DNA from: Trypanosoma brucei
Lineage: Eukaryota
Assembly (NCBI GenBank): GCA_000002445.1
Contig: CP000069.1
Coordinates: 672,001 to 736,000, forward strand
Length of the DNA stretch: 64,000 nucleotides
Reading direction: 5' to 3'
Of the stretch, positions 1 to 64,000 are shown piece by piece. A program made the position numbers and the translations under genes. Position 1 is the first letter of the stretch. Every line of letters begins with the position of its first letter. Below the pieces are notes generated by a model. It saw nothing but the letters and a program-made list of their open reading frames with translations. It was not told where the DNA came from and made no database searches.

Positions 1-97
1 CGCCATCAGGTGTAATCAGCGCTTCCTTCTCCGCTATCAGACGCCTTAATTGATCAATTTCCGCAAGCAGGGCGGCGTTATCTACTGTCTTTGCCAT
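1..97 (-). CDS. N-terminal fragment of a minus-strand gene that runs off the left window edge. The revcomp reads MAKTVDNAALLAEIDQLRRLIAEKEALITPDG...
   Basis: An ATG (revcomp of cat at 95..97) opens a frame that continues to position 1. A T-rich tract on the coding strand lies just upstream (the A-run at 134..147 on plus). The stretch is too short for the ORF track. Confidence 0.3.
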   Translation of the reverse strand, partial: MAKTVDNAALLAEIDQLRRLIAEKEALITPDG

Positions 98-565
98 TCC
101 ACAACGTAATGATCTGAATACACGCGTTGCTTTTAAAAAAAAAAAACTCCTTACCCACCAAAAGTTATATGCTTAATCTCAAAGAAGGAAAATGATAAAG
201 CATCAAAAGAACAATTCGCTAGAAAAATAACAGAAAGGGAAGCAAAACAATTTGGTGAAGGACACGTGGAAGCAGCAATGAACCGCTGGCATGTCCTTGT
301 GGGGAAAGGAGAGTATTACTCAACAACCCTGGGGTGCGTATGCGCCGACATTAGTCGTCGCTGGCACACAACGCCATGATCATCCGGGAAAGGTTGGCGA
401 TCCAACCAACGATATTCCATAACGTGAACATAATAGTGATGCGTTTGTTTTTTTTTCGGTGGACACAACCTCATATAATTGACCAAGTATCACGGGTACA
501 TTCCTGACATAGAATCACCACAAAACACTCATTAACCAAAAAAAGCGGCTAGCGATATATCGGAG

Positions 566-817
566 ACCATAACCTGTATGTGTCACCAACCGCCCCCAGT
601 GCCGCTAACAGTCCGCTGACCCGTGGTAAGAGACCAACAAATACAGGAGAATACCTTAATACCGTGCTCTGATCTCATTACTCTGCAATGCCGGGGGTAC
701 ACTACGCGTATGTGTATCACGCGCAGGTGCGGCAGGCCGCCGGCTCTTGGCTTTCCCCCTCTGTAATACGGGGCACCGGCCTCGGACGTGCCAATGAGGA
801 GGCTGGCAATGGTGGGG
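566..817. repeat. Copy A of a roughly 250 bp dispersed repeat. It is present again inverted at 14766..15010.
   Basis: Direct comparison: 573..815 is the reverse complement of about 14770..15010. The ORF track also shows the same 42-aa peptide (MPGVHYAYVYHAQVRQAAGSWLSP...) at 688.. (+) and 14898.. (-). Confidence 0.8.
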
Positions 818-1448
818 AACAACTTCACCCTCCATCCGCCGCGAACACTTGTGCCTCAACTGCGCTCCCAGAGTCCCGACTCACGGGCGGTGAAGATCAG
901 TTTGAGTATGTCTTGTTCACAACGATAAAGCGCCCCGGACTAAACACAACTACCAATATACTCGTAAAACTTACCTGATTCCCAATAACCACATGACAAA
1001 ATTTACGCGTCACCCACAGCGGCGAGGAGCTTATGGTAAACATGCATATTTATTTGGGGGAACGCTCCAGGTGAACCCCAAGTTGTTTCAAACAACAGTG
1101 CCACACTGTGTAAAGAAATTGCACGCTCAAACGTCAACCATACTGCCCTAATGCAGCAACCACCTGAAGAGCACCCGACGAAACATCAAACGAACCAGGT
1201 GCACGCGGGCAGTCATTTCCACCTTTCCCACCAAAATCTCACTCACATCCGCGGGATCCGGTTCTAGTTGAACAAAGAGATTATTCTTTCCAACATCATT
1301 GCTGTGAGTTATCTGGAACCCCAGAACCGAACATGAACTTAGAAACGCCAACGAATTGCTCCTTGAGAGGCCCCACAAACACATTAAAAGGGAATCTAGT
1401 GGGGCTGTGACAATGCCTTCCTCAGCCACCCATGCATGCGTACGCGCC

Positions 1449-2018
1449 TTACCATGGGTCCGTCCGCCTCTCTTCACGGGTTATGGCAATATCCGGATCC
1501 CGAAGAACCCAGTGGCCGCGGTGCTGTGCAGGCACCTTCAAAGCCCTCTCACGGAGTGGGGTGGAAGGATCCGGTTTGGGGGGGTTAGGAAGCTCCGATG
1601 GCAGCACTGTTTCCTCCCGTTCGTCTAAAGAGAAGAAAGGATCAAGACGAGCAGCTACCGGCGCTTTGAAAACCCCATGTTGACGGCCAGCACTGGGCTG
1701 CATAGTTTGCTTCCCTATTATCATATCTAACTGCCGCATGAGCGGGTCGTCGTAAAGTTGGAAATATGATAATGCACCATGCAGCTTCTTTGTGTACAAC
1801 TTGGCGACTTTAAGCGAAGAAGACATAGTAAAGCACGGGCGGAAAGCTTCCAACTCTCTAAGGAACTCCCCCTCAATGTCGCTGCACGCTTTGGTGTTCT
1901 TGTCCGCCGCAGCGTTCTTATGGGCCAAATGAAGCTTTATTAGTTGAAGGGCCCCATCCAAAAAAGGGCCAGGGTTGTGGAGAGAGTTAGAACGAAGGGA
2001 CCGCGACAACCGCCACAT
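1449..2018 (-). CDS. Hypothetical protein, 189 aa
   Basis: ORF with an ATG start (cat at 2016..2018). It sits in the minus-strand cluster. No recognisable domain. Confidence 0.4.
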   Translation of the reverse strand: MWRLSRSLRSNSLHNPGPFLDGALQLIKLHLAHKNAAADKNTKACSDIEGEFLRELEAFRPCFTMSSSLKVAKLYTKKLHGALSYFQLYDDPLMRQLDMIIGKQTMQPSAGRQHGVFKAPVAARLDPFFSLDEREETVLPSELPNPPKPDPSTPLRERALKVPAQHRGHWVLRDPDIAITREERRTDPW

Positions 2019-2606
2019 TCGACCCCAATTGGTGGAAACGCAGGCACCAGCTCCCCACAGTTCTGCGATCCTACGATAGTACGCCTACTACATTGAGTGA
2101 AAATCAAAGGGGATGAACAGGGGGGAAAGGTCAAAGTATGCACCCGTTGATCTGTAACCGGCAAGTCGATCCCTTGCCAACCTAATGCACCGTGTACAAC
2201 TAGGAAAAAGAGGGTGTATTGTCTATTATCAACAACCTACCGAGCACGCGCAATCAACCCGTAAAACAACAACTCGCCAACCCATTAGTTCTCACCCTTC
2301 ACTTCACACTCATATGGGCAGACTCGCGAAGAAAAGAGGCACCTGAACACGGCACGGAGCCAAACCCATCTGTAACAGCGCCCTGTCCCTACATCAACGG
2401 ACCCTGCCGGGTTAAACCGGCAACACAGAAGACAGGAAGGGGTCGAGCAGATGAAACACAGTGCCGGAACGATAAAAAAAAATGGTATCAGGGTCCTTTC
2501 TTTGACGGAAACCCTATCACCGAAGGATTAAGGAAAAACTCGGAGAAAAGAGAGGGATAGATGACCCCAAACTGCTGGGCGACAGCGAAGGTGTGAGTAC
2601 CCCTCC

Positions 2607-3797
2607 TCACGGGTCACCCGTGTAACCCATCCTTTTGCTCTTCAAAATCTTTGGCATCTTCTTCCACTTCTCCTGGCGCGCAACATTCTTGAAGGCAGCA
2701 CTGCGATCATAAACACGGTCTTCGTGGACATAATCCTCAGGAAGAAGACCTTCCGCCTTCCACTTCTCTATTTTGTCCTTCACTATATCGTCAATTTTTG
2801 CATTAGGATTGTGCGAACTTGACCCCAGTGTTGAAGGAGTGTAGTCGAAGTAGAGCTGCCGCGGGGAAAATTGTCGCGGGGACCGAATGCTGCTGTGCCA
2901 ACAAACATGATAGTACATGTTATCATTCTCCTTGAGTGGTATGCGTAACTTTCCCGCCCCATGCCCACGGAGATCCGAATATGTGGTGCGCAAGAACTTC
3001 ACTTTCCGCTCGCCAAAATTGAACAAATACTTCTTGACGAACTCATAGACGTCAGCGTTTGTAACGGCATTAAGTGCAATGACAACAGACCTTGCCTCTA
3101 CACGATCTAGATCAGCCTGCACGTCCAACATCTCCTCCAGGACAGCCCGAACACCGTCCTCATCCCCCATGCGCCCAATGCTCTTTAACATAAAACTCCA
3201 CTGCGCTGTGTCGAAAAGTGGGGTGTAGTTCCACCCATCCTTCAAACAGCGATCAAACAGTGCCCTCCAGCCACTGTTGTCTGTCTTGTTGCAGTAAAAA
3301 AGTACAGATTTAACTAACGAAAGAGGGGGTTTTGCGGTGGCACCTTCCGCGGTAAAGCGCTGGTGACAGTATCGTTCCCACAGCTCCATAGCGCCGCCAC
3401 ATCTCTGGAAGGCGCAGTGCTGAAAGACCTTAGCCAACCAAAGATCTCTCGTCTTCTCATCGTCCACTAGAGGTGCCAAAGCCGTATAATCTGCAATGAC
3501 CTCTTCAGCAGGGGTTTTTGGTAGGGTGCGACCACGCGGTAGCTTCCGTAACTGTGGCTCCAGTGCAACACTAAAAGCGGGGTGCATATCAAATTCAATC
3601 CACACACCACGATACTTGTTAACCAACGAGTGGTTGCTCTGAAACGGTGCCGCGAAAGTTCGGTTTACTGAATGCGGCCGTTCCATTCCCTGGGGAAGAT
3701 TGTAATGCCAATGATACTGACTGTAGGCAACCATTGGCGAGGTGTCAGGATTCACAGGTGTATAGCCCACCGACCGGGGGCGGGTCGACCGAAACAT
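2607..3797 (-). CDS. Hypothetical protein, 396 aa
   Basis: Long ORF with an ATG start (cat at 3795..3797). The sequence is non-repetitive. Antisense-frame ORFs are short. Confidence 0.55.
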   Translation of the reverse strand: MFRSTRPRSVGYTPVNPDTSPMVAYSQYHWHYNLPQGMERPHSVNRTFAAPFQSNHSLVNKYRGVWIEFDMHPAFSVALEPQLRKLPRGRTLPKTPAEEVIADYTALAPLVDDEKTRDLWLAKVFQHCAFQRCGGAMELWERYCHQRFTAEGATAKPPLSLVKSVLFYCNKTDNSGWRALFDRCLKDGWNYTPLFDTAQWSFMLKSIGRMGDEDGVRAVLEEMLDVQADLDRVEARSVVIALNAVTNADVYEFVKKYLFNFGERKVKFLRTTYSDLRGHGAGKLRIPLKENDNMYYHVCWHSSIRSPRQFSPRQLYFDYTPSTLGSSSHNPNAKIDDIVKDKIEKWKAEGLLPEDYVHEDRVYDRSAAFKNVARQEKWKKMPKILKSKRMGYTGDP

Positions 3798-4608
3798 ATG
3801 GTCCTAAAAGTGCGATGCACACACACCAAATGGTAATCAAAACGATGTCCCAGGTTCTTACCGCCTAGGAAAGGGGGAGTTGCAGGCGTTTTGTAACCTT
3901 CCGGGTACCGAAAGTTCCGGGTAGACTCATAAAGAAATTTGAAAGAGGGAGTAAAAGAGAAACGTGCGTTTTTCCCGCCCTCGCATATGTGCGCAAATTA
4001 TGCGCGGCTCATCAACCGCGGTAGACTGAAGGGAAAAACCGAAAGTAGAGTTAATATTCCTCCCTCCGTTTAGCACCACTATCACGACCCTCCTATTTAC
4101 CGTGATTCGTGGATTCCCACCTCACAGGGTGACAAAAAATACGGAAGTATTCGTGGTTGCCTCACCCCAACGTCTTTTGGTCTTGCTTCCTTTTCTAACT
4201 GTGACGAAATCAAAGGAAAGGAATCTAACCCCGGGGGAAGGAAACATTTCATTTCCTCCATCCGGGAAACCCTACACTCCGCCTTCTATCGCTTTGAATT
4301 CCAATTTCACGTCATCCATGGCACCAAGAATAGAACACGTACAAGACAAACAACATACCTCCGCAACACCTATTGATTCCTCCCATTCCCTTGGCCCCAA
4401 TGTTTGTCGTTACCATCAAGTATATAAAAGCAACGAAAACCCCCTAAACCCCAATTTCACCCTCCCATCCTTTTCCATACTCCATGCACTTCCTTATACA
4501 ACAAATTCTACGCTTACACTCCCGATTGGCAACGCCCGTCGTCACCTAAAACGAGCGGCCTACGTACATTGCGAATTTGTTAGCATACGTAACGCCATCT
4601 CACCCCAC

Positions 4609-6741
4609 TTAGGCCGCCTTGTTCCAGGAAACTAGGCAGTGAGCACCAAGTGCGCACTCGTCGAACCTTGTAAGGCCACCGGTCTGCTCCAAGCGCAGAA
4701 CGCGGTATCCAGAGCGCAACAGTAGGGGAGGAAATGCAGTAGTGAAATCAAACGAAGAGCTATCCTGTACAAACTTGCAGTCAATCACCGCAACTGTTGT
4801 TTCATTACATCCTTCAAAAACAATTTTACTGCCCTTTACACTTGCTTTCCCAGCGCCATACACTCGCGCCGTGCTACTCGAGAGGGGTAGCCCCTTGATC
4901 TCTTGGGGGCCAGCAAGGATATCCACCGAAACACTCGTTGTTAATTTTCCATTTGTGTTGTTTTTGATGAGATACCCGCTCCGCCCATTGTCTACAAACC
5001 GACCTTGGGCCCATAGCCCTCCCTCTCTTGAATTCCCGTGGTCTATCAACTGAACCCCCATCTGAGTGGCAATCCCAATGCATTGCTCGCTGCTGTGCTC
5101 GTCGACGTCAGAGAAAAATGCAAAGTGGTCATCAAGACTGTCCTGGTTCGGTTTTAAAGAAGGAAGTACATCGGCCGTAAGAACTACCACCTCCCATGGT
5201 TTGAGGTTTGTTTTCTTCTTTGCATACTTCAAGAATAAGAGGTCGGACAAAGCCGCAGACTCGCTTTTGTCTTCCCTATCGACAGCTCCCCCCACCACAA
5301 TCTTTAGCTCGTCCAAATTCTCCCTCTTCAACGTAAATTCTTCGCCTAATTCCAGTTTTTCCAGTTGCTCGCGTAAGTGTTGCTTATTTATGATGGCTTC
5401 ACCATTAATATGAGTAAACCAGTCATCTTTCGATACTCCTGCCTTCGCTGCTGGAGTTCCTGTAACAACATCCGTCACGCGCACACCCAAGCCATCTCTG
5501 TTCATGTCCGCCATCAGACTTCCGACAAATGGCTTCAACGGACTTTGGTATCCAAGTACGAGCACCTTCTTCCGTTGAGCAGCGGGGCTGAATTTTGGAT
5601 CGCTAATGATAGCACCCTCGAACATGAGCCCCTTTGCTAACATCGTACCAAGCCCCTTGCTCAGTATTTCAGCTAGCTCATCCTTCAGTTGTACCGGCAA
5701 TGTATTTGGTGGGGATAGACACAGAATAATAGGGTATGGGATAGTCGAGAAACCACTTGTCTTGATACCCTCTATGATGCACGTCAAGGGGCAGCTTCCA
5801 CTGCAGAGCACACCTTCGCTATTCCTTTTTATTTTTAAGACGAACGCTCTGGAGTTGTCAGAAAGCGCCCGCTGGAGGTCACTTTCACTTTCAATACGTA
5901 TGGTTTTTATCAGATATCGAGTCAGCGGCTGTGTCATGTCTTGCCAAACACTTGTTGTGCGCGAGGGGTCTAACGCGTTGTTGGTCATCAACCCCATCAA
6001 ATACGTATTGAAGTTGTACCTGTGAACTATGCCACCGAAACGGTGGTTGTACTTCTCTACAATCTGGGCGTCGGCACGTTCATTGCCTTGGGTAACAGTC
6101 ACAAACTTCCCAAATTGCTCTAGAGTCATCACCTCACCGCCCTCTGCAAAACGCGGAAACAGATCCATCGTGGGAATCAGAGATGCGGAGTTAAGGTGAT
6201 CAATCAGCACCGAGGCGAAGTTGGTCGGTGCCCTGGAATCTCGCTTCACGTCTTTGCCCTCAGTCACATACTTTTCTGAACTTGTGGTGCATTGGTTGGC
6301 AGGGCTGCCACCGCTACTCATCCATGTGTTAAGCAGACGGAAGAAGCCAGCATCCACATAAAACTCTTTAACCGAAGGGAGCGTCTCAGATATGGTCTTC
6401 AGTTTTTCCCTCTCCGCAATTTTAGAAATTATTTCCACCACCGTTTCCATCTTCAACCGAAACTTCGTGCGTGTGATCTCAGCGCACGAATTCATGAAAC
6501 TCAAAGAAACTGCGTCACGCTCCTCCTGGGAATGAAAGGTGAAACGCTCACTCAAAACTGACTCCACGCTTCTCAGAAAAGTCTTAAGATATTGCTCTGC
6601 ACCTGTCTGGTGCTCGTAAGCCGCCGGGTTCGAGTGGTTCTTATATCCACCACCTTGACGTTGGGACTCATCACTTAAGCGGTTTCCCGGTGGGGGAGCT
6701 AGTTGATCTCTCTCAAAACTTTTAGAATTGCACAAACCCAT
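4609..6741 (-). CDS. PI-PLC-like protein with an internal PDZ domain and an N-terminal MGLCNSK dual-acylation motif. It appears to lack the catalytic X-box histidines.
   Basis: An X-box-like DMTQPLTRYLIKT matches the DMxxPLSHYxIxSSHNTYL pattern, but the SSHNTYL histidines are replaced. A Y-box-like RFVDNGRSGYLIKN matches FxxNGGCGYVLKP. A PDZ-like segment (...GVRVTDVVTGTPAAKAGVSKDDWFTHINGEAI...) is present. The start is moved to the first ATG (MGLCNSK; cat at 6739..6741). The track start at 6876 is non-ATG. Confidence 0.6.
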   Translation of the reverse strand: MGLCNSKSFERDQLAPPPGNRLSDESQRQGGGYKNHSNPAAYEHQTGAEQYLKTFLRSVESVLSERFTFHSQEERDAVSLSFMNSCAEITRTKFRLKMETVVEIISKIAEREKLKTISETLPSVKEFYVDAGFFRLLNTWMSSGGSPANQCTTSSEKYVTEGKDVKRDSRAPTNFASVLIDHLNSASLIPTMDLFPRFAEGGEVMTLEQFGKFVTVTQGNERADAQIVEKYNHRFGGIVHRYNFNTYLMGLMTNNALDPSRTTSVWQDMTQPLTRYLIKTIRIESESDLQRALSDNSRAFVLKIKRNSEGVLCSGSCPLTCIIEGIKTSGFSTIPYPIILCLSPPNTLPVQLKDELAEILSKGLGTMLAKGLMFEGAIISDPKFSPAAQRKKVLVLGYQSPLKPFVGSLMADMNRDGLGVRVTDVVTGTPAAKAGVSKDDWFTHINGEAIINKQHLREQLEKLELGEEFTLKRENLDELKIVVGGAVDREDKSESAALSDLLFLKYAKKKTNLKPWEVVVLTADVLPSLKPNQDSLDDHFAFFSDVDEHSSEQCIGIATQMGVQLIDHGNSREGGLWAQGRFVDNGRSGYLIKNNTNGKLTTSVSVDILAGPQEIKGLPLSSSTARVYGAGKASVKGSKIVFEGCNETTVAVIDCKFVQDSSSFDFTTAFPPLLLRSGYRVLRLEQTGGLTRFDECALGAHCLVSWNKAA

Positions 6742-7032
6742 GTCTCCCACCCTGAGAAAGTGGAACGGACAATTTAACGGGACGTAACATACCCCAAAAG
6801 AGAAAGTAGAAAAAACAGAAGGCAACTGAGCTTCATCGGATTTCAAAAGCGGTAGCACAGACACAAGCCAGTACAAGCAGGCAAACGTGTGAATTCACCT
6901 ATCCTTATGACTTTCAGATTTTTTTCAGAAGTGGTCAAGTGAAAGTAGGGAAAAAATTCAAAAAAAAGCGGCAGTGATACCGCACACAGTAAGCTAAATA
7001 ATGTATTGCGTCTCCCGTAGCAGATTTCCCGC

Positions 7033-7233
7033 TTAGCCGGCCTTTCCAGGCGGCTGTTTGTTCATACGGAGCTTCTCGCCAGGTTTCAACGTCTTGGCAA
7101 GGTAACGCTGAGTGTACTTCAGGCGCTTGAAGGCACGCCCCCGGGGCTGCTTCTTCTTCTCCTGCTTGCTAACCTTCGGCGTCTGGTTTTTCACCTTGCC
7201 GGCGCGGGCCAGCGATCCGTGGACCTTCCCCAT
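7033..7233 (-). CDS. RPS30: 40S ribosomal protein S30, copy 1, 66 aa
   Basis: [21 protein letters not shown]...[17 protein letters not shown] is the conserved S30 sequence. The 112-aa ORF in the track carries a spurious N-terminal extension. The CDS is trimmed to the MGKVHG start. Confidence 0.85.
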
Positions 7234-7498
7234 ATCTTGCCTTGCTGCTTTTACAGTGAGACCTGTGATAAGTAGGGTAAAAAATAAAAAAAGTAAAGGT
7301 GATAGAATCTTTAAGCGCAGCACGTGCGAAGTGCGCAACCCAATTGGAGGCGACTTCGTAAATACAACCACTTACGAGAAAGTTAGATATTTTCAACAAT
7401 GTTCACAGGATGATATGCACCCGAATACTGAAAGAAAAAAAACAAGGGCAAGGAGGAAAAAAAATTATGCACGTTGTTTTCCGCGGCAGATTTCCCGC

Positions 7499-7699
7499 TT
7501 AGCCGGCCTTTCCAGGCGGCTGTTTGTTCATACGGAGCTTCTCGCCAGCTTTCAGCGTCTTGGCAAGGTAACGCTGAGTGTACTTCAGGCGCTTGAAGGC
7601 ACGCCCCCGGGGCTGCTTCTTCTTCTCCTGCTTGCTAACCTTCGGCGTCTGGTTTTTCACCTTGCCGGCACGGGCCAGCGATCCGTGGACCTTCCCCAT
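7499..7699 (-). CDS. RPS30: 40S ribosomal protein S30, copy 2, 66 aa
   Basis: Identical to copy 1 except P/A at residue 51. The coding region and about 12 nt of 3' flank are duplicated with a roughly 466 bp period. The 5' sides differ. Confidence 0.85.
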
Positions 7700-7949
7700 G
7701 TTGAGAACCTTGGAAAACTAGCAAGAAAGAAGAAACCAACATTCAGCGGATCAGGCAGCGAAATTTTTTAAAATGCCAACTACACAACACACAACATAGC
7801 ACGGCCACCAGATACGAGAAAACGTAAACTACCAACGCATTTTTTTTAATCATTCAAAATGTCACTAAAAAAGAAAAGTAGGGGGAACTAACGATTACAT
7901 CTATAGCACACACAATCATTTACATGAAACACAATATTCAGACGGTACT

Positions 7950-8702
7950 TCATCGCTTCCTTCTCAGCGTGACTGGTAACGGAGTGGGAGAGAAGCGCGG
8001 TGGTCCCGTAAGAAAGGTCCTCTCAGTCGTCGAGGGCAAACCGTCACTCCGAGCCCCAGCAGGGCAGCGTTTAGATTTCTGCTGTGGATCAGACCCACCA
8101 GATACGCACTCTCCTGTTACCGCCGGTCCCCCACTACCACCTGAATAACTATCTTTGGTCATCTCTCTCTGTTTATACGTCCAATACGAGCGCCGGTAAG
8201 GGGTAAGCATGGCAGGAAATGAAGACGTGTACGTTCCCTTTATTCTGTTGTATGAGCGCAGCAGACTACCCCGCAAGTCTCTATCGCACGAAGCAACACC
8301 GTCCACAGCGGCCGTATCTGCACAGTTGTCACTACTTTTGCGTCCTTTCCTTTGCGGTGCACTGTGCTTTCTCACACTACCTTGTGAATCTCCTCCCGCA
8401 GAGGCAGCGTGCTGTAGGGGCGTGGCGACACCAACCGCGGCCCCTGTGGTCTCAGTGGTTAACTCATCGGCCTTCCTAGAACGCTGACTTCCGTCGACAC
8501 ACTTCCGTTTTGACATAGTGAGGTAGGAGGCCTTCGAATGTTCCTGCCTCGTCGGGACGTACGGTGCCCGACACGTTTGAAATTTCAAGGAAAGCAAATA
8601 CTTTTGCATATAACGTGTGCCCTGAAGCCAATCCTCAAAAGGTTCCGGGTGGTCAAGCGCCTTAACCAAGCTCCGGCTGTTAAACCTATCCGCACCTGTC
8701 AT
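7950..8702 (-). CDS. Hypothetical low-complexity S/G/R-rich protein, 250 aa
   Basis: ORF with an ATG start (cat at 8700..8702). A polypyrimidine tract lies upstream on the coding strand. Low-complexity composition lowers confidence. Confidence 0.35.
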   Translation of the reverse strand: MTGADRFNSRSLVKALDHPEPFEDWLQGTRYMQKYLLSLKFQTCRAPYVPTRQEHSKASYLTMSKRKCVDGSQRSRKADELTTETTGAAVGVATPLQHAASAGGDSQGSVRKHSAPQRKGRKSSDNCADTAAVDGVASCDRDLRGSLLRSYNRIKGTYTSSFPAMLTPYRRSYWTYKQREMTKDSYSGGSGGPAVTGECVSGGSDPQQKSKRCPAGARSDGLPSTTERTFLTGPPRFSPTPLPVTLRRKR

Positions 8703-8835
8703 GGCTCAGAAGATCTTCTCCCCACATCCCAAAAAGAGGGCAAAAAAAATTAAAACAAAGTGAGATTCAGAAATGACGATCTCTCCGACGCAATCAAAAA
8801 AGAAAAAAAAGCAACAAGTGAAGTGACAGTATTCT

Positions 8836-8856
8836 CCCCCCCCCCCCCCCCCCCCC
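8836..8856. repeat. C21 homopolymer, which is a G21 run on the minus (transcribed) strand
   Basis: Uninterrupted C-run in the intergenic region, immediately 5' (minus sense) of the polypyrimidine tract of the 7950..8702 gene. Confidence 0.9.
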
Positions 8857-8915
8857 GGTGGAAAAGGCCGACACCTCCGTTGAGAGGGAAATGGGGAACA
8901 AAAGGGACAATACCG

Positions 8916-9443
8916 TTAGTTAGAGGTACCACCACGCTGCATCAATTCCCGGAGGCGCAACTCGTCGCTAGAAGGTAAATTTAACGCTTTTTGTCGCTGA
9001 TCAAACATCATTTTCGCGATCGTGGCCCGTGCGCTGTCGTCGAGTTCGGAGATATGTTTGCTCGGTGGCCTGAAAGTCTTCATGTCTATTTGTCTCTCAT
9101 TAGTTGTGACACATGGCCACCACTCTTCGTACTGGGCGTTCGTTTTCACCAAAGTCACCACAAGCACACTTTTATCCTCCACACACCACGTACATTCGTC
9201 TACTTTCACTGGTTTGTACAGGTCACCAGAAATCAAGGGTGATTGACCCTTCATGCCTATTGTTAACGAGGAAACTTTTACGTCCACATTAATCATCTTT
9301 GTGGGTGTGTCAGACGGCAGTGGAACCTTAACGATCACTTCAGTGTCTGTTTGACCAAACGAGTATCTTCCGTAATCGCCTCCACACTCCTCGTTACACG
9401 GTAAGAGGTCAGCCATGTCCTTCTGACTTTCAACTAAAGACAT
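8916..9443 (-). CDS. CS-domain (p23/NudC-like) protein
   Basis: The central region (VKVSSLTIGMKGQSPLISGDLYKPVKVDECTWCVEDKSVLVVTLVKTN...EEWWP) resembles the CS/p23 fold. The start is moved to the first ATG (MSLVESQ; cat at 9441..9443). The track start is TTG. Confidence 0.55.
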   Translation of the reverse strand: MSLVESQKDMADLLPCNEECGGDYGRYSFGQTDTEVIVKVPLPSDTPTKMINVDVKVSSLTIGMKGQSPLISGDLYKPVKVDECTWCVEDKSVLVVTLVKTNAQYEEWWPCVTTNERQIDMKTFRPPSKHISELDDSARATIAKMMFDQRQKALNLPSSDELRLRELMQRGGTSN

Positions 9444-10381
9444 CTGCTGGCTCTTTTGTGACAAGCAATCTCCTATAAAGAAGCGGTAGCACTTCAACAA
9501 AGCGAAGTGGATGTGGGGGGAACGCAGCGATTGTCAGAGCAGCATTTGGGATAACATACACTCTGTAAGCCTGTCTTCGCCGAATTTTGGCAGCAAACAA
9601 ATCAATCTAGAAGCAAGAAGGCTGATCTCTGTAACACATTTATCCAGCAACACACTCTTACCCGCTCCCTGGTAACTCAGTCAAAGCCGCATCGTAATGG
9701 GAGCTTCGGTCCATTCAACTACCGTCCATCGTGACAAACTCAACCATTTCTTGAGAACAAAAAAGGTAAGTACATTTATGTAAACAAGATGAATAAAGTA
9801 AATACCGTGCGGTGCAACTTCATCGTGAGGCATCACTGCATACGAGACCATAACCTTACAACGATTAAAATTCTTATATACAAGTCGACTCGTTCACTAA
9901 TTTCAGCGACAAAGCGCGGTCCAAGTCGCAACAACGATGACATCCCTTCATCCTAAAATGTAAACATTCCTTTATCCAGATCGCACTACCAGGTACGGAA
10001 ACGGATAAGCAATCTACTTCCAAATAATGATTCTTCCACGGGTAAATTGCCTGGGGAGACCGACCCTCAAATACGTCAATCCAACTGTATCCCCTAGAAG
10101 TCCACCGACCCATATCGGCTTCGACACAACAGTGAGGTTCACCTTCACTCTTATCTGCTCAGATAGAGAGAGCACCAGCATTCATTTCGTTAACTTATCA
10201 TTATCTCGCACTATATAAGTGCCGACGCCATACCACACAACAACAACAACAACAACAAGATTAAACAGCCAAAATGCGGGTGCTGGGTCTGGTTTAAAAA
10301 AAAAGTGAAGGTAAAGATGTAAATGTCATGAGTATCTGAAAAAAAGTAAAAACTCATGGAAAGTCCTGGCATCCCTCATTC

Positions 10382-11185
10382 TCAGGTTAAGGACGCAGAA
10401 ACACTGCCATATGCACCATAATTAACCTTGTATTCTCCTGCAAGGGCAGGGGATCGTGACCCCACACCGCTGCAAAAAATGTAGTGCTTTTCTCGAAGGG
10501 GCCAACCCATTGAAGCAGCGTAAGAAACTGCTAAAGCTACTGCCGCACCTGGTCCGCCCAAGCAATTCTTTCCAGCACCTACTTGTATAGGCTCTTCTCG
10601 GCGAGTTACTACAAAGTTGGTATCGCCCAGCGATTCAAGGGACGCACTCCCCAAACTCACAGCCTCACCAAGGTGTACAGCTACGCACCCACCCAAATCC
10701 GCTGCGAACCCTGTTGTATGGGGAGGATAAAAGGGATACCGTGACCCGACGAACTCCACACCGGGGAAAAAAGCGTCACAAACAGCTGGCACTGTGTTGG
10801 CTGTGAGTTGGGTCGGGGGGTCACGACCGAGACGAATAACGAAAAGTGGTTCAACAAATTGTATTCGGTGTTGTTTTGCCGAAAAAACAGAACCCTGGAA
10901 AGAGTTAGAAAAAATGGGAACACACACCGGCTCTGTGGCTCTCAAACACTGAAGGGGTGGTGAAGTTGGGGGAACAACCTTAATACCCACGTAATTGAAG
11001 TTGTGATCTTTCATGGCTTCACAAAGAAGCGAATGAAACTTGACGAGCTCTCCGGTACCTGTTCCGTGACGCGGAAATATCTCACTTAGTGCAGGCAACT
11101 CTCGATCAGAATTCTGGAGGTAGTCGACATAGCTTTCAGCTGAGACCTTCGAAATAATCAACCGACACCACGACCAGCGGAACAT
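10382..11185 (-). CDS. Hypothetical protein, 267 aa; possibly a hydratase/decarboxylase-like enzyme
   Basis: ORF with an ATG start (cat at 11183..11185). The family assignment is not secure. Confidence 0.45.
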   Translation of the reverse strand: MFRWSWCRLIISKVSAESYVDYLQNSDRELPALSEIFPRHGTGTGELVKFHSLLCEAMKDHNFNYVGIKVVPPTSPPLQCLRATEPVCVPIFSNSFQGSVFSAKQHRIQFVEPLFVIRLGRDPPTQLTANTVPAVCDAFFPGVEFVGSRYPFYPPHTTGFAADLGGCVAVHLGEAVSLGSASLESLGDTNFVVTRREEPIQVGAGKNCLGGPGAAVALAVSYAASMGWPLREKHYIFCSGVGSRSPALAGEYKVNYGAYGSVSASLT

Positions 11186-12151
11186 ACCCTTTAACGGGGG
11201 AAATAGAAAAACAAAACAAAAGGTAGATGTTTCCCTACCGTTTCCCTCTTACCTCAAATCCGACTAAAAAGAAAAGGTAAAGGGGCGACTATAAATCTGC
11301 ACGTATGTTACATTTAAGCGGTACGTTATTCGGATAGTCATCCCAAACATGTTTTTCTCGCTCCAGAAAGTTGCAAATGCACAATTCGACGTTCCATGTA
11401 CGTGAAATCCACAGTAAACGCCAGAGCTACGAAAGGAGGGAAACATCCCAAGGAAACCAAAAATCAGCTACACAAGCATACATCTTGTCTGCGGAAGAAC
11501 AAAAACAAAAACACGGGATATTCATTCTGCCATATTCCCGGTGCTGCCTCAGCGGAGGGGCTGATTCCACACTCCAGGCTACCAAGCAAAATATCCCAAA
11601 TTCCTTATGAGGAAACTGGGTCATGTGCGCACAGCTCATTTCGCTTCGCTATGCGCGGACTGTGTGTTGAACACACTTCCGTAACGTTGTAGATATTGAC
11701 CAATGCTTCGCAACATTAGGCCAGTCTCATGCAATAACTTAGAATAATATCTGTTTATTGAATCGTACTCCCCTGTTCTCAATGAATTCAGCATGGGGTG
11801 CGTGCTTATAGACAACAATCCTTTATTCTCGCACTATCAGATTTCGCTTAACACCCCTTACCCCACGCATTATATCTACTTTGAATATTAAAGAAGGGGG
11901 AAAAGAAAAATACACAAAGAGACATGTCTCACGTCCACGCCGCGAAAACAGAGTTTTCATGGTGTTATATAACAATTACACGTTACAAATTTGTTTGGTG
12001 AGCACATTTGCACCTCATGCAACGAACTCGCGAATTGCGCCCACTCTTGCGTTCCCTGTACAACGAAAACATAACACAACTCATACACATGGTAGGAACG
12101 ATTGCTAACAGGTAACAGTGTTTCCAAACGAAAATTTTTGAACTTACAAGA

Positions 12152-13795
12152 TCACGCGGAGAAGAACAGACTCCGTCCAACGCTTGGGTGATGAGAATGA
12201 TCCTTGCTAGATGTTGCAGTTGGGTCAGATCGAAGGGTTCGAGAGGCAGCCAAAAACGATATATCGTCGGGGGAAGGAGAACACAATGACTCTTCAATTC
12301 TCTTCGCGAAGCCATGCGACGCCTCCCCAAACTCTGTTGCCAGTGCCCGATCCAGCATATCCCGGCAAAACGAATCAGCCTTAATACTCAGAGCAGTATG
12401 ATAATGGGCGATAGCCATTTTCATGTCACCCATCAAATGATGTGTAAATGCTAGAGCGCAGTGGCCGTGGCTTGCGCTCGGACGACATTTGACATAGAGG
12501 GTGTAGAAGGCAATCGCCTGTTTGTAACACTGAAGCTTTCTGTAGACAGTTGCCAAATTAAAAATGATACAGTCTCTGTGCTCTGATGCATTTTCAGGAT
12601 TAACAAGGGATTTGTAGGCCTCTTCAAGCATTTCACGGGCCTTATCAACCCGTTGGGTTCGCATGTACAAAACGCCAATCTCGTTTAGTACCAAGGGGTC
12701 GTTGGGCATCGCCTTCTTAGCCTCCTCGAGGAAGTGCGACGCCAGTCTCCACTGATGGGCTCGACCATATTGCATGCCAACAAACGTGCTGCAACAAGGT
12801 AGTCCGGGGAAGAAGTTCATCGCACGTCTGTACACAATCAGTGCCTGCTCTCCTTCCTCTAATTTCGCATAACAGTGACCATACGCAATCCACGCCTCTG
12901 CAAAGGAGGCATCTAATTCCGTCGCCCTGGTGAAAAATCGGCCGGCACGCTCATAGTTGGATAAAGAAAAGTGGAAACAACCAACAGCATAAACTGCAAG
13001 TTCGGCATGGGGTTTGCTGCTGCAAAGTAGGTGAGCCACGTCAAACAGCTTTGAGGTGGCTTTCATATCTACAAGAATGGAAAGATGCAAGCAAACACAT
13101 TCTCTATTAAATGGTGAGATTTTTAACAAGCTGGTAGTCAAACTCAAAGCCTGTTGCAAATCATTTCTTTCATACTCAGTCCGGGCAGCTTGTAACAATA
13201 AGGTGGTCCTCGGAATATACTTGTCAAACTCTTTGGGAACAAATTCACCTGGTAACCGAGCATAATAGGAAGCACGCAGTGCTTCGGCCTCGGGTGGCAG
13301 CCGTAAGGATTCTATAGTGTCACGCAACTCGTTGACACCCAAGAGCCTTCTCTCAATCAGTGCATTCATAGGCTCACCACAAAACGGGTCAATATCCAAT
13401 GCCGCACAATAGTTATGAACGGCACGCTTTGTGTCTCCTGAAAGCTCAGCGCACCTTCCAAGGTAGCACAAAGCCACAACGTTCATGGAGGGACTGTCTT
13501 TCAGTCTTTCTGCATAGGCGGAACACCCCCTCACATCCCCTAATTCATAGGCCGACTTCATAGCTATCGCCACCGCCTGCATATTTCCCTCAAAATCCTT
13601 TGCCACATCCGCAGCGATGCGAAACGCTTGATCATAATCTCTGGCAGCAAGCAACGTTGTCGCATGAAGAAGCGAAAACTTGACTGAAGTGGGGTTCACC
13701 TCCCGCAGCATGGCGGTGAGTGGGACAGCATTAAGAGGCTGTTCGGTTTCCAGGAATCTCTGCGCGTTCGATTCAAGTACAGCTGACAGCTCCAT
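12152..13795 (-). CDS. TPR-repeat protein; possibly an APC/C Cdc16/Cdc23-like subunit
   Basis: Multiple TPR-like 34-aa motifs (e.g. AIAFYTLYVKCRPSASHGHCALAFTHHLMGDMKMAIAHYHTALSI). The start is moved to the first ATG (MELSAVLES; cat at 13793..13795). The track start is GTG. Confidence 0.6.
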   Translation of the reverse strand: MELSAVLESNAQRFLETEQPLNAVPLTAMLREVNPTSVKFSLLHATTLLAARDYDQAFRIAADVAKDFEGNMQAVAIAMKSAYELGDVRGCSAYAERLKDSPSMNVVALCYLGRCAELSGDTKRAVHNYCAALDIDPFCGEPMNALIERRLLGVNELRDTIESLRLPPEAEALRASYYARLPGEFVPKEFDKYIPRTTLLLQAARTEYERNDLQQALSLTTSLLKISPFNRECVCLHLSILVDMKATSKLFDVAHLLCSSKPHAELAVYAVGCFHFSLSNYERAGRFFTRATELDASFAEAWIAYGHCYAKLEEGEQALIVYRRAMNFFPGLPCCSTFVGMQYGRAHQWRLASHFLEEAKKAMPNDPLVLNEIGVLYMRTQRVDKAREMLEEAYKSLVNPENASEHRDCIIFNLATVYRKLQCYKQAIAFYTLYVKCRPSASHGHCALAFTHHLMGDMKMAIAHYHTALSIKADSFCRDMLDRALATEFGEASHGFAKRIEESLCSPSPDDISFLAASRTLRSDPTATSSKDHSHHPSVGRSLFFSA

Positions 13796-14019
13796 ATTCC
13801 TCTTCGTAACTAATTCAGTTGCAAAGAAAAAAGTTAGGGCACGAGAAGAACCAATATAGAACAAAGCATGATAAAGTGGGATTGAAAACGTTACAATGTA
13901 CGAATAACAAACACCACAGATACTAAAAGGGAAAGAGAAATTCTCCTGCATACCCTCACCAAAGCACACTGCAACGAACAAATCGCAGTAAGAGTGAAGC
14001 TGTACAACACAGACCACCA

Positions 14020-17000
14020 CAGGCGAGATACCGAAATAACTTTGAATCGGTACTAGCCAAAAAACTAAAATAAATCAGCACTCCAGCTTAACATCAATCT
14101 CCTTCGACACCCATTAAACAAAAAGTGTGGGAAACAATGTAGATACATTTAATGAATCCAGTGATTCAGGCAATCTGCATGAAAGTTGCAAACTACACAC
14201 CCTGAAGAAGCATGTGAATCCACCACTGGGACAGTATAAAGTACAAGGATGTGGACCCTACAGACACCGACAACAGTCCAACACATTCAGCAGTACCTAT
14301 GACGAAATCGTAAACAAACAAACAGAGGGCAAGGAAAACAAAAGATAACTACATCAAGCTCCCGGAGGCCCGGTGGATGATAAATATAATTACCCCCTCC
14401 CGCGAACACAGCTAGTGTCAGCTGACAGAACTGCAAATGGTAAACACAAAGAAACTCACAGGAAGGGCAAGGAAACCAAAAACGGAGACACCGGATTCAC
14501 TGTGCGAAAACGTACGAAACCACCAACGTCGAGGACACACCTCTGACACAAAAGCGCTAATAAGACCCCCGTAACTCCCTCCGATCCCTCCCCCCCCCCC
14601 TCATCCGCACCTGCACCAAGCACGTGTGCACACCACATGCAGCAGCGAGTTCAACCAAACAAAACACGCCTGACAAACATCCCAGAGCACGAAGCACAAC
14701 CTCTAAACGGGCTCCTGAAGAAGATAGCAGAACCCTAAAGAAGGAGAAACCGCCCCACATCGGCAACGTAGCACCATTGCCAGCCTCCTCATTGGCACGT
14801 CCGAGGCCGGTGCCCCGTATTACAGAGGGGGAAAGCCAAGAGCCGGCGGCCTGCCGCACCTGCGCGTGATACACATACGCGTAGTGTACCCCCGGCATTG
14901 CAGAGTAATGAGATCAGAGCACGGTATTAAGGTATTCTCCTGTATTTGTTGGTCTCTTACCACGGGTCAGCGGACTGTTAGCGGCACTGGGGGCGGTTGG
15001 TGACACAGCCCAAGGCGTCGCCGAAGCTGTATGCTGATCTGCGGCTATGCCCGACGATTACACCGCTCGCGGTCAGCCGAAGGCAGGGCATGCAGGGTCT
15101 TACGGAGGTGGGAAATCAACTTAAAAAACTCCTGAAACTTCCCCGATATTTGACTGCTGAGAGCAACCGCAACATCACCCCTTAGCACACGTACACTCCT
15201 CCGTGCCAGCCCCTGATGGGATGCCGACGATACTTCTCATGTTCGCCGATTCGGTGAAAAAACTGCCCCTAACCTTATCAGCATCACTCTCGTTATTATG
15301 GACACTTCTTGCGCATACAACTCCTCGACTCTTGCAGGCTTCGTTGCGTGGCCCGGTTACTATGGCGCCTTCCTCAACGCATACCTCTACAGGCCACTGC
15401 AAGATTTAGTGGAGGAGGCGCCATCCCCCGAAACGGTATGCGCCCGCTTTGGCAGTCCAAACATCAATGAAGTCATCTTTTGATCACTAGGTATCGTGGA
15501 CAGGTCCAGCCCGTGGGGTTACATTTCAGCTTCCGTCAACCCGCCTCTGTTTGCGTTAGCATAAGGTTGCCGGCGAGGAAAAGGTTTCATATATTCTGTT
15601 TACATTGGTTAGTGGCTCAATGGATCCATCGTTCACGGCCATGAACAGAACAAAGTCGGACACCGTTCTTTTTGCCACACGACACGGTCATGTGAGATTT
15701 CCCCAAAACTCGTTGGTTTGTACTGACTCTCGCTATCTTGTTTGGTGGAAAGTTTCTTACCCACCACATAATTTGTAGGTTAGGAGATAACTTCTCAGGC
15801 ACTCGAATTGCGTCACCACTCTCCATGGGTCCAAACTCACGAGTGTAGAGTTAGCTTGACCGTGCTGAGTACATTCGGTTCGTACGAAGTTGCGTCTCCA
15901 ATCAACTGAGTTATCGATTCTGCTGCCGAAGGTTGGCGCAGAAACCTTTTCCTTTTGTAGGCACAACCAACGGTCAACGGAATCCACAAATCTCCTTTGG
16001 ACCAACTACTGCATTGCTTTGTAATTGGCGCAGGTGGGCGCTGTTAGTTTTTGACGATGCCATGACAGCAGTCCCCTTGCTTTCCCTTAACGCCAGTTCA
16101 ATAGCTTCACACCTCCACTTTCCCCGTCAGTTCCCAGTATTTTCGATTCCCGTTGAGTAGTTTTTACATGTGGTTTAGCCCGTTTACCTCCATGTTCTTT
16201 AGTTGGTACACCACAAACGCCATTTTCTTCAGCAGAAGAAGGAAATTTCGATCTTCCTGTGGCAACAATCGGCTCCGGCGTGTGAAACGGTTTGAGTTTC
16301 GCGTGTTCTCAACCTCTGGCACGTTCTTTACCGGGGCATCTGAGAGTTTTGTCTGTCGTTGGTGGCGCATATTTGCCGTTGGTCGCTACCCCTGCTCCTT
16401 CTATCAGCATCTTGCCGTTTGCGAGCAGCACAGAATTGACAATAAACCCATGACAAGCATTAAGGCCGATTATTCCCAGCAACCTTCTTCCGTCACTAGA
16501 TGTTCGGATGAGTCTCTTTTGGATTGTTGAGGTGGTTCCGTATATTGTGTTTTTTCCCCGATATGACGATGATATTGCTTCTCCTTCTTCCCCAATGCCT
16601 CTTTATCCTCATCCTAAATTCTGAGAACTTGATGCCTCGCGTCGACCGGCGTCGCTTTTTCCCCCAGGAATGGTTCTCGTGGAGTGGCCGGGGGTCGGGA
16701 TTATACTATCGTCCATGCTGCTTATAGCCTTCGCTGACTTGCGGAGTCTTCTCTCCATTTTTTTTCTATTTCCATTGGGTGATTCATCACCGTTCTGCAC
16801 TGTCCGAAAGATTGGGAGTATTGGGCATACACTTGTTGTTATTCCATCCGTCCATAACCAAGTGTTGGAGTCAAGTGTTCTTCAGCAGTGGTCGCCGTCC
16901 TGTTTACGATTGCTTGTGCATCCTCGAGGTTCGGCATCTGGGGAAGTGGTGTCTAGGTTCGGTCCCGCCTTGAAGTCCTTTCATTCCACGCAATCGACCC

Positions 17001-18029
17001 CGCACTAGCGAGTCGCACCCCATCATATATGCTCTTGTCCCAGTTGCTTGGGTTCCGTTATTCCGCGAGGCGTATTGGTCTGGACGCAGTGGCGGGGGTT
17101 GGCGTACGCCGTCGCGGCCGGGGGTCCTCCCAACATGCTTGGTATTTTGACCTTCTGCGTGTGCCCGCTGAAACTCTTCATTGGGTGGTGGCCTTGCGGG
17201 TTTGCTTGGCGGGTCCCTCGCTATTTATGGTGTGTAGGTGACGTGCTCTCGGGTGTGCGACGGAGAAGTTTGGCGCGTCAAAGGCTAGAGATGTTAGTGT
17301 AGCTTCCGCCTCGGCTTGTGAGGTATGCGTCCCAAAGGTGGTGGTTTGTGTGTTTGTGTGTGTGGACGCCCTGGCTTCCTGTGGTGCCTCCACCCGAGAG
17401 GCACCGTCCCTGGTGGGGGTGGTTCAGGAAGCCTATAACCTTCTGGGGTCTGCCAGTAGTTTGTTTTCTTTGGATCTCCTTCCGGCATCCGCGCTGAGTA
17501 ATGGTGTGGGAGGGTGGATGCTTTTCCTTGCGGTACGGGAACCCGAGTTTCGGTGCAGTTGGAGTACTTTGCGTGCTCCTGGAGTCTAGCAATGTTTCCC
17601 ACCCTCCACCTGACTTCAAACAGTGCGCCGTTAGTGCTACTTCCACTTCCAGAAGAGGTGTCAGCGGTGGTCTTCCTAGCGTTTTGCTACGTGGTGATGG
17701 CTATCGGCTGCGGTCGTCTTCTCCAGTCGAAACGGATGTGACCGTAGTGCAGGCGTGGTGCTAGCGTTTTCTCTACCTGTTGCTGCCCAAAGCCGTTCTC
17801 CTTAGCGTCGTTTTATGTTGTTCGTTTTAAAATGACTGTCCTTAGCGTAGCGTTGCGTGCAGGTCGTATAAAGCTGCTCGGGCGCCAATATTATGTGTTT
17901 TGGGTGTAACCACCTTCTATTTCTTTCTTCGTATGCTGATTGTTTGTGGACTTATTTTGTTTGCCGGCGATGAGTTTCTGATTTGTATACTCAACTTGTT
18001 CAATATTTAGTTTTTTTTAAATGGCAACA
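14020..18029. promoter_or_regulatory. Divergent strand-switch region, a candidate RNA pol II transcription start region for two polycistronic units
   Basis: All credible genes to the left are on the minus strand and all to the right are on the plus strand. About 4 kb here has no convincing ORF. CA-rich sequence on plus (GT-rich on minus) lies at about 14100..14760. GT-rich sequence on plus lies at about 16100..17900. There is also a C11 run at 14586..14596. Confidence 0.5.
14766..15010. repeat. Copy B of the same roughly 250 bp repeat, in inverted orientation, inside the strand-switch region.
   Basis: The reverse complement of 566..817 matches here. The similarity ends sharply on both sides. 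Confidence 0.8.
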
Positions 18030-18916
18030 TGACCATGAGACGCTTCGGAGGTGCATTAACTCGGCCGTTAGGGGGGATGCGGCGAGTTGTTGTTGGCCCG
18101 AACGGAAGCGTACCGGAGGCCGGGTGTGTACCCACCTTTGAAACAAGACGCCGAAAGAGGCTAAGGTTGGGTGGCAGCTTGACGGGTGATTGGGTGGCTT
18201 CTACCGAGTCGCTGAGTGGTTCGTGCGTGCGTGAAGAGGAAGCGAGACTACTTTGCTTTGAGAAGTATGGATTTGTTCACAAGCCGTTAACGATGGCATC
18301 TTGGTCTGATTTTTTGCAAGAATTGGCTCGATTTGAATTTCGGTGGAGGCTTTTGCCATGCGTCGGTGGCGTCACTGTTCTCAACATTGTTGAGCGTAAC
18401 TGTGGCGACGAAAATGTGCTGTGCGATCTCAGGACCTCGTGCGGGTCGGCACCGTTCGCTCAGTTTTTCGAATGTTTGGGCGCTTTCGTACAGGGCACCT
18501 CGGAAAAAAGATGTATAATGTTTTGTGACCCAAATGGACTGGAACAATCACTTGAAATTAGGGCGAAGCGGCATCTTTCTCCCGCCTTAGGTGAGGGGTT
18601 CGAGGACGAAAAGCCCATTCTCCCCACACTTGCACAGTACGACTGCCGTGGAACATTGGTTGATTTAGTTCTTAAAGATATGAAGACGGATGTCCTGCGC
18701 CCTATTATCAGTGACATCTCTATGCAGGCGCTGAATTATGCGTTCTTGGTGTCCATTCCTTTGTTTCTAAGGCAAGCGGACGTTGGGGTGAGGAACACTG
18801 ACCTTGTTTCAAAGGAACAAATGCGGCACTTTCGTTTCGCGTGGTGCTTTTTACGGAGGGAGTCGATGATGACACCTGTTGAAATAGGGGAGTTAGATAC
18901 CCTGTTGCCACCGTGA
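18029..18916 (+). CDS. Hypothetical protein, 295 aa
   Basis: ATG-initiated ORF. It is the first gene of the plus-strand cluster. The N-terminus is R-rich (MTMRRFGGALTRPLGGMRR). Confidence 0.45.
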   Translation: MTMRRFGGALTRPLGGMRRVVVGPNGSVPEAGCVPTFETRRRKRLRLGGSLTGDWVASTESLSGSCVREEEARLLCFEKYGFVHKPLTMASWSDFLQELARFEFRWRLLPCVGGVTVLNIVERNCGDENVLCDLRTSCGSAPFAQFFECLGAFVQGTSEKRCIMFCDPNGLEQSLEIRAKRHLSPALGEGFEDEKPILPTLAQYDCRGTLVDLVLKDMKTDVLRPIISDISMQALNYAFLVSIPLFLRQADVGVRNTDLVSKEQMRHFRFAWCFLRRESMMTPVEIGELDTLLPP

Positions 18917-19092
18917 CTCGCAGCCAAAGCTTTTTCCGCGCCGTTATATATTGTTCTTACCACATGTTTGTTGCTCATTGCTATCAAGTGGAGGTAGTTT
19001 ATGATTATTGATTTCCCCCACTCATCATTCTTTTTTTTCTATTTTTTTTCTACTATTCATTTTGATTGTTCCATTTAGGAAGCGAACAAGCG

Positions 19093-19761
19093 ATGCGTGC
19101 GCTTACGTTTCGAAGCTCTTTGTGCGCCGGAAGGACGGCTGTTGGTGCCATGTGTTTCGGTCGACTTTGGGCTTCAAGTACTTCAGCCACCGAAGGCAGC
19201 GAGAAACAGAACGTGACAGAAGATTCCGAGACAGTCTCTGTTGCTCCAGTCTCCCCTGAGGCATATGCGAAGCTCGAGAAGGAGCTGTCTGATGCCAAAG
19301 AGCGTATCGCCGAATTAAAAAAGGAAGTGCTCTATCGTGCTGCTGACGCTGAAAATGCTCGACGTATCGGAAGCGAGGATGTTACAAAAGCGAAGGCGTA
19401 CGGGATCACTTCGTTTGGAAAGGATATGTTGGATGTTGTGGATACGCTTGAGAGAGGTTTGGAGGCAATCACGAAGCTGCCTCAAGCAGAAGTGGAAGGT
19501 CACAAAACCCTTTCTTCTATTCACACAGGAATAAAGTTGTCATTGAAGCTTTTGCTTAATAACTTAGCAAAACACGGGATTGAGAAATTGGATGTTGCCG
19601 TGGGCGCTAAATTTGATCCGAACTTTCATGACGCACTTCTTAAAGTGCCACCCACTGCAGAGGCACCCCCTGGTCACATATCAACAGTTCTAAAAACAGG
19701 TTACAAGATTCAAGACCGCGTTCTGCGTGCTTCTCAAGTTGGAGTAGCTTCGGATGATTAG
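19093..19761 (+). CDS. Mitochondrial GrpE nucleotide-exchange factor
   Basis: GrpE-like sequence: ...KEVLYRAADAENARRIGSEDVTKAKAYGITSFGKDMLDVVDTLERG...QDRVLRASQVGVA. An N-terminal presequence (MRALTFRSSLCAGR) is present. The start is moved to the first ATG (19093). Confidence 0.85.
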   Translation: MRALTFRSSLCAGRTAVGAMCFGRLWASSTSATEGSEKQNVTEDSETVSVAPVSPEAYAKLEKELSDAKERIAELKKEVLYRAADAENARRIGSEDVTKAKAYGITSFGKDMLDVVDTLERGLEAITKLPQAEVEGHKTLSSIHTGIKLSLKLLLNNLAKHGIEKLDVAVGAKFDPNFHDALLKVPPTAEAPPGHISTVLKTGYKIQDRVLRASQVGVASDD

Positions 19762-22700
19762 CGTAGTTAAATGTGCTTCCGACATAGTACGATATTAAGA
19801 AGAAGAGGGAAAGTAAAAAAGGAGGGCACCAAGATATAATAACCACCATTGACTTAAATAAATGAGAGAGCAGATGATTGACTCGCACAGGGGGCAAAGT
19901 GTAGCGGCACATCCTGTCATCATACTGAAAAAATATGCATTACTCCCTTTTTTGTTTTGCGCGCAGCAAACCTTGATTTTTATTTCTCCCCATTTTTTCA
20001 CCATTTTAGGTGTCAGTTATCGATTTTGTACTCCCTGCTTCCCCCTAATGTTGAGGAATCGATAAAGGATGAAGGATATCGTGCGTGGAGGGAGATCTTG
20101 TGTGGCTCGTCTATCTATTTTGTTTTCACGACCATTTAGTTTGCCTCGTCTGCTGTTTCAGCTAGTGTTGCCAGTAGTAGCACGGCTGTTGGCAGTAGAG
20201 AGACAGGATTATTTTCTACTCTGCGTCAGACTTTGACTTTTCTTTGGAGGATGGCAGTCATTTGTTTGAATCAAACTCTCGCAGAGGGCACCGACGGAAA
20301 AGCTTGTAGAACATACTTTATTCTATAAGCGGTCTTTGTTGCTCGTCCCTTTCTATTGTCTTTTGGTATTATCGATATCGGTTTGACGGAGAAAATAATA
20401 CCACCTGAATAAATTCCGGTGCTGAGCTTTCTTATTCAGATATCCTTCTGTTTTGGAAGTTGGGGGATTTCGGTGGAGGATAACGCGTCACCGCTTGGAT
20501 GTAGACGCAGAATGTCTACAGGTTGTTGCACGGCATACGGCACAGGGGATGGCGGTCTCGTTCCATATGTGGGTACTTCTAATCAAGATGCAGTAGTGGT
20601 AATACTTAGAATATATGGAAGGAGAGTTCGTTTCTATTGTATATAAAATCATTTGAGCCCGTTCCATTAGCGCACGTTGTAGTTTAAACGAAGCGGTTTA
20701 GAAGTTTGAGTACCACTGTAGGAGTTGACGTTTAAAAAAATTTTGATGTGAGTAAAGCACTGGTGGCGACGGAATAACTGGGTTGTATACCTGTGTTGGA
20801 TGGAGGTGCCATTACTTTTTTTGTTGGCTGGATTGTATGAGCTTTTATACTCAGGTGTTGTTCCAACTCATTCTGGTATAGGCTGAAGGCGAGTTCGCTG
20901 CAACGTTACTCTGCGGCCGCGCTGAACCATAATGAACCAAGGAAACTGGTCGTTTGTTAGATGGGTGTGCGGCAGAGGTGACACCCTTACAAAAGGATGT
21001 TGTTTCGTATCACTGGTGTATGTGGTTGCAGGTTATGTTTAATTTTAAACTTCCTGTTGTCACCATACCTGTTCTCTTCTATTTTTTCACATTGATTCTT
21101 GCAGGGGTGGTGACGAAACTGCAAGCATATGCGTCTGGAATTATAGGTAGTTATCGGAAGGACTCTGACGTGTAGCGGGAAAGCCGTAGGTGAGCTGTTG
21201 CTTTCTGGGACTTAGTTTCCTATTTTGAAAATCGTGGTCCGAAGGAGCATCGCTCAATCGGTCAGTTGAGCCCTGTTGGAGTGTGTAGCAGACTCTGCGG
21301 GCGCGGCCATAGACCCTTCTCATACGAACACGCAAGAGACTGCACACCACGTTGGATGCGACGCTGTCAGATGGCAGTAACCTATCTATTGTGGTAGCTA
21401 TCCCCCGGGGGGACACATTGGAGCGACAGGTACTATTGTAGCAGAGGCACAGGGTAGAGAGAGAAGTCTTTTGCCGCCGTGTGAGGTAGGGCTTCCGATT
21501 GCTGTGGCTTGACCGAGGGTACAGACTTTACCATGAGCACAGATACTGAAGATTTGACGTGTTGAGGGTATTCACTCGGAACTCCTGTCGTTACAGTCTC
21601 CCCAGTAAATGGATGTAGTTTCCTCGTGTAATGTGAAGGTGTGCAGGGATTTTCCCGGTGACGACAGTACCAAGTAACTGTCTGGTGGTGTTGTGATGTG
21701 TGTGTGTGGAAGGTGCCTTTTTGTCGGTTAGTGTGAAAGATATCTCCTTTTTACCCACTGGGTACTATCTGTGGTTAACTTCGAAGAGATTGACTGGAAC
21801 TAAGCGCGTACTTGTTTTGATGTTACGACAGTGGGTTCATTGGTGTCACAGGCTACACTACCCATTGAGACGAATCGTGCTTTACAGTGTGGTAGGCGGC
21901 AAGAAAGTCAGTGGTGGAGGTGAAGGGGTAGATGCAGCACGTCCCCATTTTATTTGGCCTACTCTGTGGTGCAGCGTATGTTTCCTGGTTGCATTTATTC
22001 ACCGCATGGGTTTCCGACGTTCTAGCGGTTTTGTAGTCCCCGTCATTCATTAATAGCGGTGTGTTTGCTCGTTCGGAAGTATTGAAGTTCGCATACCTTT
22101 GTCGTTGTTGTGACGATGGCAGCTAAGTAGAACCACATCTCTACAGTCAGCCGCTCTCTCTTAATGCTTCATCTTTTTTTTTTTTCGTAAACACCGGGGG
22201 ACTTCCTTTGTGTTCACAACCATTTATATTGGTTAGTTTGGCGAATACCGTAAGTCCCTTGATCAGCTTTCAAAAGGGTCAAAGAGGCCGGAGCGCTGGT
22301 TTATTGTGTAGTGGGGGTTACATTTGATGCATGTATTGGTTGGTGAACAATCGGGCACATTGGTGTGTTTGCTTGAGTGTGGTTCAATTATTTACTGGGT
22401 CTAACTTTGTATATTTGACGCAGCATTGTAATTTGTAAAGAGCAATTACAAAAATCATGAGCAACATCGGTACAACCGCATCTTCCACACCGTTGCCGCT
22501 TGCAGCCGTTATAACTCTGCCGTTTGGCATTTACAGTTTTGTGGGACAGCTCCGCAGCACAATTGTGTATTGTTCCTCATGAAATCCAGCATGAACTGCA
22601 ATGGGCCCAGTGGTGGAGGAAATGCAAAGTTTACGTTGTTCAGCTACTACAAAGAATGTGGAGCTTCGGCGATGCTTTAGTAAGCGGTCTTTATCTTAAC

Positions 22701-23575
22701 AGCTTTCTGACCGGCCGAAGTGCCTTTTTTTTTTTTTTTGAGAGGCGTGGGGGTGGGGAAGCGACCTGCCCTAAACACCGTGTCGTGTAAGGGAATTCAA
22801 TAAAGGGAGCCACAGTTAATAGTAGCTGACTAGCATACATCGCTGGAGGGGCGGGGGCGGGGAGAGTTCAACCTTTTCGGATTTCTTTCTTGGGGTAAAA
22901 AGGTGATCAACGAGGGTGAAATACTTTGTTTTCTTGTTTACCGACGCATGAAGGGGTGATAATGTCTTTAATTATCCTGCAGATATTCGGTTTGTGTTTG
23001 CGACTTAAATTTATAGCTGCGTGTTAAACCACTGTGTTTAATGCTGCTGGTGCGAACCTTGAACAATCATTATTGTTGAAGGAACAGAGTGGTGACTGAA
23101 AGCTCGGTTGCAGAGCGTGAAGAATCGATAGTCACTCAATCGGTTTCATGTCATTTTTTAAAAAATATGTATCGGTGACTACTTTTTCAGTCGGAAAACC
23201 CAGTTCATCTCCTCATGCTACTGATGTTGCGTTACCAGTTTCTTGATCGAAAAGAGGAGTGGTAGCGCGGCAAACGGCCCTGTGAGGCAGACTATGTTAT
23301 GCGGGTGAGCTTTGGGGGGGGGGAAGAGGAGGAGGAGGAAGGGCACTTGCTAGAGCTGGTGTTTCTTTACTTGTCGCTACTGTAAACGCGTCTTGGTTAT
23401 GGGTTAATTGCTTTCTTAAAAAAAAAATTCTACGGGATTGTCGGTTGAATACGGTTTTACACAGACAGCAGATGTTTTTCCGTTCCCAATTTGGGAGGTT
23501 ACAAAGTTGTACAATGGTGTTTCGTGCAACGTAAACTCCGTTTATCGGCGTAGCTATTTGGTTTTTAAGCGATAA

Positions 23576-24316
23576 ATGGCATTTCGTAACACTTTCACAA
23601 CTCCAGGAAAGTTTTCAACCGTTTCCAAGAGCATAGTTTTGCTACTGATTTGGCGCGTGAAAGTATTTTTACGTGCCGAGGGCTTTGCTCATTCATTAGT
23701 GATGTTGCCGGTTTCTCTTTACAGTAAAATTTTGTTATGTGACGTTAAAAAAGAAAATTGTCTACTTCCATTGTTGTACGAGGAAAAAGTAAGAAGCATG
23801 TTACGTCGCTGCCCCTGTGTGTGGCCTGATGGACCCACGAAGAGTAGTGTGTCCATTGGAACAGCCTTCACCCTGCAGAAACGTTTTTTGAAAATAGCAA
23901 AATCTGCGTTCGGGTTCTACCTCGCGCGTCGTGGGCAACGGAAGTATCCATTTCTTCGGAGACCTCATATTAAAAATACCCACTCAATGAATCCGAGTGC
24001 CCCGTACTTTTGGAGCTTTATGACAGCCAAAAGTCAAATGGCCTTTCTGCCGGAAGAAAACTACATCACAGGTGACTGGACAGGGAAGTTCTTTGTGTCG
24101 AAGCGTCAGGTGTACACCCTTCAACACGCTACTAGCGGAGCAAAGGTACGGGTAAAGTCGTTTCCTTCAATTTTTGAATTTAATAGTCCATCCCGTTGGA
24201 ATATTGGCAAAGAGATGAACACACTTACTAAACCTCGCATGGATCTCATCGATGAGCAAATGTTGACGAAGAAGCAAAGACTGGATTACGTTCGGGCCGG
24301 TTTGCTGCCCAAGTAA
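23576..24316 (+). CDS. Hypothetical protein, 246 aa
   Basis: ATG-initiated ORF after a roughly 3.8 kb ORF-free stretch. No recognisable domain. Confidence 0.4.
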   Translation: MAFRNTFTTPGKFSTVSKSIVLLLIWRVKVFLRAEGFAHSLVMLPVSLYSKILLCDVKKENCLLPLLYEEKVRSMLRRCPCVWPDGPTKSSVSIGTAFTLQKRFLKIAKSAFGFYLARRGQRKYPFLRRPHIKNTHSMNPSAPYFWSFMTAKSQMAFLPEENYITGDWTGKFFVSKRQVYTLQHATSGAKVRVKSFPSIFEFNSPSRWNIGKEMNTLTKPRMDLIDEQMLTKKQRLDYVRAGLLPK

Positions 24317-25470
24317 GATTTTCCTCATTCTTCATGTTTGTGTGCGGGGGCATATTTTTGTGTGGTGCCATGGACTCTCACTTGCTATAGGGGCCATTTT
24401 TTTTTTTTTGCTATCCTTCTATCGATATCGTCCCTTTACCTCTGCGGTGCGCTATGTAAGCAGTGTGTCTCAGGGCGAGGACCCACCGCCTGCCCCTCTA
24501 CCCCGGCGGAATTCTTACTACTCATTTTGGGGAAGTGGGTGCGCCCGTTTGTTAGTGTGACTATGGTTCTTCTGATACGTTGTGAGTGAAAAATTCTTCA
24601 GACTGAGTTATTACCTCTTTAGAGGTGGGAACGAAGAGGGGAAAGATGCCTATGTCCGTGATGAGGTGATGGTACATAAGACAAGTAAATCTTCCCAACC
24701 TCTGGTGTTTACGATATAGGGGTACCGCGGCTAGTTGCCCCTTCAAAGGGACTACGAAAACCCAAAAGAAGTCACGAAACATGGCTATTTCTCCTTGTAA
24801 GCCCGGGTGTTTCGCTAGGCAAAGGGAAAATATCAACGATTGTGTCGTGTTAGCTGCATCGGGCATGTAGCTGGGTTGTGGACAGCGTTGCATCTGGATA
24901 TGTGAGCTATCCAAGCGTGCATCCGACAACGAGGGACTGGCGCCCTCTGATTGCCAGCGCTGGGTGCATGCCATTACCCAACGTTGGTGTGTTGGACTTA
25001 GGGAGGGACGAGTATCGTTGATACCGAGGGGAGGTTAACCCTTGAGGGTGTCGGGGTAGTGTCATTGGATACCAGTTATGTGTGTATGCTCGGCTATAAG
25101 CGTTTTTTTGTGATTGTATGGCATGCGAAGTGTCTTTTACACGTGGCCTTTGTGCATTTTCCATCGTACTGTATTAGTTGTCGGAACCTCACTATTGTGT
25201 CCACTGACAGTCACTATCGGGAGATGGGCATATCGAGGGTAAGGGATGGTTCCAGCATTGTTTCTGCTTCTTGGCTTGCTGGCTAGCACGAGGGGTCGGT
25301 ACTACCAGCAACTTTTCATAAGTGACACCAGGTGCGGAGCATCACCACAACTTTTTTAAATAAAAGAAAACACGTTTTACGAGGGGTGTAGGGCGTTTTG
25401 TTAACCGTGCGGAGCTGCTGTCTTTGTCTCTCTTCATCATTCTACTATTTAAATAGTGCGGTAGCTTACT

Positions 25471-26334
25471 ATGCTCCGTGTTGTGTCAAGGAAAATTTGT
25501 ACTACTATTGTCCGACGTTGCCGTGGGGGTTCCGTCTTAGAGGAGATATTTGCAGAGCTTGCTGCTTGCGATGTAGCCCAACGGAGCGCGCAACCCACGC
25601 CACAAGTTGATTTCGCTCGGAGGGAGAAATGCAGAGGTGATTTTAACTCCGGAGCAGGCAAATGCAATGCCGTTACATCTCCTGGGCGATCTCCGGAATC
25701 TGAAGATAGGGACATTCGGGCGGAAACATCAAAGCAGAAACATCTCCAGCGCCAACTGCAGGAGGTGTGGGACCGAGTAGCGATGGCGAAGGTGGAAGAA
25801 GAGAAGGAGGAAGGGGTGCGGCGTCGCTCCCGTTACGTAGTTTCACCTCCTGCCATTCTACATCACTCAACAGCAGAGCTTGTCCAAGAGAACTCTCCGC
25901 AGCATTTCGTTCCTGCGGAGGATTCTTCAGGGAAACTTTCAGCCCTTCCCCATGTAGAGTCACCAGGCAGTGTTGCGGTCGTCACGCTTGTGGGGCGGGT
26001 TCTTTCAGCGGTTGGATCACACGGCAGTAGTGAAACCTCGAGGGATGACCGAGATCTGTTGACAGACGAAGACGAATTACACGCACGCTTTCTAGTCGAG
26101 TACAATGTGCCGTTCCGTACGTTGAAGCCCGTTGTTGTTCAAGTGCGCTGCTATGGCGCCACCTTGCTGTCTTTCGCTGAACGTTACGTGAAGAAAGGTG
26201 ATGTGGTGCATGTGTTGGGGCATGTACTGCCTCTGGAGGTGCGTTCTCCTGAAGACCCTGTGCTTTGTGTTTGTGCGCTTCCATTTGGGGGTAACGTTTC
26301 CGTTGTGCTGGGGACTGAGTGTGTCGCCGAGTAG
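25471..26334 (+). CDS. Hypothetical protein with a C-terminal OB-fold/SSB-like segment
   Basis: ATG start. The C-terminus (HARFLVEYNVPFRTLKPVVVQVRCYGATLLSFAERYVKKGDVVHVLGHVLPLEV) resembles the SSB pattern wHrvvxFGklAE..YLkKGsxVyveGxL. Confidence 0.45.
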   Translation: MLRVVSRKICTTIVRRCRGGSVLEEIFAELAACDVAQRSAQPTPQVDFARREKCRGDFNSGAGKCNAVTSPGRSPESEDRDIRAETSKQKHLQRQLQEVWDRVAMAKVEEEKEEGVRRRSRYVVSPPAILHHSTAELVQENSPQHFVPAEDSSGKLSALPHVESPGSVAVVTLVGRVLSAVGSHGSSETSRDDRDLLTDEDELHARFLVEYNVPFRTLKPVVVQVRCYGATLLSFAERYVKKGDVVHVLGHVLPLEVRSPEDPVLCVCALPFGGNVSVVLGTECVAE

Positions 26335-26548
26335 GGAGACCAAAAACGATAGCAGAGAGGAGCAACCTAAGAAACACTCATTTGATCACCTATTCTTTTA
26401 TTTTTGTGGGCCAGAGGGTGACGTATTCTTCCCTCTTTCCGTCACCCTTCTAAATGAGTGATAGTTGTAACAAGTAATAACGAAGGTAAAATATTCGACG
26501 AGCCAACTGTATTCAAAATCCTACTTGAAAGAAAAGAAGCAACACGCC

Positions 26549-27142
26549 ATGCCCAAGGTTCTCGTTCCCATTGCGGAGGGAACTGAAGACATTGAACTGT
26601 CTTGCATAACGGACATTTTGCGTCGTGCTAACTTCCAGGTTACCGTGTCGTCCGTTATGGAGTCTACAACCGTTCGCTTGTGCAGGGGCCTCGTACTTAT
26701 CGCTGACTCATTGATTAAGGATGAGTCTGGCGAAGGGTATGATGGCGTTTTTCTTCCCGGTGGTTTACCTGGTGCTGACTACCTTGGGAAAAGTGTGGCT
26801 CTCAAAAAGATCCTTGAGGATGTCCGTGCCGCAGGGAAATGGTACGGAGCCATCTGTGCCTCGCCCGTGGTTTCATTCGAGCCCATGGGTTTGCTGCGGG
26901 ATGTCAAGACTATCACGTGTTACCCCGGATTGAAGGACAAAGTCCCCTCGCATGTGCAGTGGAGTGCAGACCCTGTCGTTCGCTGCGGCAAGTGCTTGAC
27001 GAGCATGGGACCTGGAACAGCAATTGCATTTGCTCTTTCGATCGTTACTGTTCTCGCGACGAAGGATATTGCGGAGAAACTGGCGAAGGACCTGCTTGTT
27101 TACGACAGCCCCGTGATTAATCAAATGTTCAGTAAGTTTTAG
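26549..27142 (+). CDS. DJ-1/PfpI family protein
   Basis: ...KVLVPIAEGTEDIELSCITDILRRANFQV...GVFLPGGLPGADYL...AICASPVV... The conserved nucleophile-elbow Cys (AICASP) is present. The start is moved to the first ATG (26549). Confidence 0.8.
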   Translation: MPKVLVPIAEGTEDIELSCITDILRRANFQVTVSSVMESTTVRLCRGLVLIADSLIKDESGEGYDGVFLPGGLPGADYLGKSVALKKILEDVRAAGKWYGAICASPVVSFEPMGLLRDVKTITCYPGLKDKVPSHVQWSADPVVRCGKCLTSMGPGTAIAFALSIVTVLATKDIAEKLAKDLLVYDSPVINQMFSKF

Positions 27143-27806
27143 GAATTGCTGCATGTGTGGTGGGTGCTACCTGACCATGCACGGGTGCTGCCCATACCCA
27201 CAAAACCACGGAGTAAATATCTGCATATATTTGCATTTCAATCGCTACTTCCAGTTTCAAGAGGTGAGAGTACAATACAAGAAAAAAGAAGGGTACCATG
27301 ATGGTGCGAACTTTGCATGGATGGAGGCGGGGGGTACGTGGTTTATGTGTAGGGAAAAAAGTATTTTTTATTGATTAAAACGTGTGTATATGAGGGAATT
27401 GGAGTATGTAATTGCACGTGGTGCCTATACACTGCTTCCTTTTACCCACTTCGCGGAGCCTATAGGACGCTGAATTCTTTTTGAGTATCCATACTTGTCC
27501 CATTGTACTTCTGCTGCGTCGTTTATTATTCCGCTTGGCGCTTGCAATATTCCAAATCCTAACGTTGCCTTTGACCTACCTATTTGCTGCCCCATTGGAA
27601 AAAAATTGATGTGCGCAAACACATACACATACACGTACATAAATATATGTTCTGTGCGCAAAAGAAAAACAAGATAAAAAGGGAGAAAGGAAAGAAAAAA
27701 TAATACTAAATCAATTATCAAGGGATTTGAATCCTCAAAGAAGGGTATCTGTTCACCCCAACTGGAAAATAAAAAGGTTGGTACGAGGGGTGGCTGGTGG
27801 TTCCGG

Positions 27807-30800
27807 ATGGAAGGTTTGTTTATTCGGGTTGTGTCGGGTAGCCCTAGGCAGAGACATTCGGATGTTGAAAATACAACACCCGAGTACACCATCCTATGTG
27901 CTCAGACGCCAAATGCAGCGGATCGCATCACGCAACTGATGAACCGCTTCCGAACGTCTACCGAGGCAAGCTCTACTCAAACCATGATCTACCTCCTTCA
28001 GACGTGTGTTGGGACAGATGTACCACCCGACGAGGTGGAGAACATAGTGGAGACATTGGTAGGGTTCGCAAACGAGCATCCGATGTGGACAGACACCATC
28101 CAGTGGATCTGCGCCTTTGTACACTATTACTGCACCGACGAGTTCACCGTTTCTCTGTTTTCTGAATTTGAAGTGCCTTCCGTCGCGGTTCGAGCACTGA
28201 AGGAGGCACCACAAAACAGCCATCTCGTACTTGCTGGATGTACCCTGTTGTCGCACTTCAACCTATATCCTATTGGAGACGGAATATCTCAGCTGACGCG
28301 CGCTCTCTCTATGCACAGCAAGGATCCCTTGGTATGTAAAGCGGCGTGCCGTGCTCTCGCTGAGTTTACATCGTACGTTGTTGAGGCTCCGAATCTTTAT
28401 GTCACGGCGAATAAGGAATTTGTTGGGGCGGGTGGCATTGACGTTCTCGAAAGTGTATTGCATGAACAAATAGGCGACGAGGAGACAACTCGATACGTGG
28501 CTCGAATTGCCGCTAACGCCATAGGTTCAGGGGAGCCGAATACTTTGGAGCCGGATTTCAAGGTTGTAATGTATTTGGCGGAGGCACTCGAACGATATTC
28601 CGATTCAGAGCAGCTCTGTAGCTGTACTCTGCGTGTCTTTAGCGTTTTTCCGTCTTCACCGTATGTTGACATGAACGCTATAGCATCGTTATTTAAAAAC
28701 ACCGAGTCGGAGGCAGTTGCTATAGAAGCTATTCACTTCCTATGCAGTGTGGCGATGAGTGTGAAGACTCTGAAGCAGCTAATTCATACAACTGGTTGCG
28801 TGCAGCGGGTGCTGGAGGTTATGCGGAAGTATGCGGGAAATGCTTCGATACAGGAGTACGCCTGTAGTCTGCTATCATACCTTTCTTTTGACTCCGAGAC
28901 GATAACCTCTTTCATAACGGATGCGAATGGCATCATTCTCGTCCTTGCAGCAATGCGAAACTTTCCTGAGTCAGAGGACTTGCTTGTTTCTGCTTGCGCT
29001 GCTCTAAGTGGCTTGACGTTTAACAATCTCAAGGGCCAAGAGGTTATCGTCTCGGAAAAGGGCGTTGCTCTGATTCTGGAGGCGATGGGCCGCGGGAAAA
29101 GTGCTCGACTACAAGACAACGGCTGCCTGGCGCTTGGGACCATGTGCTGGAACAGTGATTTGAAGGCCGACGTGATACGCTACGGCGGCGTGCAGATGAT
29201 CATGAGGGCACTGGCGGCGCATTACACAAACGCTGGTCTTGTAAAAAATGCATGTCGTGCTTTGGCGCAAGTTGCTTTTAACTGCGAGGCCTACCGTGAT
29301 GACATGCACGCAAGCGGAGTTATACCACTGATTATGAAGGGAATGGCTGAGCACCCGAACTATGACCGTGTGCAAATGCACGGTTGTGTGGCTTTGTCTT
29401 ACCTTTCCTGGAATAATGAGCAGAATTCTGCGCAGATAATATCGAACAACGGTTATGCTGTTATCATTAACGCGATGCGAAACCATGCACATAATGCTGA
29501 AGTTCAGGAGCATGCTTCGCGTGCTCTCGCAAACATTGGGGGAGTCCGCTCGGATGAGCTCACACCAGCATTGGAGTTAATAATTGGGGCTATGCGGCGT
29601 CATGAACATGTGAGTGAGGTTCAGGAGGAAACTTGTCGTGCCATAGTCACCCTCTCACTAATTTCGACGTCTTACAAAGATAAACTGTTTGAGCTTGGTG
29701 CTGCCGAATGTGTTGTGACTGCTATGCACAACTTTCCATCTACCCAAGTGGTGCAGCAGGAAGCATGCAACGCGTTGGCTCACCTTGCATACGAACACGC
29801 CAATCTTAACCGAGCAGTGACAGAACTCAGTGGAGTGGAGGTACTTTTGAGAGCGATGAAGACGTACGTAAATGTGCCAAAAATACAACTAAATGCGTGT
29901 GGAGGCCTTAGCGCCCTAGCTTTTGACAACACCATAGCACAGAAGCAGATCTACGACCTTGGGGGTGTAGCGTGTATCATACGAGCCATGGAGAACTTCG
30001 AGCGGCTGCGCATGCTGGAGTTGGGTTGTTCTGTGCTCGGGACGCTTGCATGGAACTCTGAGATAAAGGAAAGCGTTGCCGTGGTGGCAATCCCTGAAAT
30101 TCTGAAGGCTATGCGAGTGCATCACGACAGCCCACTACTCCAAAAATCTACGTGCCGTGCAATTTCCCAGTTCGCGTTTAACTCGGAGAGTAATCGTAAA
30201 CTACTGGCCGAATCTGGCGCCATACCGTTAATCGTCCTTGCCATGCGCACACACGTTACCACAGACAAGCTTCTCGTGCACGGAATAAAGGCTTTGACAT
30301 ATCTCTGTTGGGAGAATTCCCAGGTCGCAGAGGCTATCATTAGTGAGGGTATCGAAGAGGTTCTCCAACACGTTATTGACACATATCCGGCGTCTACACG
30401 GGTTTATGGTGAAGCTGCCCATCTATCCAAGATTCTTTTCCGCAAAGTTACGGGCAGCCCAAACCCGAGTGTACGCGTCTATTCCCCACCGGTATTCTCG
30501 CCTGTTTCCGTGTCACAGACCCCGGGGTCTGCCGTCACTCGCACAGATACCGCCATGTTGCTGAGCCCACCCTTGCGGGACGCGTCCGATGTTGGGCATT
30601 TTTACGGTCGCCACTCAGATACAGGCCGAAAGGATGATTGGCATCCCGCTGAATATCAGAAGTCTCCGAAACTAGAGCACCAGCAACAAAGACAGCAACA
30701 TCAACGAAACAACCGTGGGGATAAGGAGACACAGGGACCCGGTGAGACGAGGGGTGAAATTGACGGAGCGGGTCGCAGGCGCCGCAACCGGCGTCGAGGA

Positions 30801-31193
30801 GGAGGAGGAGGAGGAGGGGGGGGCGGTGGCCGCTTTGACAGACCCCCCAATCAGTGCGAACCCCCAGGCGCACTCGTTCGTGATTCCCCCGAACGTCGCA
30901 CCGAAGTTCACAATACCTGGTCCCCGCGACGGGACGGTGGGTCTTCTCGTCCGCTGTCTCCTGACGACCTATGGGATGACCCCCACCCGAGCACATACCA
31001 TGGGAATCGTGAGCTCGGGAATCTCAGCTGGCAGCAGGTGCAGCTTACTCGTCAACAGGAGGAGCGACACGTGACTTCAGGCGATAGGTCATATCGTGGA
31101 GGGGGAGGTGGGGGACGGGGTGGAAGAAGGTATCCAAACCCGCGAGGTAATGCCCCTACTCGTGGACGTGGTGATAGTAGAAGGTGCCAGTAA
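27807..31193 (+). CDS. Armadillo-repeat protein, 1128 aa, with a C-terminal RGG/poly-Gly low-complexity tail
   Basis: Roughly 42-aa ARM-like units recur across residues 100..800 (...NACRALAQVAFN..., ...ACNALAHLAY..., ...TCRAISQFAFN...). The C-terminus reads RRRRNRRRGGGGGGGGGGGRF...RGGGGGRGGRRYPNPRGNAPTRGRG. Confidence 0.7.
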   Translation: MEGLFIRVVSGSPRQRHSDVENTTPEYTILCAQTPNAADRITQLMNRFRTSTEASSTQTMIYLLQTCVGTDVPPDEVENIVETLVGFANEHPMWTDTIQWICAFVHYYCTDEFTVSLFSEFEVPSVAVRALKEAPQNSHLVLAGCTLLSHFNLYPIGDGISQLTRALSMHSKDPLVCKAACRALAEFTSYVVEAPNLYVTANKEFVGAGGIDVLESVLHEQIGDEETTRYVARIAANAIGSGEPNTLEPDFKVVMYLAEALERYSDSEQLCSCTLRVFSVFPSSPYVDMNAIASLFKNTESEAVAIEAIHFLCSVAMSVKTLKQLIHTTGCVQRVLEVMRKYAGNASIQEYACSLLSYLSFDSETITSFITDANGIILVLAAMRNFPESEDLLVSACAALSGLTFNNLKGQEVIVSEKGVALILEAMGRGKSARLQDNGCLALGTMCWNSDLKADVIRYGGVQMIMRALAAHYTNAGLVKNACRALAQVAFNCEAYRDDMHASGVIPLIMKGMAEHPNYDRVQMHGCVALSYLSWNNEQNSAQIISNNGYAVIINAMRNHAHNAEVQEHASRALANIGGVRSDELTPALELIIGAMRRHEHVSEVQEETCRAIVTLSLISTSYKDKLFELGAAECVVTAMHNFPSTQVVQQEACNALAHLAYEHANLNRAVTELSGVEVLLRAMKTYVNVPKIQLNACGGLSALAFDNTIAQKQIYDLGGVACIIRAMENFERLRMLELGCSVLGTLAWNSEIKESVAVVAIPEILKAMRVHHDSPLLQKSTCRAISQFAFNSESNRKLLAESGAIPLIVLAMRTHVTTDKLLVHGIKALTYLCWENSQVAEAIISEGIEEVLQHVIDTYPASTRVYGEAAHLSKILFRKVTGSPNPSVRVYSPPVFSPVSVSQTPGSAVTRTDTAMLLSPPLRDASDVGHFYGRHSDTGRKDDWHPAEYQKSPKLEHQQQRQQHQRNNRGDKETQGPGETRGEIDGAGRRRRNRRRGGGGGGGGGGGRFDRPPNQCEPPGALVRDSPERRTEVHNTWSPRRDGGSSRPLSPDDLWDDPHPSTYHGNRELGNLSWQQVQLTRQQEERHVTSGDRSYRGGGGGGRGGRRYPNPRGNAPTRGRGDSRRCQ

Positions 31194-31683
31194 GTTTTTT
31201 TTTTTCGGATGATGCTACGATATTGGGCGTCCCTGTCAAACGCTTTTTTTTTTGTGTGCTCGCGTTCGGTCAGCCTGAGAAGGAGCGGGGGAGGGAAAGG
31301 GGGAAGGGTGTAAGGAGGGAGGAATTGGATGGAGGGGCAGGATTCTTTTGGGCAGCCGTAATTAAGCCACTCTGTGTGAAACTGATCGCTTCTTTTGGCA
31401 CAGCAGGCATACATGTTAATTTTTCTCTATTTTTTCCCTTGTATTCGGTAAGAGGAGAAGGAGGCGGCTGGCGAGCCGCTCGTTTTGCCTCATGTTTCAC
31501 TCTGCTGTCGTACAACTTTGATCGATCTGACCGCCTCTTTGGCGTACCTATTTTTCTTTTTTGTGTGTGTGTGTCCCTTGGTTCGTTGTATACTTTTCTT
31601 TCGGTTCTATCTCCGTGCGACTCTAATTGCTGTTTCACTTTCCCCTCCGATCTCTTCTAGGAATACTAGGAGGAAAGGACATC

Positions 31684-32073
31684 ATGAGCGTACCTGAGTG
31701 GGCAAGAAGTGAGCATTCCATTGAGGAGGCTAAGGAATATTTGCGGACGGGAAATTCAGTGGACTTCTTCGAGTTAGTTTCGAGCCACATCCTCCGAGAA
31801 CACCCCCTGGATGTTGCGGCCTTTGCCCTGGATCTAGTAGAACGTATTTCAAAGTTAGGGAACACTCTTTCAGCCCGCGATTATCACCCTAAGAGGGTAG
31901 AGGATAATAAGTACCTGCAGGAAAAGAATGTGTGCGAATTCCTTAACGAGTGGATATTGGCCCTTTTGAAAGAGCGCCCAGACACGGACGAGGCTCGTAT
32001 GAGCTTCCATAAGCGCTACCTGAAGTCACTGGTAGATGGTGGCGGTTGTTCCCAATGTACTTCGGTCAACTGA
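31684..32073 (+). CDS. Small hypothetical protein, about 129 aa
   Basis: The ORF is moved to the first ATG (MSVPEWARSEH). The sequence is non-repetitive and lies between two larger genes. Confidence 0.4.
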   Translation: MSVPEWARSEHSIEEAKEYLRTGNSVDFFELVSSHILREHPLDVAAFALDLVERISKLGNTLSARDYHPKRVEDNKYLQEKNVCEFLNEWILALLKERPDTDEARMSFHKRYLKSLVDGGGCSQCTSVN

Positions 32074-32536
32074 ACATAAGCAAGGGCAAGTACGCGAGAT
32101 GTAGGGAGCGATCAAGCGAAGGGGAAGAAAACCAAAAAGGGAGAATAGTCAAGAAAGGACAGTCGAATCTTAGTTTCTGGAACTGCTCTCGCTTTTTTAG
32201 CTTTAGTTCCTAACTTCTGAAGAATATCATATCCAAATACGAATATTATCAAATGGCTTGATGGTAGGTGGCCCGTATTTTTGCTTCTTTGTGTTTCTTG
32301 CCTTCTCAGGCTTGGTTGTTAGACCTATGGTAGTAACAATTACATCATTGTTTTTCTTTCGACACCCCCGCACGGTGACGCCGATGGTAAGGTTACCGAC
32401 GTGCGGGGTGCCACTTCGCTCCACTACTATTTCCATGATGTGTGACATAAACATGCTACTTATTATCTCGCTTACTCTTTTGAGCAAGGGTAAGTCTGTG
32501 GAACGGTGATATTGTTGGTTTGACGACCCAAGCACT

Positions 32537-34921
32537 ATGTTGCGGCCATTCGTCGGGAGGATAGGACCGCTGGGAGGCCATGGGCACAGAAGGATGGTGT
32601 GTAGCACCATCTGCCTGTTTCAGCGTGGCCAGTGGGGAAATGAAGGGTCCAGAGGAGATCAGCGCAACTACGACAATCGAGGTGGCCGAGGCGAGTGGGG
32701 AGACCGGGGCGGTCAGCGTGGTGACAATCAGCGCGACTACGGAGATCAGCGCAACTACGACAATCGAGGTGGCCGAGGCGAGTGGGGAGACCGGGGCGGT
32801 CAGCGTGGTGACAATCAGCGCGACTACGGAGATCAGCGCAACTACGACAATCGAGGTGGCCGAGGCGAGTGGGGAGACCGGGGCGGTCAGCGTGGTGACA
32901 ATCAGCGCGACTACGGAGATCAGCGCAACTACGACAATCGAGGTGGCCGAGGCGAGTGGGGAGACCGGGGCGGTCAGCGTGGTGACAATCAGCGCGACTA
33001 CGGAGATCAGCGCAACTACGACAATCGAGGTGGCCGAGGCGAGTGGGGAGACCGGGGCGGTCAGCGTGGTGACAATCAGCGCGACTACGGAGATCAGCGC
33101 AACTACGACAATCGAGGTGGCCGAGGCGAGTGGGGAGACCGGGGCGGTCAGCGTGGTGACAATCAGCGCAACTACGACAATCGAGGTGGCCGAGGCGAGT
33201 GGGGAGACCGGGGCGGTCAGCGTGGTGGCAATCAGCGCGACAACTCTAACCAGTTCGGATACAGGAACGAGAGAGATGGTGGGATCGGACGGCAGCGGTC
33301 GGCGCGCGACAATTTTGGCGCCCATGACAATCGTGCTTCCGATGAACGTGGATCAACTGACCCCGCCGTGGGAGAAGTGTTTGATGAACAAGCTGCCAAG
33401 ATCCTCTACGAACTGAAACGCCGGTTTAAGAGCTCAAAAACCGGGAAAGAGAGAAGGGACGTACAACGTGAGGCCCGCCGCATCGTGCGGCGAGCGCGCG
33501 TCGACCCATCGACCCAGGACGAGAAATCGGTGACACTACTTCTCAACTGTGCCGCTACCTTCCGGTGCTATCCACATACAGAGGGAATCAAACAGGCTAC
33601 AGAATGGATGCGGAAAAATATTGACGGCTTGTCACCCCAAAACGTGGCCCTCTTCACGAACGCAATTGGAGCGCTCTCGGTAGTGGATAGCGATACCATT
33701 TTAATTAATGAGATATCTCCTGCAGTGGAAGCTTGTTACGGGCAAATGAACCCCGTGGAATTAGTGATGACCCTGCAAGCCTTCCAACGTGGGAGAATAA
33801 CAGAAAATGAAGACCTTCAGGTATCACTATTGCAGCAGTTAGTAACTTGTGTGCCGCAGATGCCGGCGCCCCAACTGTCCACCCTGGCGGGCGTCTTGGT
33901 GGACACACCTCTCCGGAAACGTGACGAAGCGACGTGGCAGGAGATCGCCAAAACTGTCGTCTCAAAGGCAGCCAGCGGTGCGGAGAACATGCATTCTCGA
34001 GAGGTTATAACGCTTCTAAAAGCCACACCGCGCCTTGGTGTCCCGGAAGACCACAGTTTCCATCTGGTTGATCGGGCCATTGCGACAGTGGGGTTCCACA
34101 CGGACGAGCAAATTGGGGAGCTTCTTGAAGCAGTATCATACTACCGTGATCCTCAAAAGACTTGTGGGAGGGAGCTGAACGAAAAACTCGACAAATTGGT
34201 TGATGCCCTATGGGCTCGTCTTCAGAAAGTGGCGCCCTTTGCGGATGCTGCAAGTGTTACAACGATCATGCGTGCCGCGCACAGGTCAGGTGTCGATGTT
34301 CCTCGTGACATTGTGAGCACTCTGGTTCAAGCGGTGATGAGGGAGCTCCGTTACCACCGTTTTACCTTCCGGCGAGTGGCGTCATTGTCTGAGGCTTTGG
34401 CGTTGCAGAAGGTACCCGCGAAGGAGCTACTCGTCATGCTTGGCGACTACTGCATCGGAAAGCGACCTCCACGGGAGGAGCGCGGCGAGAACACCCCCGT
34501 TGATGACCATAACTCAGGAATTGAAGAACGCATGGACATATATGCTCGCTTCCTTGGGGACTTGACAAAAGCGCGTATTGCACTAGAAAATGCCCACAGT
34601 TCCAACGCCGGAAACGGTGAACCGGGTTCAAGTGTTTCTCAGATTCTTGCACAGAGGCTGGAAGACAGCGTGGGCTCCGCCCCTCCGCGGGAGCTTCTCA
34701 AGTCTGTGCGAGCGATCTGCACCGCAGCTGACGACTGCCCGTTTCGAAATCGTGCGAATGACGGAAAGATCATAGCACTGTCTGAGCAACGGATTGCGAA
34801 GGAGGGCGCCAGTTTCATGGAGGGAGTGCGCAAGACGACCATGGAAAATTTTCTGTCGGCTGTTAGTGGCATTCCACAGGCGCAGAAGGTGGTTGAGGTA
34901 CTTTCCCACCAAACTAGGTAA
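32537..34921 (+). CDS. Hypothetical 794-aa protein with N-terminal RGG/DY-rich 29-aa tandem repeats
   Basis: ATG start at 32537. About eight copies of NYDNRGGRGEWGDRGGQRG(DNQRDYGDQR) are present. The remaining roughly 550 aa are non-repetitive. Confidence 0.6.
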   Translation: MLRPFVGRIGPLGGHGHRRMVCSTICLFQRGQWGNEGSRGDQRNYDNRGGRGEWGDRGGQRGDNQRDYGDQRNYDNRGGRGEWGDRGGQRGDNQRDYGDQRNYDNRGGRGEWGDRGGQRGDNQRDYGDQRNYDNRGGRGEWGDRGGQRGDNQRDYGDQRNYDNRGGRGEWGDRGGQRGDNQRDYGDQRNYDNRGGRGEWGDRGGQRGDNQRNYDNRGGRGEWGDRGGQRGGNQRDNSNQFGYRNERDGGIGRQRSARDNFGAHDNRASDERGSTDPAVGEVFDEQAAKILYELKRRFKSSKTGKERRDVQREARRIVRRARVDPSTQDEKSVTLLLNCAATFRCYPHTEGIKQATEWMRKNIDGLSPQNVALFTNAIGALSVVDSDTILINEISPAVEACYGQMNPVELVMTLQAFQRGRITENEDLQVSLLQQLVTCVPQMPAPQLSTLAGVLVDTPLRKRDEATWQEIAKTVVSKAASGAENMHSREVITLLKATPRLGVPEDHSFHLVDRAIATVGFHTDEQIGELLEAVSYYRDPQKTCGRELNEKLDKLVDALWARLQKVAPFADAASVTTIMRAAHRSGVDVPRDIVSTLVQAVMRELRYHRFTFRRVASLSEALALQKVPAKELLVMLGDYCIGKRPPREERGENTPVDDHNSGIEERMDIYARFLGDLTKARIALENAHSSNAGNGEPGSSVSQILAQRLEDSVGSAPPRELLKSVRAICTAADDCPFRNRANDGKIIALSEQRIAKEGASFMEGVRKTTMENFLSAVSGIPQAQKVVEVLSHQTR
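32654..33240 (+). repeat. In-frame tandem repeat with an 87 nt period; about 6.7 near-identical units plus one unit with an 18-nt deletion
   Basis: gcgcgactacggagatcagcgcaactacgacaatcgaggtggccgaggcgagtggggagaccggggcggtcagcgtggtgacaatca recurs at 32731, 32818, 32905 and onward. The other-frame ORFs at 32456..33325 (-) and 32580..33416 (+) are artefacts of this repeat. Confidence 0.9.
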
Positions 34922-35431
34922 AAACACCTCCTTGGCAAGGTGGAGGTGGGCCTCTGCACAAACGCAATCACATGTAAGTGACATGTGCCAATCTGTAATA
35001 ATCCTTTACGTTCACAGAAATGCCTTTGTTATCCACATGCACATACACGAAGAGGCGGAGCGGAAAAGAGAAAAAAAAGATAAAAATAGGACCCTGAGGG
35101 GCTTCTATTTATCGGAAAATTTTCTTTTTCTTGAATCCACGACCTCCAGCGGCGCGCGTGTCAGGGTGACCTCACTAGGGGTGTGCTGACCGTAGGAGTA
35201 AAGTATAAACCGTATGTTTCTCTCATTTGTTCATTAGTGTTCCTTCGGGGATGGTTGACAGTAGGGCTACCAATGTATGGTAGTAGGAAGGTTCACCAAC
35301 GCTGAGACGCATTGTACATGCAGTCACTTATCTTCTTTTTCTTTTTTTGTGAACTTCTGAGACGGTTGAAGGGCCGTGAAGAGCAAATTTAGACTGACAA
35401 GAGGAATAAAATAGCTTGTAGGAGCTGATGC

Positions 35432-36649
35432 ATGTCTGGGCTATGGAGTTTTAGGGACAATGCCCCCTCATCGCATTGTGTTGGTGCGACAACGAGGGCG
35501 GTGTTGCCAGCTTCCGCCGACGAAATTGTATTGCAAGATGCACTGGTGGAGAGCAGTTCAATGCTGGTGGGAAATGCGGTACGTGGCTTCGAGACGGTCA
35601 CCGATGTTGGTTTGGTCGTTGAGGAAATGCAGGTAGAGTGGGTTGAGAAAACGCTGGGAATTCTTAAGAGTTCTTCGTATCACTTAAGCAATCAGTGCGA
35701 AAAGGGGTCTGAGTCGATGCTAAATCACCCTGGTGAGGGCTGTTCCTCGACAGCAACTTCTTTGAACCTGTTGGACGAAGAAGACATGGAAGTAGTGCGT
35801 TCACTACTGAAACCTCGCGATGATTGTGGCATCAAAGTTCGCGGGGCTACATCTAAGCGGAACTGTGGGCCCATTGAACCCTCATCGTCCGTGTTGCGCA
35901 CAGCGGGTACGGCACCGCGGAGGCGAGATCGACCGTGCGCCGCTGAACCACGCGAGGTAGACACTGTGCCTGTTGTAAGGGTTCAAGTAGCTCGAAAGAG
36001 CGGCACGCGGCCGTTTGTTGCTGCAGAACTGCTTGACTATCCGCTTAAACCATCATGGAACAACACCAGAGGTTCTGCCCAACGATTGAAAGAGCGCGTT
36101 CCTGCCACGCGCATGCCGCAGCGAGCAGCTGTTGGGCCAGCCAATCAGATTATCTGTGATTCCACAAGTTTTCTCATACCGGGGTCAAACATTTCGCTGA
36201 AACAGCCAAAGGAAGTGACATCGATTTGTAGGACGCGGAAGAAAGCGCCACTCTACGATGCGCTGCCACTACAGACGCAAGTTACCCTCTTGTCACTTGA
36301 GGCTACCCGACAAAGTGGGTGGCACCGTGATTTCTTGGATAAGTTCGACACAATCGCACGCAAGTGGCGCTCCCTTCACATGAGGAAGTTTGTTTGGGGG
36401 AGGTGGTGTTTTCGTCAAGGTAAAAGGGTTGGGGTGCCAATTTCCGTACTCGTAGCAGTGACTGACTCTTCCTTTCTCACCCCCCAGCGTGTAGGCTCTT
36501 TTCCACTATTAGCCGGCCATGCCATGAAGGCTATCGACGGTCCTGACGCTCGACTCCTCCGCTGGTACTTTGTGATGTGGGTGGCCGCCGTCCAAAGGGT
36601 GCAGGAGCAACGTTCATCTGCAGGAAGATTTGGTCCCATACATTCATAA
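35432..36649 (+). CDS. Hypothetical protein, 405 aa
   Basis: ATG-initiated ORF. No recognisable domain. Confidence 0.4.
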   Translation: MSGLWSFRDNAPSSHCVGATTRAVLPASADEIVLQDALVESSSMLVGNAVRGFETVTDVGLVVEEMQVEWVEKTLGILKSSSYHLSNQCEKGSESMLNHPGEGCSSTATSLNLLDEEDMEVVRSLLKPRDDCGIKVRGATSKRNCGPIEPSSSVLRTAGTAPRRRDRPCAAEPREVDTVPVVRVQVARKSGTRPFVAAELLDYPLKPSWNNTRGSAQRLKERVPATRMPQRAAVGPANQIICDSTSFLIPGSNISLKQPKEVTSICRTRKKAPLYDALPLQTQVTLLSLEATRQSGWHRDFLDKFDTIARKWRSLHMRKFVWGRWCFRQGKRVGVPISVLVAVTDSSFLTPQRVGSFPLLAGHAMKAIDGPDARLLRWYFVMWVAAVQRVQEQRSSAGRFGPIHS

Positions 36650-37320
36650 TACCAAAGAATAAAAAAGTAGATTGATACATATATAGATCTATGCAGAGAT
36701 ATGGATACGCACTCGAGTATGTGTGTGACTTCGTACCTGAATGTGAATGGAGATAGTGCTTTATTTCCTTATATGCTTGGAAGGTGCCACCGTACAGAGC
36801 ACATGCACTCTCAGCCACTGTTTGCCGCTGCGGTGGGTGGTAAAATGTCATCGTTGCGAGCTGTGTAGGTCGACCATCGCAGTGCCCAGGGTTTGAACGG
36901 CACCGGGCCTACATCGTTGCTAACTTTTTAACAGTTGTGGTTAACTTGTTTTCACCTCTTTTTTTTCTCGTCAGTCTGTGAAATACAGCAACCAAAAAAC
37001 ACAAAAGGAAAAGGTGCGATAGCAAGTGGGCCGGGTGAAAGTGTAGGTGGGGAGGGAAATCGTTCAATCACACTATATTCATCTGCTTATATATACAAGC
37101 ATTCACATCTGAATCTGGCCTACCTCCACTGCGACGTGCTGGAACCATCATTGAAAAGGACCGAAGCAGTTGTGCGAATATAGGTAACCATACAGTCAGT
37201 GGAAGATAGCAACTAGTCGGTACTGGGGCGGGGGAAAAAGAACAGAAAAGAGCCGTGTGGTGTGGTAGTTATCCGCGTCTAAAGGGAAGGGCACTACTGT
37301 ACGAGCAGCGCCGGTGACAA

Positions 37321-38697
37321 ATGACCATCGATTACTCAGGTTTTCTTGATGAACCGAGTGGAGCCTCCAGCGAGGTAACCGCATCGCGGTACTTTGAGAT
37401 CCGTGGGTCGATACTTTACTGCTGGACTTATAAACCCGAGAATCCAGGAGACAAACCGCTTAGCTCCATTGATCTTACGGACGTGCACATTACACGGGAT
37501 GAAGCTGATCGGAGGTCGTGGTCAGTCCAGGGTGGAAAACTCCGCAAGCCGCATATGTTCACTGCTGAAAATGAGGAGGAAAGGGAGGTTTGGATAGAGA
37601 AGATGGCACATCCAAACCCTGCTAACACTGAGATACTTCGCACGTTAGAGCAAACTAGTGATGGGGATGATACAGCTCCTCTTTGCAGTGGTGGAAGCAA
37701 CAGGGTGTCTTTGAACGACTTCCAATTTGCGGCGAAAATTGGGAAGGGATCATTCAGCTCTGTGTATGCTGCTACAGAGAAAGCTACTGGTAAAACTTAC
37801 GCAATTAAAAAAATGGAAAAAGAGGTGATTGAGCGCTACAACATGATCGATAACATTTCTGCAGAGAGGCTCATTCTTCAGAAGATTGATCATCCTTTCA
37901 TCGTGTCCCTTCATTATGCCTTTCAAACCAAAGGCAGCCTTTACCTTGTGATGGATTTCTTATCCGGAGGAGAACTATTCTTTCATCTCGAATCTGTGTC
38001 GGTTTTTGACGAGTGGCGTGCAAAGTTTTATTGCGGCGAGATTGCGCTCGCCCTTGGCTATCTTCACGCGCAAGACATCATTTACCGCGACTTAAAGCCC
38101 GAAAACGCAGTGCTTGACGCGGATGGACACGTGTGCCTTACCGACTTCGGGCTTGCCAAGATGGATGTACGCGATGCTTGTAATTTCACCTTCTGTGGGA
38201 CTCCAGAATATATAGCTCCAGAGTTTCTGCTTGGGAAGCCCCACGGGAAGGCGGTTGACTGGTGGTCGCTCGGTATTCTACTATACGAGATGCTGGAGGG
38301 CATACCACCCTTCTACAGCGAGAATGTAAGTGCCATGTATGATAAGATACTGAGCTCCGAACTGCAGTTTGGCGACGGTGAGGGCGGGAGCAACAACATG
38401 CCCCAAATATCGGAGGAGGCCCAAGACCTTCTCCGCCGGCTCTTAGACCGCAACCCCGACACCCGACTCCAGGATGTGGAGGAGCTGAAAGGTCACCCAT
38501 TCTTTCGTGACCTCGACTGGGAAAAGCTGTTCCGGCGAGAGATTGAACCCCCGTTCCGCCCAGACGGCAACGCGCTGAGTAATTTCGATCAAGAGTTCAC
38601 TTCTGCGGACCCTCCAATGGTACAACCGGACGATGAAGTAGTGGAGGACAAAAGCATATGCGGTTTCACGTTTAATGGGAGATCAAGACCTACATAG
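37321..38697 (+). CDS. AGC-family Ser/Thr kinase with an N-terminal PH-like domain (AKT/RAC-like)
   Basis: Kinase motifs: GKGSFSSVY, AIKKMEK, HRDLKPEN, DFGLAK, GTPEYIAPE. The N-terminal roughly 100 aa are PH-like (YFEIRGSILYCW...WIEKM). A C-terminal FTFNG hydrophobic motif is present. Confidence 0.85.
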   Translation: MTIDYSGFLDEPSGASSEVTASRYFEIRGSILYCWTYKPENPGDKPLSSIDLTDVHITRDEADRRSWSVQGGKLRKPHMFTAENEEEREVWIEKMAHPNPANTEILRTLEQTSDGDDTAPLCSGGSNRVSLNDFQFAAKIGKGSFSSVYAATEKATGKTYAIKKMEKEVIERYNMIDNISAERLILQKIDHPFIVSLHYAFQTKGSLYLVMDFLSGGELFFHLESVSVFDEWRAKFYCGEIALALGYLHAQDIIYRDLKPENAVLDADGHVCLTDFGLAKMDVRDACNFTFCGTPEYIAPEFLLGKPHGKAVDWWSLGILLYEMLEGIPPFYSENVSAMYDKILSSELQFGDGEGGSNNMPQISEEAQDLLRRLLDRNPDTRLQDVEELKGHPFFRDLDWEKLFRREIEPPFRPDGNALSNFDQEFTSADPPMVQPDDEVVEDKSICGFTFNGRSRPT

Positions 38698-40043
38698 CGT
38701 TTGCTTGCATCCACTCTTAGGTGTGGCGCCTTCGTTAGGGACCGCAGCACCGGCTGCTGTTTCCAGAGCATCTTCCCTTGCTTCATTTTCGTCCTCTGTT
38801 TTACCGTTATGTGTGTGTGTGTGCTACCGCGGTAAAGTAACCTAGCATGTTTGACGTTGTGTGCCACTTTTTTATGTGGACGAACGGTCCCACATGTTGG
38901 GAAATGTTAGTCCCTCAAGCACGTACGTGTACGAGAGAGGAATGAATGTATCGTATGCTATCTAGTAAATCCAACAAAAAGCATTCCCCTTTCTTTGACA
39001 CCTCCAGCATATTGCGCACCCTTTAAGGTTTGCCGGACGCGATCCTTCTACTTTCTACAGTTCGTTTGGCACAACGAATGGGACATTGTGAAGAAATCAG
39101 TTGTTCGGAACATAATATATTGCCCTTGATTAGCTTTGCAGACGTTTGTACGCCATGTGTACGTACAGAGCGAGTGGCACATCCTTGTCAGTGAATTGAA
39201 GAAACGGGGGAAAGTACACACTTCCTGAGTTAGAGCATGGCCTCACACATGTCTCTCTCCAGTCTTTTTTCGACTCTACCCTCTATTTTTTAGTTTTGAT
39301 ATTGTATTCCCTTTCATCGTCGCCCCAGTACTCGAGACACAGCTCACATTACTTATAGGTACCGCAGTCACTCCGCACTACAAGAAAAATACCAGCAACA
39401 AGTCAAAGTTTGAAATAAAGGGGAGGAAATGCGTAATTTAAGTGCTTTGCATGTACGGTGCATTTTTAATGTATTGGACCGATCCACGACGGTGACGCAA
39501 CTGTTACCCTCAGGATGCCACTACAGATTCGACCGCTCTAGCACCACACAGAGGGTCTACATTATGAATAACTCACAACATAACACATGAACAACGAATG
39601 AGGGAATAAATGATAAGATAAGGAAATGTCATTTGTGAAGAGCGCATTTATATTGTATGCATGGAAAGATGCACTTAATGTGGTTCGGTTTGTGTATTTC
39701 TAATTTGCTGCTGTAGTTGCTGACGTTTGTGGGCACTCGATAGTATTCTGTGTTTCGTATGAGGACCCCTACGTCTCTTCTTCCTTTCTTTGGCTCACGT
39801 TATCTGTAGGTTGTGCTGTACGCTCTGCCTTGACTGCTACTCGTATTGTTAGTCGGTTGTCGTTTTCACCCGTTACACTGCTGCCCTATATATATATATT
39901 GGCTTCGGTCCCACACTTTACTACATTATTTGTTAACCTACTGCTGTGATGCCCCTTCTATCATAGGAAAGGTATTATTAAGAAAAAGGCGTGGCGCGGG
40001 TGCCCCACTTCGTGGAAGAGAGTGGTTCTTAACGAATTAAGCT

Positions 40044-40610
40044 ATGCGGGCGTGGAGTAACCTGCTAGCGTCTGTGACGATGGCGCCGTTTTTTCTGCTA
40101 TGTTTTGTCTGCTCTTGCGTTTGGCCCGCCGTAGCTACTGCGGGAAGCATTCCCCTTGCTGTTGTGGGCAGTGTCATCACTTCAGAGGATGCGTACCGTT
40201 TTATTGAGGTTCAAGCTGTCGACGGCGCCACAGGAGCTGTTGTGCGCTCCGTGCCACTGGATGCAACGCTTACCTTTACTTTTCACGGTCTACCCCAAAC
40301 TGTAAGTGAGGTGCGGCTCTTGCCGAGGCTGCCTGAGCGGCGGTTTCGTCTCGATAGCAGTGCCTCTGTACTCACTGCGCCTTTGCGGACAAAAGATGGG
40401 GATGGGTGGCTCCACTTATCCGCGATTGTAGAGCAGCAAGATGGTTCACAAGCAGGGGATCAATTACCTGGGAGTATAAGTGCGGCAGTTATGGCAGCGA
40501 TGATTATTGCCCTTGCGGTGATTGGCCGATATCGATTGTTGTCGCTGTTTCAGTTTCCGGCTCCAAAACCGCCGAAGTTGCGTCGTGTAGCTGTGGCAGT
40601 GAATCGGTAA
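40044..40610 (+). CDS. Small hypothetical membrane protein with a signal peptide and a C-terminal TM segment; copy 1
   Basis: ATG start. The N-terminus is hydrophobic (MRAWSNLLASVTMAPFFLLCFVCSCVWPAVATA). The C-terminus has a hydrophobic AAVMAAMIIALAVIG followed by basic residues. Confidence 0.5.
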   Translation: MRAWSNLLASVTMAPFFLLCFVCSCVWPAVATAGSIPLAVVGSVITSEDAYRFIEVQAVDGATGAVVRSVPLDATLTFTFHGLPQTVSEVRLLPRLPERRFRLDSSASVLTAPLRTKDGDGWLHLSAIVEQQDGSQAGDQLPGSISAAVMAAMIIALAVIGRYRLLSLFQFPAPKPPKLRRVAVAVNR

Positions 40611-41017
40611 GGCGAGTTTATGGACACGTGTGTGTTCTTGACTTTTCTCACATTCGTATTGCGGTGTGCTGTTGCGAGCATTTTGCATTTTCTGGTGTTG
40701 GTGTTGGTGTTGGTGCTGGGTATAGGGGTGCTACTGCTTGTTTATATGTATGTGTGCGTGTAACTCTCACTAGCATATGAACTCGAGTACTTTCTTCCTG
40801 CCTCTGCTGCTCGTCTGTTATCATGAAGCAGGTACCTCCTAACTCCACTGAGTTTGTAATTGGGCGCATTTTAACCTTCCTGTTGCGTTGCCACTGTAAC
40901 AGCACTGTACCCCTTTCCTTCACTTCTGTGCATATGTGCGTGCCAACAACTTTCCGACGACCCGCTGTCTTGTAGAAAGTAGCAACAGGTGAGCCCGTCA
41001 CGCCTTCTCCCCTGACG

Positions 41018-41770
41018 ATGCCCGCACGTGGCTGTGCCCCTGTTGATGAGCAGATCGCTGGGACAGACACGGAAGGACGACGCTACAGGTCAGTGGAGGA
41101 GATGTGGGGACGCGAGTTGCAGGGTAACTTGTACGACGCGAAGACAGGGTGGTATGGTAAGTCTCTCCAGTACTGGGGCAGCGTTCCGGCTACCGTCAGC
41201 GGTGTACTGGGCGGTATGGATCATGTGCATGATATCGACATCCGTGATTCACGCGCTTTCATATGCTGCTTGCCGGAGCGCGGCACTACACGTGCACTTG
41301 ACTGCGGTGCCGGTATTGGTCGAATCACCAAGTCCCTTTTGTGCCACTTATACGATGTGACAGATCTTCTGGAACCGGTGGCAAGCATGCTGGAGAAGGC
41401 GAAAGAGGAACTTGAGGGGTTTCCAGTGGGCGATTTCTTTCAGTCGTCGATGGAGACAGCGAAGCTTCAACCGAAGACATACGACCTCATTGTTATTCAA
41501 TGGGCGGCGATCTATCTGACAGACGAGGACTTTGTTGCTTTCTTGGTACGCTGCAAGGAGGCACTGACACCGAAGGGGTACATATTCTTCAAGGAGAATT
41601 GCGCGTCTGACGACGAGTTCATTGTTGACAAGGAGGACAGTAGCCTGACGCGATCCGACAAGCACTACAAGCGTATATTTGCCGCTGCCGGTATTGAGGT
41701 TGTTAAGGAGGCTATGCAAGGCGATTGGCCTGATGATCTGCTGAAGGTGAAGATGTACGCACTACGCTAA
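41018..41770 (+). CDS. Alpha-N-terminal (X-Pro-Lys) protein methyltransferase (NTMT1/METTL11A-like, DUF858); copy 1
   Basis: EEMWGRELQGNLYDAKTGWYGKSLQYWGSVPATVSGVLGG...ALDCGAGIGRITKSLL...DLIVIQWAAIYLTDEDFVAFL. SAM-MTase motif I and the NTMT family signature are both present. Confidence 0.8.
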   Translation: MPARGCAPVDEQIAGTDTEGRRYRSVEEMWGRELQGNLYDAKTGWYGKSLQYWGSVPATVSGVLGGMDHVHDIDIRDSRAFICCLPERGTTRALDCGAGIGRITKSLLCHLYDVTDLLEPVASMLEKAKEELEGFPVGDFFQSSMETAKLQPKTYDLIVIQWAAIYLTDEDFVAFLVRCKEALTPKGYIFFKENCASDDEFIVDKEDSSLTRSDKHYKRIFAAAGIEVVKEAMQGDWPDDLLKVKMYALR

Positions 41771-42171
41771 GCAGTTGGTCCTCCCACCGGTTGTTGATGT
41801 GTTCTCACTTCTTGTTGGCGCATTGCTGTTGTCGTCACTTTGTTTTGTTGTTCTTTGCATGGTTTATTTTTTTCAATTAGAGGCCACTACCTCTGCGTTG
41901 CCATCGCTTGGCTTACCCTAACGGTGGCACTGCCAACCCTCGTACTCGTCACACGGTGGTCTTCTACCTCTGCATGAATTTTTTGTGTTATTTTTCTTAA
42001 TGTCCGACTATTTATTGTTGTTACGTCCCTTAGCTACTTTTGTGTGTGTTTAGTGTTGTTACTTTTGTAGCGGGTAAATCAATTCACGGTTATCAGGTTA
42101 AATAGGGGTAGCCATAATCAGGACTCTGGTGTGTAAAGGCGTGCGTGCGTAGACAGAGAGATTACATCGAG

Positions 42172-42591
42172 ATGTCTGCACTTGCGGAGGCCGAGCGCAT
42201 GGAGCGCGAAAAAGCCCTTATGGAGGGACAGCAGCGGGTGGACATGCTCCGTGAGACGGTACGTATAATGGCGAATCGGCAAGCCGTTCTCGTCGGGACG
42301 AAGCGCCGTCTGCAAATTTCCACCGGAGAGTTGCAGCGTCTCTCTTCTGACCACTGTGTGTATGAGAGTGTGGGCCGCGTGTTTCTCCGGACACCGGTGC
42401 CGGCGTTCATAGAGAAGCAGATGGAGGCTGCAGAGAGGTGCGAGGCCGAAGAGAAGCGGCTGATGAGTGAGAAGCAGAGAGTTGTGGAGCAACTGCAGAA
42501 GGATGAAGTGCAGCTCCGTGAAGCAGCACAGCAGTACATGGCTGAAATGAGTGCCCGTCGGCAGTTACAACAGCAGCAGCAGAAACAGTAA
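42172..42591 (+). CDS. Prefoldin-like coiled-coil protein; copy 1
   Basis: Two heptad-rich helices flank a central beta-hairpin-like VYESVGRVFLRTPV segment. The start is moved to the first ATG (42172). The track start is GTG. Confidence 0.55.
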   Translation: MSALAEAERMEREKALMEGQQRVDMLRETVRIMANRQAVLVGTKRRLQISTGELQRLSSDHCVYESVGRVFLRTPVPAFIEKQMEAAERCEAEEKRLMSEKQRVVEQLQKDEVQLREAAQQYMAEMSARRQLQQQQQKQ

Positions 42592-42963
42592 CAGCTACGC
42601 TCTGCCCGCAATCGGCGTTCTAGGTATCTGCCGATATTGTGCATTTCTGTTGTCTGAGGTGTGCGCTACAGAATGTGCTGCTTTGGAGTGCGGCACCCTA
42701 TCAGCAAGGGTCCGTTCCAAGTAGTTTTGGCGTGCGTGTGTGAGTTTGACTGTGATGCATGGGACACCGTATAATTTAACGTCTCAGTCACTGGTGATTT
42801 CTAGGTCTGTTTTCATTTGTGTGTACCCTGTTTTCTGTTTCCATTCCTGTTCTGGGTACATCTTCCTCTTTTGTTTCTCAAACCCGTTATGTGAACGTGG
42901 GGAGGAAGGGAGTGTGTGGCACTCGGTCGGTTGCGTTGAAGGTGAGGTTTGCTTGGACCGGCG

Positions 42964-45738
42964 ATGCTGTGCAGCGGCCGCATTATTCTCAAGAAGAAAT
43001 GGATTCCTCCACTTGGTTACCGGCCGAAGGATTTCGAGAGAAAATTGCGTTCTCCGCGTTCGTCGAAACCGTGGCGCGACCGCCGCGCGGCATCGGGTGG
43101 GCAGATTGAGGTTTCACCGAGTACCGCGGCGACGAACATTCCGCGCGGTGACCTTGTCTTTAGGCCCCCGCTCGGTATTCGTGATGTGCGACCGGGCTCT
43201 CCTTCGGCGCTTCTTCCAACCTTTGGATTTTCAGAAGAGCATCTTGCTGCGCATGCTCTTCCCGCTGCGGGGTCGCAGGTGGAAGGCGGGGATGTGTTAG
43301 CTGTAGCGGACCCACGGTCAGCATCACATCTGACGCTACCATTTGGGAGGGCACTAAACGTTAATGTTGAAGAAATCAAGACATATGAGGAGGGACCTGT
43401 GCCCATACACCTTCAGCAATTCCGGCGTAGTAGGCGGGAAGCAGCCGATTCCATCATTCTACCTCGCCATATTAACCGACTGTTCCATAAAATAATGGGT
43501 TGGTCGGAAGACCTCGTGAAAGTGGAAATGGATGAAGCCCCAACCCCAAACACAGGTGGAGTGCCCTCTGACACCGCGGCAGTGCGTGCGAAGGAAGCAC
43601 AGGAGTCTGAAGTTCCGTTGCTGAGGATGAAATACGATAACGTTGTGGACAAGATGAAGTATGGTGTTCTTCTTGACAATTATGAGAAGGACAAGTTTGC
43701 GATCGAACACCAACTTGAGATTGCTGGCGAGAAGTTCGAGCGGAAGTTCCTTGACTGGGAGGGTATGCATGTTCTCGATCAGGACCCCAGTGCGGCAGTG
43801 CGCGAGGTGCTTGAGAACAAGGCATCAATAGTAATGGAACAACCATCCTCGTTTGCCATACCTGTAGTGAATCGTGACTGCTGCCGCGGGTGTGGTGCGC
43901 TTCTGCAGGACCAAGATGAGAACTCTTTCGGGTATGTGCGGAAAGGTGATGTGGAGCGGTACATCATTGAGAAACAACAGAAAATGAGGGCGCGTGCTGA
44001 GTACGCGGATCGAATGTCTGAGCTGCAGGCGCACTGGCGGAAACATGGTCGGCGTGTGGGCGAGGAGTGGCTGGATTTTATGACCCAGGAGGAATTTGAT
44101 GCCTTTTACCGAGATAGGAACGCGCCGTTTGTATGCCACCGCTGCCACGCGCTAGAGAACCTCGGGGTGGAGGGGCGGCGTCGCATATGGTCAGCACCGG
44201 ACTTCACTGACAAGTTGCGTGCCCTTCGTGAGAAGAAATGTGTAGTGGTTCTTGTTGTTGACGTAACAGATTTTCCTGGGACTATGGTGTATGACCTCCC
44301 GGGCCTCATATCGATGAACAATGATGTGATAATTGCTGTGAATAAGATGGATTGTGTTAGGAATCGCTCCTTCAACTACCGAGGCAAGGATCGTGCGGTC
44401 GCTGCTTGCCTTGTGACCGAGCGGTACGTGAGACGGTGGGTGACTGGGATCGCCGTTCAGTTTGGACTACCACGTCACCAGATAAAGGACGTGATTCCTT
44501 TGTCTGCGAAGCGTGGTTGGAATGTAGAGGCTCTAATAGCGGCTGTGGAGGAGGCCTCCAACCTCAACCTTCGGCGACCAACAAAACCCATACCGACGTA
44601 TTTCGTTGGTGTTGCGAATGTTGGGAAGTCCTCCGTTATTAACGCCATTGCCCACAAACTGTATGTGCCTCTGCCACCCCACCCGGAGAGTCGGAAGGTA
44701 TACTACACGAAGAAGGCACCGGATGGAAGTGAGTCTGTTTTCTGGCGGTGGTACACACCTCCTAATGTGAACCAGGCGGAAATGATTGACATTCCATCTC
44801 GGCACGACAAGAAAGCCTCGAAGCTGGTAACTACCTCCTCCTTGCCTGGTACCACGGTTGACGCTGTTGCAGTGCGCGTTTCGCTGAGTAAAGGCGCGGA
44901 GAAGGGCCGTGCACATCTGTTCGACACACCCGGCCTCCTTCCGCATTGGCACCGTCACTCACCCCTGACGCTACTACAGATGCGACGCACCCTCATTCGC
45001 AAGTTCCGCAATCCTCAGTGCTTTATCCTGGTGCCTGGGAACACATTGTTTCTCGGAGGCCTCTGTGCCGTGGACGTAGTGAAAGGAACGTCGCGCGGGA
45101 TGCTTTTCATGGTTTACACGTCGCAGAAGGTACGTAACGCCATCATTAACACAGACCGGTCGGATGAGTTTTGGAGGGAACAACTTGGTCGTGCGCTTGA
45201 CCCACCCGGATCTGTGGAACAAGTTGGTGATCTTCGGCTCACGGAGTCGAGGAGCTATTTGTTTGAATGCTACCAGCGTAACCGAAAGCGGCCAAAGGCG
45301 GATATCTATTTCTGCGGACTTGGCTGGGTTGCGTTCTGTGTGAATGAGCCCGCAGATGTGGTACTGCGTGTGCGGACCTTACCGGGAGTAGTGCATGGTG
45401 TGCGCGAACCGTTGCGGTACAAGGACCTACTGGCATTTAAAGGGTGGCCGAAACTGCGGCGTCGTTTCACTTCTGCCGGTGTTCCTAATGACGAGGAGGA
45501 TGATGACAACTCCATTGCCACCGTTGTACGACTGACTGCTGGAGGTGGTGCTTGTGGGTTATCCGCTGCACCTGTGTGCGGCTCACCGGAAGAAGATGTT
45601 GATGGTCCTGCAGTACGGGTTGTTCGCAAGTCGGTCTTGCCGAAACCCATTCCGGCGTCGTCCACTCCTTTCGACGGCGTTGTTGAGGAACTGAGCCTAT
45701 CGGGACAAGCGGGAGGCGGTACGGGTGCGGGGATGTGA
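42964..45738 (+). CDS. Circularly permuted GTPase of the YqeH/NOA1 family, with an N-terminal CxxC...CxxC zinc ribbon and a long R/S/P-rich N-terminal extension; copy 1
   Basis: G4 (NKMD, in IIAVNKMDC) precedes G1 (GVANVGKSSVINAI). A DTPG motif follows. The zinc ribbon reads CCRGCGALL...FVCHRCHAL. The start is set at the first ATG after a polypyrimidine/AG tract (about 42790..42900). The track start is TTG. Confidence 0.7.
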   Translation: MLCSGRIILKKKWIPPLGYRPKDFERKLRSPRSSKPWRDRRAASGGQIEVSPSTAATNIPRGDLVFRPPLGIRDVRPGSPSALLPTFGFSEEHLAAHALPAAGSQVEGGDVLAVADPRSASHLTLPFGRALNVNVEEIKTYEEGPVPIHLQQFRRSRREAADSIILPRHINRLFHKIMGWSEDLVKVEMDEAPTPNTGGVPSDTAAVRAKEAQESEVPLLRMKYDNVVDKMKYGVLLDNYEKDKFAIEHQLEIAGEKFERKFLDWEGMHVLDQDPSAAVREVLENKASIVMEQPSSFAIPVVNRDCCRGCGALLQDQDENSFGYVRKGDVERYIIEKQQKMRARAEYADRMSELQAHWRKHGRRVGEEWLDFMTQEEFDAFYRDRNAPFVCHRCHALENLGVEGRRRIWSAPDFTDKLRALREKKCVVVLVVDVTDFPGTMVYDLPGLISMNNDVIIAVNKMDCVRNRSFNYRGKDRAVAACLVTERYVRRWVTGIAVQFGLPRHQIKDVIPLSAKRGWNVEALIAAVEEASNLNLRRPTKPIPTYFVGVANVGKSSVINAIAHKLYVPLPPHPESRKVYYTKKAPDGSESVFWRWYTPPNVNQAEMIDIPSRHDKKASKLVTTSSLPGTTVDAVAVRVSLSKGAEKGRAHLFDTPGLLPHWHRHSPLTLLQMRRTLIRKFRNPQCFILVPGNTLFLGGLCAVDVVKGTSRGMLFMVYTSQKVRNAIINTDRSDEFWREQLGRALDPPGSVEQVGDLRLTESRSYLFECYQRNRKRPKADIYFCGLGWVAFCVNEPADVVLRVRTLPGVVHGVREPLRYKDLLAFKGWPKLRRRFTSAGVPNDEEDDDNSIATVVRLTAGGGACGLSAAPVCGSPEEDVDGPAVRVVRKSVLPKPIPASSTPFDGVVEELSLSGQAGGGTGAGM

Positions 45739-46415
45739 GTCTGGCGTGCTACCGTTTGTGCGGAGAACCGACCGACCTTTGTGGGTATAACACAATGCAC
45801 TGATGTTTGATTCATCCTTTTTCATGTTGTCCCAACCGACTTACTTGTTCCGCTCCGTTCCGTTCTGTTGCGTTGTGCTGCTGATACTGCAATTTCTTTC
45901 TCGTCGCTTTTGTTGTCAATTTTCTTTATCGTGCTGCGGTGATCTGCAATGGAGGGGTATGCCGTCGCTGGGGATAGACGTTTGCATTTACATGGATAGT
46001 GTTTTCATAGCTGTTCTACCCCTGTTTCTGGAGACGCGGCATTGCTGTTGGCGTTACTTTATATGATTAGTTTTGGTTGTGTTCTGGGGGTGGATGTGCG
46101 ATGGACGGGTGTGCTGTCTGTCACCGAAGGCCGATGCGTTTTGGTACGCCGTGACTGATGTTACTGTTATTTTTTTAAAGGTTGCGTTGAGTTTCTATCG
46201 CCTTGATGTGTGTTGTTAGTGTCTTTTATTTTTGTTGTGTCACTCTTATTTTGCTGATTACTGCTTTATAGTGTAGCAGTTGTCATTCTCGATATCCTTT
46301 CTCCTTGATCTACTTCATTACGTGTAATATTACCCTGGTGGGATAACTCTGCCCAAGGCCGATAGTTATAACGCTAACAAGAATCATCTACTTTCAGTCA
46401 TCTAAAGGTTTGCAA

Positions 46416-47453
46416 ATGTCATCCGCTCCTCTGAGGGTATACGTTCAGTGTAATCCATTACTTGACGTCTCGGCTCACGTGTCCGACGAATTTTTGGTCA
46501 AGTATGGTTTGGAGCGCGGTACGGCCATCTTGTTGTCTGAGCGCCAGAAAGGAATATTCGACGATATCGAGAAAATGCCCAATGTGCGGTATGTCCCTGG
46601 TGGATCTGGCTTGAACGTGGCGCGCGTTGCGCAGTGGATGCAGCAAGCGTATAAGGGGAAGTTTGTTACATATGTTGGCTGCATTGCAGATGATCGGTAC
46701 GGCAAGGTTCTGAAGGAAGCTGCCGAGCATGAAGGAATTGTGATGGCTGTTGAGCATACGACGAAAGCAGGGAGTGGTGCGTGTGCAGTTTGTATCACCG
46801 GCAAGGAACGCACTCTTGTTGCTGATCTTGGTGCAGCAAATCACCTCTCCAGTGAGCATATGCGCTCCCCTGCTGTCGTGAGGGCGATGGATGAATCCAG
46901 AATTTTCTATTTCTCCGGTTTCACGTTGACAGTTGACGTTAATCACGTTCTTCAGGCGTGCAGAAAGGCTCGTGAGGTGGATGGACTTTTTATGATCAAC
47001 TTATCGGCCCCTTTTATTATGCAATTCTTTTCCGCGCAACTTGGGGAGGTTCTGCCCTATACTGATATAATTGTGGCCAACCGACATGAGGCAAAGGAGT
47101 TTGCCAACATGATGAAGTGGGATACGGACTGTGTCGAGGAGATTGCAAGGCGAGCAGTATCTGAGGTTCCTTACACAGGCACAAAAGGTCGTGTTGTTGT
47201 GTTCACTCGTGATATTGAACCTACTGTAATTGCAACTAAGGATGGTGTGGAGACGGTTCCTGTACCTCAGTTAGATCAGGACAAAGTAATTGACATGAAT
47301 GGTGCTGGGGATGCATTTGTGGGTGGATTTTTGAGTGCTTATGCCGTTGGTAAGGATTTGCGGCGCTGTTGCGAAACTGGCCACTACACAGCACAAGAGG
47401 TTATCCAGCAAGACGGTTGCTCGTTCCCCGAGAAGCCCAGTTTCTCTCCTTGA
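46416..47453 (+). CDS. ADK: Adenosine kinase (PfkB/ribokinase family); copy 1
   Basis: Starts at the first ATG, 46416, and reads MSSAPLRVYVQCNPLLDVSAHV...; the N-terminal substrate lid has VPGGSGLNVARVAQWM. The C-terminal anion hole reads DMNGAGDAFVGGF. 345 aa from the first ATG. Confidence 0.9.
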   Translation: MSSAPLRVYVQCNPLLDVSAHVSDEFLVKYGLERGTAILLSERQKGIFDDIEKMPNVRYVPGGSGLNVARVAQWMQQAYKGKFVTYVGCIADDRYGKVLKEAAEHEGIVMAVEHTTKAGSGACAVCITGKERTLVADLGAANHLSSEHMRSPAVVRAMDESRIFYFSGFTLTVDVNHVLQACRKAREVDGLFMINLSAPFIMQFFSAQLGEVLPYTDIIVANRHEAKEFANMMKWDTDCVEEIARRAVSEVPYTGTKGRVVVFTRDIEPTVIATKDGVETVPVPQLDQDKVIDMNGAGDAFVGGFLSAYAVGKDLRRCCETGHYTAQEVIQQDGCSFPEKPSFSP

Positions 47454-48116
47454 TGTTTTTTCACGTAAACACTTTGTTTAAAAATGTTATGTAACATAAA
47501 ATATATGTTGGTTTTTATCTTTTTTCTTTTCGGTTTCTGGTAAGTAAAGTTTAATGGGAAATATGGCGTAAGCGATATCATATCACTTTGTCTGAGGGAA
47601 GAAAGAATGAGGTCATAAATGGCAGATGGTAACAGTGTAATATCTTGAGTTGCTATCTATATTACCTTGTTTGTTTAAAAAAGGAGTTTGAAAGTGATGA
47701 TGCTGGTTGATTCACATCGTGTTTTTTTCACACTTTCTTTATTTCCTTTATCCTTCTTTTTTTTTCATAAAAGATGATTACATCCTATATTATGAGGGTT
47801 CAATATTATTGTTTCTACTTGTTGAGTTGTTTACGCTTGTATATCTACTCGTTTATTCCCAGGTGTGTACGCAGGCGGTGAGGAGGGTTGTAAGAAAACG
47901 GTAACGTAACAATTCTAACGGTTCCACATTTTTGCCTTTTTTTTTAAAGAATATATTAGGTCATGATGTTGTGCAGTTTTTGTTGAAGAGGGACATTTAC
48001 TTTATCTTCGATTACTCTTTTGAAGCACTAACGATGTAATGACCTGCCTCGCATAACACTACACTGAGCAAACTTGCTCACGTGAAGAATAAACGAATTC
48101 TGTATTTTGATTGTGT

Positions 48117-48510
48117 CTGTGCCGTGGACGTAGTGAAAGGAACGTCGCGCGGGATGCTTTTCATGGTTTACACGTCGCAGAAGGTACGTAACGCCATCAT
48201 TAACACAGACCGGTCGGATGAGTTTTGGAGGGAACAACTTGGTCGTGCGCTTGACCCACCCGGATCTGTGGAACAAGTTGGTGATCTTCGGCTCACGGAG
48301 TCGAGGAGCTATTTGTTTGAATGCTACCAGCGTAACCGAAAGCGGCCAAAGGCGGATATCTATTTCTGCGGACTTGGCTGGGTTGCGTTCTGTGTGAATG
48401 AGCCCGCAGATGTGGTACTGCGTGTGCGGACCTTACCGGGAGTAGTGCATGGTGTGCGCGAACCGTTGCGGTACAAGGACCTACTGGCATTTAAAGGGTG
48501 GCCGAAACTG
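48117..48510 (+). pseudogene. Isolated 394 bp relic of the GTPase gene 3' region, fused directly to the start of duplication unit 2
   Basis: 48117..48510 matches 45064..45458. The translation is identical to GTPase residues about 706..836. It is preceded by unique AT-rich sequence (47456..48116). It abuts the point homologous to 39646 after ...ggccgaaactg|catttatattg. The track ORF at 48082..48582 is a chimera across this junction. Confidence 0.75.
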
Positions 48511-48909
48511 CATTTATATTGTATGCATGGAAAGATGCACTTAATGTGGTTCGGTTTGTGTATTTCTAATTTGCTGCTGTAGTTGCTGACGTTTGTGGGC
48601 ACTCGATAGTATTCTGTGTTTCGTATGAGGACCCCTACGTCTCTTCTTCCTTTCTTTGGCTCACGTTATCTGTAGGTTGTGCTGTACGCTCTGCCTTGAC
48701 TGCTACTCGTATTGTTAGTCGGTTGTCGTTTTCACCCGTTACACTGCTGCCCTATATATATATATTGGCTTCGGTCCCACACTTTACTACATTATTTGTT
48801 AACCTACTGCTGTGATGCCCCTTCTATCATAGGAAAGGTATTATTAAGAAAAAGGCGTGGCGCGGGTGCCCCACTTCGTGGAAGAGAGTGGTTCTTAACG
48901 AATTAAGCT

Positions 48910-49476
48910 ATGCGGGCGTGGAGTAACCTGCTAGCGTCTGTGACGATGGCGCCGTTTTTTCTGCTATGTTTTGTCTGCTCTTGCGTTTGGCCCGCCGTAG
49001 CTACTGCGGGAAGCATTCCCCTTGCTGTTGTGGGCAGTGTCATCACTTCAGAGGATGCGTACCGTTTTATTGAGGTTCAAGCTGTCGACGGCGCCACAGG
49101 AGCTGTTGTGCGCTCCGTGCCACTGGATGCAACGCTTACCTTTACTTTTCACGGTCTACCCCAAACTGTAAGTGAGGTGCGGCTCTTGCCGAGGCTGCCT
49201 GAGCGGCGGTTTCGTCTCGATAGCAGTGCCTCTGTACTCACTGCGCCTTTGCGGACAAAAGATGGGGATGGGTGGCTCCACTTATCCGCGATTGTAGAGC
49301 AGCAAGATGGTTCACAAGCAGGGGATCAATTACCTGGGAGTATAAGTGCGGCAGTTATGGCAGCGATGATTATTGCCCTTGCGGTGATTGGCCGATATCG
49401 ATTGTTGTCGCTGTTTCAGTTTCCGGCTCCAAAACCGCCGAAGTTGCGTCGTGTAGCTGTGGCAGTGAATCGGTAA
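48910..49476 (+). CDS. Small hypothetical membrane protein; copy 2
   Basis: Identical to 40044..40610. Confidence 0.5.
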   Translation: MRAWSNLLASVTMAPFFLLCFVCSCVWPAVATAGSIPLAVVGSVITSEDAYRFIEVQAVDGATGAVVRSVPLDATLTFTFHGLPQTVSEVRLLPRLPERRFRLDSSASVLTAPLRTKDGDGWLHLSAIVEQQDGSQAGDQLPGSISAAVMAAMIIALAVIGRYRLLSLFQFPAPKPPKLRRVAVAVNR

Positions 49477-49883
49477 GGCGAGTTTATGGACACGTGTGTG
49501 TTCTTGACTTTTCTCACATTCGTATTGCGGTGTGCTGTTGCGAGCATTTTGCATTTTCTGGTGTTGGTGTTGGTGTTGGTGCTGGGTATAGGGGTGCTAC
49601 TGCTTGTTTATATGTATGTGTGCGTGTAACTCTCACTAGCATATGAACTCGAGTACTTTCTTCCTGCCTCTGCTGCTCGTCTGTTATCATGAAGCAGGTA
49701 CCTCCTAACTCCACTGAGTTTGTAATTGGGCGCATTTTAACCTTCCTGTTGCGTTGCCACTGTAACAGCACTGTACCCCTTTCCTTCACTTCTGTGCATA
49801 TGTGCGTGCCAACAACTTTCCGACGACCCGCTGTCTTGTAGAAAGTAGCAACAGGTGAGCCCGTCACGCCTTCTCCCCTGACG

Positions 49884-50636
49884 ATGCCCGCACGTGGCTG
49901 TGCCCCTGTTGATGAGCAGATCGCTGGGACAGACACGGAAGGACGACGCTACAGGTCAGTGGAGGAGATGTGGGGACGCGAGTTGCAGGGTAACTTGTAC
50001 GACGCGAAGACAGGGTGGTATGGTAAGTCTCTCCAGTACTGGGGCAGCGTTCCGGCTACCGTCAGCGGTGTACTGGGCGGTATGGATCATGTGCATGATA
50101 TCGACATCCGTGATTCACGCGCTTTCATATGCTGCTTGCCGGAGCGCGGCACTACACGTGCACTTGACTGCGGTGCCGGTATTGGTCGAATCACCAAGTC
50201 CCTTTTGTGCCACTTATACGATGTGACAGATCTTCTGGAACCGGTGGCAAGCATGCTGGAGAAGGCGAAAGAGGAACTTGAGGGGTTTCCAGTGGGCGAT
50301 TTCTTTCAGTCGTCGATGGAGACAGCGAAGCTTCAACCGAAGACATACGACCTCATTGTTATTCAATGGGCGGCGATCTATCTGACAGACGAGGACTTTG
50401 TTGCTTTCTTGGTACGCTGCAAGGAGGCACTGACACCGAAGGGGTACATATTCTTCAAGGAGAATTGCGCGTCTGACGACGAGTTCATTGTTGACAAGGA
50501 GGACAGTAGCCTGACGCGATCCGACAAGCACTACAAGCGTATATTTGCCGCTGCCGGTATTGAGGTTGTTAAGGAGGCTATGCAAGGCGATTGGCCTGAT
50601 GATCTGCTGAAGGTGAAGATGTACGCACTACGCTAA
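49884..50636 (+). CDS. Alpha-N-terminal protein methyltransferase; copy 2
   Basis: Identical to copy 1. Confidence 0.8.
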   Translation: MPARGCAPVDEQIAGTDTEGRRYRSVEEMWGRELQGNLYDAKTGWYGKSLQYWGSVPATVSGVLGGMDHVHDIDIRDSRAFICCLPERGTTRALDCGAGIGRITKSLLCHLYDVTDLLEPVASMLEKAKEELEGFPVGDFFQSSMETAKLQPKTYDLIVIQWAAIYLTDEDFVAFLVRCKEALTPKGYIFFKENCASDDEFIVDKEDSSLTRSDKHYKRIFAAAGIEVVKEAMQGDWPDDLLKVKMYALR

Positions 50637-51037
50637 GCAGTTGGTCCTCCCACCGGTTGTTGATGTGTTCTCACTTCTTGTTGGCGCATTGCTGTTGTCG
50701 TCACTTTGTTTTGTTGTTCTTTGCATGGTTTATTTTTTTCAATTAGAGGCCACTACCTCTGCGTTGCCATCGCTTGGCTTACCCTAACGGTGGCACTGCC
50801 AACCCTCGTACTCGTCACACGGTGGTCTTCTACCTCTGCATGAATTTTTTGTGTTATTTTTCTTAATGTCCGACTATTTATTGTTGTTACGTCCCTTAGC
50901 TACTTTTGTGTGTGTTTAGTGTTGTTACTTTTGTAGCGGGTAAATCAATTCACGGTTATCAGGTTAAATAGGGGTAGCCATAATCAGGACTCTGGTGTGT
51001 AAAGGCGTGCGTGCGTAGACAGAGAGATTACATCGAG

Positions 51038-51457
51038 ATGTCTGCACTTGCGGAGGCCGAGCGCATGGAGCGCGAAAAAGCCCTTATGGAGGGACAGCAG
51101 CGGGTGGACATGCTCCGTGAGACGGTACGTATAATGGCGAATCGGCAAGCCGTTCTCGTCGGGACGAAGCGCCGTCTGCAAATTTCCACCGGAGAGTTGC
51201 AGCGTCTCTCTTCTGACCACTGTGTGTATGAGAGTGTGGGCCGCGTGTTTCTCCGGACACCGGTGCCGGCGTTCATAGAGAAGCAGATGGAGGCTGCAGA
51301 GAGGTGCGAGGCCGAAGAGAAGCGGCTGATGAGTGAGAAGCAGAGAGTTGTGGAGCAACTGCAGAAGGATGAAGTGCAGCTCCGTGAAGCAGCACAGCAG
51401 TACATGGCTGAAATGAGTGCCCGTCGGCAGTTACAACAGCAGCAGCAGAAACAGTAA
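51038..51457 (+). CDS. Prefoldin-like protein; copy 2
   Basis: Identical to copy 1. Confidence 0.55.
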   Translation: MSALAEAERMEREKALMEGQQRVDMLRETVRIMANRQAVLVGTKRRLQISTGELQRLSSDHCVYESVGRVFLRTPVPAFIEKQMEAAERCEAEEKRLMSEKQRVVEQLQKDEVQLREAAQQYMAEMSARRQLQQQQQKQ

Positions 51458-51829
51458 CAGCTACGCTCTGCCCGCAATCGGCGTTCTAGGTATCTGCCGA
51501 TATTGTGCATTTCTGTTGTCTGAGGTGTGCGCTACAGAATGTGCTGCTTTGGAGTGCGGCACCCTATCAGCAAGGGTCCGTTCCAAGTAGTTTTGGCGTG
51601 CGTGTGTGAGTTTGACTGTGATGCATGGGACACCGTATAATTTAACGTCTCAGTCACTGGTGATTTCTAGGTCTGTTTTCATTTGTGTGTACCCTGTTTT
51701 CTGTTTCCATTCCTGTTCTGGGTACATCTTCCTCTTTTGTTTCTCAAACCCGTTATGTGAACGTGGGGAGGAAGGGAGTGTGTGGCACTCGGTCGGTTGC
51801 GTTGAAGGTGAGGTTTGCTTGGACCGGCG

Positions 51830-54604
51830 ATGCTGTGCAGCGGCCGCATTATTCTCAAGAAGAAATGGATTCCTCCACTTGGTTACCGGCCGAAGGATTT
51901 CGAGAGAAAATTGCGTTCTCCGCGTTCGTCGAAACCGTGGCGCGACCGCCGCGCGGCATCGGGTGGGCAGATTGAGGTTTCACCGAGTACCGCGGCGACG
52001 AACATTCCGCGCGGTGACCTTGTCTTTAGGCCCCCGCTCGGTATTCGTGATGTGCGACCGGGCTCTCCTTCGGCGCTTCTTCCAACCTTTGGATTTTCAG
52101 AAGAGCATCTTGCTGCGCATGCTCTTCCCGCTGCGGGGTCGCAGGTGGAAGGCGGGGATGTGTTAGCTGTAGCGGACCCACGGTCAGCATCACATCTGAC
52201 GCTACCATTTGGGAGGGCACTAAACGTTAATGTTGAAGAAATCAAGACATATGAGGAGGGACCTGTGCCCATACACCTTCAGCAATTCCGGCGTAGTAGG
52301 CGGGAAGCAGCCGATTCCATCATTCTACCTCGCCATATTAACCGACTGTTCCATAAAATAATGGGTTGGTCGGAAGACCTCGTGAAAGTGGAAATGGATG
52401 AAGCCCCAACCCCAAACACAGGTGGAGTGCCCTCTGACACCGCGGCAGTGCGTGCGAAGGAAGCACAGGAGTCTGAAGTTCCGTTGCTGAGGATGAAATA
52501 CGATAACGTTGTGGACAAGATGAAGTATGGTGTTCTTCTTGACAATTATGAGAAGGACAAGTTTGCGATCGAACACCAACTTGAGATTGCTGGCGAGAAG
52601 TTCGAGCGGAAGTTCCTTGACTGGGAGGGTATGCATGTTCTCGATCAGGACCCCAGTGCGGCAGTGCGCGAGGTGCTTGAGAACAAGGCATCAATAGTAA
52701 TGGAACAACCATCCTCGTTTGCCATACCTGTAGTGAATCGTGACTGCTGCCGCGGGTGTGGTGCGCTTCTGCAGGACCAAGATGAGAACTCTTTCGGGTA
52801 TGTGCGGAAAGGTGATGTGGAGCGGTACATCATTGAGAAACAACAGAAAATGAGGGCGCGTGCTGAGTACGCGGATCGAATGTCTGAGCTGCAGGCGCAC
52901 TGGCGGAAACATGGTCGGCGTGTGGGCGAGGAGTGGCTGGATTTTATGACCCAGGAGGAATTTGATGCCTTTTACCGAGATAGGAACGCGCCGTTTGTAT
53001 GCCACCGCTGCCACGCGCTAGAGAACCTCGGGGTGGAGGGGCGGCGTCGCATATGGTCAGCACCGGACTTCACTGACAAGTTGCGTGCCCTTCGTGAGAA
53101 GAAATGTGTAGTGGTTCTTGTTGTTGACGTAACAGATTTTCCTGGGACTATGGTGTATGACCTCCCGGGCCTCATATCGATGAACAATGATGTGATAATT
53201 GCTGTGAATAAGATGGATTGTGTTAGGAATCGCTCCTTCAACTACCGAGGCAAGGATCGTGCGGTCGCTGCTTGCCTTGTGACCGAGCGGTACGTGAGAC
53301 GGTGGGTGACTGGGATCGCCGTTCAGTTTGGACTACCACGTCACCAGATAAAGGACGTGATTCCTTTGTCTGCGAAGCGTGGTTGGAATGTAGAGGCTCT
53401 AATAGCGGCTGTGGAGGAGGCCTCCAACCTCAACCTTCGGCGACCAACAAAACCCATACCGACGTATTTCGTTGGTGTTGCGAATGTTGGGAAGTCCTCC
53501 GTTATTAACGCCATTGCCCACAAACTGTATGTGCCTCTGCCACCCCACCCGGAGAGTCGGAAGGTATACTACACGAAGAAGGCACCGGATGGAAGTGAGT
53601 CTGTTTTCTGGCGGTGGTACACACCTCCTAATGTGAACCAGGCGGAAATGATTGACATTCCATCTCGGCACGACAAGAAAGCCTCGAAGCTGGTAACTAC
53701 CTCCTCCTTGCCTGGTACCACGGTTGACGCTGTTGCAGTGCGCGTTTCGCTGAGTAAAGGCGCGGAGAAGGGCCGTGCACATCTGTTCGACACACCCGGC
53801 CTCCTTCCGCATTGGCACCGTCACTCACCCCTGACGCTACTACAGATGCGACGCACCCTCATTCGCAAGTTCCGCAATCCTCAGTGCTTTATCCTGGTGC
53901 CTGGGAACACATTGTTTCTCGGAGGCCTCTGTGCCGTGGACGTAGTGAAAGGAACGTCGCGCGGGATGCTTTTCATGGTTTACACGTCGCAGAAGGTACG
54001 TAACGCCATCATTAACACAGACCGGTCGGATGAGTTTTGGAGGGAACAACTTGGTCGTGCGCTTGACCCACCCGGATCTGTGGAACAAGTTGGTGATCTT
54101 CGGCTCACGGAGTCGAGGAGCTATTTGTTTGAATGCTACCAGCGTAACCGAAAGCGGCCAAAGGCGGATATCTATTTCTGCGGACTTGGCTGGGTTGCGT
54201 TCTGTGTGAATGAGCCCGCAGATGTGGTACTGCGTGTGCGGACCTTACCGGGAGTAGTGCATGGTGTGCGCGAACCGTTGCGGTACAAGGACCTACTGGC
54301 ATTTAAAGGGTGGCCGAAACTGCGGCGTCGTTTCACTTCTGCCGGTGTTCCTAATGACGAGGAGGATGATGACAACTCCATTGCCACCGTTGTACGACTG
54401 ACTGCTGGAGGTGGTGCTTGTGGGTTATCCGCTGCACCTGTGTGCGGCTCACCGGAAGAAGATGTTGATGGTCCTGCAGTACGGGTTGTTCGCAAGTCGG
54501 TCTTGCCGAAACCCATTCCGGCGTCGTCCACTCCTTTCGACGGCGTTGTTGAGGAACTGAGCCTATCGGGACAAGCGGGAGGCGGTACGGGTGCGGGGAT
54601 GTGA
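51830..54604 (+). CDS. Circularly permuted YqeH/NOA1-like GTPase; copy 2
   Basis: Identical translation to copy 1. Confidence 0.7.
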   Translation: MLCSGRIILKKKWIPPLGYRPKDFERKLRSPRSSKPWRDRRAASGGQIEVSPSTAATNIPRGDLVFRPPLGIRDVRPGSPSALLPTFGFSEEHLAAHALPAAGSQVEGGDVLAVADPRSASHLTLPFGRALNVNVEEIKTYEEGPVPIHLQQFRRSRREAADSIILPRHINRLFHKIMGWSEDLVKVEMDEAPTPNTGGVPSDTAAVRAKEAQESEVPLLRMKYDNVVDKMKYGVLLDNYEKDKFAIEHQLEIAGEKFERKFLDWEGMHVLDQDPSAAVREVLENKASIVMEQPSSFAIPVVNRDCCRGCGALLQDQDENSFGYVRKGDVERYIIEKQQKMRARAEYADRMSELQAHWRKHGRRVGEEWLDFMTQEEFDAFYRDRNAPFVCHRCHALENLGVEGRRRIWSAPDFTDKLRALREKKCVVVLVVDVTDFPGTMVYDLPGLISMNNDVIIAVNKMDCVRNRSFNYRGKDRAVAACLVTERYVRRWVTGIAVQFGLPRHQIKDVIPLSAKRGWNVEALIAAVEEASNLNLRRPTKPIPTYFVGVANVGKSSVINAIAHKLYVPLPPHPESRKVYYTKKAPDGSESVFWRWYTPPNVNQAEMIDIPSRHDKKASKLVTTSSLPGTTVDAVAVRVSLSKGAEKGRAHLFDTPGLLPHWHRHSPLTLLQMRRTLIRKFRNPQCFILVPGNTLFLGGLCAVDVVKGTSRGMLFMVYTSQKVRNAIINTDRSDEFWREQLGRALDPPGSVEQVGDLRLTESRSYLFECYQRNRKRPKADIYFCGLGWVAFCVNEPADVVLRVRTLPGVVHGVREPLRYKDLLAFKGWPKLRRRFTSAGVPNDEEDDDNSIATVVRLTAGGGACGLSAAPVCGSPEEDVDGPAVRVVRKSVLPKPIPASSTPFDGVVEELSLSGQAGGGTGAGM

Positions 54605-55281
54605 GTCTGGCGTGCTACCGTTTGTGCGGAGAACCGACCGACCTTTGTGGGTATAACACAATGCACTGATGTTTGATTCATCCTTTTTCATGTTGTCCCA
54701 ACCGACTTACTTGTTCCGCTCCGTTCCGTTCTGTTGCGTTGTGCTGCTGATACTGCAATTTCTTTCTCGTCGCTTTTGTTGTCAATTTTCTTTATCGTGC
54801 TGCGGTGATCTGCAATGGAGGGGTATGCCGTCGCTGGGGATAGACGTTTGCATTTACATGGATAGTGTTTTCATAGCTGTTCTACCCCTGTTTCTGGAGA
54901 CGCGGCATTGCTGTTGGCGTTACTTTATATGATTAGTTTTGGTTGTGTTCTGGGGGTGGATGTGCGATGGACGGGTGTGCTGTCTGTCACCGAAGGCCGA
55001 TGCGTTTTGGTACGCCGTGACTGATGTTACTGTTATTTTTTTAAAGGTTGCGTTGAGTTTCTATCGCCTTGATGTGTGTTGTTAGTGTCTTTTATTTTTG
55101 TTGTGTCACTCTTATTTTGCTGATTACTGCTTTATAGTGTAGCAGTTGTCATTCTCGATATCCTTTCTCCTTGATCTACTTCATTACGTGTAATATTACC
55201 CTGGTGGGATAACTCTGCCCAAGGCCGATAGTTATAACGCTAACAAGAATCATCTACTTTCAGTCATCTAAAGGTTTGCAA

Positions 55282-56319
55282 ATGTCATCCGCTCCTCTGA
55301 GGGTATACGTTCAGTGTAATCCATTACTTGACGTCTCGGCTCACGTGTCCGACGAATTTTTGGTCAAGTATGGTTTGGAGCGCGGTACGGCCATCTTGTT
55401 GTCTGAGCGCCAGAAAGGAATATTCGACGATATCGAGAAAATGCCCAATGTGCGGTATGTCCCTGGTGGATCTGGCTTGAACGTGGCGCGCGTTGCGCAG
55501 TGGATGCAGCAAGCGTATAAGGGGAAGTTTGTTACATATGTTGGCTGCATTGCAGATGATCGGTACGGCAAGGTTCTGAAGGAAGCTGCCGAGCATGAAG
55601 GAATTGTGATGGCTGTTGAGCATACGACGAAAGCAGGGAGTGGTGCGTGTGCAGTTTGTATCACCGGCAAGGAACGCACTCTTGTTGCTGATCTTGGTGC
55701 AGCAAATCACCTCTCCAGTGAGCATATGCGCTCCCCTGCTGTCGTGAGGGCGATGGATGAATCCAGAATTTTCTATTTCTCCGGTTTCACGTTGACAGTT
55801 GACGTTAATCACGTTCTTCAGGCGTGCAGAAAGGCTCGTGAGGTGGATGGACTTTTTATGATCAACTTATCGGCCCCTTTTATTATGCAATTCTTTTCCG
55901 CGCAACTTGGGGAGGTTCTGCCCTATACTGATATAATTGTGGCCAACCGACATGAGGCAAAGGAGTTTGCCAACATGATGAAGTGGGATACGGACTGTGT
56001 CGAGGAGATTGCAAGGCGAGCAGTATCTGAGGTTCCTTACACAGGCACAAAAGGTCGTGTTGTTGTGTTCACTCGTGATATTGAATCAACAGTGCTTGCA
56101 ACTAAGGATGGTGTGGAGACGGTTCCTGTACCTCAGTTAGATCAGGACAAAGTAATTGACATGAATGGTGCTGGGGATGCATTTATGGGTGGATTTTTGA
56201 GTGCTTATGCCGTTGGTAAGGATTTGCGGCGCTGTTGCGAAACTGGCCACTACACAGCACAAGAGGTTATCCAGCGTGACGGTTGCTCGTTCCCCGAGAA
56301 GCCCAGTTTCTCTCCTTGA
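55282..56319 (+). CDS. ADK: Adenosine kinase; copy 2
   Basis: Same as copy 1 except P/S and I/L in DIE(P/S)TV(I/L)A, V/M in DAF(V/M)GGF, and Q/R near the C-terminus. The 3' flank is unrelated to that of copy 1. Confidence 0.9.
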   Translation: MSSAPLRVYVQCNPLLDVSAHVSDEFLVKYGLERGTAILLSERQKGIFDDIEKMPNVRYVPGGSGLNVARVAQWMQQAYKGKFVTYVGCIADDRYGKVLKEAAEHEGIVMAVEHTTKAGSGACAVCITGKERTLVADLGAANHLSSEHMRSPAVVRAMDESRIFYFSGFTLTVDVNHVLQACRKAREVDGLFMINLSAPFIMQFFSAQLGEVLPYTDIIVANRHEAKEFANMMKWDTDCVEEIARRAVSEVPYTGTKGRVVVFTRDIESTVLATKDGVETVPVPQLDQDKVIDMNGAGDAFMGGFLSAYAVGKDLRRCCETGHYTAQEVIQRDGCSFPEKPSFSP

Positions 56320-57941
56320 GTTTTTTTGTTTTCGTTGTCGGTTGTTAATGCCAAATACGGTGGTTGATATGATTTCGATGGTGTGGTTGATGATTTTTTT
56401 TTAAAATTTAGTATAATTGTTTTTTTTTGTAAAGGATGGTCGATAATGTTTGTTGATGTTCTTTATCTTTTTCGTTGTTTCAATTTTTTTTTAACACACA
56501 GTTTTATATGCTGTATGGTGGTGTTTTTTTGTGTGTGTGTGTTTGTTTGTGTGAGGGGTGAAAGCAGGTAGATAAACTTGTCGTTAATACCCCTCTTGTT
56601 GTTGTGTTTATGTTATTTAATTTTTATTTGACTTAGTTCGCGTTGGTGTTGGTGTTTTTTGTTTCGTTGTTAATTCAGCTGTTTGGTGCTTATGAGGTTC
56701 TAATTGAAAAGGTGATATTGATGTGTTTATCACTATGTTATAGGATCAAAAACAAATTCAATAATTTGTCTTTTGTACCACATTGGTGAACCTTCGCATC
56801 TATAATTCTTTTAATTTCTCTTTATTGCTTCCGTTGTATATCATTCTGTGTCTTTTTTACTTGGTTTTGATGAGTCGGTCTTCTGTCATAATATTTATTC
56901 CTTGTCTCTTCATTCTTTGAATTTGTAAACAATAATGATGGTAATGGGGATTATTTTTCTTTATCGTTGTCATCCCTATCAGCGTCCGTGTAGCCTTCTG
57001 TTTGTGCATTTTAATAAACATAGTTAATTTTGTTGTTACTATGTGGAGTTGAGTTTCGCATTATGTTGTAGATATTAGGTTTTTATAAGATCTCTGGGTC
57101 GTTTTGGAGCTGCTAGGGGATTGAACCGCAGTACGTGTGATGAGTAGCGACCCACTTCCGTTGCAAGTTTTTTTTTTTGATGTGGGGGAATGGGAGGGAA
57201 GAGAGGTGCTTACCTTATTGCTTCTGATGCCGAGGTTTCACGTTATCGCTGACCAAGTGGTTGCCCTTTCCTAGGATGTGCGGATAATTTAAAGTTAATG
57301 TCGTGATATGAGATGCCAAAATGGTCAGGGCTTTCGGGGTGTGTTGCTAAATTTTTTTTGAGGTACTTGCATGTCTCGGGTTCCGATTCTCTTTTCTGGT
57401 TGTTGCAAAATCTATGTGATTACATCGGTTGGCCGCGGAGCTCTGTTTGCTTGTAGTTTCGAGGGGCCGCTGTTTTGGATTGAGGGGAGGGGATATTTTG
57501 TGGAACCTTCCGGCATTTCGAAAAGTGTGTTGTTGTGGTGTGCTGTATATTAGGTTGATATTATCTGTGCAATGAAAGGTTGAGGCAAAGGGCTACAGGA
57601 ACTGTTCCTAGAATGCAGTCGGAATGTGTGCGATTTCAGCTAATATATATATATATATATAAGTAAGGGAGGGTAAGGAGTTTGTTCCGTTGCTTTCACA
57701 ATCCTCTGCGTTGTTGGTATTAGGGGGTTACAACATGTGTTGTTGTTTTTTCCCTTTCACTAATTACCCGACTTTTCACCGTTGTGCAGGGGCTATAGGG
57801 TGGACAGTTCCGCTGGTTAGTTTTGCTGTTATATATGTGATACTTTTTAACGTACCTATTTTTAAACTTTTCTCCCCCTGCTTTCCTCCCTCCGAAGCGC
57901 ATAGTGATTTTTTTTTTAAATATCTCTTCTCGTGGTTGAAA

Positions 57942-60900
57942 ATGCATGGAAATTTTGTATTTACCGGCAAAAGCCGGCCCAACCGGCTCACCCTCTCTAA
58001 CGATCGTCAACCCTCAAAAAACGTTATTTTGAACAATGCTCGCGCCCAGCGTGAGCAGCGGCAGAAAGAAAAGAGGGAGTGTCAGGCGGCGACGTGCATC
58101 CAGAGAAACACACGAGGGTTATTGGCACGCATGGCTCTTGCTGAACTGGCGCGTGCTGCACTAAAGGAAATTAAAGAGACACAGGATGCAGCTGCTGATG
58201 GTGGTACCTCTCCCGAAGCGGATGAACCGTTAGAACGCCTTTGTTGGCTGTACGAGTTTGTTCGTCGTGGAGTAGTTGGTTTGTTGGTTTGTAGCGTACA
58301 GTTACGCGAATGCTCACAAATTTTATTGAATCGGTTGAGTGCTGTTTTGCGTGGTGGTGCCTTGGAGGAGCAACTGTTAGGTTTCCCCCACGCAATTATG
58401 CTGTTAATGAAGTTGACACTGGAAGCATACTTAACACCTTCCTGTGATGAGGAAGCCGTAGTAGAACGAAGTAGGGAGCATTTGCAGCCACTAGCATCAC
58501 TGTTTGCTGCTGCGAAGAAACTGGGTAACGGAGCCGACATACTTATCTGTGCACTTGATCTTGTCATTCGACACAATGCAACTCCCGATGAGGAAATTAT
58601 TTCTGCACTGTATGGTTTGTATGCTACTCTGTCACCCGCTGCAGCTGCGAGTAGCGTGCAATCTACTGCTAGTCGTACGTTGCTAGCTTACGCCGTAGGC
58701 TCGACTTCCAATGTTTCTTATTATCTTTCCCCTACAACGTGTGCGCTGAGTGTTCTGTTAGGCACCGTGCGCAGGGATTGTTACCCACGGGTGAGTGAGG
58801 AAACGAACGCGATATTCTTGGAGGCCATTGTGGACGTTACCCTGAAAATTTTAGAATCAACGGCGAGCTCGCCGCCGTTGCAGATTCTTGGGAAATTGGT
58901 GAGAGTCCTACCGTACTTCCACCACGGTGCTGATGAAGATGCACAGAAGCAAGTTTTACGGCGGAAATGGCTCATTTGTCTTTCACGCGCGACTCTCCTA
59001 TGCAGCTCCGAGGATGAACTTATTCGAGAGACGTTATCAGATTTTCACCATTCGCACACCGCCGCGCATCAGGAACATGCGGCCCACAAACACCTGTCAA
59101 CATACCTATTTAGTACGGGGTATGGCCTCCGTTTGCTTGAGGAGGGTCTGCGAACGAGTCTCTCGGCACATAGCACGGATTCTTTCTCCGACGTTAACCT
59201 TCTGTGTTGCGTGTTTATTTGGCCTCTCTACAAATTTGCCACTGCCTCTGCGCGCCAACGACTTGAGGCAACCACCATCATTTCAAAGTTTGTTTATTCT
59301 TCAGGCCTTTTGCGGTGTCTGTGGGATGTGTACCGAAATTGTCACAGCAGCACCTTCGAAAGCACAGCTGGAATGAGCGCAGCGGAGCTGTTGGAGTGCG
59401 TGGCCACTGGGAAGCTGCTTGACCTTCCTTCACCCGTTGCCCCACCCACAGAACTGCTCAGCAAGTTGTCGCTGCCTCGTTCCACGCACGGCCTGTTTTA
59501 CGATCCATACCCCGCTGTGTCGGTAACACTTTTTTGTCTGATGAGTTACTTTGTTGACGCAACAGGTTTCTTGGAAGGACTTGATCGCTGCGCGGTGATT
59601 GATCGTGCTGACACTCTGAAGCTTATTTTTGCACTCAAGGGGATTTTGTATCAGTCGTTCTTCCACGGTGTGTTGCCGTACAGCAAATGTGAAGTGGTGG
59701 CGCAGGGGGCCCTCACATTGTTTTTAAAGCTGCATGTCGTAGGTGAGGCTCAATCGTTTGTTCCGCACCCGTCGGTTTGGATAATTTGCCACGATCACCT
59801 ACTTCTAAAGACGTTTAAAAGTATTGAGTGTGGCACATGGTCCGCTATTGTGTCAAATGAAGATGATGAGGATTGTACCGAGGATGACAATGAAGAGCGG
59901 GAAGATGGACATTGGGCACCAAGTTTGCGTGAAGGGAACCATGAGTCGTACGTTTCCCTTCCATGGTGGAACGGGAGTCTTTCGTGGCCACAGGAGGAAC
60001 GTTGCATTCATGTTTTGCAGCGTATCCCCTTTACCGTTCCATTCGGAGCACGTGTCACCTTGTTAACATCCTTTCTCTCTAGCCACGTGGAACGCAGCCG
60101 TCCCACCACGTGGGGACACTTTGTGGTGCGTCGCGGTTGCACTTTTGCCGACGCTTTTGACCGCTTTGCTGATAACCCCGGTAGTAGTGATATGTATTAT
60201 GTCCGTTTCCGTGCGGCAAATGATTTGATGGAAGAGGGTTACGGCGACGGCGTCTACCGCGAATTTCTACTGTCCCTCTGCAAGGAGGGTTTTGCGGCGG
60301 AGCATGGGCTCTTTTGCTTGACGGATGCTGGATACGTTTATCCAAATCCTTTCAGCTGGGAGGTGACTGGTGATCGGGATCATCTCAAGCGTATCAAGTT
60401 TCTTGGTGCTATGGTAGGCCGAGGATTGCGTGATGGTGTTTTGCAAGATATTCCATTTGCTCTACATTTCCGTAATGCTATTCTGGGGCGCAGCAACTCC
60501 ATCAATAACCTAAGGAGCTTTGATAGTCAACTTTACCGTCACCTTGTTTCTCTTATGAGTTTGAGCGAGGAAGAAATTGAAAACCTTGAGCTCAACTTCA
60601 CGTACACCGTGGAGGCCCTTGATCGGGTGCACGAAGTGGAGCTTCTACACGGTGGTCGCAACATTGCTGTCACTCGCCGCAACTGTTTGAATTATATTCA
60701 CTTGATTGCAGACTTCAGACTTAATCGTGAAACAGCCAAGCAAACACGGGCATTTCGGAGTGGTCTGGAAAGTATCGTCCACCGAAGTTGGTTACGACTC
60801 TTTGATAGTAATGAGGTCATGAAGTTGTTCGGTGGTGATGTAGAGTGTAACATTGATGTGGAAGATTGGAAACAGCACACTCAATACCACGTTCCTGACG

Positions 60901-61196
60901 ACGCCACTAGCAAACCCGTACAAGTGTTCTGGGAGGTAGTGCAGTCTCTGCCGTTGGAACAGCAGAGGAAGCTTCTAAAGTTTTCCACTTCAATGAACCG
61001 CCCTCCGCTGCTTGGTTTCAAATTTCTCAACCCACCTTTCAAAATTCATGTCCTGTGGAATGAGGCAGAAGAGCGATTGCCATCTGCATCAACGTGTTTC
61101 TGCACTCTAAAGCTTCCACCGTACCAGACGTTCGGGGTAGCGCAGCAAAAGATAACAGCTGCAATTGAAGAGACGGATGACTTCGGTCTCAGTTGA
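57942..61196 (+). CDS. HECT-domain E3 ubiquitin ligase with an N-terminal IQ motif (UBE3B/UBE3C/Hul5-like)
   Basis: The C-terminus ends in a typical HECT C-lobe (...STCFCTLKLPPYQTFGVAQQKITAAIEETDDFGLS). An IQ-like CIQRNTRGLLARMAL is present near the N-terminus. I set the start at ATG 57942, and an alternative ATG lies at 57735. The track start at 57690 is TTG. Confidence 0.75.
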   Translation: MHGNFVFTGKSRPNRLTLSNDRQPSKNVILNNARAQREQRQKEKRECQAATCIQRNTRGLLARMALAELARAALKEIKETQDAAADGGTSPEADEPLERLCWLYEFVRRGVVGLLVCSVQLRECSQILLNRLSAVLRGGALEEQLLGFPHAIMLLMKLTLEAYLTPSCDEEAVVERSREHLQPLASLFAAAKKLGNGADILICALDLVIRHNATPDEEIISALYGLYATLSPAAAASSVQSTASRTLLAYAVGSTSNVSYYLSPTTCALSVLLGTVRRDCYPRVSEETNAIFLEAIVDVTLKILESTASSPPLQILGKLVRVLPYFHHGADEDAQKQVLRRKWLICLSRATLLCSSEDELIRETLSDFHHSHTAAHQEHAAHKHLSTYLFSTGYGLRLLEEGLRTSLSAHSTDSFSDVNLLCCVFIWPLYKFATASARQRLEATTIISKFVYSSGLLRCLWDVYRNCHSSTFESTAGMSAAELLECVATGKLLDLPSPVAPPTELLSKLSLPRSTHGLFYDPYPAVSVTLFCLMSYFVDATGFLEGLDRCAVIDRADTLKLIFALKGILYQSFFHGVLPYSKCEVVAQGALTLFLKLHVVGEAQSFVPHPSVWIICHDHLLLKTFKSIECGTWSAIVSNEDDEDCTEDDNEEREDGHWAPSLREGNHESYVSLPWWNGSLSWPQEERCIHVLQRIPFTVPFGARVTLLTSFLSSHVERSRPTTWGHFVVRRGCTFADAFDRFADNPGSSDMYYVRFRAANDLMEEGYGDGVYREFLLSLCKEGFAAEHGLFCLTDAGYVYPNPFSWEVTGDRDHLKRIKFLGAMVGRGLRDGVLQDIPFALHFRNAILGRSNSINNLRSFDSQLYRHLVSLMSLSEEEIENLELNFTYTVEALDRVHEVELLHGGRNIAVTRRNCLNYIHLIADFRLNRETAKQTRAFRSGLESIVHRSWLRLFDSNEVMKLFGGDVECNIDVEDWKQHTQYHVPDDATSKPVQVFWEVVQSLPLEQQRKLLKFSTSMNRPPLLGFKFLNPPFKIHVLWNEAEERLPSASTCFCTLKLPPYQTFGVAQQKITAAIEETDDFGLS

Positions 61197-62022
61197 GCGG
61201 ATTGTTTCCCTCTTCGTTATCGTACACCTGAAAATATTGTGAAAGGGATGTCGAAATGACTGTTCCACACACAGGGGAGATGAAGTGGTTTCTGGCAGAG
61301 TAGTTTGTGCCTGTGTGTATGTATGTTGAGATAGATCGCTGCGATAACGGATGTGATCCTATTCTCGCTTAATACTCCTCCTTCCTTGTGTTTAAGGAAG
61401 AAATTAAAACCAGGGAGTTGAGGGAAGTTCCTTCCCTCACCCCAAAGCGCTTTCCCCTGGTTTTTTTTCTTTCAGAAGTTGTGCTTTGGTGTGCCAACGT
61501 ATCGCTTGTGGTGTGCGTGTATCTCGCGTGCTCGTATATGTGCGTTCATGCGCTACTGCATACCCAATTTTTTTTTCGACGAACCTCCATCGTCATTCGT
61601 CACTTTTGGCCTGCGCTGCAACCTTTTTTGAAAGAGAAAGTAATTAGTTGATGTATGTTTGATGGTGCTTATTACTTCAGTGTGCGCTCACAACCTTTTT
61701 TTTGGGGGGGGGGGTGAATGACGCCCTTTTGCCGTTGGGCACGTTTCACTTCCCCTTCAGATATTTCCTGGTCATTGCCCTTCCCTCTTCCCCAAATGTC
61801 TCTCCTTTTGTGTCTTTCTTATAAGTATTGCTGTTGTCTTCACTGCATCCCACTCTTTTCGTTGTTGCTTTTTGTTTTTCCATTTTATTTCACACGCAAG
61901 GAGAGGGGAAAGGGGGGGCCTTTCTTCTTGTGGTTTAGACCTAGACCTGTATTATTACTTCTCTCCCACTTCATATTCGTCGTGGTACATTATTGCTACT
62001 GCCGTTGTAATTTTCCTTGTGA

Positions 62023-64000
62023 ATGCTTAGCATCACACGGTGCATTCGGGGCTCGTTTATACTCAATGCACGCGTTGTCCCGGATTGGTGGCAGCCGTTT
62101 CATCGTGAGGAGCGGCATCGTACCGCTGTGGCTCGTATAGCGCATCTCCGCTCATCCACAGCCGACGGCGCTGCGGTCACCCGTGAGTCTGAGAGGGAAG
62201 CAGTACCCATCACGCTGCAAGAAGCGAACGAACTCGTTGACACATATACACGTAACCATAATGCAGAGGATCTCAGTTTGGTCCTTCAACACATCCGGGA
62301 AACACTACAAGAGTCGCTTGATAGTTTTCACTACCAATCACTCTTCCGCGTGTTTAACTACACACGGGATAAGGACAACGTCGAGCAGTTGCTCCTTATG
62401 ATGGTGCAGCGCGGTGAAGTCGATGCTGCCGTGTTTGCGCGTATCATTGACACATTTCACTGTCTGAGCCCCGTTAATGTCCTCAGTAGTATTCTTCGCG
62501 TGTTTGCGGCAGCACAAGATGCGTTAGGTAACGAGATATGTGGTGCGGATGGTTGTCCACTGCTCACATCTGTACTCCACCATGTGGCTAATAGCAGCGA
62601 CTACCCACCCACTGCATCCCTACTTGTGGTGGTGTGGATGCGCGCGTTAGGCGTGCAGCTCTGTGACTGGGACTACGTGCACATTTTTGCCGTACTTCTT
62701 TCGCATGCAGATGCGTTTCCGCGGGTACGGAGTACAATAGCGGTGTTTAATGACTTCCCTCGCGGTGAGGTCAGCCCACAGGCACTATTTCAGCGCCTGG
62801 AGGACCGCGGGGAACTGTCGCCAGCTTCTGGGCCGTTGAGTCTTCTTGTGGAGGCCATGCGTTCCTCGCTTCAGTTAGCTGGGGTGCCCCTGGAGACGCC
62901 TGTGAAAACTTGTGTGGTAAACACAAGAACGGCGGGTCTCTCCGCGATAATTGAGTTCGTTGTGGATGATATGGCATCCGCGGCGGCTGAGGGGAAACTT
63001 ATGGGCAATCTGCTTCATTGTTACCATGCACTTGCCTTGCTACAAAGCACGCTAAGAAATAATACAGCTGCTGTGGAAACTCTGCACCGTGTTGCTCGTG
63101 AGGTGAAACGTCGGGAGTCCACACTCGAAAAGGGGACCGATCATGCTTCACTGGCGGCAAGTAGTGAATGCGTTCATCATCATTATCTTATCGATATGGG
63201 AACACTGCTGCAACGTGTAAGTGCCCATACTTTGCAGGGAGTCCGTGTAGACTATGCCAAATCAGCGCAAAGTGCAAGTTCTGATGTTTCACAGAATGAC
63301 ATTGTGGCGGCGGAGAGTTATGCCATAGTGTTTGTGCGGAGCAACGATGAGGCGAGGGAAGCACTGCGTCAAGTAACTGAGAGTGTTGATCTCACACATC
63401 ATCGAACACGGCTCCAAACGAAGCTCATGTTTCGCCGCTTTGTGGAACTTTGTGCGCGGCACCCCAAAAAAAATTGTAAGATGACCCCCACAGGTCTTGA
63501 AGAGCGACGGAAGTGGGGTCGGTATTTGGACGCACGTGACACTTCTCTGGCTCTCTTTGGTTCAGCCAAGCAGGCACGTGATTCGATGAAGCATCTCTTT
63601 TATAACGACAACAAGATGCCAGAGCTCCGTAGCCCGGCAATAATTGAGAGAGACATGAATGATACGGCAGCCTTATTCAAATGGAAGCGCGCACCCACTG
63701 TCGCGTCACTGCGCCAACGTACATCAGTTCCTCATGTCCAATGCTCATCGCATGCTGTGCCGCGTCACCTTTGGGATCCCAATGTCTATAACCCCTATCC
63801 GCACGTTATGCTTTCTATTAGCCCTATGGAAGAAGAGCGCATCACTGATGATATTTTCCAAGAACTGTGGCGTGTCCTAATGAACCCTTCTCTCGTTGGG
63901 ACGGACCAGTGGTATTTGCGGGATGCAGAAATGTATTTGTTGCTGATGCGTTGTCTTATTCACCGCCTTGACTGGGAAGCCGCTGCCCACCTCACTATCA
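62023..64000 (+). CDS. 5' portion of a long hypothetical gene that runs off the right window edge (at least 659 aa, MLSITRCIRGSFILNARVVPDWWQPF...). It is absent from the ORF track because it is unterminated.
   Basis: A manual codon walk from ATG 62023 (preceded by an in-frame TGA at 62020) to 64000 found no stop. The other two plus frames and the minus frames contain only short ORFs across the same 2 kb. Confidence 0.55.
   Translation, partial: MLSITRCIRGSFILNARVVPDWWQPFHREERHRTAVARIAHLRSSTADGAAVTRESEREAVPITLQEANELVDTYTRNHNAEDLSLVLQHIRETLQESLDSFHYQSLFRVFNYTRDKDNVEQLLLMMVQRGEVDAAVFARIIDTFHCLSPVNVLSSILRVFAAAQDALGNEICGADGCPLLTSVLHHVANSSDYPPTASLLVVVWMRALGVQLCDWDYVHIFAVLLSHADAFPRVRSTIAVFNDFPRGEVSPQALFQRLEDRGELSPASGPLSLLVEAMRSSLQLAGVPLETPVKTCVVNTRTAGLSAIIEFVVDDMASAAAEGKLMGNLLHCYHALALLQSTLRNNTAAVETLHRVAREVKRRESTLEKGTDHASLAASSECVHHHYLIDMGTLLQRVSAHTLQGVRVDYAKSAQSASSDVSQNDIVAAESYAIVFVRSNDEAREALRQVTESVDLTHHRTRLQTKLMFRRFVELCARHPKKNCKMTPTGLEERRKWGRYLDARDTSLALFGSAKQARDSMKHLFYNDNKMPELRSPAIIERDMNDTAALFKWKRAPTVASLRQRTSVPHVQCSSHAVPRHLWDPNVYNPYPHVMLSISPMEEERITDDIFQELWRVLMNPSLVGTDQWYLRDAEMYLLLMRCLIHRLDWEAAAHLTI

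Follow-up and report, generated by a model that had tools for sequence, protein, structure and literature searches.

A 236-bp inverted repeat at the start of a Trypanosoma brucei polycistron, probably a low-copy segmental duplication kept identical by gene conversion

Two copies of a short sequence face each other across 14 kb of Trypanosoma brucei chromosome 6, and the question they raise is what this sequence is and how its copies have stayed alike. The stretch of DNA analyzed here (the window, 64,000 nucleotides) corresponds to 672,001-736,000 of Tb927_06_v4, so that 672,000 is added to a window position to obtain the chromosomal one. A preliminary description of this DNA had proposed a repeat of about 250 bp with two near-identical copies in inverted orientation, 14 kb apart, at 566-817 and 14766-15010. 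The pair is real, as a repeat search of the 64-kb window reported a single inverted pair, with arms of 236 nt that are 100% complementary. The earlier bounds overshot each end by 3-13 nt, and the TREU927 arms are not merely near-identical but exactly identical over their whole length. An exact identity over 236 nt cannot have arisen by chance. The features referred to below are, in window coordinates:

579..814, plus strand: arm A of the repeat, 236 nt (TREU927 chr 6 672,579-672,814)
14772..15007, minus strand: arm B of the repeat, 236 nt (TREU927 chr 6 686,772-687,007)
815..14771, minus strand: spacer between the arms, 13,957 nt, with nine annotated minus-strand genes, the first of the polycistron; context, outside the repeat
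14590..14600, minus (sense) strand: run of 11 G (G11), read directly, about 170 nt downstream of arm B
ATG near 97, minus strand: HisRS gene, Tb927.6.2060

The element has sharp boundaries, as had been described. When the comparison was extended base by base past both arm ends, matching fell to random level, and a sensitive blastn (word size 7) of 3 kb around arm A versus 5 kb around arm B found no homology beyond the 236 nt in the ±2.5 kb flanks. With the same word size no third copy was found within the 64-kb window, diverged ones included. The element ends read TGTGTCACC... and ...GGCAATGGTG, and a UMS-like octamer, GGTTGGTG, is present at one of them. Arm A is flanked by ...CCTGTA and GGGAAC..., and arm B, read as the reverse complement, by ...TTGGGC and CTACGT.... 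The element was correctly characterized as GC-rich, with a G+C content of 58.5% compared to about 49-50% in the surrounding DNA. Both arms are found at the same two places in an independent Lister 427 assembly, which shows that the pair is no assembly artefact. An exact 32-mer from the element gave zero matches in metagenome and prokaryote genome collections, as expected, and six 20-mers of the element are absent from the searchable literature.

Other repeats are found further to the right in the window. A tandem duplication of 8.87 kb with 99.9% identity (39644-47461 and 48510-56326) contains four ORFs, encoding proteins of 188 aa, 250 aa, 929 aa (GTPase-like) and 347 aa, and a 396-bp piece of it (45062-45457) occurs in three copies, one of them at the duplication junction (48116-48511). 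An array of 87-bp (29-codon) tandem repeats at 32567-33262, with four perfect copies and diverged ends, lies within a 794-aa ORF (32537-34921).

To place the arms relative to transcription units we used the transcriptome tables of Kolev 2010. Tables S1 and S3 give the end of the Tb927.6.2150 CDS as 684,152 and the position of Tb927.6.2140 as 683,185-682,382, and these coordinates match exactly the ends of the window ORFs, one of which ends at 12,152 (Tb927.6.2150) while the other spans 11,185-10,382 (Tb927.6.2140). Every gene in the first 13.8 kb or so of the window is on the minus strand, and near 16 kb there is a change to plus-strand genes together with a flip in the sign of the GC skew. 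In Table S14 of Kolev 2010 the minus-strand genes form one transcription unit, Tb927.6.2150 to Tb927.6.1300, and the plus-strand unit begins at Tb927.6.2160. The statement that the pair brackets the whole minus-strand block is correct only in part, since the unit runs left beyond the window, to Tb927.6.1300.

Arm A is located in a head-to-tail intergenic region, as first described, between Tb927.6.2070 (189 aa, 1449-2018, minus strand) and HisRS. The signals expected to serve HisRS, the main polypyrimidine tract with its AG sites, are on the minus strand at about 180-250; a run of A is present at about 450-460. In trypanosomes, polyadenylation of an upstream gene is coupled to the splice site of the gene downstream. 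This coupling, together with the position of the HisRS signals, suggests that the poly(A) site of Tb927.6.2070 is likely to be downstream of arm A, and that arm A is probably contained in a long (~1 kb) 3' UTR of Tb927.6.2070, where it would be read as the reverse complement of the reference orientation.

Arm B had been assigned to the edge of the divergent strand-switch region and is indeed inside it. Upstream of the unit's first splice site by about 960 nt, arm B is outside all mature mRNAs mapped by Kolev 2010, who place this site, the major splice acceptor of CDC16 (the TPR protein, Tb927.6.2150), at 685,809 or window position 13,809. None of the novel transcripts of Kolev 2010 overlaps arm A or arm B, the nearest being Tb6.NT.48 (window 11,357-11,878) and Tb6.NT.51 (window 16,811-17,907). 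Such runs of G have been reported from transcription start regions in T. brucei, and the G11 run is relevant to the question on which side of the transcription start arm B lies. Arm B is also located exactly at the border between slowly and rapidly diverging DNA: TREU927 and Lister 427 share only 95.1% identity over the 1.8 kb of the strand-switch core (15008-16800), with 75 mismatches and 10 gap openings, but at least 99.5% in the flanking genes and in the DNA beyond the opposite end of arm B. As regards the first gene of the unit, the longest CDC16 ORF (622 aa, GTG start) and an old 599-aa annotation start upstream of the splice acceptor at 13809, within 13796-14020; the true start is the ATG at 13795 (547 aa), matching newer annotations and Table S1 of Kolev 2010.

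The nine spacer genes are Tb927.6.2070, Tb927.6.2080, a PDZ/PI-PLC-X protein, two copies of RPS30, a 250-aa protein, a CS-domain protein, H2F2 (Tb927.6.2140) and CDC16; a 267-aa protein bears the UniRef name REH2-associated factor. These are housekeeping genes, and their order is kept in T. vivax, T. cruzi and L. mexicana, so the spacer block is no mobile unit. The RPS30 gene (66 aa) is present as two tandem copies, 6996-7233 and 7462-7699 (466 nt apart), a duplication common to T. vivax and L. mexicana; in T. equiperdum one copy only is called.

The history of the arms was followed in loci from FN554969.1, which we take to be T. b. gambiense DAL972, from CM010677.1, presumably T. brucei Lister 427, and from T. 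equiperdum (OVI), whose identity is backed by the source name. T. b. gambiense and T. equiperdum have arm A at the same place, with 98.7% and 100% identity, respectively. Both arms are present in Lister 427 at orthologous places, and since both are also in place in TREU927 the duplication is older than the split between these two strains. Only the Lister 427 locus reaches both arms, the T. b. gambiense and T. equiperdum loci ending before arm B, so arm B was compared in two genomes, TREU927 and Lister 427. The element was not found in the syntenic loci of T. vivax, T. cruzi and Leishmania (L. mexicana), a comparison limited by the fact that intergenic DNA of T. brucei and T. vivax is unalignable, and no T. 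congolense protein was among the matches of the two ortholog searches. As far as the three outgroups show, the element appears specific to the T. brucei lineage.

Within the element only 3-4 sites vary among the strains. Two of these, positions 165 (G/A) and 225 (C/A), split the sequences into a 927/equiperdum type and a 427/gambiense type, and in each genome where both arms are available the two arms carry the same base at both positions. Without exchange between the arms, two parallel identical substitutions would be needed at 165 and 225. The simple explanation is thus that the arms exchange sequence by gene conversion, as suggested by these two informative sites in the two genomes with both arms. 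This is in line with the level of divergence. The TREU927 arms have zero differing sites and the Lister 427 arms have two (99.2% identity; one substitution, at position 43, and one 1-nt indel), so that the arm-to-arm divergence within a genome (0-0.8%) is below that between orthologous arms (1.3-1.7% between TREU927 and Lister 427). Between the same two strains adjacent intergenic DNA diverges by 0.4-1% and coding DNA by 0.06-0.4%; the arms diverge at least as much as the adjacent intergenic DNA, which argues that there is no visible purifying selection on them. In having lineage-fixed differences common to both arms, and arms more similar to each other than to their orthologues, the pair resembles segmental duplications homogenized by conversion, e.g. 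the arms of sex-chromosome palindromes, although its arms are very short and gene-free and provide two informative sites only. The preliminary description had raised the possibility that the pair mediates inversion or recombination. The bases shared at 165 and 225 point to recombination in the form of gene conversion, whereas an inversion is not seen in Lister 427, where the 20.8-kb locus is colinear with window 386-21186.

Taken together, the pair is probably an inverted segmental duplication of low copy number, comprising 236 bp of non-coding DNA, homogenized by gene conversion and at most a minor source of double-stranded RNA; the copy number is that within the 64-kb window. Most likely the element does not serve as a mobile element or RNA gene, and has no function of its own. 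We propose that a non-coding segment of 236 bp was duplicated in inverted orientation before TREU927 and Lister 427 separated, leaving one copy promoter-proximal in the divergent strand-switch region and the other 14 kb downstream in the same polycistron. The near-perfect identity would then be kept by intrachromosomal non-crossover gene conversion and not by selection on the sequence. A crossover between the arms would invert the nine-gene block against its unit and sever the downstream genes from their start region, which should be lethal, and consequently only conversion products would be expected to persist; the single orientation seen fits with this. If the minus-strand start is to the right of arm B, both arms would be read from the minus strand and the transcripts would be complementary over 236 nt. 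The likeliest molecular effect of the pair would then be double-stranded RNA, formed by pairing of these transcripts and entering the nuclear Dicer (DCL2)/AGO1 pathway, as known for the longer inverted repeats of T. brucei. With a minus-strand start to the left of 14772, arm B would not be transcribed in the required sense. We infer minus-strand transcription of arm B and the formation of dsRNA and siRNAs from this geometry.

A dispersed T. brucei repeat family of unspecified type, with further copies elsewhere and two of them in the window by coincidence, would also account for the sharp ends, the lack of flanking homology and the G+C content above that of the surroundings. Against such a family, just two copies are present in 64 kb, and the strain-specific bases common to both arms fit with a local pair that exchanges sequence. 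The element also has no terminal features of any known element class, and its six 20-mers are not met with in the searchable literature. We regard this explanation as unlikely, with some chance of being right.

The closest known counterparts of the pair are found in the same genome. Tschudi 2012 (BMC Genomics 13:427, PMC3447711) described seven near-identical inverted repeats in T. brucei, IR1-IR7, with arms of 422-10,011 bp that are 99-100% identical and with start-to-end spans of about 3.6-12 kb. All seven yield AGO1-bound small RNAs in an organism with nuclear Dicer DCL2 and AGO1, and the authors note the identity of the arms as unexplained (PMC3447711). The chromosome 6 pair is not one of IR1-IR7, as Table 3 of that paper has no chromosome 6 entry. 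It shares with them inverted arms on one chromosome, kilobases of unique DNA in between and 99-100% identity, and the smallest repeat, IR1 (422 bp, 100%), is of the same size order as the 236-bp arms. In contrast, the arms are shorter than any listed, the span of about 14.4 kb is longer than any, and one arm is in a strand-switch region. We would class the pair with these near-identical T. brucei inverted repeats, as a small member that had not been listed before.

This precedent is also the main reason to consider a functional siRNA or antisense module, in which the arm B leader and arm A together give rise to DCL2-dependent siRNAs that tune Tb927.6.2070, with the identity of the arms maintained by selection. 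The geometry permits it, since the arms are inverted within one transcription unit, and there are two unexplained DCL2-dependent small-RNA loci on the same chromosome. Additional file 5 of PMC3447711 lists two short "DNK" loci on chromosome 6, Tb927_06_v4_DNK1 and DNK2, "with no clear features" and with reads on both strands, which fall to 0.5% of wild type in dcl2-/-. The counts for the two loci are 5111 and 4248 in wild type and 606 and 274 in dcl1-/- (PMC3447711). Unequal counts are unlike reads assigned randomly to identical arms, and the DNK loci may well lie elsewhere; listed without coordinates, they are only a lead towards the arms. Selection on the arms is also at odds with their rate of change, which at least equals that of adjoining intergenic DNA, gene conversion suffices to explain their identity, and the loci compared in T. 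vivax, T. cruzi and Leishmania lack the element. A selected module of this kind is hence unlikely in our judgement. The more specific version, a natural gene-specific RNAi circuit in which discarded arm B leader RNA would pair with the arm in the Tb927.6.2070 3' UTR to produce DCL2-dependent siRNAs, we hold to be quite improbable. If true, it would couple the level of one mRNA to initiation at its own start region, and would provide control of an individual gene in an organism thought to be without such control.

The preliminary description had also suggested a short retroposon-derived element (SIDER/RIME-like), i.e. a relic of the ingi/L1Tc clade of non-LTR retroposons (RIME-, SIDER- or DIRE-like). 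According to PMC4748587 such relics accumulate in strand-switch regions, and ORFs resembling retroelements are found upstream of CDC16 in T. vivax and T. cruzi. The derivatives of ingi/L1Tc (RIME, NARTc, SIDER, DIRE) are, like the element, short non-coding repeats in trypanosomatid intergenic and strand-switch DNA. Unlike them, the element has no Pr77 hallmark, A-tail or target-site duplication, and two copies are seen in the 64-kb window. For Pr77 we used the L1Tc sequence (77-79 nt) from Table S3 of PMC8190864, which is the T. cruzi version and not that of T. brucei ingi. Smith-Waterman scores for both arms ±100 nt on both strands were 17-23, within the shuffle null (mean 18-19, max 26-29), and it is on these T. 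cruzi-based scores that the hallmark is called absent. No A- or T-run was found at or beside the element ends in either copy on either strand, and no direct repeat flanks either copy as a target-site duplication would. An Rfam E-value search, HDV-like ribozyme families included, showed nothing in support of a relic, and with tblastx/blastn the element had no similarity to the loci with retroelement ORFs in T. vivax and T. cruzi. The suggestion of a retroposon relic was not upheld by these data, and we find it very unlikely. The T. vivax and T. cruzi ORFs themselves (T. vivax locus 595-6307; T. cruzi locus 3759-6628) have no T. brucei counterpart and resemble retroelement remnants, one of them with a C2H2 zinc-finger motif; the start region of the polycistron appears to have been colonized independently in other trypanosomes.

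A small structured ncRNA gene in two copies, snoRNA-like or transcribed by Pol III, is about as poorly compatible with the results. The element is G+C-rich and contains one local hairpin, and its internal complementarity had been pointed out as a feature. For the 55-nt hairpin quoted at that time the predicted energy is -26.3 kcal/mol (z = -1.28), a stability reached by 19 of 200 shuffled sequences, so the complementarity is unexceptional. For the whole element the minimum free energy z-scores versus shuffles were +1.90 (plus strand) and -1.25 (minus strand). Rfam 15, whose models cover trypanosomatid snoRNAs as well as snRNAs, 7SL, vault RNA and ribozymes, gave no match at the gathering threshold over the whole window, and at E<=10 over 450-950 there was only a chance match to CRISPR-DR57 (18.6 bits vs. 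a gathering score of 39, E = 0.21). Trypanosome snRNA and 7SL genes need nearby tRNA genes. No tRNA genes were found nearby, and direct reading of the element revealed no pair of C box (TGATGA) and D box, no AGA-ended hairpin and no T-run terminator. No homologue is available outside the T. brucei group for scoring covariation, and the element is not conserved beyond T. brucei or listed among the novel transcripts of Kolev 2010. With the arms in opposite orientation in one Pol II unit, one copy only could yield a processed sense RNA. The earlier proposal of a structured ncRNA family is thus not supported, and an RNA gene is in our view highly improbable.

A protein-coding role fares no better. 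Of the reading frames across the element a single one is fully open, and a search of 5.8 billion proteins gave no homologue of it; exact look-ups of the 47-aa and 81-aa ORFs in the repeat matched nothing, and in three annotated genomes no annotated gene crosses the element. The view that it belongs to no credible gene was therefore well founded.

A cis-regulatory element was the third identity put forward in the preliminary description. Given the place of arm B beside the G11 run, in the strand-switch core, the element could in principle be a cis-acting DNA element of start regions (a promoter, boundary or chromatin-positioning element), with arm A marking an internal start. In the table of Kolev 2010 a single unit covers Tb927.6.2150 to Tb927.6.1300, with no start inside it at arm A, the arms are oppositely oriented relative to transcription, and their conservation between strains is no greater than that of neighbouring intergenic DNA. 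We give this explanation very little credence. A recombination switch, with reversible inversion of the 14-kb block through crossing-over at the arms, is extremely improbable. Homologous recombination in T. brucei can use 236 bp of perfect inverted homology, and sequence demonstrably passes from one arm to the other, but Lister 427, the only locus spanning both arms, is colinear with the window, and an inversion would put nine genes, CDC16 and RPS30 included, antisense to the polycistron.

Three further candidates were rejected. A transposon or composite element with the arms as terminal inverted repeats does not agree with a spacer of nine syntenic housekeeping genes or with the lack of a target-site duplication. 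The idea that the arms are ends of a rearranged synteny block was prompted by the presence in T. cruzi of DCTN5 instead of HisRS and by the retroelement-like ORFs upstream of CDC16; it was rejected since T. vivax and L. mexicana have the order 189-aa gene-HisRS-RRS1 as in T. brucei, so that the junction at arm A (189-aa gene/HisRS) is ancestral. In the T. cruzi locus it is a dynactin-5-like gene (20354-20804) that comes after the 189-aa gene, and this synteny break is T. cruzi-specific as T. brucei, T. vivax and L. mexicana all have HisRS there. T. brucei minicircles are A+T-rich, and an origin from kinetoplast minicircles was dismissed for an element with 58.5% G+C in which no CSB-1/2/3-like arrangement was seen on reading.

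The significance of the low-copy, conversion-homogenized duplication that we favour is small, as it is not a mobile element or an RNA gene but one further minor inverted duplication in a genome where several are already known. It would nevertheless present concerted evolution in T. brucei in a clean, minimal form, with short inverted arms, and it would offer a selection-free answer to the question of Tschudi et al. of what keeps such repeats identical. Should the pair give rise to small RNAs, this would mean that arms of ~240 bp, 14 kb apart in one polycistron, are enough for endogenous RNAi, and Tb927.6.2070 would be a candidate endogenous target.

What the first reader, a model, noticed from the sequence alone, without database searches (positions are those of the whole stretch)
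39646..56321. Tandem segmental duplication of 8,866 bp carrying five genes, including adenosine kinase
Two head-to-tail units are essentially identical over about 7.8 kb. Each holds a membrane protein, the N-terminal methyltransferase, a prefoldin-like protein, the YqeH/NOA1-like GTPase and adenosine kinase. A roughly 1 kb non-duplicated linker separates them. This matches the known organisation of adenosine kinase as a tandem gene pair in Trypanosoma brucei. The near-identity across whole intervening genes points to recent duplication or continuing gene conversion. Copy number here may be unstable, and assembly collapse is a risk.
Basis: partly seen in the sequence, partly recalled or inferred. 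Interest (0 to 1): 0.6.

Follow-up and report, generated by a model that had tools for sequence, protein, structure and literature searches.

The report
Known trypanosome adenosine kinase segmental duplication
This is the already annotated two-copy, five-gene tandem duplication around the adenosine kinase genes on Trypanosoma brucei TREU927 chromosome 6; it is real and kept identical by ongoing homogenisation, but it is ordinary and known.

Summary
Window 39644-47461 and 48510-56326 are head-to-tail copies with a period of 8,866 bp, aligned over 7,818 columns with 8 mismatches and 1 indel. The first 7,576 bp are 100% identical. Every difference lies in the last 242 bp, at the 3' end of the adenosine kinase (ADK) gene.

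The window is T. b. brucei TREU927 chromosome 6. All thirteen proteins match GenBank AAZ11787-AAZ11799 exactly, including the published ADK pair Q584S6/Q584S0, which differ at 4 of 345 residues.

Three refinements:
- The "1 kb linker" is 654 bp of unique sequence plus a 396-bp third copy of a GTPase gene fragment, which abuts unit B with 2 bp of microhomology.
- The near-identity reflects concerted evolution, not a recent duplication. The junctions and the ADK 3' differences are shared with T. b. gambiense. Strain differences from T. b. equiperdum IVM-t1 are carried by both copies in each genome (24 such columns, 0 copy-specific ones shared between strains).
- The other Trypanozoon assemblies arrange the repeats differently, and IVM-t1 has one ADK. 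Either the locus is structurally polymorphic or one assembly has ordered two repeat loops wrongly.

T. vivax and T. cruzi have a single copy. Verdict: already known, low interest.

The parts
39644..47461 (+). Unit A of the tandem segmental duplication (segments X+R+Y)
   Evidence: Self-BLAST; boundaries read
48510..56326 (+). Unit B of the tandem segmental duplication (X'+R''+Y')
   Evidence: collinear with T. b. equiperdum IVM-t1 from 48116 to 64000
39644..47219 (+). Homogenised part of unit A: 7,576 bp, 100% identical to 48510-56085
   Evidence: The corresponding part of unit B (48510-56085) differs from the IVM-t1 orthologue by 22 substitutions and 4 indels
47220..47461 (+). Non-homogenised tail of unit A (ADK 3' end). 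It holds 8 paralogue-specific substitutions and 1 indel relative to 56086-56326
   Evidence: The same paralogue-specific states occur in T. b. gambiense
45062..45457 (+). R: 396-bp segment inside the GTPase coding sequence (codons ~700-832); source of the junction fragment. Third copy R'' at 53928-54323
48116..48511 (+). R': 396-bp GTPase gene fragment at the duplication junction, 100% identical to R and R''. It overlaps the start of unit B by 2 bp (GC)
   Evidence: YqeH-like_C hit on its ORF
47462..48115 (+). Z: 654-bp unique AT-rich segment directly after ADK copy 1, so presumably its 3' UTR. No homologue elsewhere in the window
   Evidence: Present after type-1 ADK ends in the gambiense and OVI assemblies. 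Absent from the 31 kb of the IVM-t1 locus fetched
40044..40610 (+). 188-aa protein with an N-terminal hydrophobic stretch and one C-proximal transmembrane stretch (copy 1; copy 2 at 48910-49476)
   Evidence: no Pfam hit; AAZ11788/AAZ11794
41018..41770 (+). 250-aa alpha-N-terminal protein methyltransferase (copy 1; copy 2 at 49884-50636)
   Evidence: PF05891, 215 bits; AAZ11789/AAZ11795
42172..42591 (+). 139-aa prefoldin-type subunit (copy 1; copy 2 at 51038-51457)
   Evidence: PF01920, 39 bits; AAZ11790/AAZ11796
42964..45738 (+). 924-aa circularly permuted YqeH/NOA1-like GTPase (copy 1; copy 2 at 51830-54604)
   Evidence: MMR_HSR1 and YqeH-like_C hits; motif order G4(460)-G1(549)-G3(654); AAZ11791/AAZ11797
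46416..47453 (+). Adenosine kinase copy 1 (Q584S6, AAZ11792; residues P269, I272, V302, Q332), followed by Z
55282..56319 (+). Adenosine kinase copy 2 (Q584S0, AAZ11798; residues S269, L272, M302, R332), followed by the ancestral downstream flank and the HECT ligase gene
   Evidence: (PDB 4N08 carries these residues)
48154..48582 (+). 142-aa ORF annotated as a hypothetical protein (AAZ11793). It is a GTPase C-terminal fragment read through the R'|X junction into 23 unrelated codons, so most likely a gene relic
37321..38697 (+). Single-copy upstream flank gene: PH-domain Ser/Thr kinase (AAZ11787)
57735..61196 (+). Single-copy downstream flank gene: HECT ubiquitin ligase (AAZ11799). ADK-HECT adjacency is conserved in T. 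cruzi

Best explanation
This is a genuine head-to-tail segmental duplication inside one polycistronic transcription unit of T. b. brucei TREU927 chromosome 6. It gives two copies each of a small membrane protein, an N-terminal methyltransferase, a prefoldin-type subunit, a YqeH-like GTPase and adenosine kinase.

Write the locus as U-X-R-Y-Z-R'-X-R-Y-D. U and D are the single-copy flanks. X holds the first three genes and most of the GTPase gene. R is 396 bp of the GTPase gene. Y is the GTPase 3' end plus ADK. Z is 654 bp of unique sequence. The 8,866-bp period is therefore the sum of two loops that both close on R: [Y-Z-R], 3,054 bp, and [X-R], 5,812 bp.

Shown here:
- The ancestral state is single-copy, with ADK upstream of the HECT ligase gene.
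- The novel junctions Y|Z, Z|R' and R'|X (the last with 2 bp of microhomology) arose before the T. brucei subspecies diverged.
- The copies evolve in concert. They are identical within a genome and differ between strains. Only the last ~240 bp of homology, the ADK 3' end, keeps old paralogue-specific differences.

Inferred:
- Homogenisation is by gene conversion and/or unequal crossing-over between the long direct repeats.
- The same recombination, acting on R or on the units, generates the arrangement and copy-number variants seen in other strains. One example is the loss of [Y-Z-R], and with it one ADK, in T. b. equiperdum IVM-t1.
- The functional effect is doubled dosage of five genes in an organism without gene-specific promoters. 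The two ADK copies also carry unrelated 3' flanks (Z versus D) and could be regulated differently after transcription.
For: - Repeat geometry and the identity gradient.
- Gene content.
- Identity of the locus with the deposited TREU927 annotation and the published ADK pair; PMC2724708; PMC10208901.
- Junctions shared with other strains: the T. b. gambiense locus L001 aligns collinearly across Y|Z and Z|R' (L001 7960-9042 = window 47430-48511) and across R'|X (L001 5373-7858 = window 48116-50611). IVM-t1 has the same R|X junction.
- Concerted evolution: in a four-way alignment of the 5.8-kb [X-R] unit (two TREU927 copies, two IVM-t1 copies), 24 variable columns (13 substitutions, 3 indel events) have the pattern 'both copies of one strain versus both copies of the other'. 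None is copy-specific across strains, and 3 are singletons. The two gambiense copies are 100% identical to each other over 2,055 bp, yet each differs from TREU927.
- Divergence: TREU927 and IVM-t1 differ by 22 substitutions in the 7.6-kb unit, 27 in 6,343 bp of the upstream flank and 44 in 7,689 bp of the downstream flank. The two TREU927 copies differ at 0 of 7,576 bp.
- The 8 ADK 3' differences are orthologous between TREU927 and gambiense, so the duplication predates the split.
- Single-copy outgroups: T. vivax has prefoldin-GTPase-ADK. T. cruzi has ADK-HECT.
Against: - Perfect identity between copies could partly be an assembly product, a consensus built from pooled reads. The same caveat applies to polishing of the IVM-t1 long-read assembly.
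- The TREU927 order (Z-R-X) is unique among the four assemblies. Gambiense, OVI and IVM-t1 contain X-R-X and/or Z-R-Y instead. The alternative order U-X-R-X-R-Y-Z-R-Y-D uses exactly the same pairwise junctions.
- The origin of Z is unknown.
- Dosage and differential 3' UTR regulation are inferred, not tested here.
Confidence: 0.85

Rival explanations
1. Loop-order misassembly. The TREU927 reference contains the right pieces but orders the two R-bounded loops wrongly. The true layout would be U-X-R-X-R-Y-Z-R-Y-D: a 5,812-bp duplication of the four upstream genes, with the first GTPase truncated, followed by two directly adjacent ADK genes 3,054 bp apart. It would not be one 8,866-bp five-gene unit.
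For: - Both orders share every pairwise junction and differ only in what is linked across the 396-bp R.
- The long-read IVM-t1 assembly shows X-R-X.
- Gambiense contigs show X-R-X and Z-R-Y, and OVI shows Z-R-Y.
- No other assembly has the 142-aa Z-R-X product.
- The alternative order needs only two simple tandem duplications.
Against: - R is only 396 bp, so, from general knowledge of Sanger sequencing and not from a tool result, single Sanger reads and 2-3 kb mate pairs should resolve the order.
- The gambiense and OVI loci carry gaps exactly at repeat boundaries, so they are themselves unreliable.
- IVM-t1 lacks Z altogether, so it cannot show where [Y-Z-R] sits.
- All observed layouts derive by simple R-R or unit-unit deletions from a common U-[X-R-Y-Z-R]x2-Y-D precursor, so real polymorphism is plausible.
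Confidence: 0.25
2. A very recent duplication, with the identity explained simply by lack of time to diverge and no gene conversion.
For: Zero differences over 7,576 bp.
Against: - The novel junctions and the paralogue-specific ADK 3' ends are shared with T. b. gambiense. The R|X junction is shared with IVM-t1. The event therefore predates strain divergence.
- The strains differ by 22 substitutions in the unit, and both copies carry the strain's own state at every one of the 13 substitution columns of the [X-R] alignment that separate the strains.
- The last 242 bp are ~96% identical while the rest is 100%. That is the signature of an old duplication homogenised except at the edge of homology.
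Confidence: 0.04
3. Assembly artefact: the locus is really single-copy and one unit was written twice.
For: Perfect identity is what an artificial duplication would give. OVI collapses the region into one unit.
Against: - The two ADK genes differ at 8 nucleotides and have unrelated 3' flanks.
- Both ADK types occur in the independent gambiense assembly.
- The junctions Z|R' and R'|X exist in independent assemblies, including a gap-free long-read one.
- A peptide specific to the Q584S0 form was identified in T. b. rhodesiense (PMC2724708).
Confidence: 0.03

Closest known systems
T. brucei adenosine kinase 'tandem gene' Tb927.6.2300 / Tb927.6.2360 (Q584S6 / Q584S0)
   Same: It is this locus. Both products match exactly. 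The 4-of-345 residue difference matches PMC2724708. The PDB structures 4N08 and 2XTB are these proteins.
   Different: The papers I could read treat the pair as two nearly identical genes. They do not describe the four co-duplicated genes, the GTPase fragment at the junction, the 100%/96% identity step or the strain differences. In the TREU927 layout the two ADK genes are not adjacent; they are 8.9 kb apart.
Tandem gene arrays and tandem segmental duplications of T. brucei (Jackson 2007, PMC1855330)
   Same: Head-to-tail copies within a polycistronic unit; repeat units of several dissimilar genes; concerted evolution within genomes; divergence where the repeat structure or the intergenic sequence is disrupted.
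   Different: That study analysed arrays with more than 3 copies. This two-copy locus does not appear in its text or in the four supplementary files held as text.
Segmental-duplication and tandem-array differences between T. b. brucei 927 and T. b. gambiense DAL972 (Jackson et al. 2010, PMC2854126)
   Same: The same kind of between-subspecies difference in repeat arrangement, and the same caveat that assembled copy number can be arbitrary.
   Different: This locus is not mentioned there. Here the paralogues are near-identical housekeeping genes, not the rapidly diverging surface proteins that paper emphasises.
Complex duplication junctions with a templated insertion and microhomology (replication template-switching models such as FoSTeS/MMBIR; named from my own knowledge)
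   Same: The duplication junction carries a 396-bp piece copied from ~3 kb away within the unit, joined to the next unit through 2 bp of microhomology.
   Different: A two-step history, with an ADK-only duplication first and then a second duplication ending in R, explains the same junctions without template switching. The source of Z is unknown.

Membership tests
Tandem segmental duplication in a T. brucei polycistronic unit | Head-to-tail copies on the same strand, contiguous apart from a junction | tested here: met
   Direct repeat with an offset of 8,866 bp; all genes on the + strand
Tandem segmental duplication in a T. brucei polycistronic unit | Repeat unit made of several dissimilar contiguous genes | tested here: met
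   Five unrelated genes per unit
Tandem segmental duplication in a T. brucei polycistronic unit | Copies evolve in concert relative to other strains | tested here: met
   24 'both copies versus both copies' columns, 0 copy-specific columns shared between strains; the gambiense copies are identical to each other but not to TREU927
Tandem segmental duplication in a T. brucei polycistronic unit | Single-copy state in outgroup species | tested here: met
   T. vivax and T. cruzi each have one ADK and one GTPase at the syntenic locus. T. congolense could not be checked because no contig is on record
Tandem segmental duplication in a T. brucei polycistronic unit | Physical linkage of the two units in the stated order in the living strain | not testable with these tools
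   Needs TREU927 long reads or PCR. The other assemblies show different linkages across R
Adenosine kinase (PfkB/ribokinase superfamily), T. brucei pair | PfkB domain and close similarity to solved adenosine kinases | tested here: met
   PF00294, 186 bits. Copy 1 aligns to T. brucei ADK 4N08 over all 345 residues, E=1.9e-233, differing only at the four paralogue-specific residues. The 4N08 chain (P0126) is the copy-2 sequence plus a three-residue tag
Adenosine kinase (PfkB/ribokinase superfamily), T. brucei pair | Exact identity to Q584S6 and Q584S0, differing at 4 of 345 residues | tested here: met
   PMC2724708
YqeH/NOA1-type circularly permuted GTPase | Permuted G-motif order (G4 before G1 and G3) | tested here: met
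   NKMD at residue 460, GVANVGKS at 549, DTPG at 654
YqeH/NOA1-type circularly permuted GTPase | YqeH-like C-terminal domain | tested here: inconclusive
   PF21516 scores 23.9 bits in the full protein, below the 27.7 cutoff, and 28.5 bits in the 142-aa fragment ORF, just above it
Alpha-N-terminal protein methyltransferase (Methyltransf_PK) | Full-length PF05891 match | tested here: met
   215 bits, profile positions 3-218 of 218
Prefoldin beta-type subunit | PF01920 match above the cutoff | tested here: met
   39 bits against a cutoff of 27.6
Template-switch (microhomology-mediated) complex duplication junction | Microhomology at breakpoints and a nearby-templated insertion | tested here: inconclusive
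   2-bp GC overlap at R'|X, and a 396-bp insert templated from within the unit. The Z|R' junction cannot be assessed for microhomology because the original context of Z is unknown. A two-step duplication explains the junctions equally well

The most novel reading that the evidence does not exclude
The 396-bp GTPase fragment R may act as a recombination hub. Together with the long repeats, it would make this locus structurally polymorphic across the T. brucei group: ADK copy number 1 in T. b. equiperdum IVM-t1 and 2 in TREU927, a truncated first GTPase copy in IVM-t1 and in the gambiense assembly, and a different loop order in TREU927. A single intrachromosomal recombination could then halve ADK dosage. 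ADK activates adenosine-analogue prodrugs, so such variants could shift drug susceptibility. A second possibility is that the widely used TREU927 reference is mis-ordered here.
Probability: 0.4. Interest if true: 0.3.

Novelty: already known. Interest (0 to 1): 0.2.

Why it matters
ADK is the gateway enzyme for adenosine salvage and for activating adenosine-analogue trypanocides such as cordycepin and tubercidin derivatives (PMC10208901, PMC8069773). Its being present as two genes has been cited as a reason it is harder to lose than the single-gene P2 transporter. This analysis adds only modest detail.

- The two genes sit in long, perfectly identical direct repeats that recombine. One related strain's assembly has only one ADK.
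- Short-read mapping, RNAi or CRISPR design and copy-number calls across Tb927.6.2260-2360 will be ambiguous.
- The gene order in this stretch of the reference should be confirmed with long reads.

Nothing here changes our understanding of trypanosome biology.

Tried and rejected
- **Origin of Z (47462-48115).** Sensitive blastn (word size 7) and Smith-Waterman comparison against the downstream and upstream flanks scored no better than shuffled sequence. The T. brucei genome itself is not searchable with these tools.
- **Chimeric ADK in T. equiperdum OVI.** It has the type-1 patch followed by type-2 sites, and I considered it as direct evidence of an ADK1 x ADK2 crossover. I rejected this because the OVI scaffold has a 10-N gap exactly at the X|R boundary and keeps a stray type-1 ADK end. 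It is a collapsed repeat, and the chimera may be a consensus artefact.
- **Three ADK copies in gambiense.** One contig reads Z-R-Y-Z-R, which suggested this. I rejected it because the two Z stretches are identical, and the few mismatches sit in the last ~85 bases before a gap and at the contig start, as if the contig wraps around.
- **Ancestry of the four ADK residue differences.** Outgroup comparison gave a mixed answer. V302 is ancestral, S269 and R332 match T. congolense, and residue 272 matches neither.
- **Look-ups that failed.** The exact look-up of ADK copy 2 found no record, although the protein is in the collection. Luscher et al. 2007 (PMC2151413) is not held.
- **Other searches.** tRNA and Rfam scans of the whole window found nothing. 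Further look-ups with the methyltransferase found no additional long assemblies, only short Logan contigs that end in the repeats.


Full report
**Observation.** A self-comparison of the window finds one long direct repeat, 39644-47461 against 48510-56326. It spans 7,818 aligned columns with 8 mismatches and one 1-bp gap, at an offset of 8,866 bp (seeds). A base-by-base alignment shows the differences are not spread along the unit. 39644-47219 is identical to 48510-56085 over all 7,576 bp. All eight substitutions and the indel fall between 47220 and 47454.

**Anatomy.** Each unit encodes five genes on the + strand:
- a 188-aa protein with an N-terminal hydrophobic stretch and one C-proximal transmembrane stretch, with no Pfam match;
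- a 250-aa alpha-N-terminal methyltransferase (PF05891, 215 bits);
- a 139-aa prefoldin-type subunit (PF01920);
- a 924-aa GTPase with G motifs in the permuted order G4-G1-G3 and weak YqeH-like C-terminal similarity;
- a 345-aa PfkB adenosine kinase (ADK).

The 1,048-bp 'linker' is not all unique. 48116-48511 is a third, 100% identical copy of 45062-45457 and 53928-54323, which encode codons ~700-832 of the GTPase gene. This fragment abuts unit B through a 2-bp GC overlap. Only 47462-48115 (654 bp, called Z here) has no counterpart in the window.

I write the locus as U-X-R-Y-Z-R'-X-R-Y-D. On this notation the 8,866-bp period is the sum of two loops that both close on R: [Y-Z-R] = 3,054 bp and [X-R] = 5,812 bp. 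One search reports the same two spacings. The homology ends 8 bp after the ADK stop codon, so the two ADK copies have unrelated 3' flanks (Z versus D). The duplicated segment starts 400 bp upstream of the first gene and includes pyrimidine-rich tracts. I infer that copy 2 of that gene keeps its native RNA-processing signals.

**Identity of the locus.** ADK copy 1 equals AAZ11792.1/Q584S6, and copy 2 equals AAZ11798.1/Q584S0, both of T. b. brucei TREU927. The flanking kinase, the ten duplicated genes, the 142-aa fragment ORF and the HECT ligase match AAZ11787 to AAZ11799 in consecutive order, on a 1,618,915-bp record. Solved T. brucei ADK structures match at E~1e-233, and 4N08 carries the copy-2 residues.

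[quoted passage not shown] It treats the two as functionally equivalent (PMC10208901). Papers use Tb927.6.2300 and Tb927.6.2360 as the gene identifiers. My codon comparison gives the same four replacements, P269S, I272L, V302M and Q332R, plus silent changes. The duplication is therefore deposited, annotated and known.

**Age and homogenisation.** Three other Trypanozoon assemblies could be fetched.
- In T. b. gambiense DAL972, contigs run collinearly across the Y|Z, Z|R' and R'|X junctions.
- In the gap-free T. b. equiperdum IVM-t1 assembly the same R|X junction is present.
- The eight ADK 3'-end differences are orthologous between TREU927 and gambiense. The type-1 states sit next to Z and the type-2 states next to D in both.

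The duplication therefore predates the divergence of these lineages. Yet the copies are identical within genomes. In a four-way alignment of the 5.8-kb [X-R] unit, 24 variable columns (13 substitutions and three indel events) separate both TREU927 copies from both IVM-t1 copies. None separates copy 1 from copy 2 across strains, and three are singletons in IVM-t1. The gambiense copies are 100% identical to each other over 2,055 bp but differ from TREU927.

Between TREU927 and IVM-t1 the unit has 22 substitutions and 4 indels in 7.6 kb, and the single-copy flanks have 27 in 6,343 bp and 44 in 7,689 bp. The two TREU927 copies differ at 0 of 7,576 bp. Had the copies diverged independently since before the strain split, about 22 or more differences would be expected. 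Zero is then very improbable, at roughly e^-22.

This is concerted evolution, by gene conversion and/or unequal crossing-over. The process fails only near the edge of homology, where old paralogue-specific differences persist. One caveat applies: identical copies can also be produced by assembly or polishing. The three singletons in IVM-t1 show that its copies were not simply merged.

**Ancestral state.** T. vivax has prefoldin-GTPase-ADK once. T. cruzi has GTPase ... ADK-HECT once. The ADK-HECT adjacency makes D the ancestral downstream flank, and it makes the Y|Z-R'|X region the novel junction. T. congolense could not be examined because no contig is on record.

**Arrangement differs between assemblies.**
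- TREU927 reads U-X-R-Y-Z-R-X-R-Y-D.
- IVM-t1 reads U-X-R-X-R-Y-D. It has two [X-R] units, with the first GTPase truncated to 854 aa at the R|X junction. It has one ADK of type 2 and no Z.
- Gambiense contigs contain X-R-X and Z-R-Y, separated by gaps.
- The OVI scaffold contains Z-R-Y, with a 10-N gap exactly at the X|R boundary.

All of these fit the grammar U-X-R-([Y-Z-R] or [X-R])*-Y-D. The IVM-t1 layout follows from the TREU927 layout by one R x R' deletion of 3,054 bp. However, the alternative order U-X-R-X-R-Y-Z-R-Y-D has the same set of pairwise junctions as TREU927. It differs only in what is linked across the 396-bp R. It also needs only two simple tandem duplications.

Two readings remain: the locus is truly polymorphic, or one assembly has ordered the loops wrongly. 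I give the TREU927 order about 70-75%. This rests on general knowledge, not on a tool result: a 396-bp repeat is spanned by single Sanger reads and by mate pairs in a finished sequence. [quoted passage not shown] The tools available here cannot settle the question.

**Mechanism of origin (inferred).** There are two possibilities.
- One complex event duplicated [X-R-Y], with a junction filled by Z and a 396-bp piece templated from within the unit.
- Alternatively there were two steps: first a duplication of ADK with the GTPase 3' end ([R-Y], with Z at the junction), then a second duplication whose right breakpoint lay at the end of R' and joined to X through GC microhomology. Later deletions by homologous recombination followed.

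The second route accounts for all the layouts seen.

**Function (inferred from established trypanosome biology).** Genes in a polycistronic unit lack individual promoters, so duplication raises dosage. Different 3' flanks allow the two ADK copies to be regulated differently after transcription. Jackson 2007 makes the same general points for T. brucei tandem arrays.

**Verdict.** The added value is limited to four items:
- the exact junction structure;
- the identity step;
- the direct evidence for concerted evolution;
- the warning about arrangement and copy number across strains.

Noticed in passing
window 579-814 and 15007-14772: A 236-bp inverted repeat, 100% identical, with arms 14 kb apart. 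It brackets most of the minus-strand gene cluster. One arm lies in the gene-free region next to the strand switch. It is GC-rich and non-coding in appearance. I did not establish what it is.
   Followed up: partly
window ~14020-18029: A divergent strand-switch region. Long ORFs lie on the minus strand up to 14020 and on the plus strand from 18029, and GC skew changes sign at ~16 kb. The duplicated locus lies ~22-40 kb into the plus-strand transcription unit.
   Followed up: no
window 32654-33241: An 87-bp tandem repeat, ~6-6.7 copies at 95-99% identity, inside a 794-aa ORF (32537-34921). The called products of the orthologous gene are 742 aa in gambiense, with a RESC6 Pfam mark, and 437 aa in IVM-t1, with only a faint RESC6 mark. 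I did not determine why the product lengths differ.
   Followed up: partly
window 7020-7233 and 7486-7699: A 214-bp direct repeat, 98.6% identical, 466 bp apart, overlapping a 219-aa plus-strand ORF (7112-7771).
   Followed up: no
window 47220-47229 vs 56086-56095: Five of the eight ADK paralogue differences are packed into 10 bp (CCTACTGTAA versus TCAACAGTGC) and change two residues. The same patch is conserved in gambiense. This clustering looks like a short imported patch or a multi-nucleotide change rather than independent point mutations.
   Followed up: partly
L005 10001-11125 (T. b. equiperdum IVM-t1): The single ADK gene has a 1-bp deletion near codon 332. This gives an annotated 374-aa product that reads into the 3' flank. 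It is probably a long-read indel error rather than a real frameshift.
   Followed up: partly
L004 12034-12043 (T. equiperdum OVI): A 10-N scaffold gap sits exactly at the X|R boundary and is followed by a stray type-1 ADK 3' end. The annotated 722-aa GTPase and the chimeric ADK there are likely products of repeat collapse.
   Followed up: yes
L007/L008 3325-6920 (T. cruzi): In T. cruzi two amastin genes and an epimerase gene lie between the GTPase and ADK. None of these was called between the GTPase and ADK in T. brucei or T. vivax, so this interval is a site of lineage-specific insertions.
   Followed up: no
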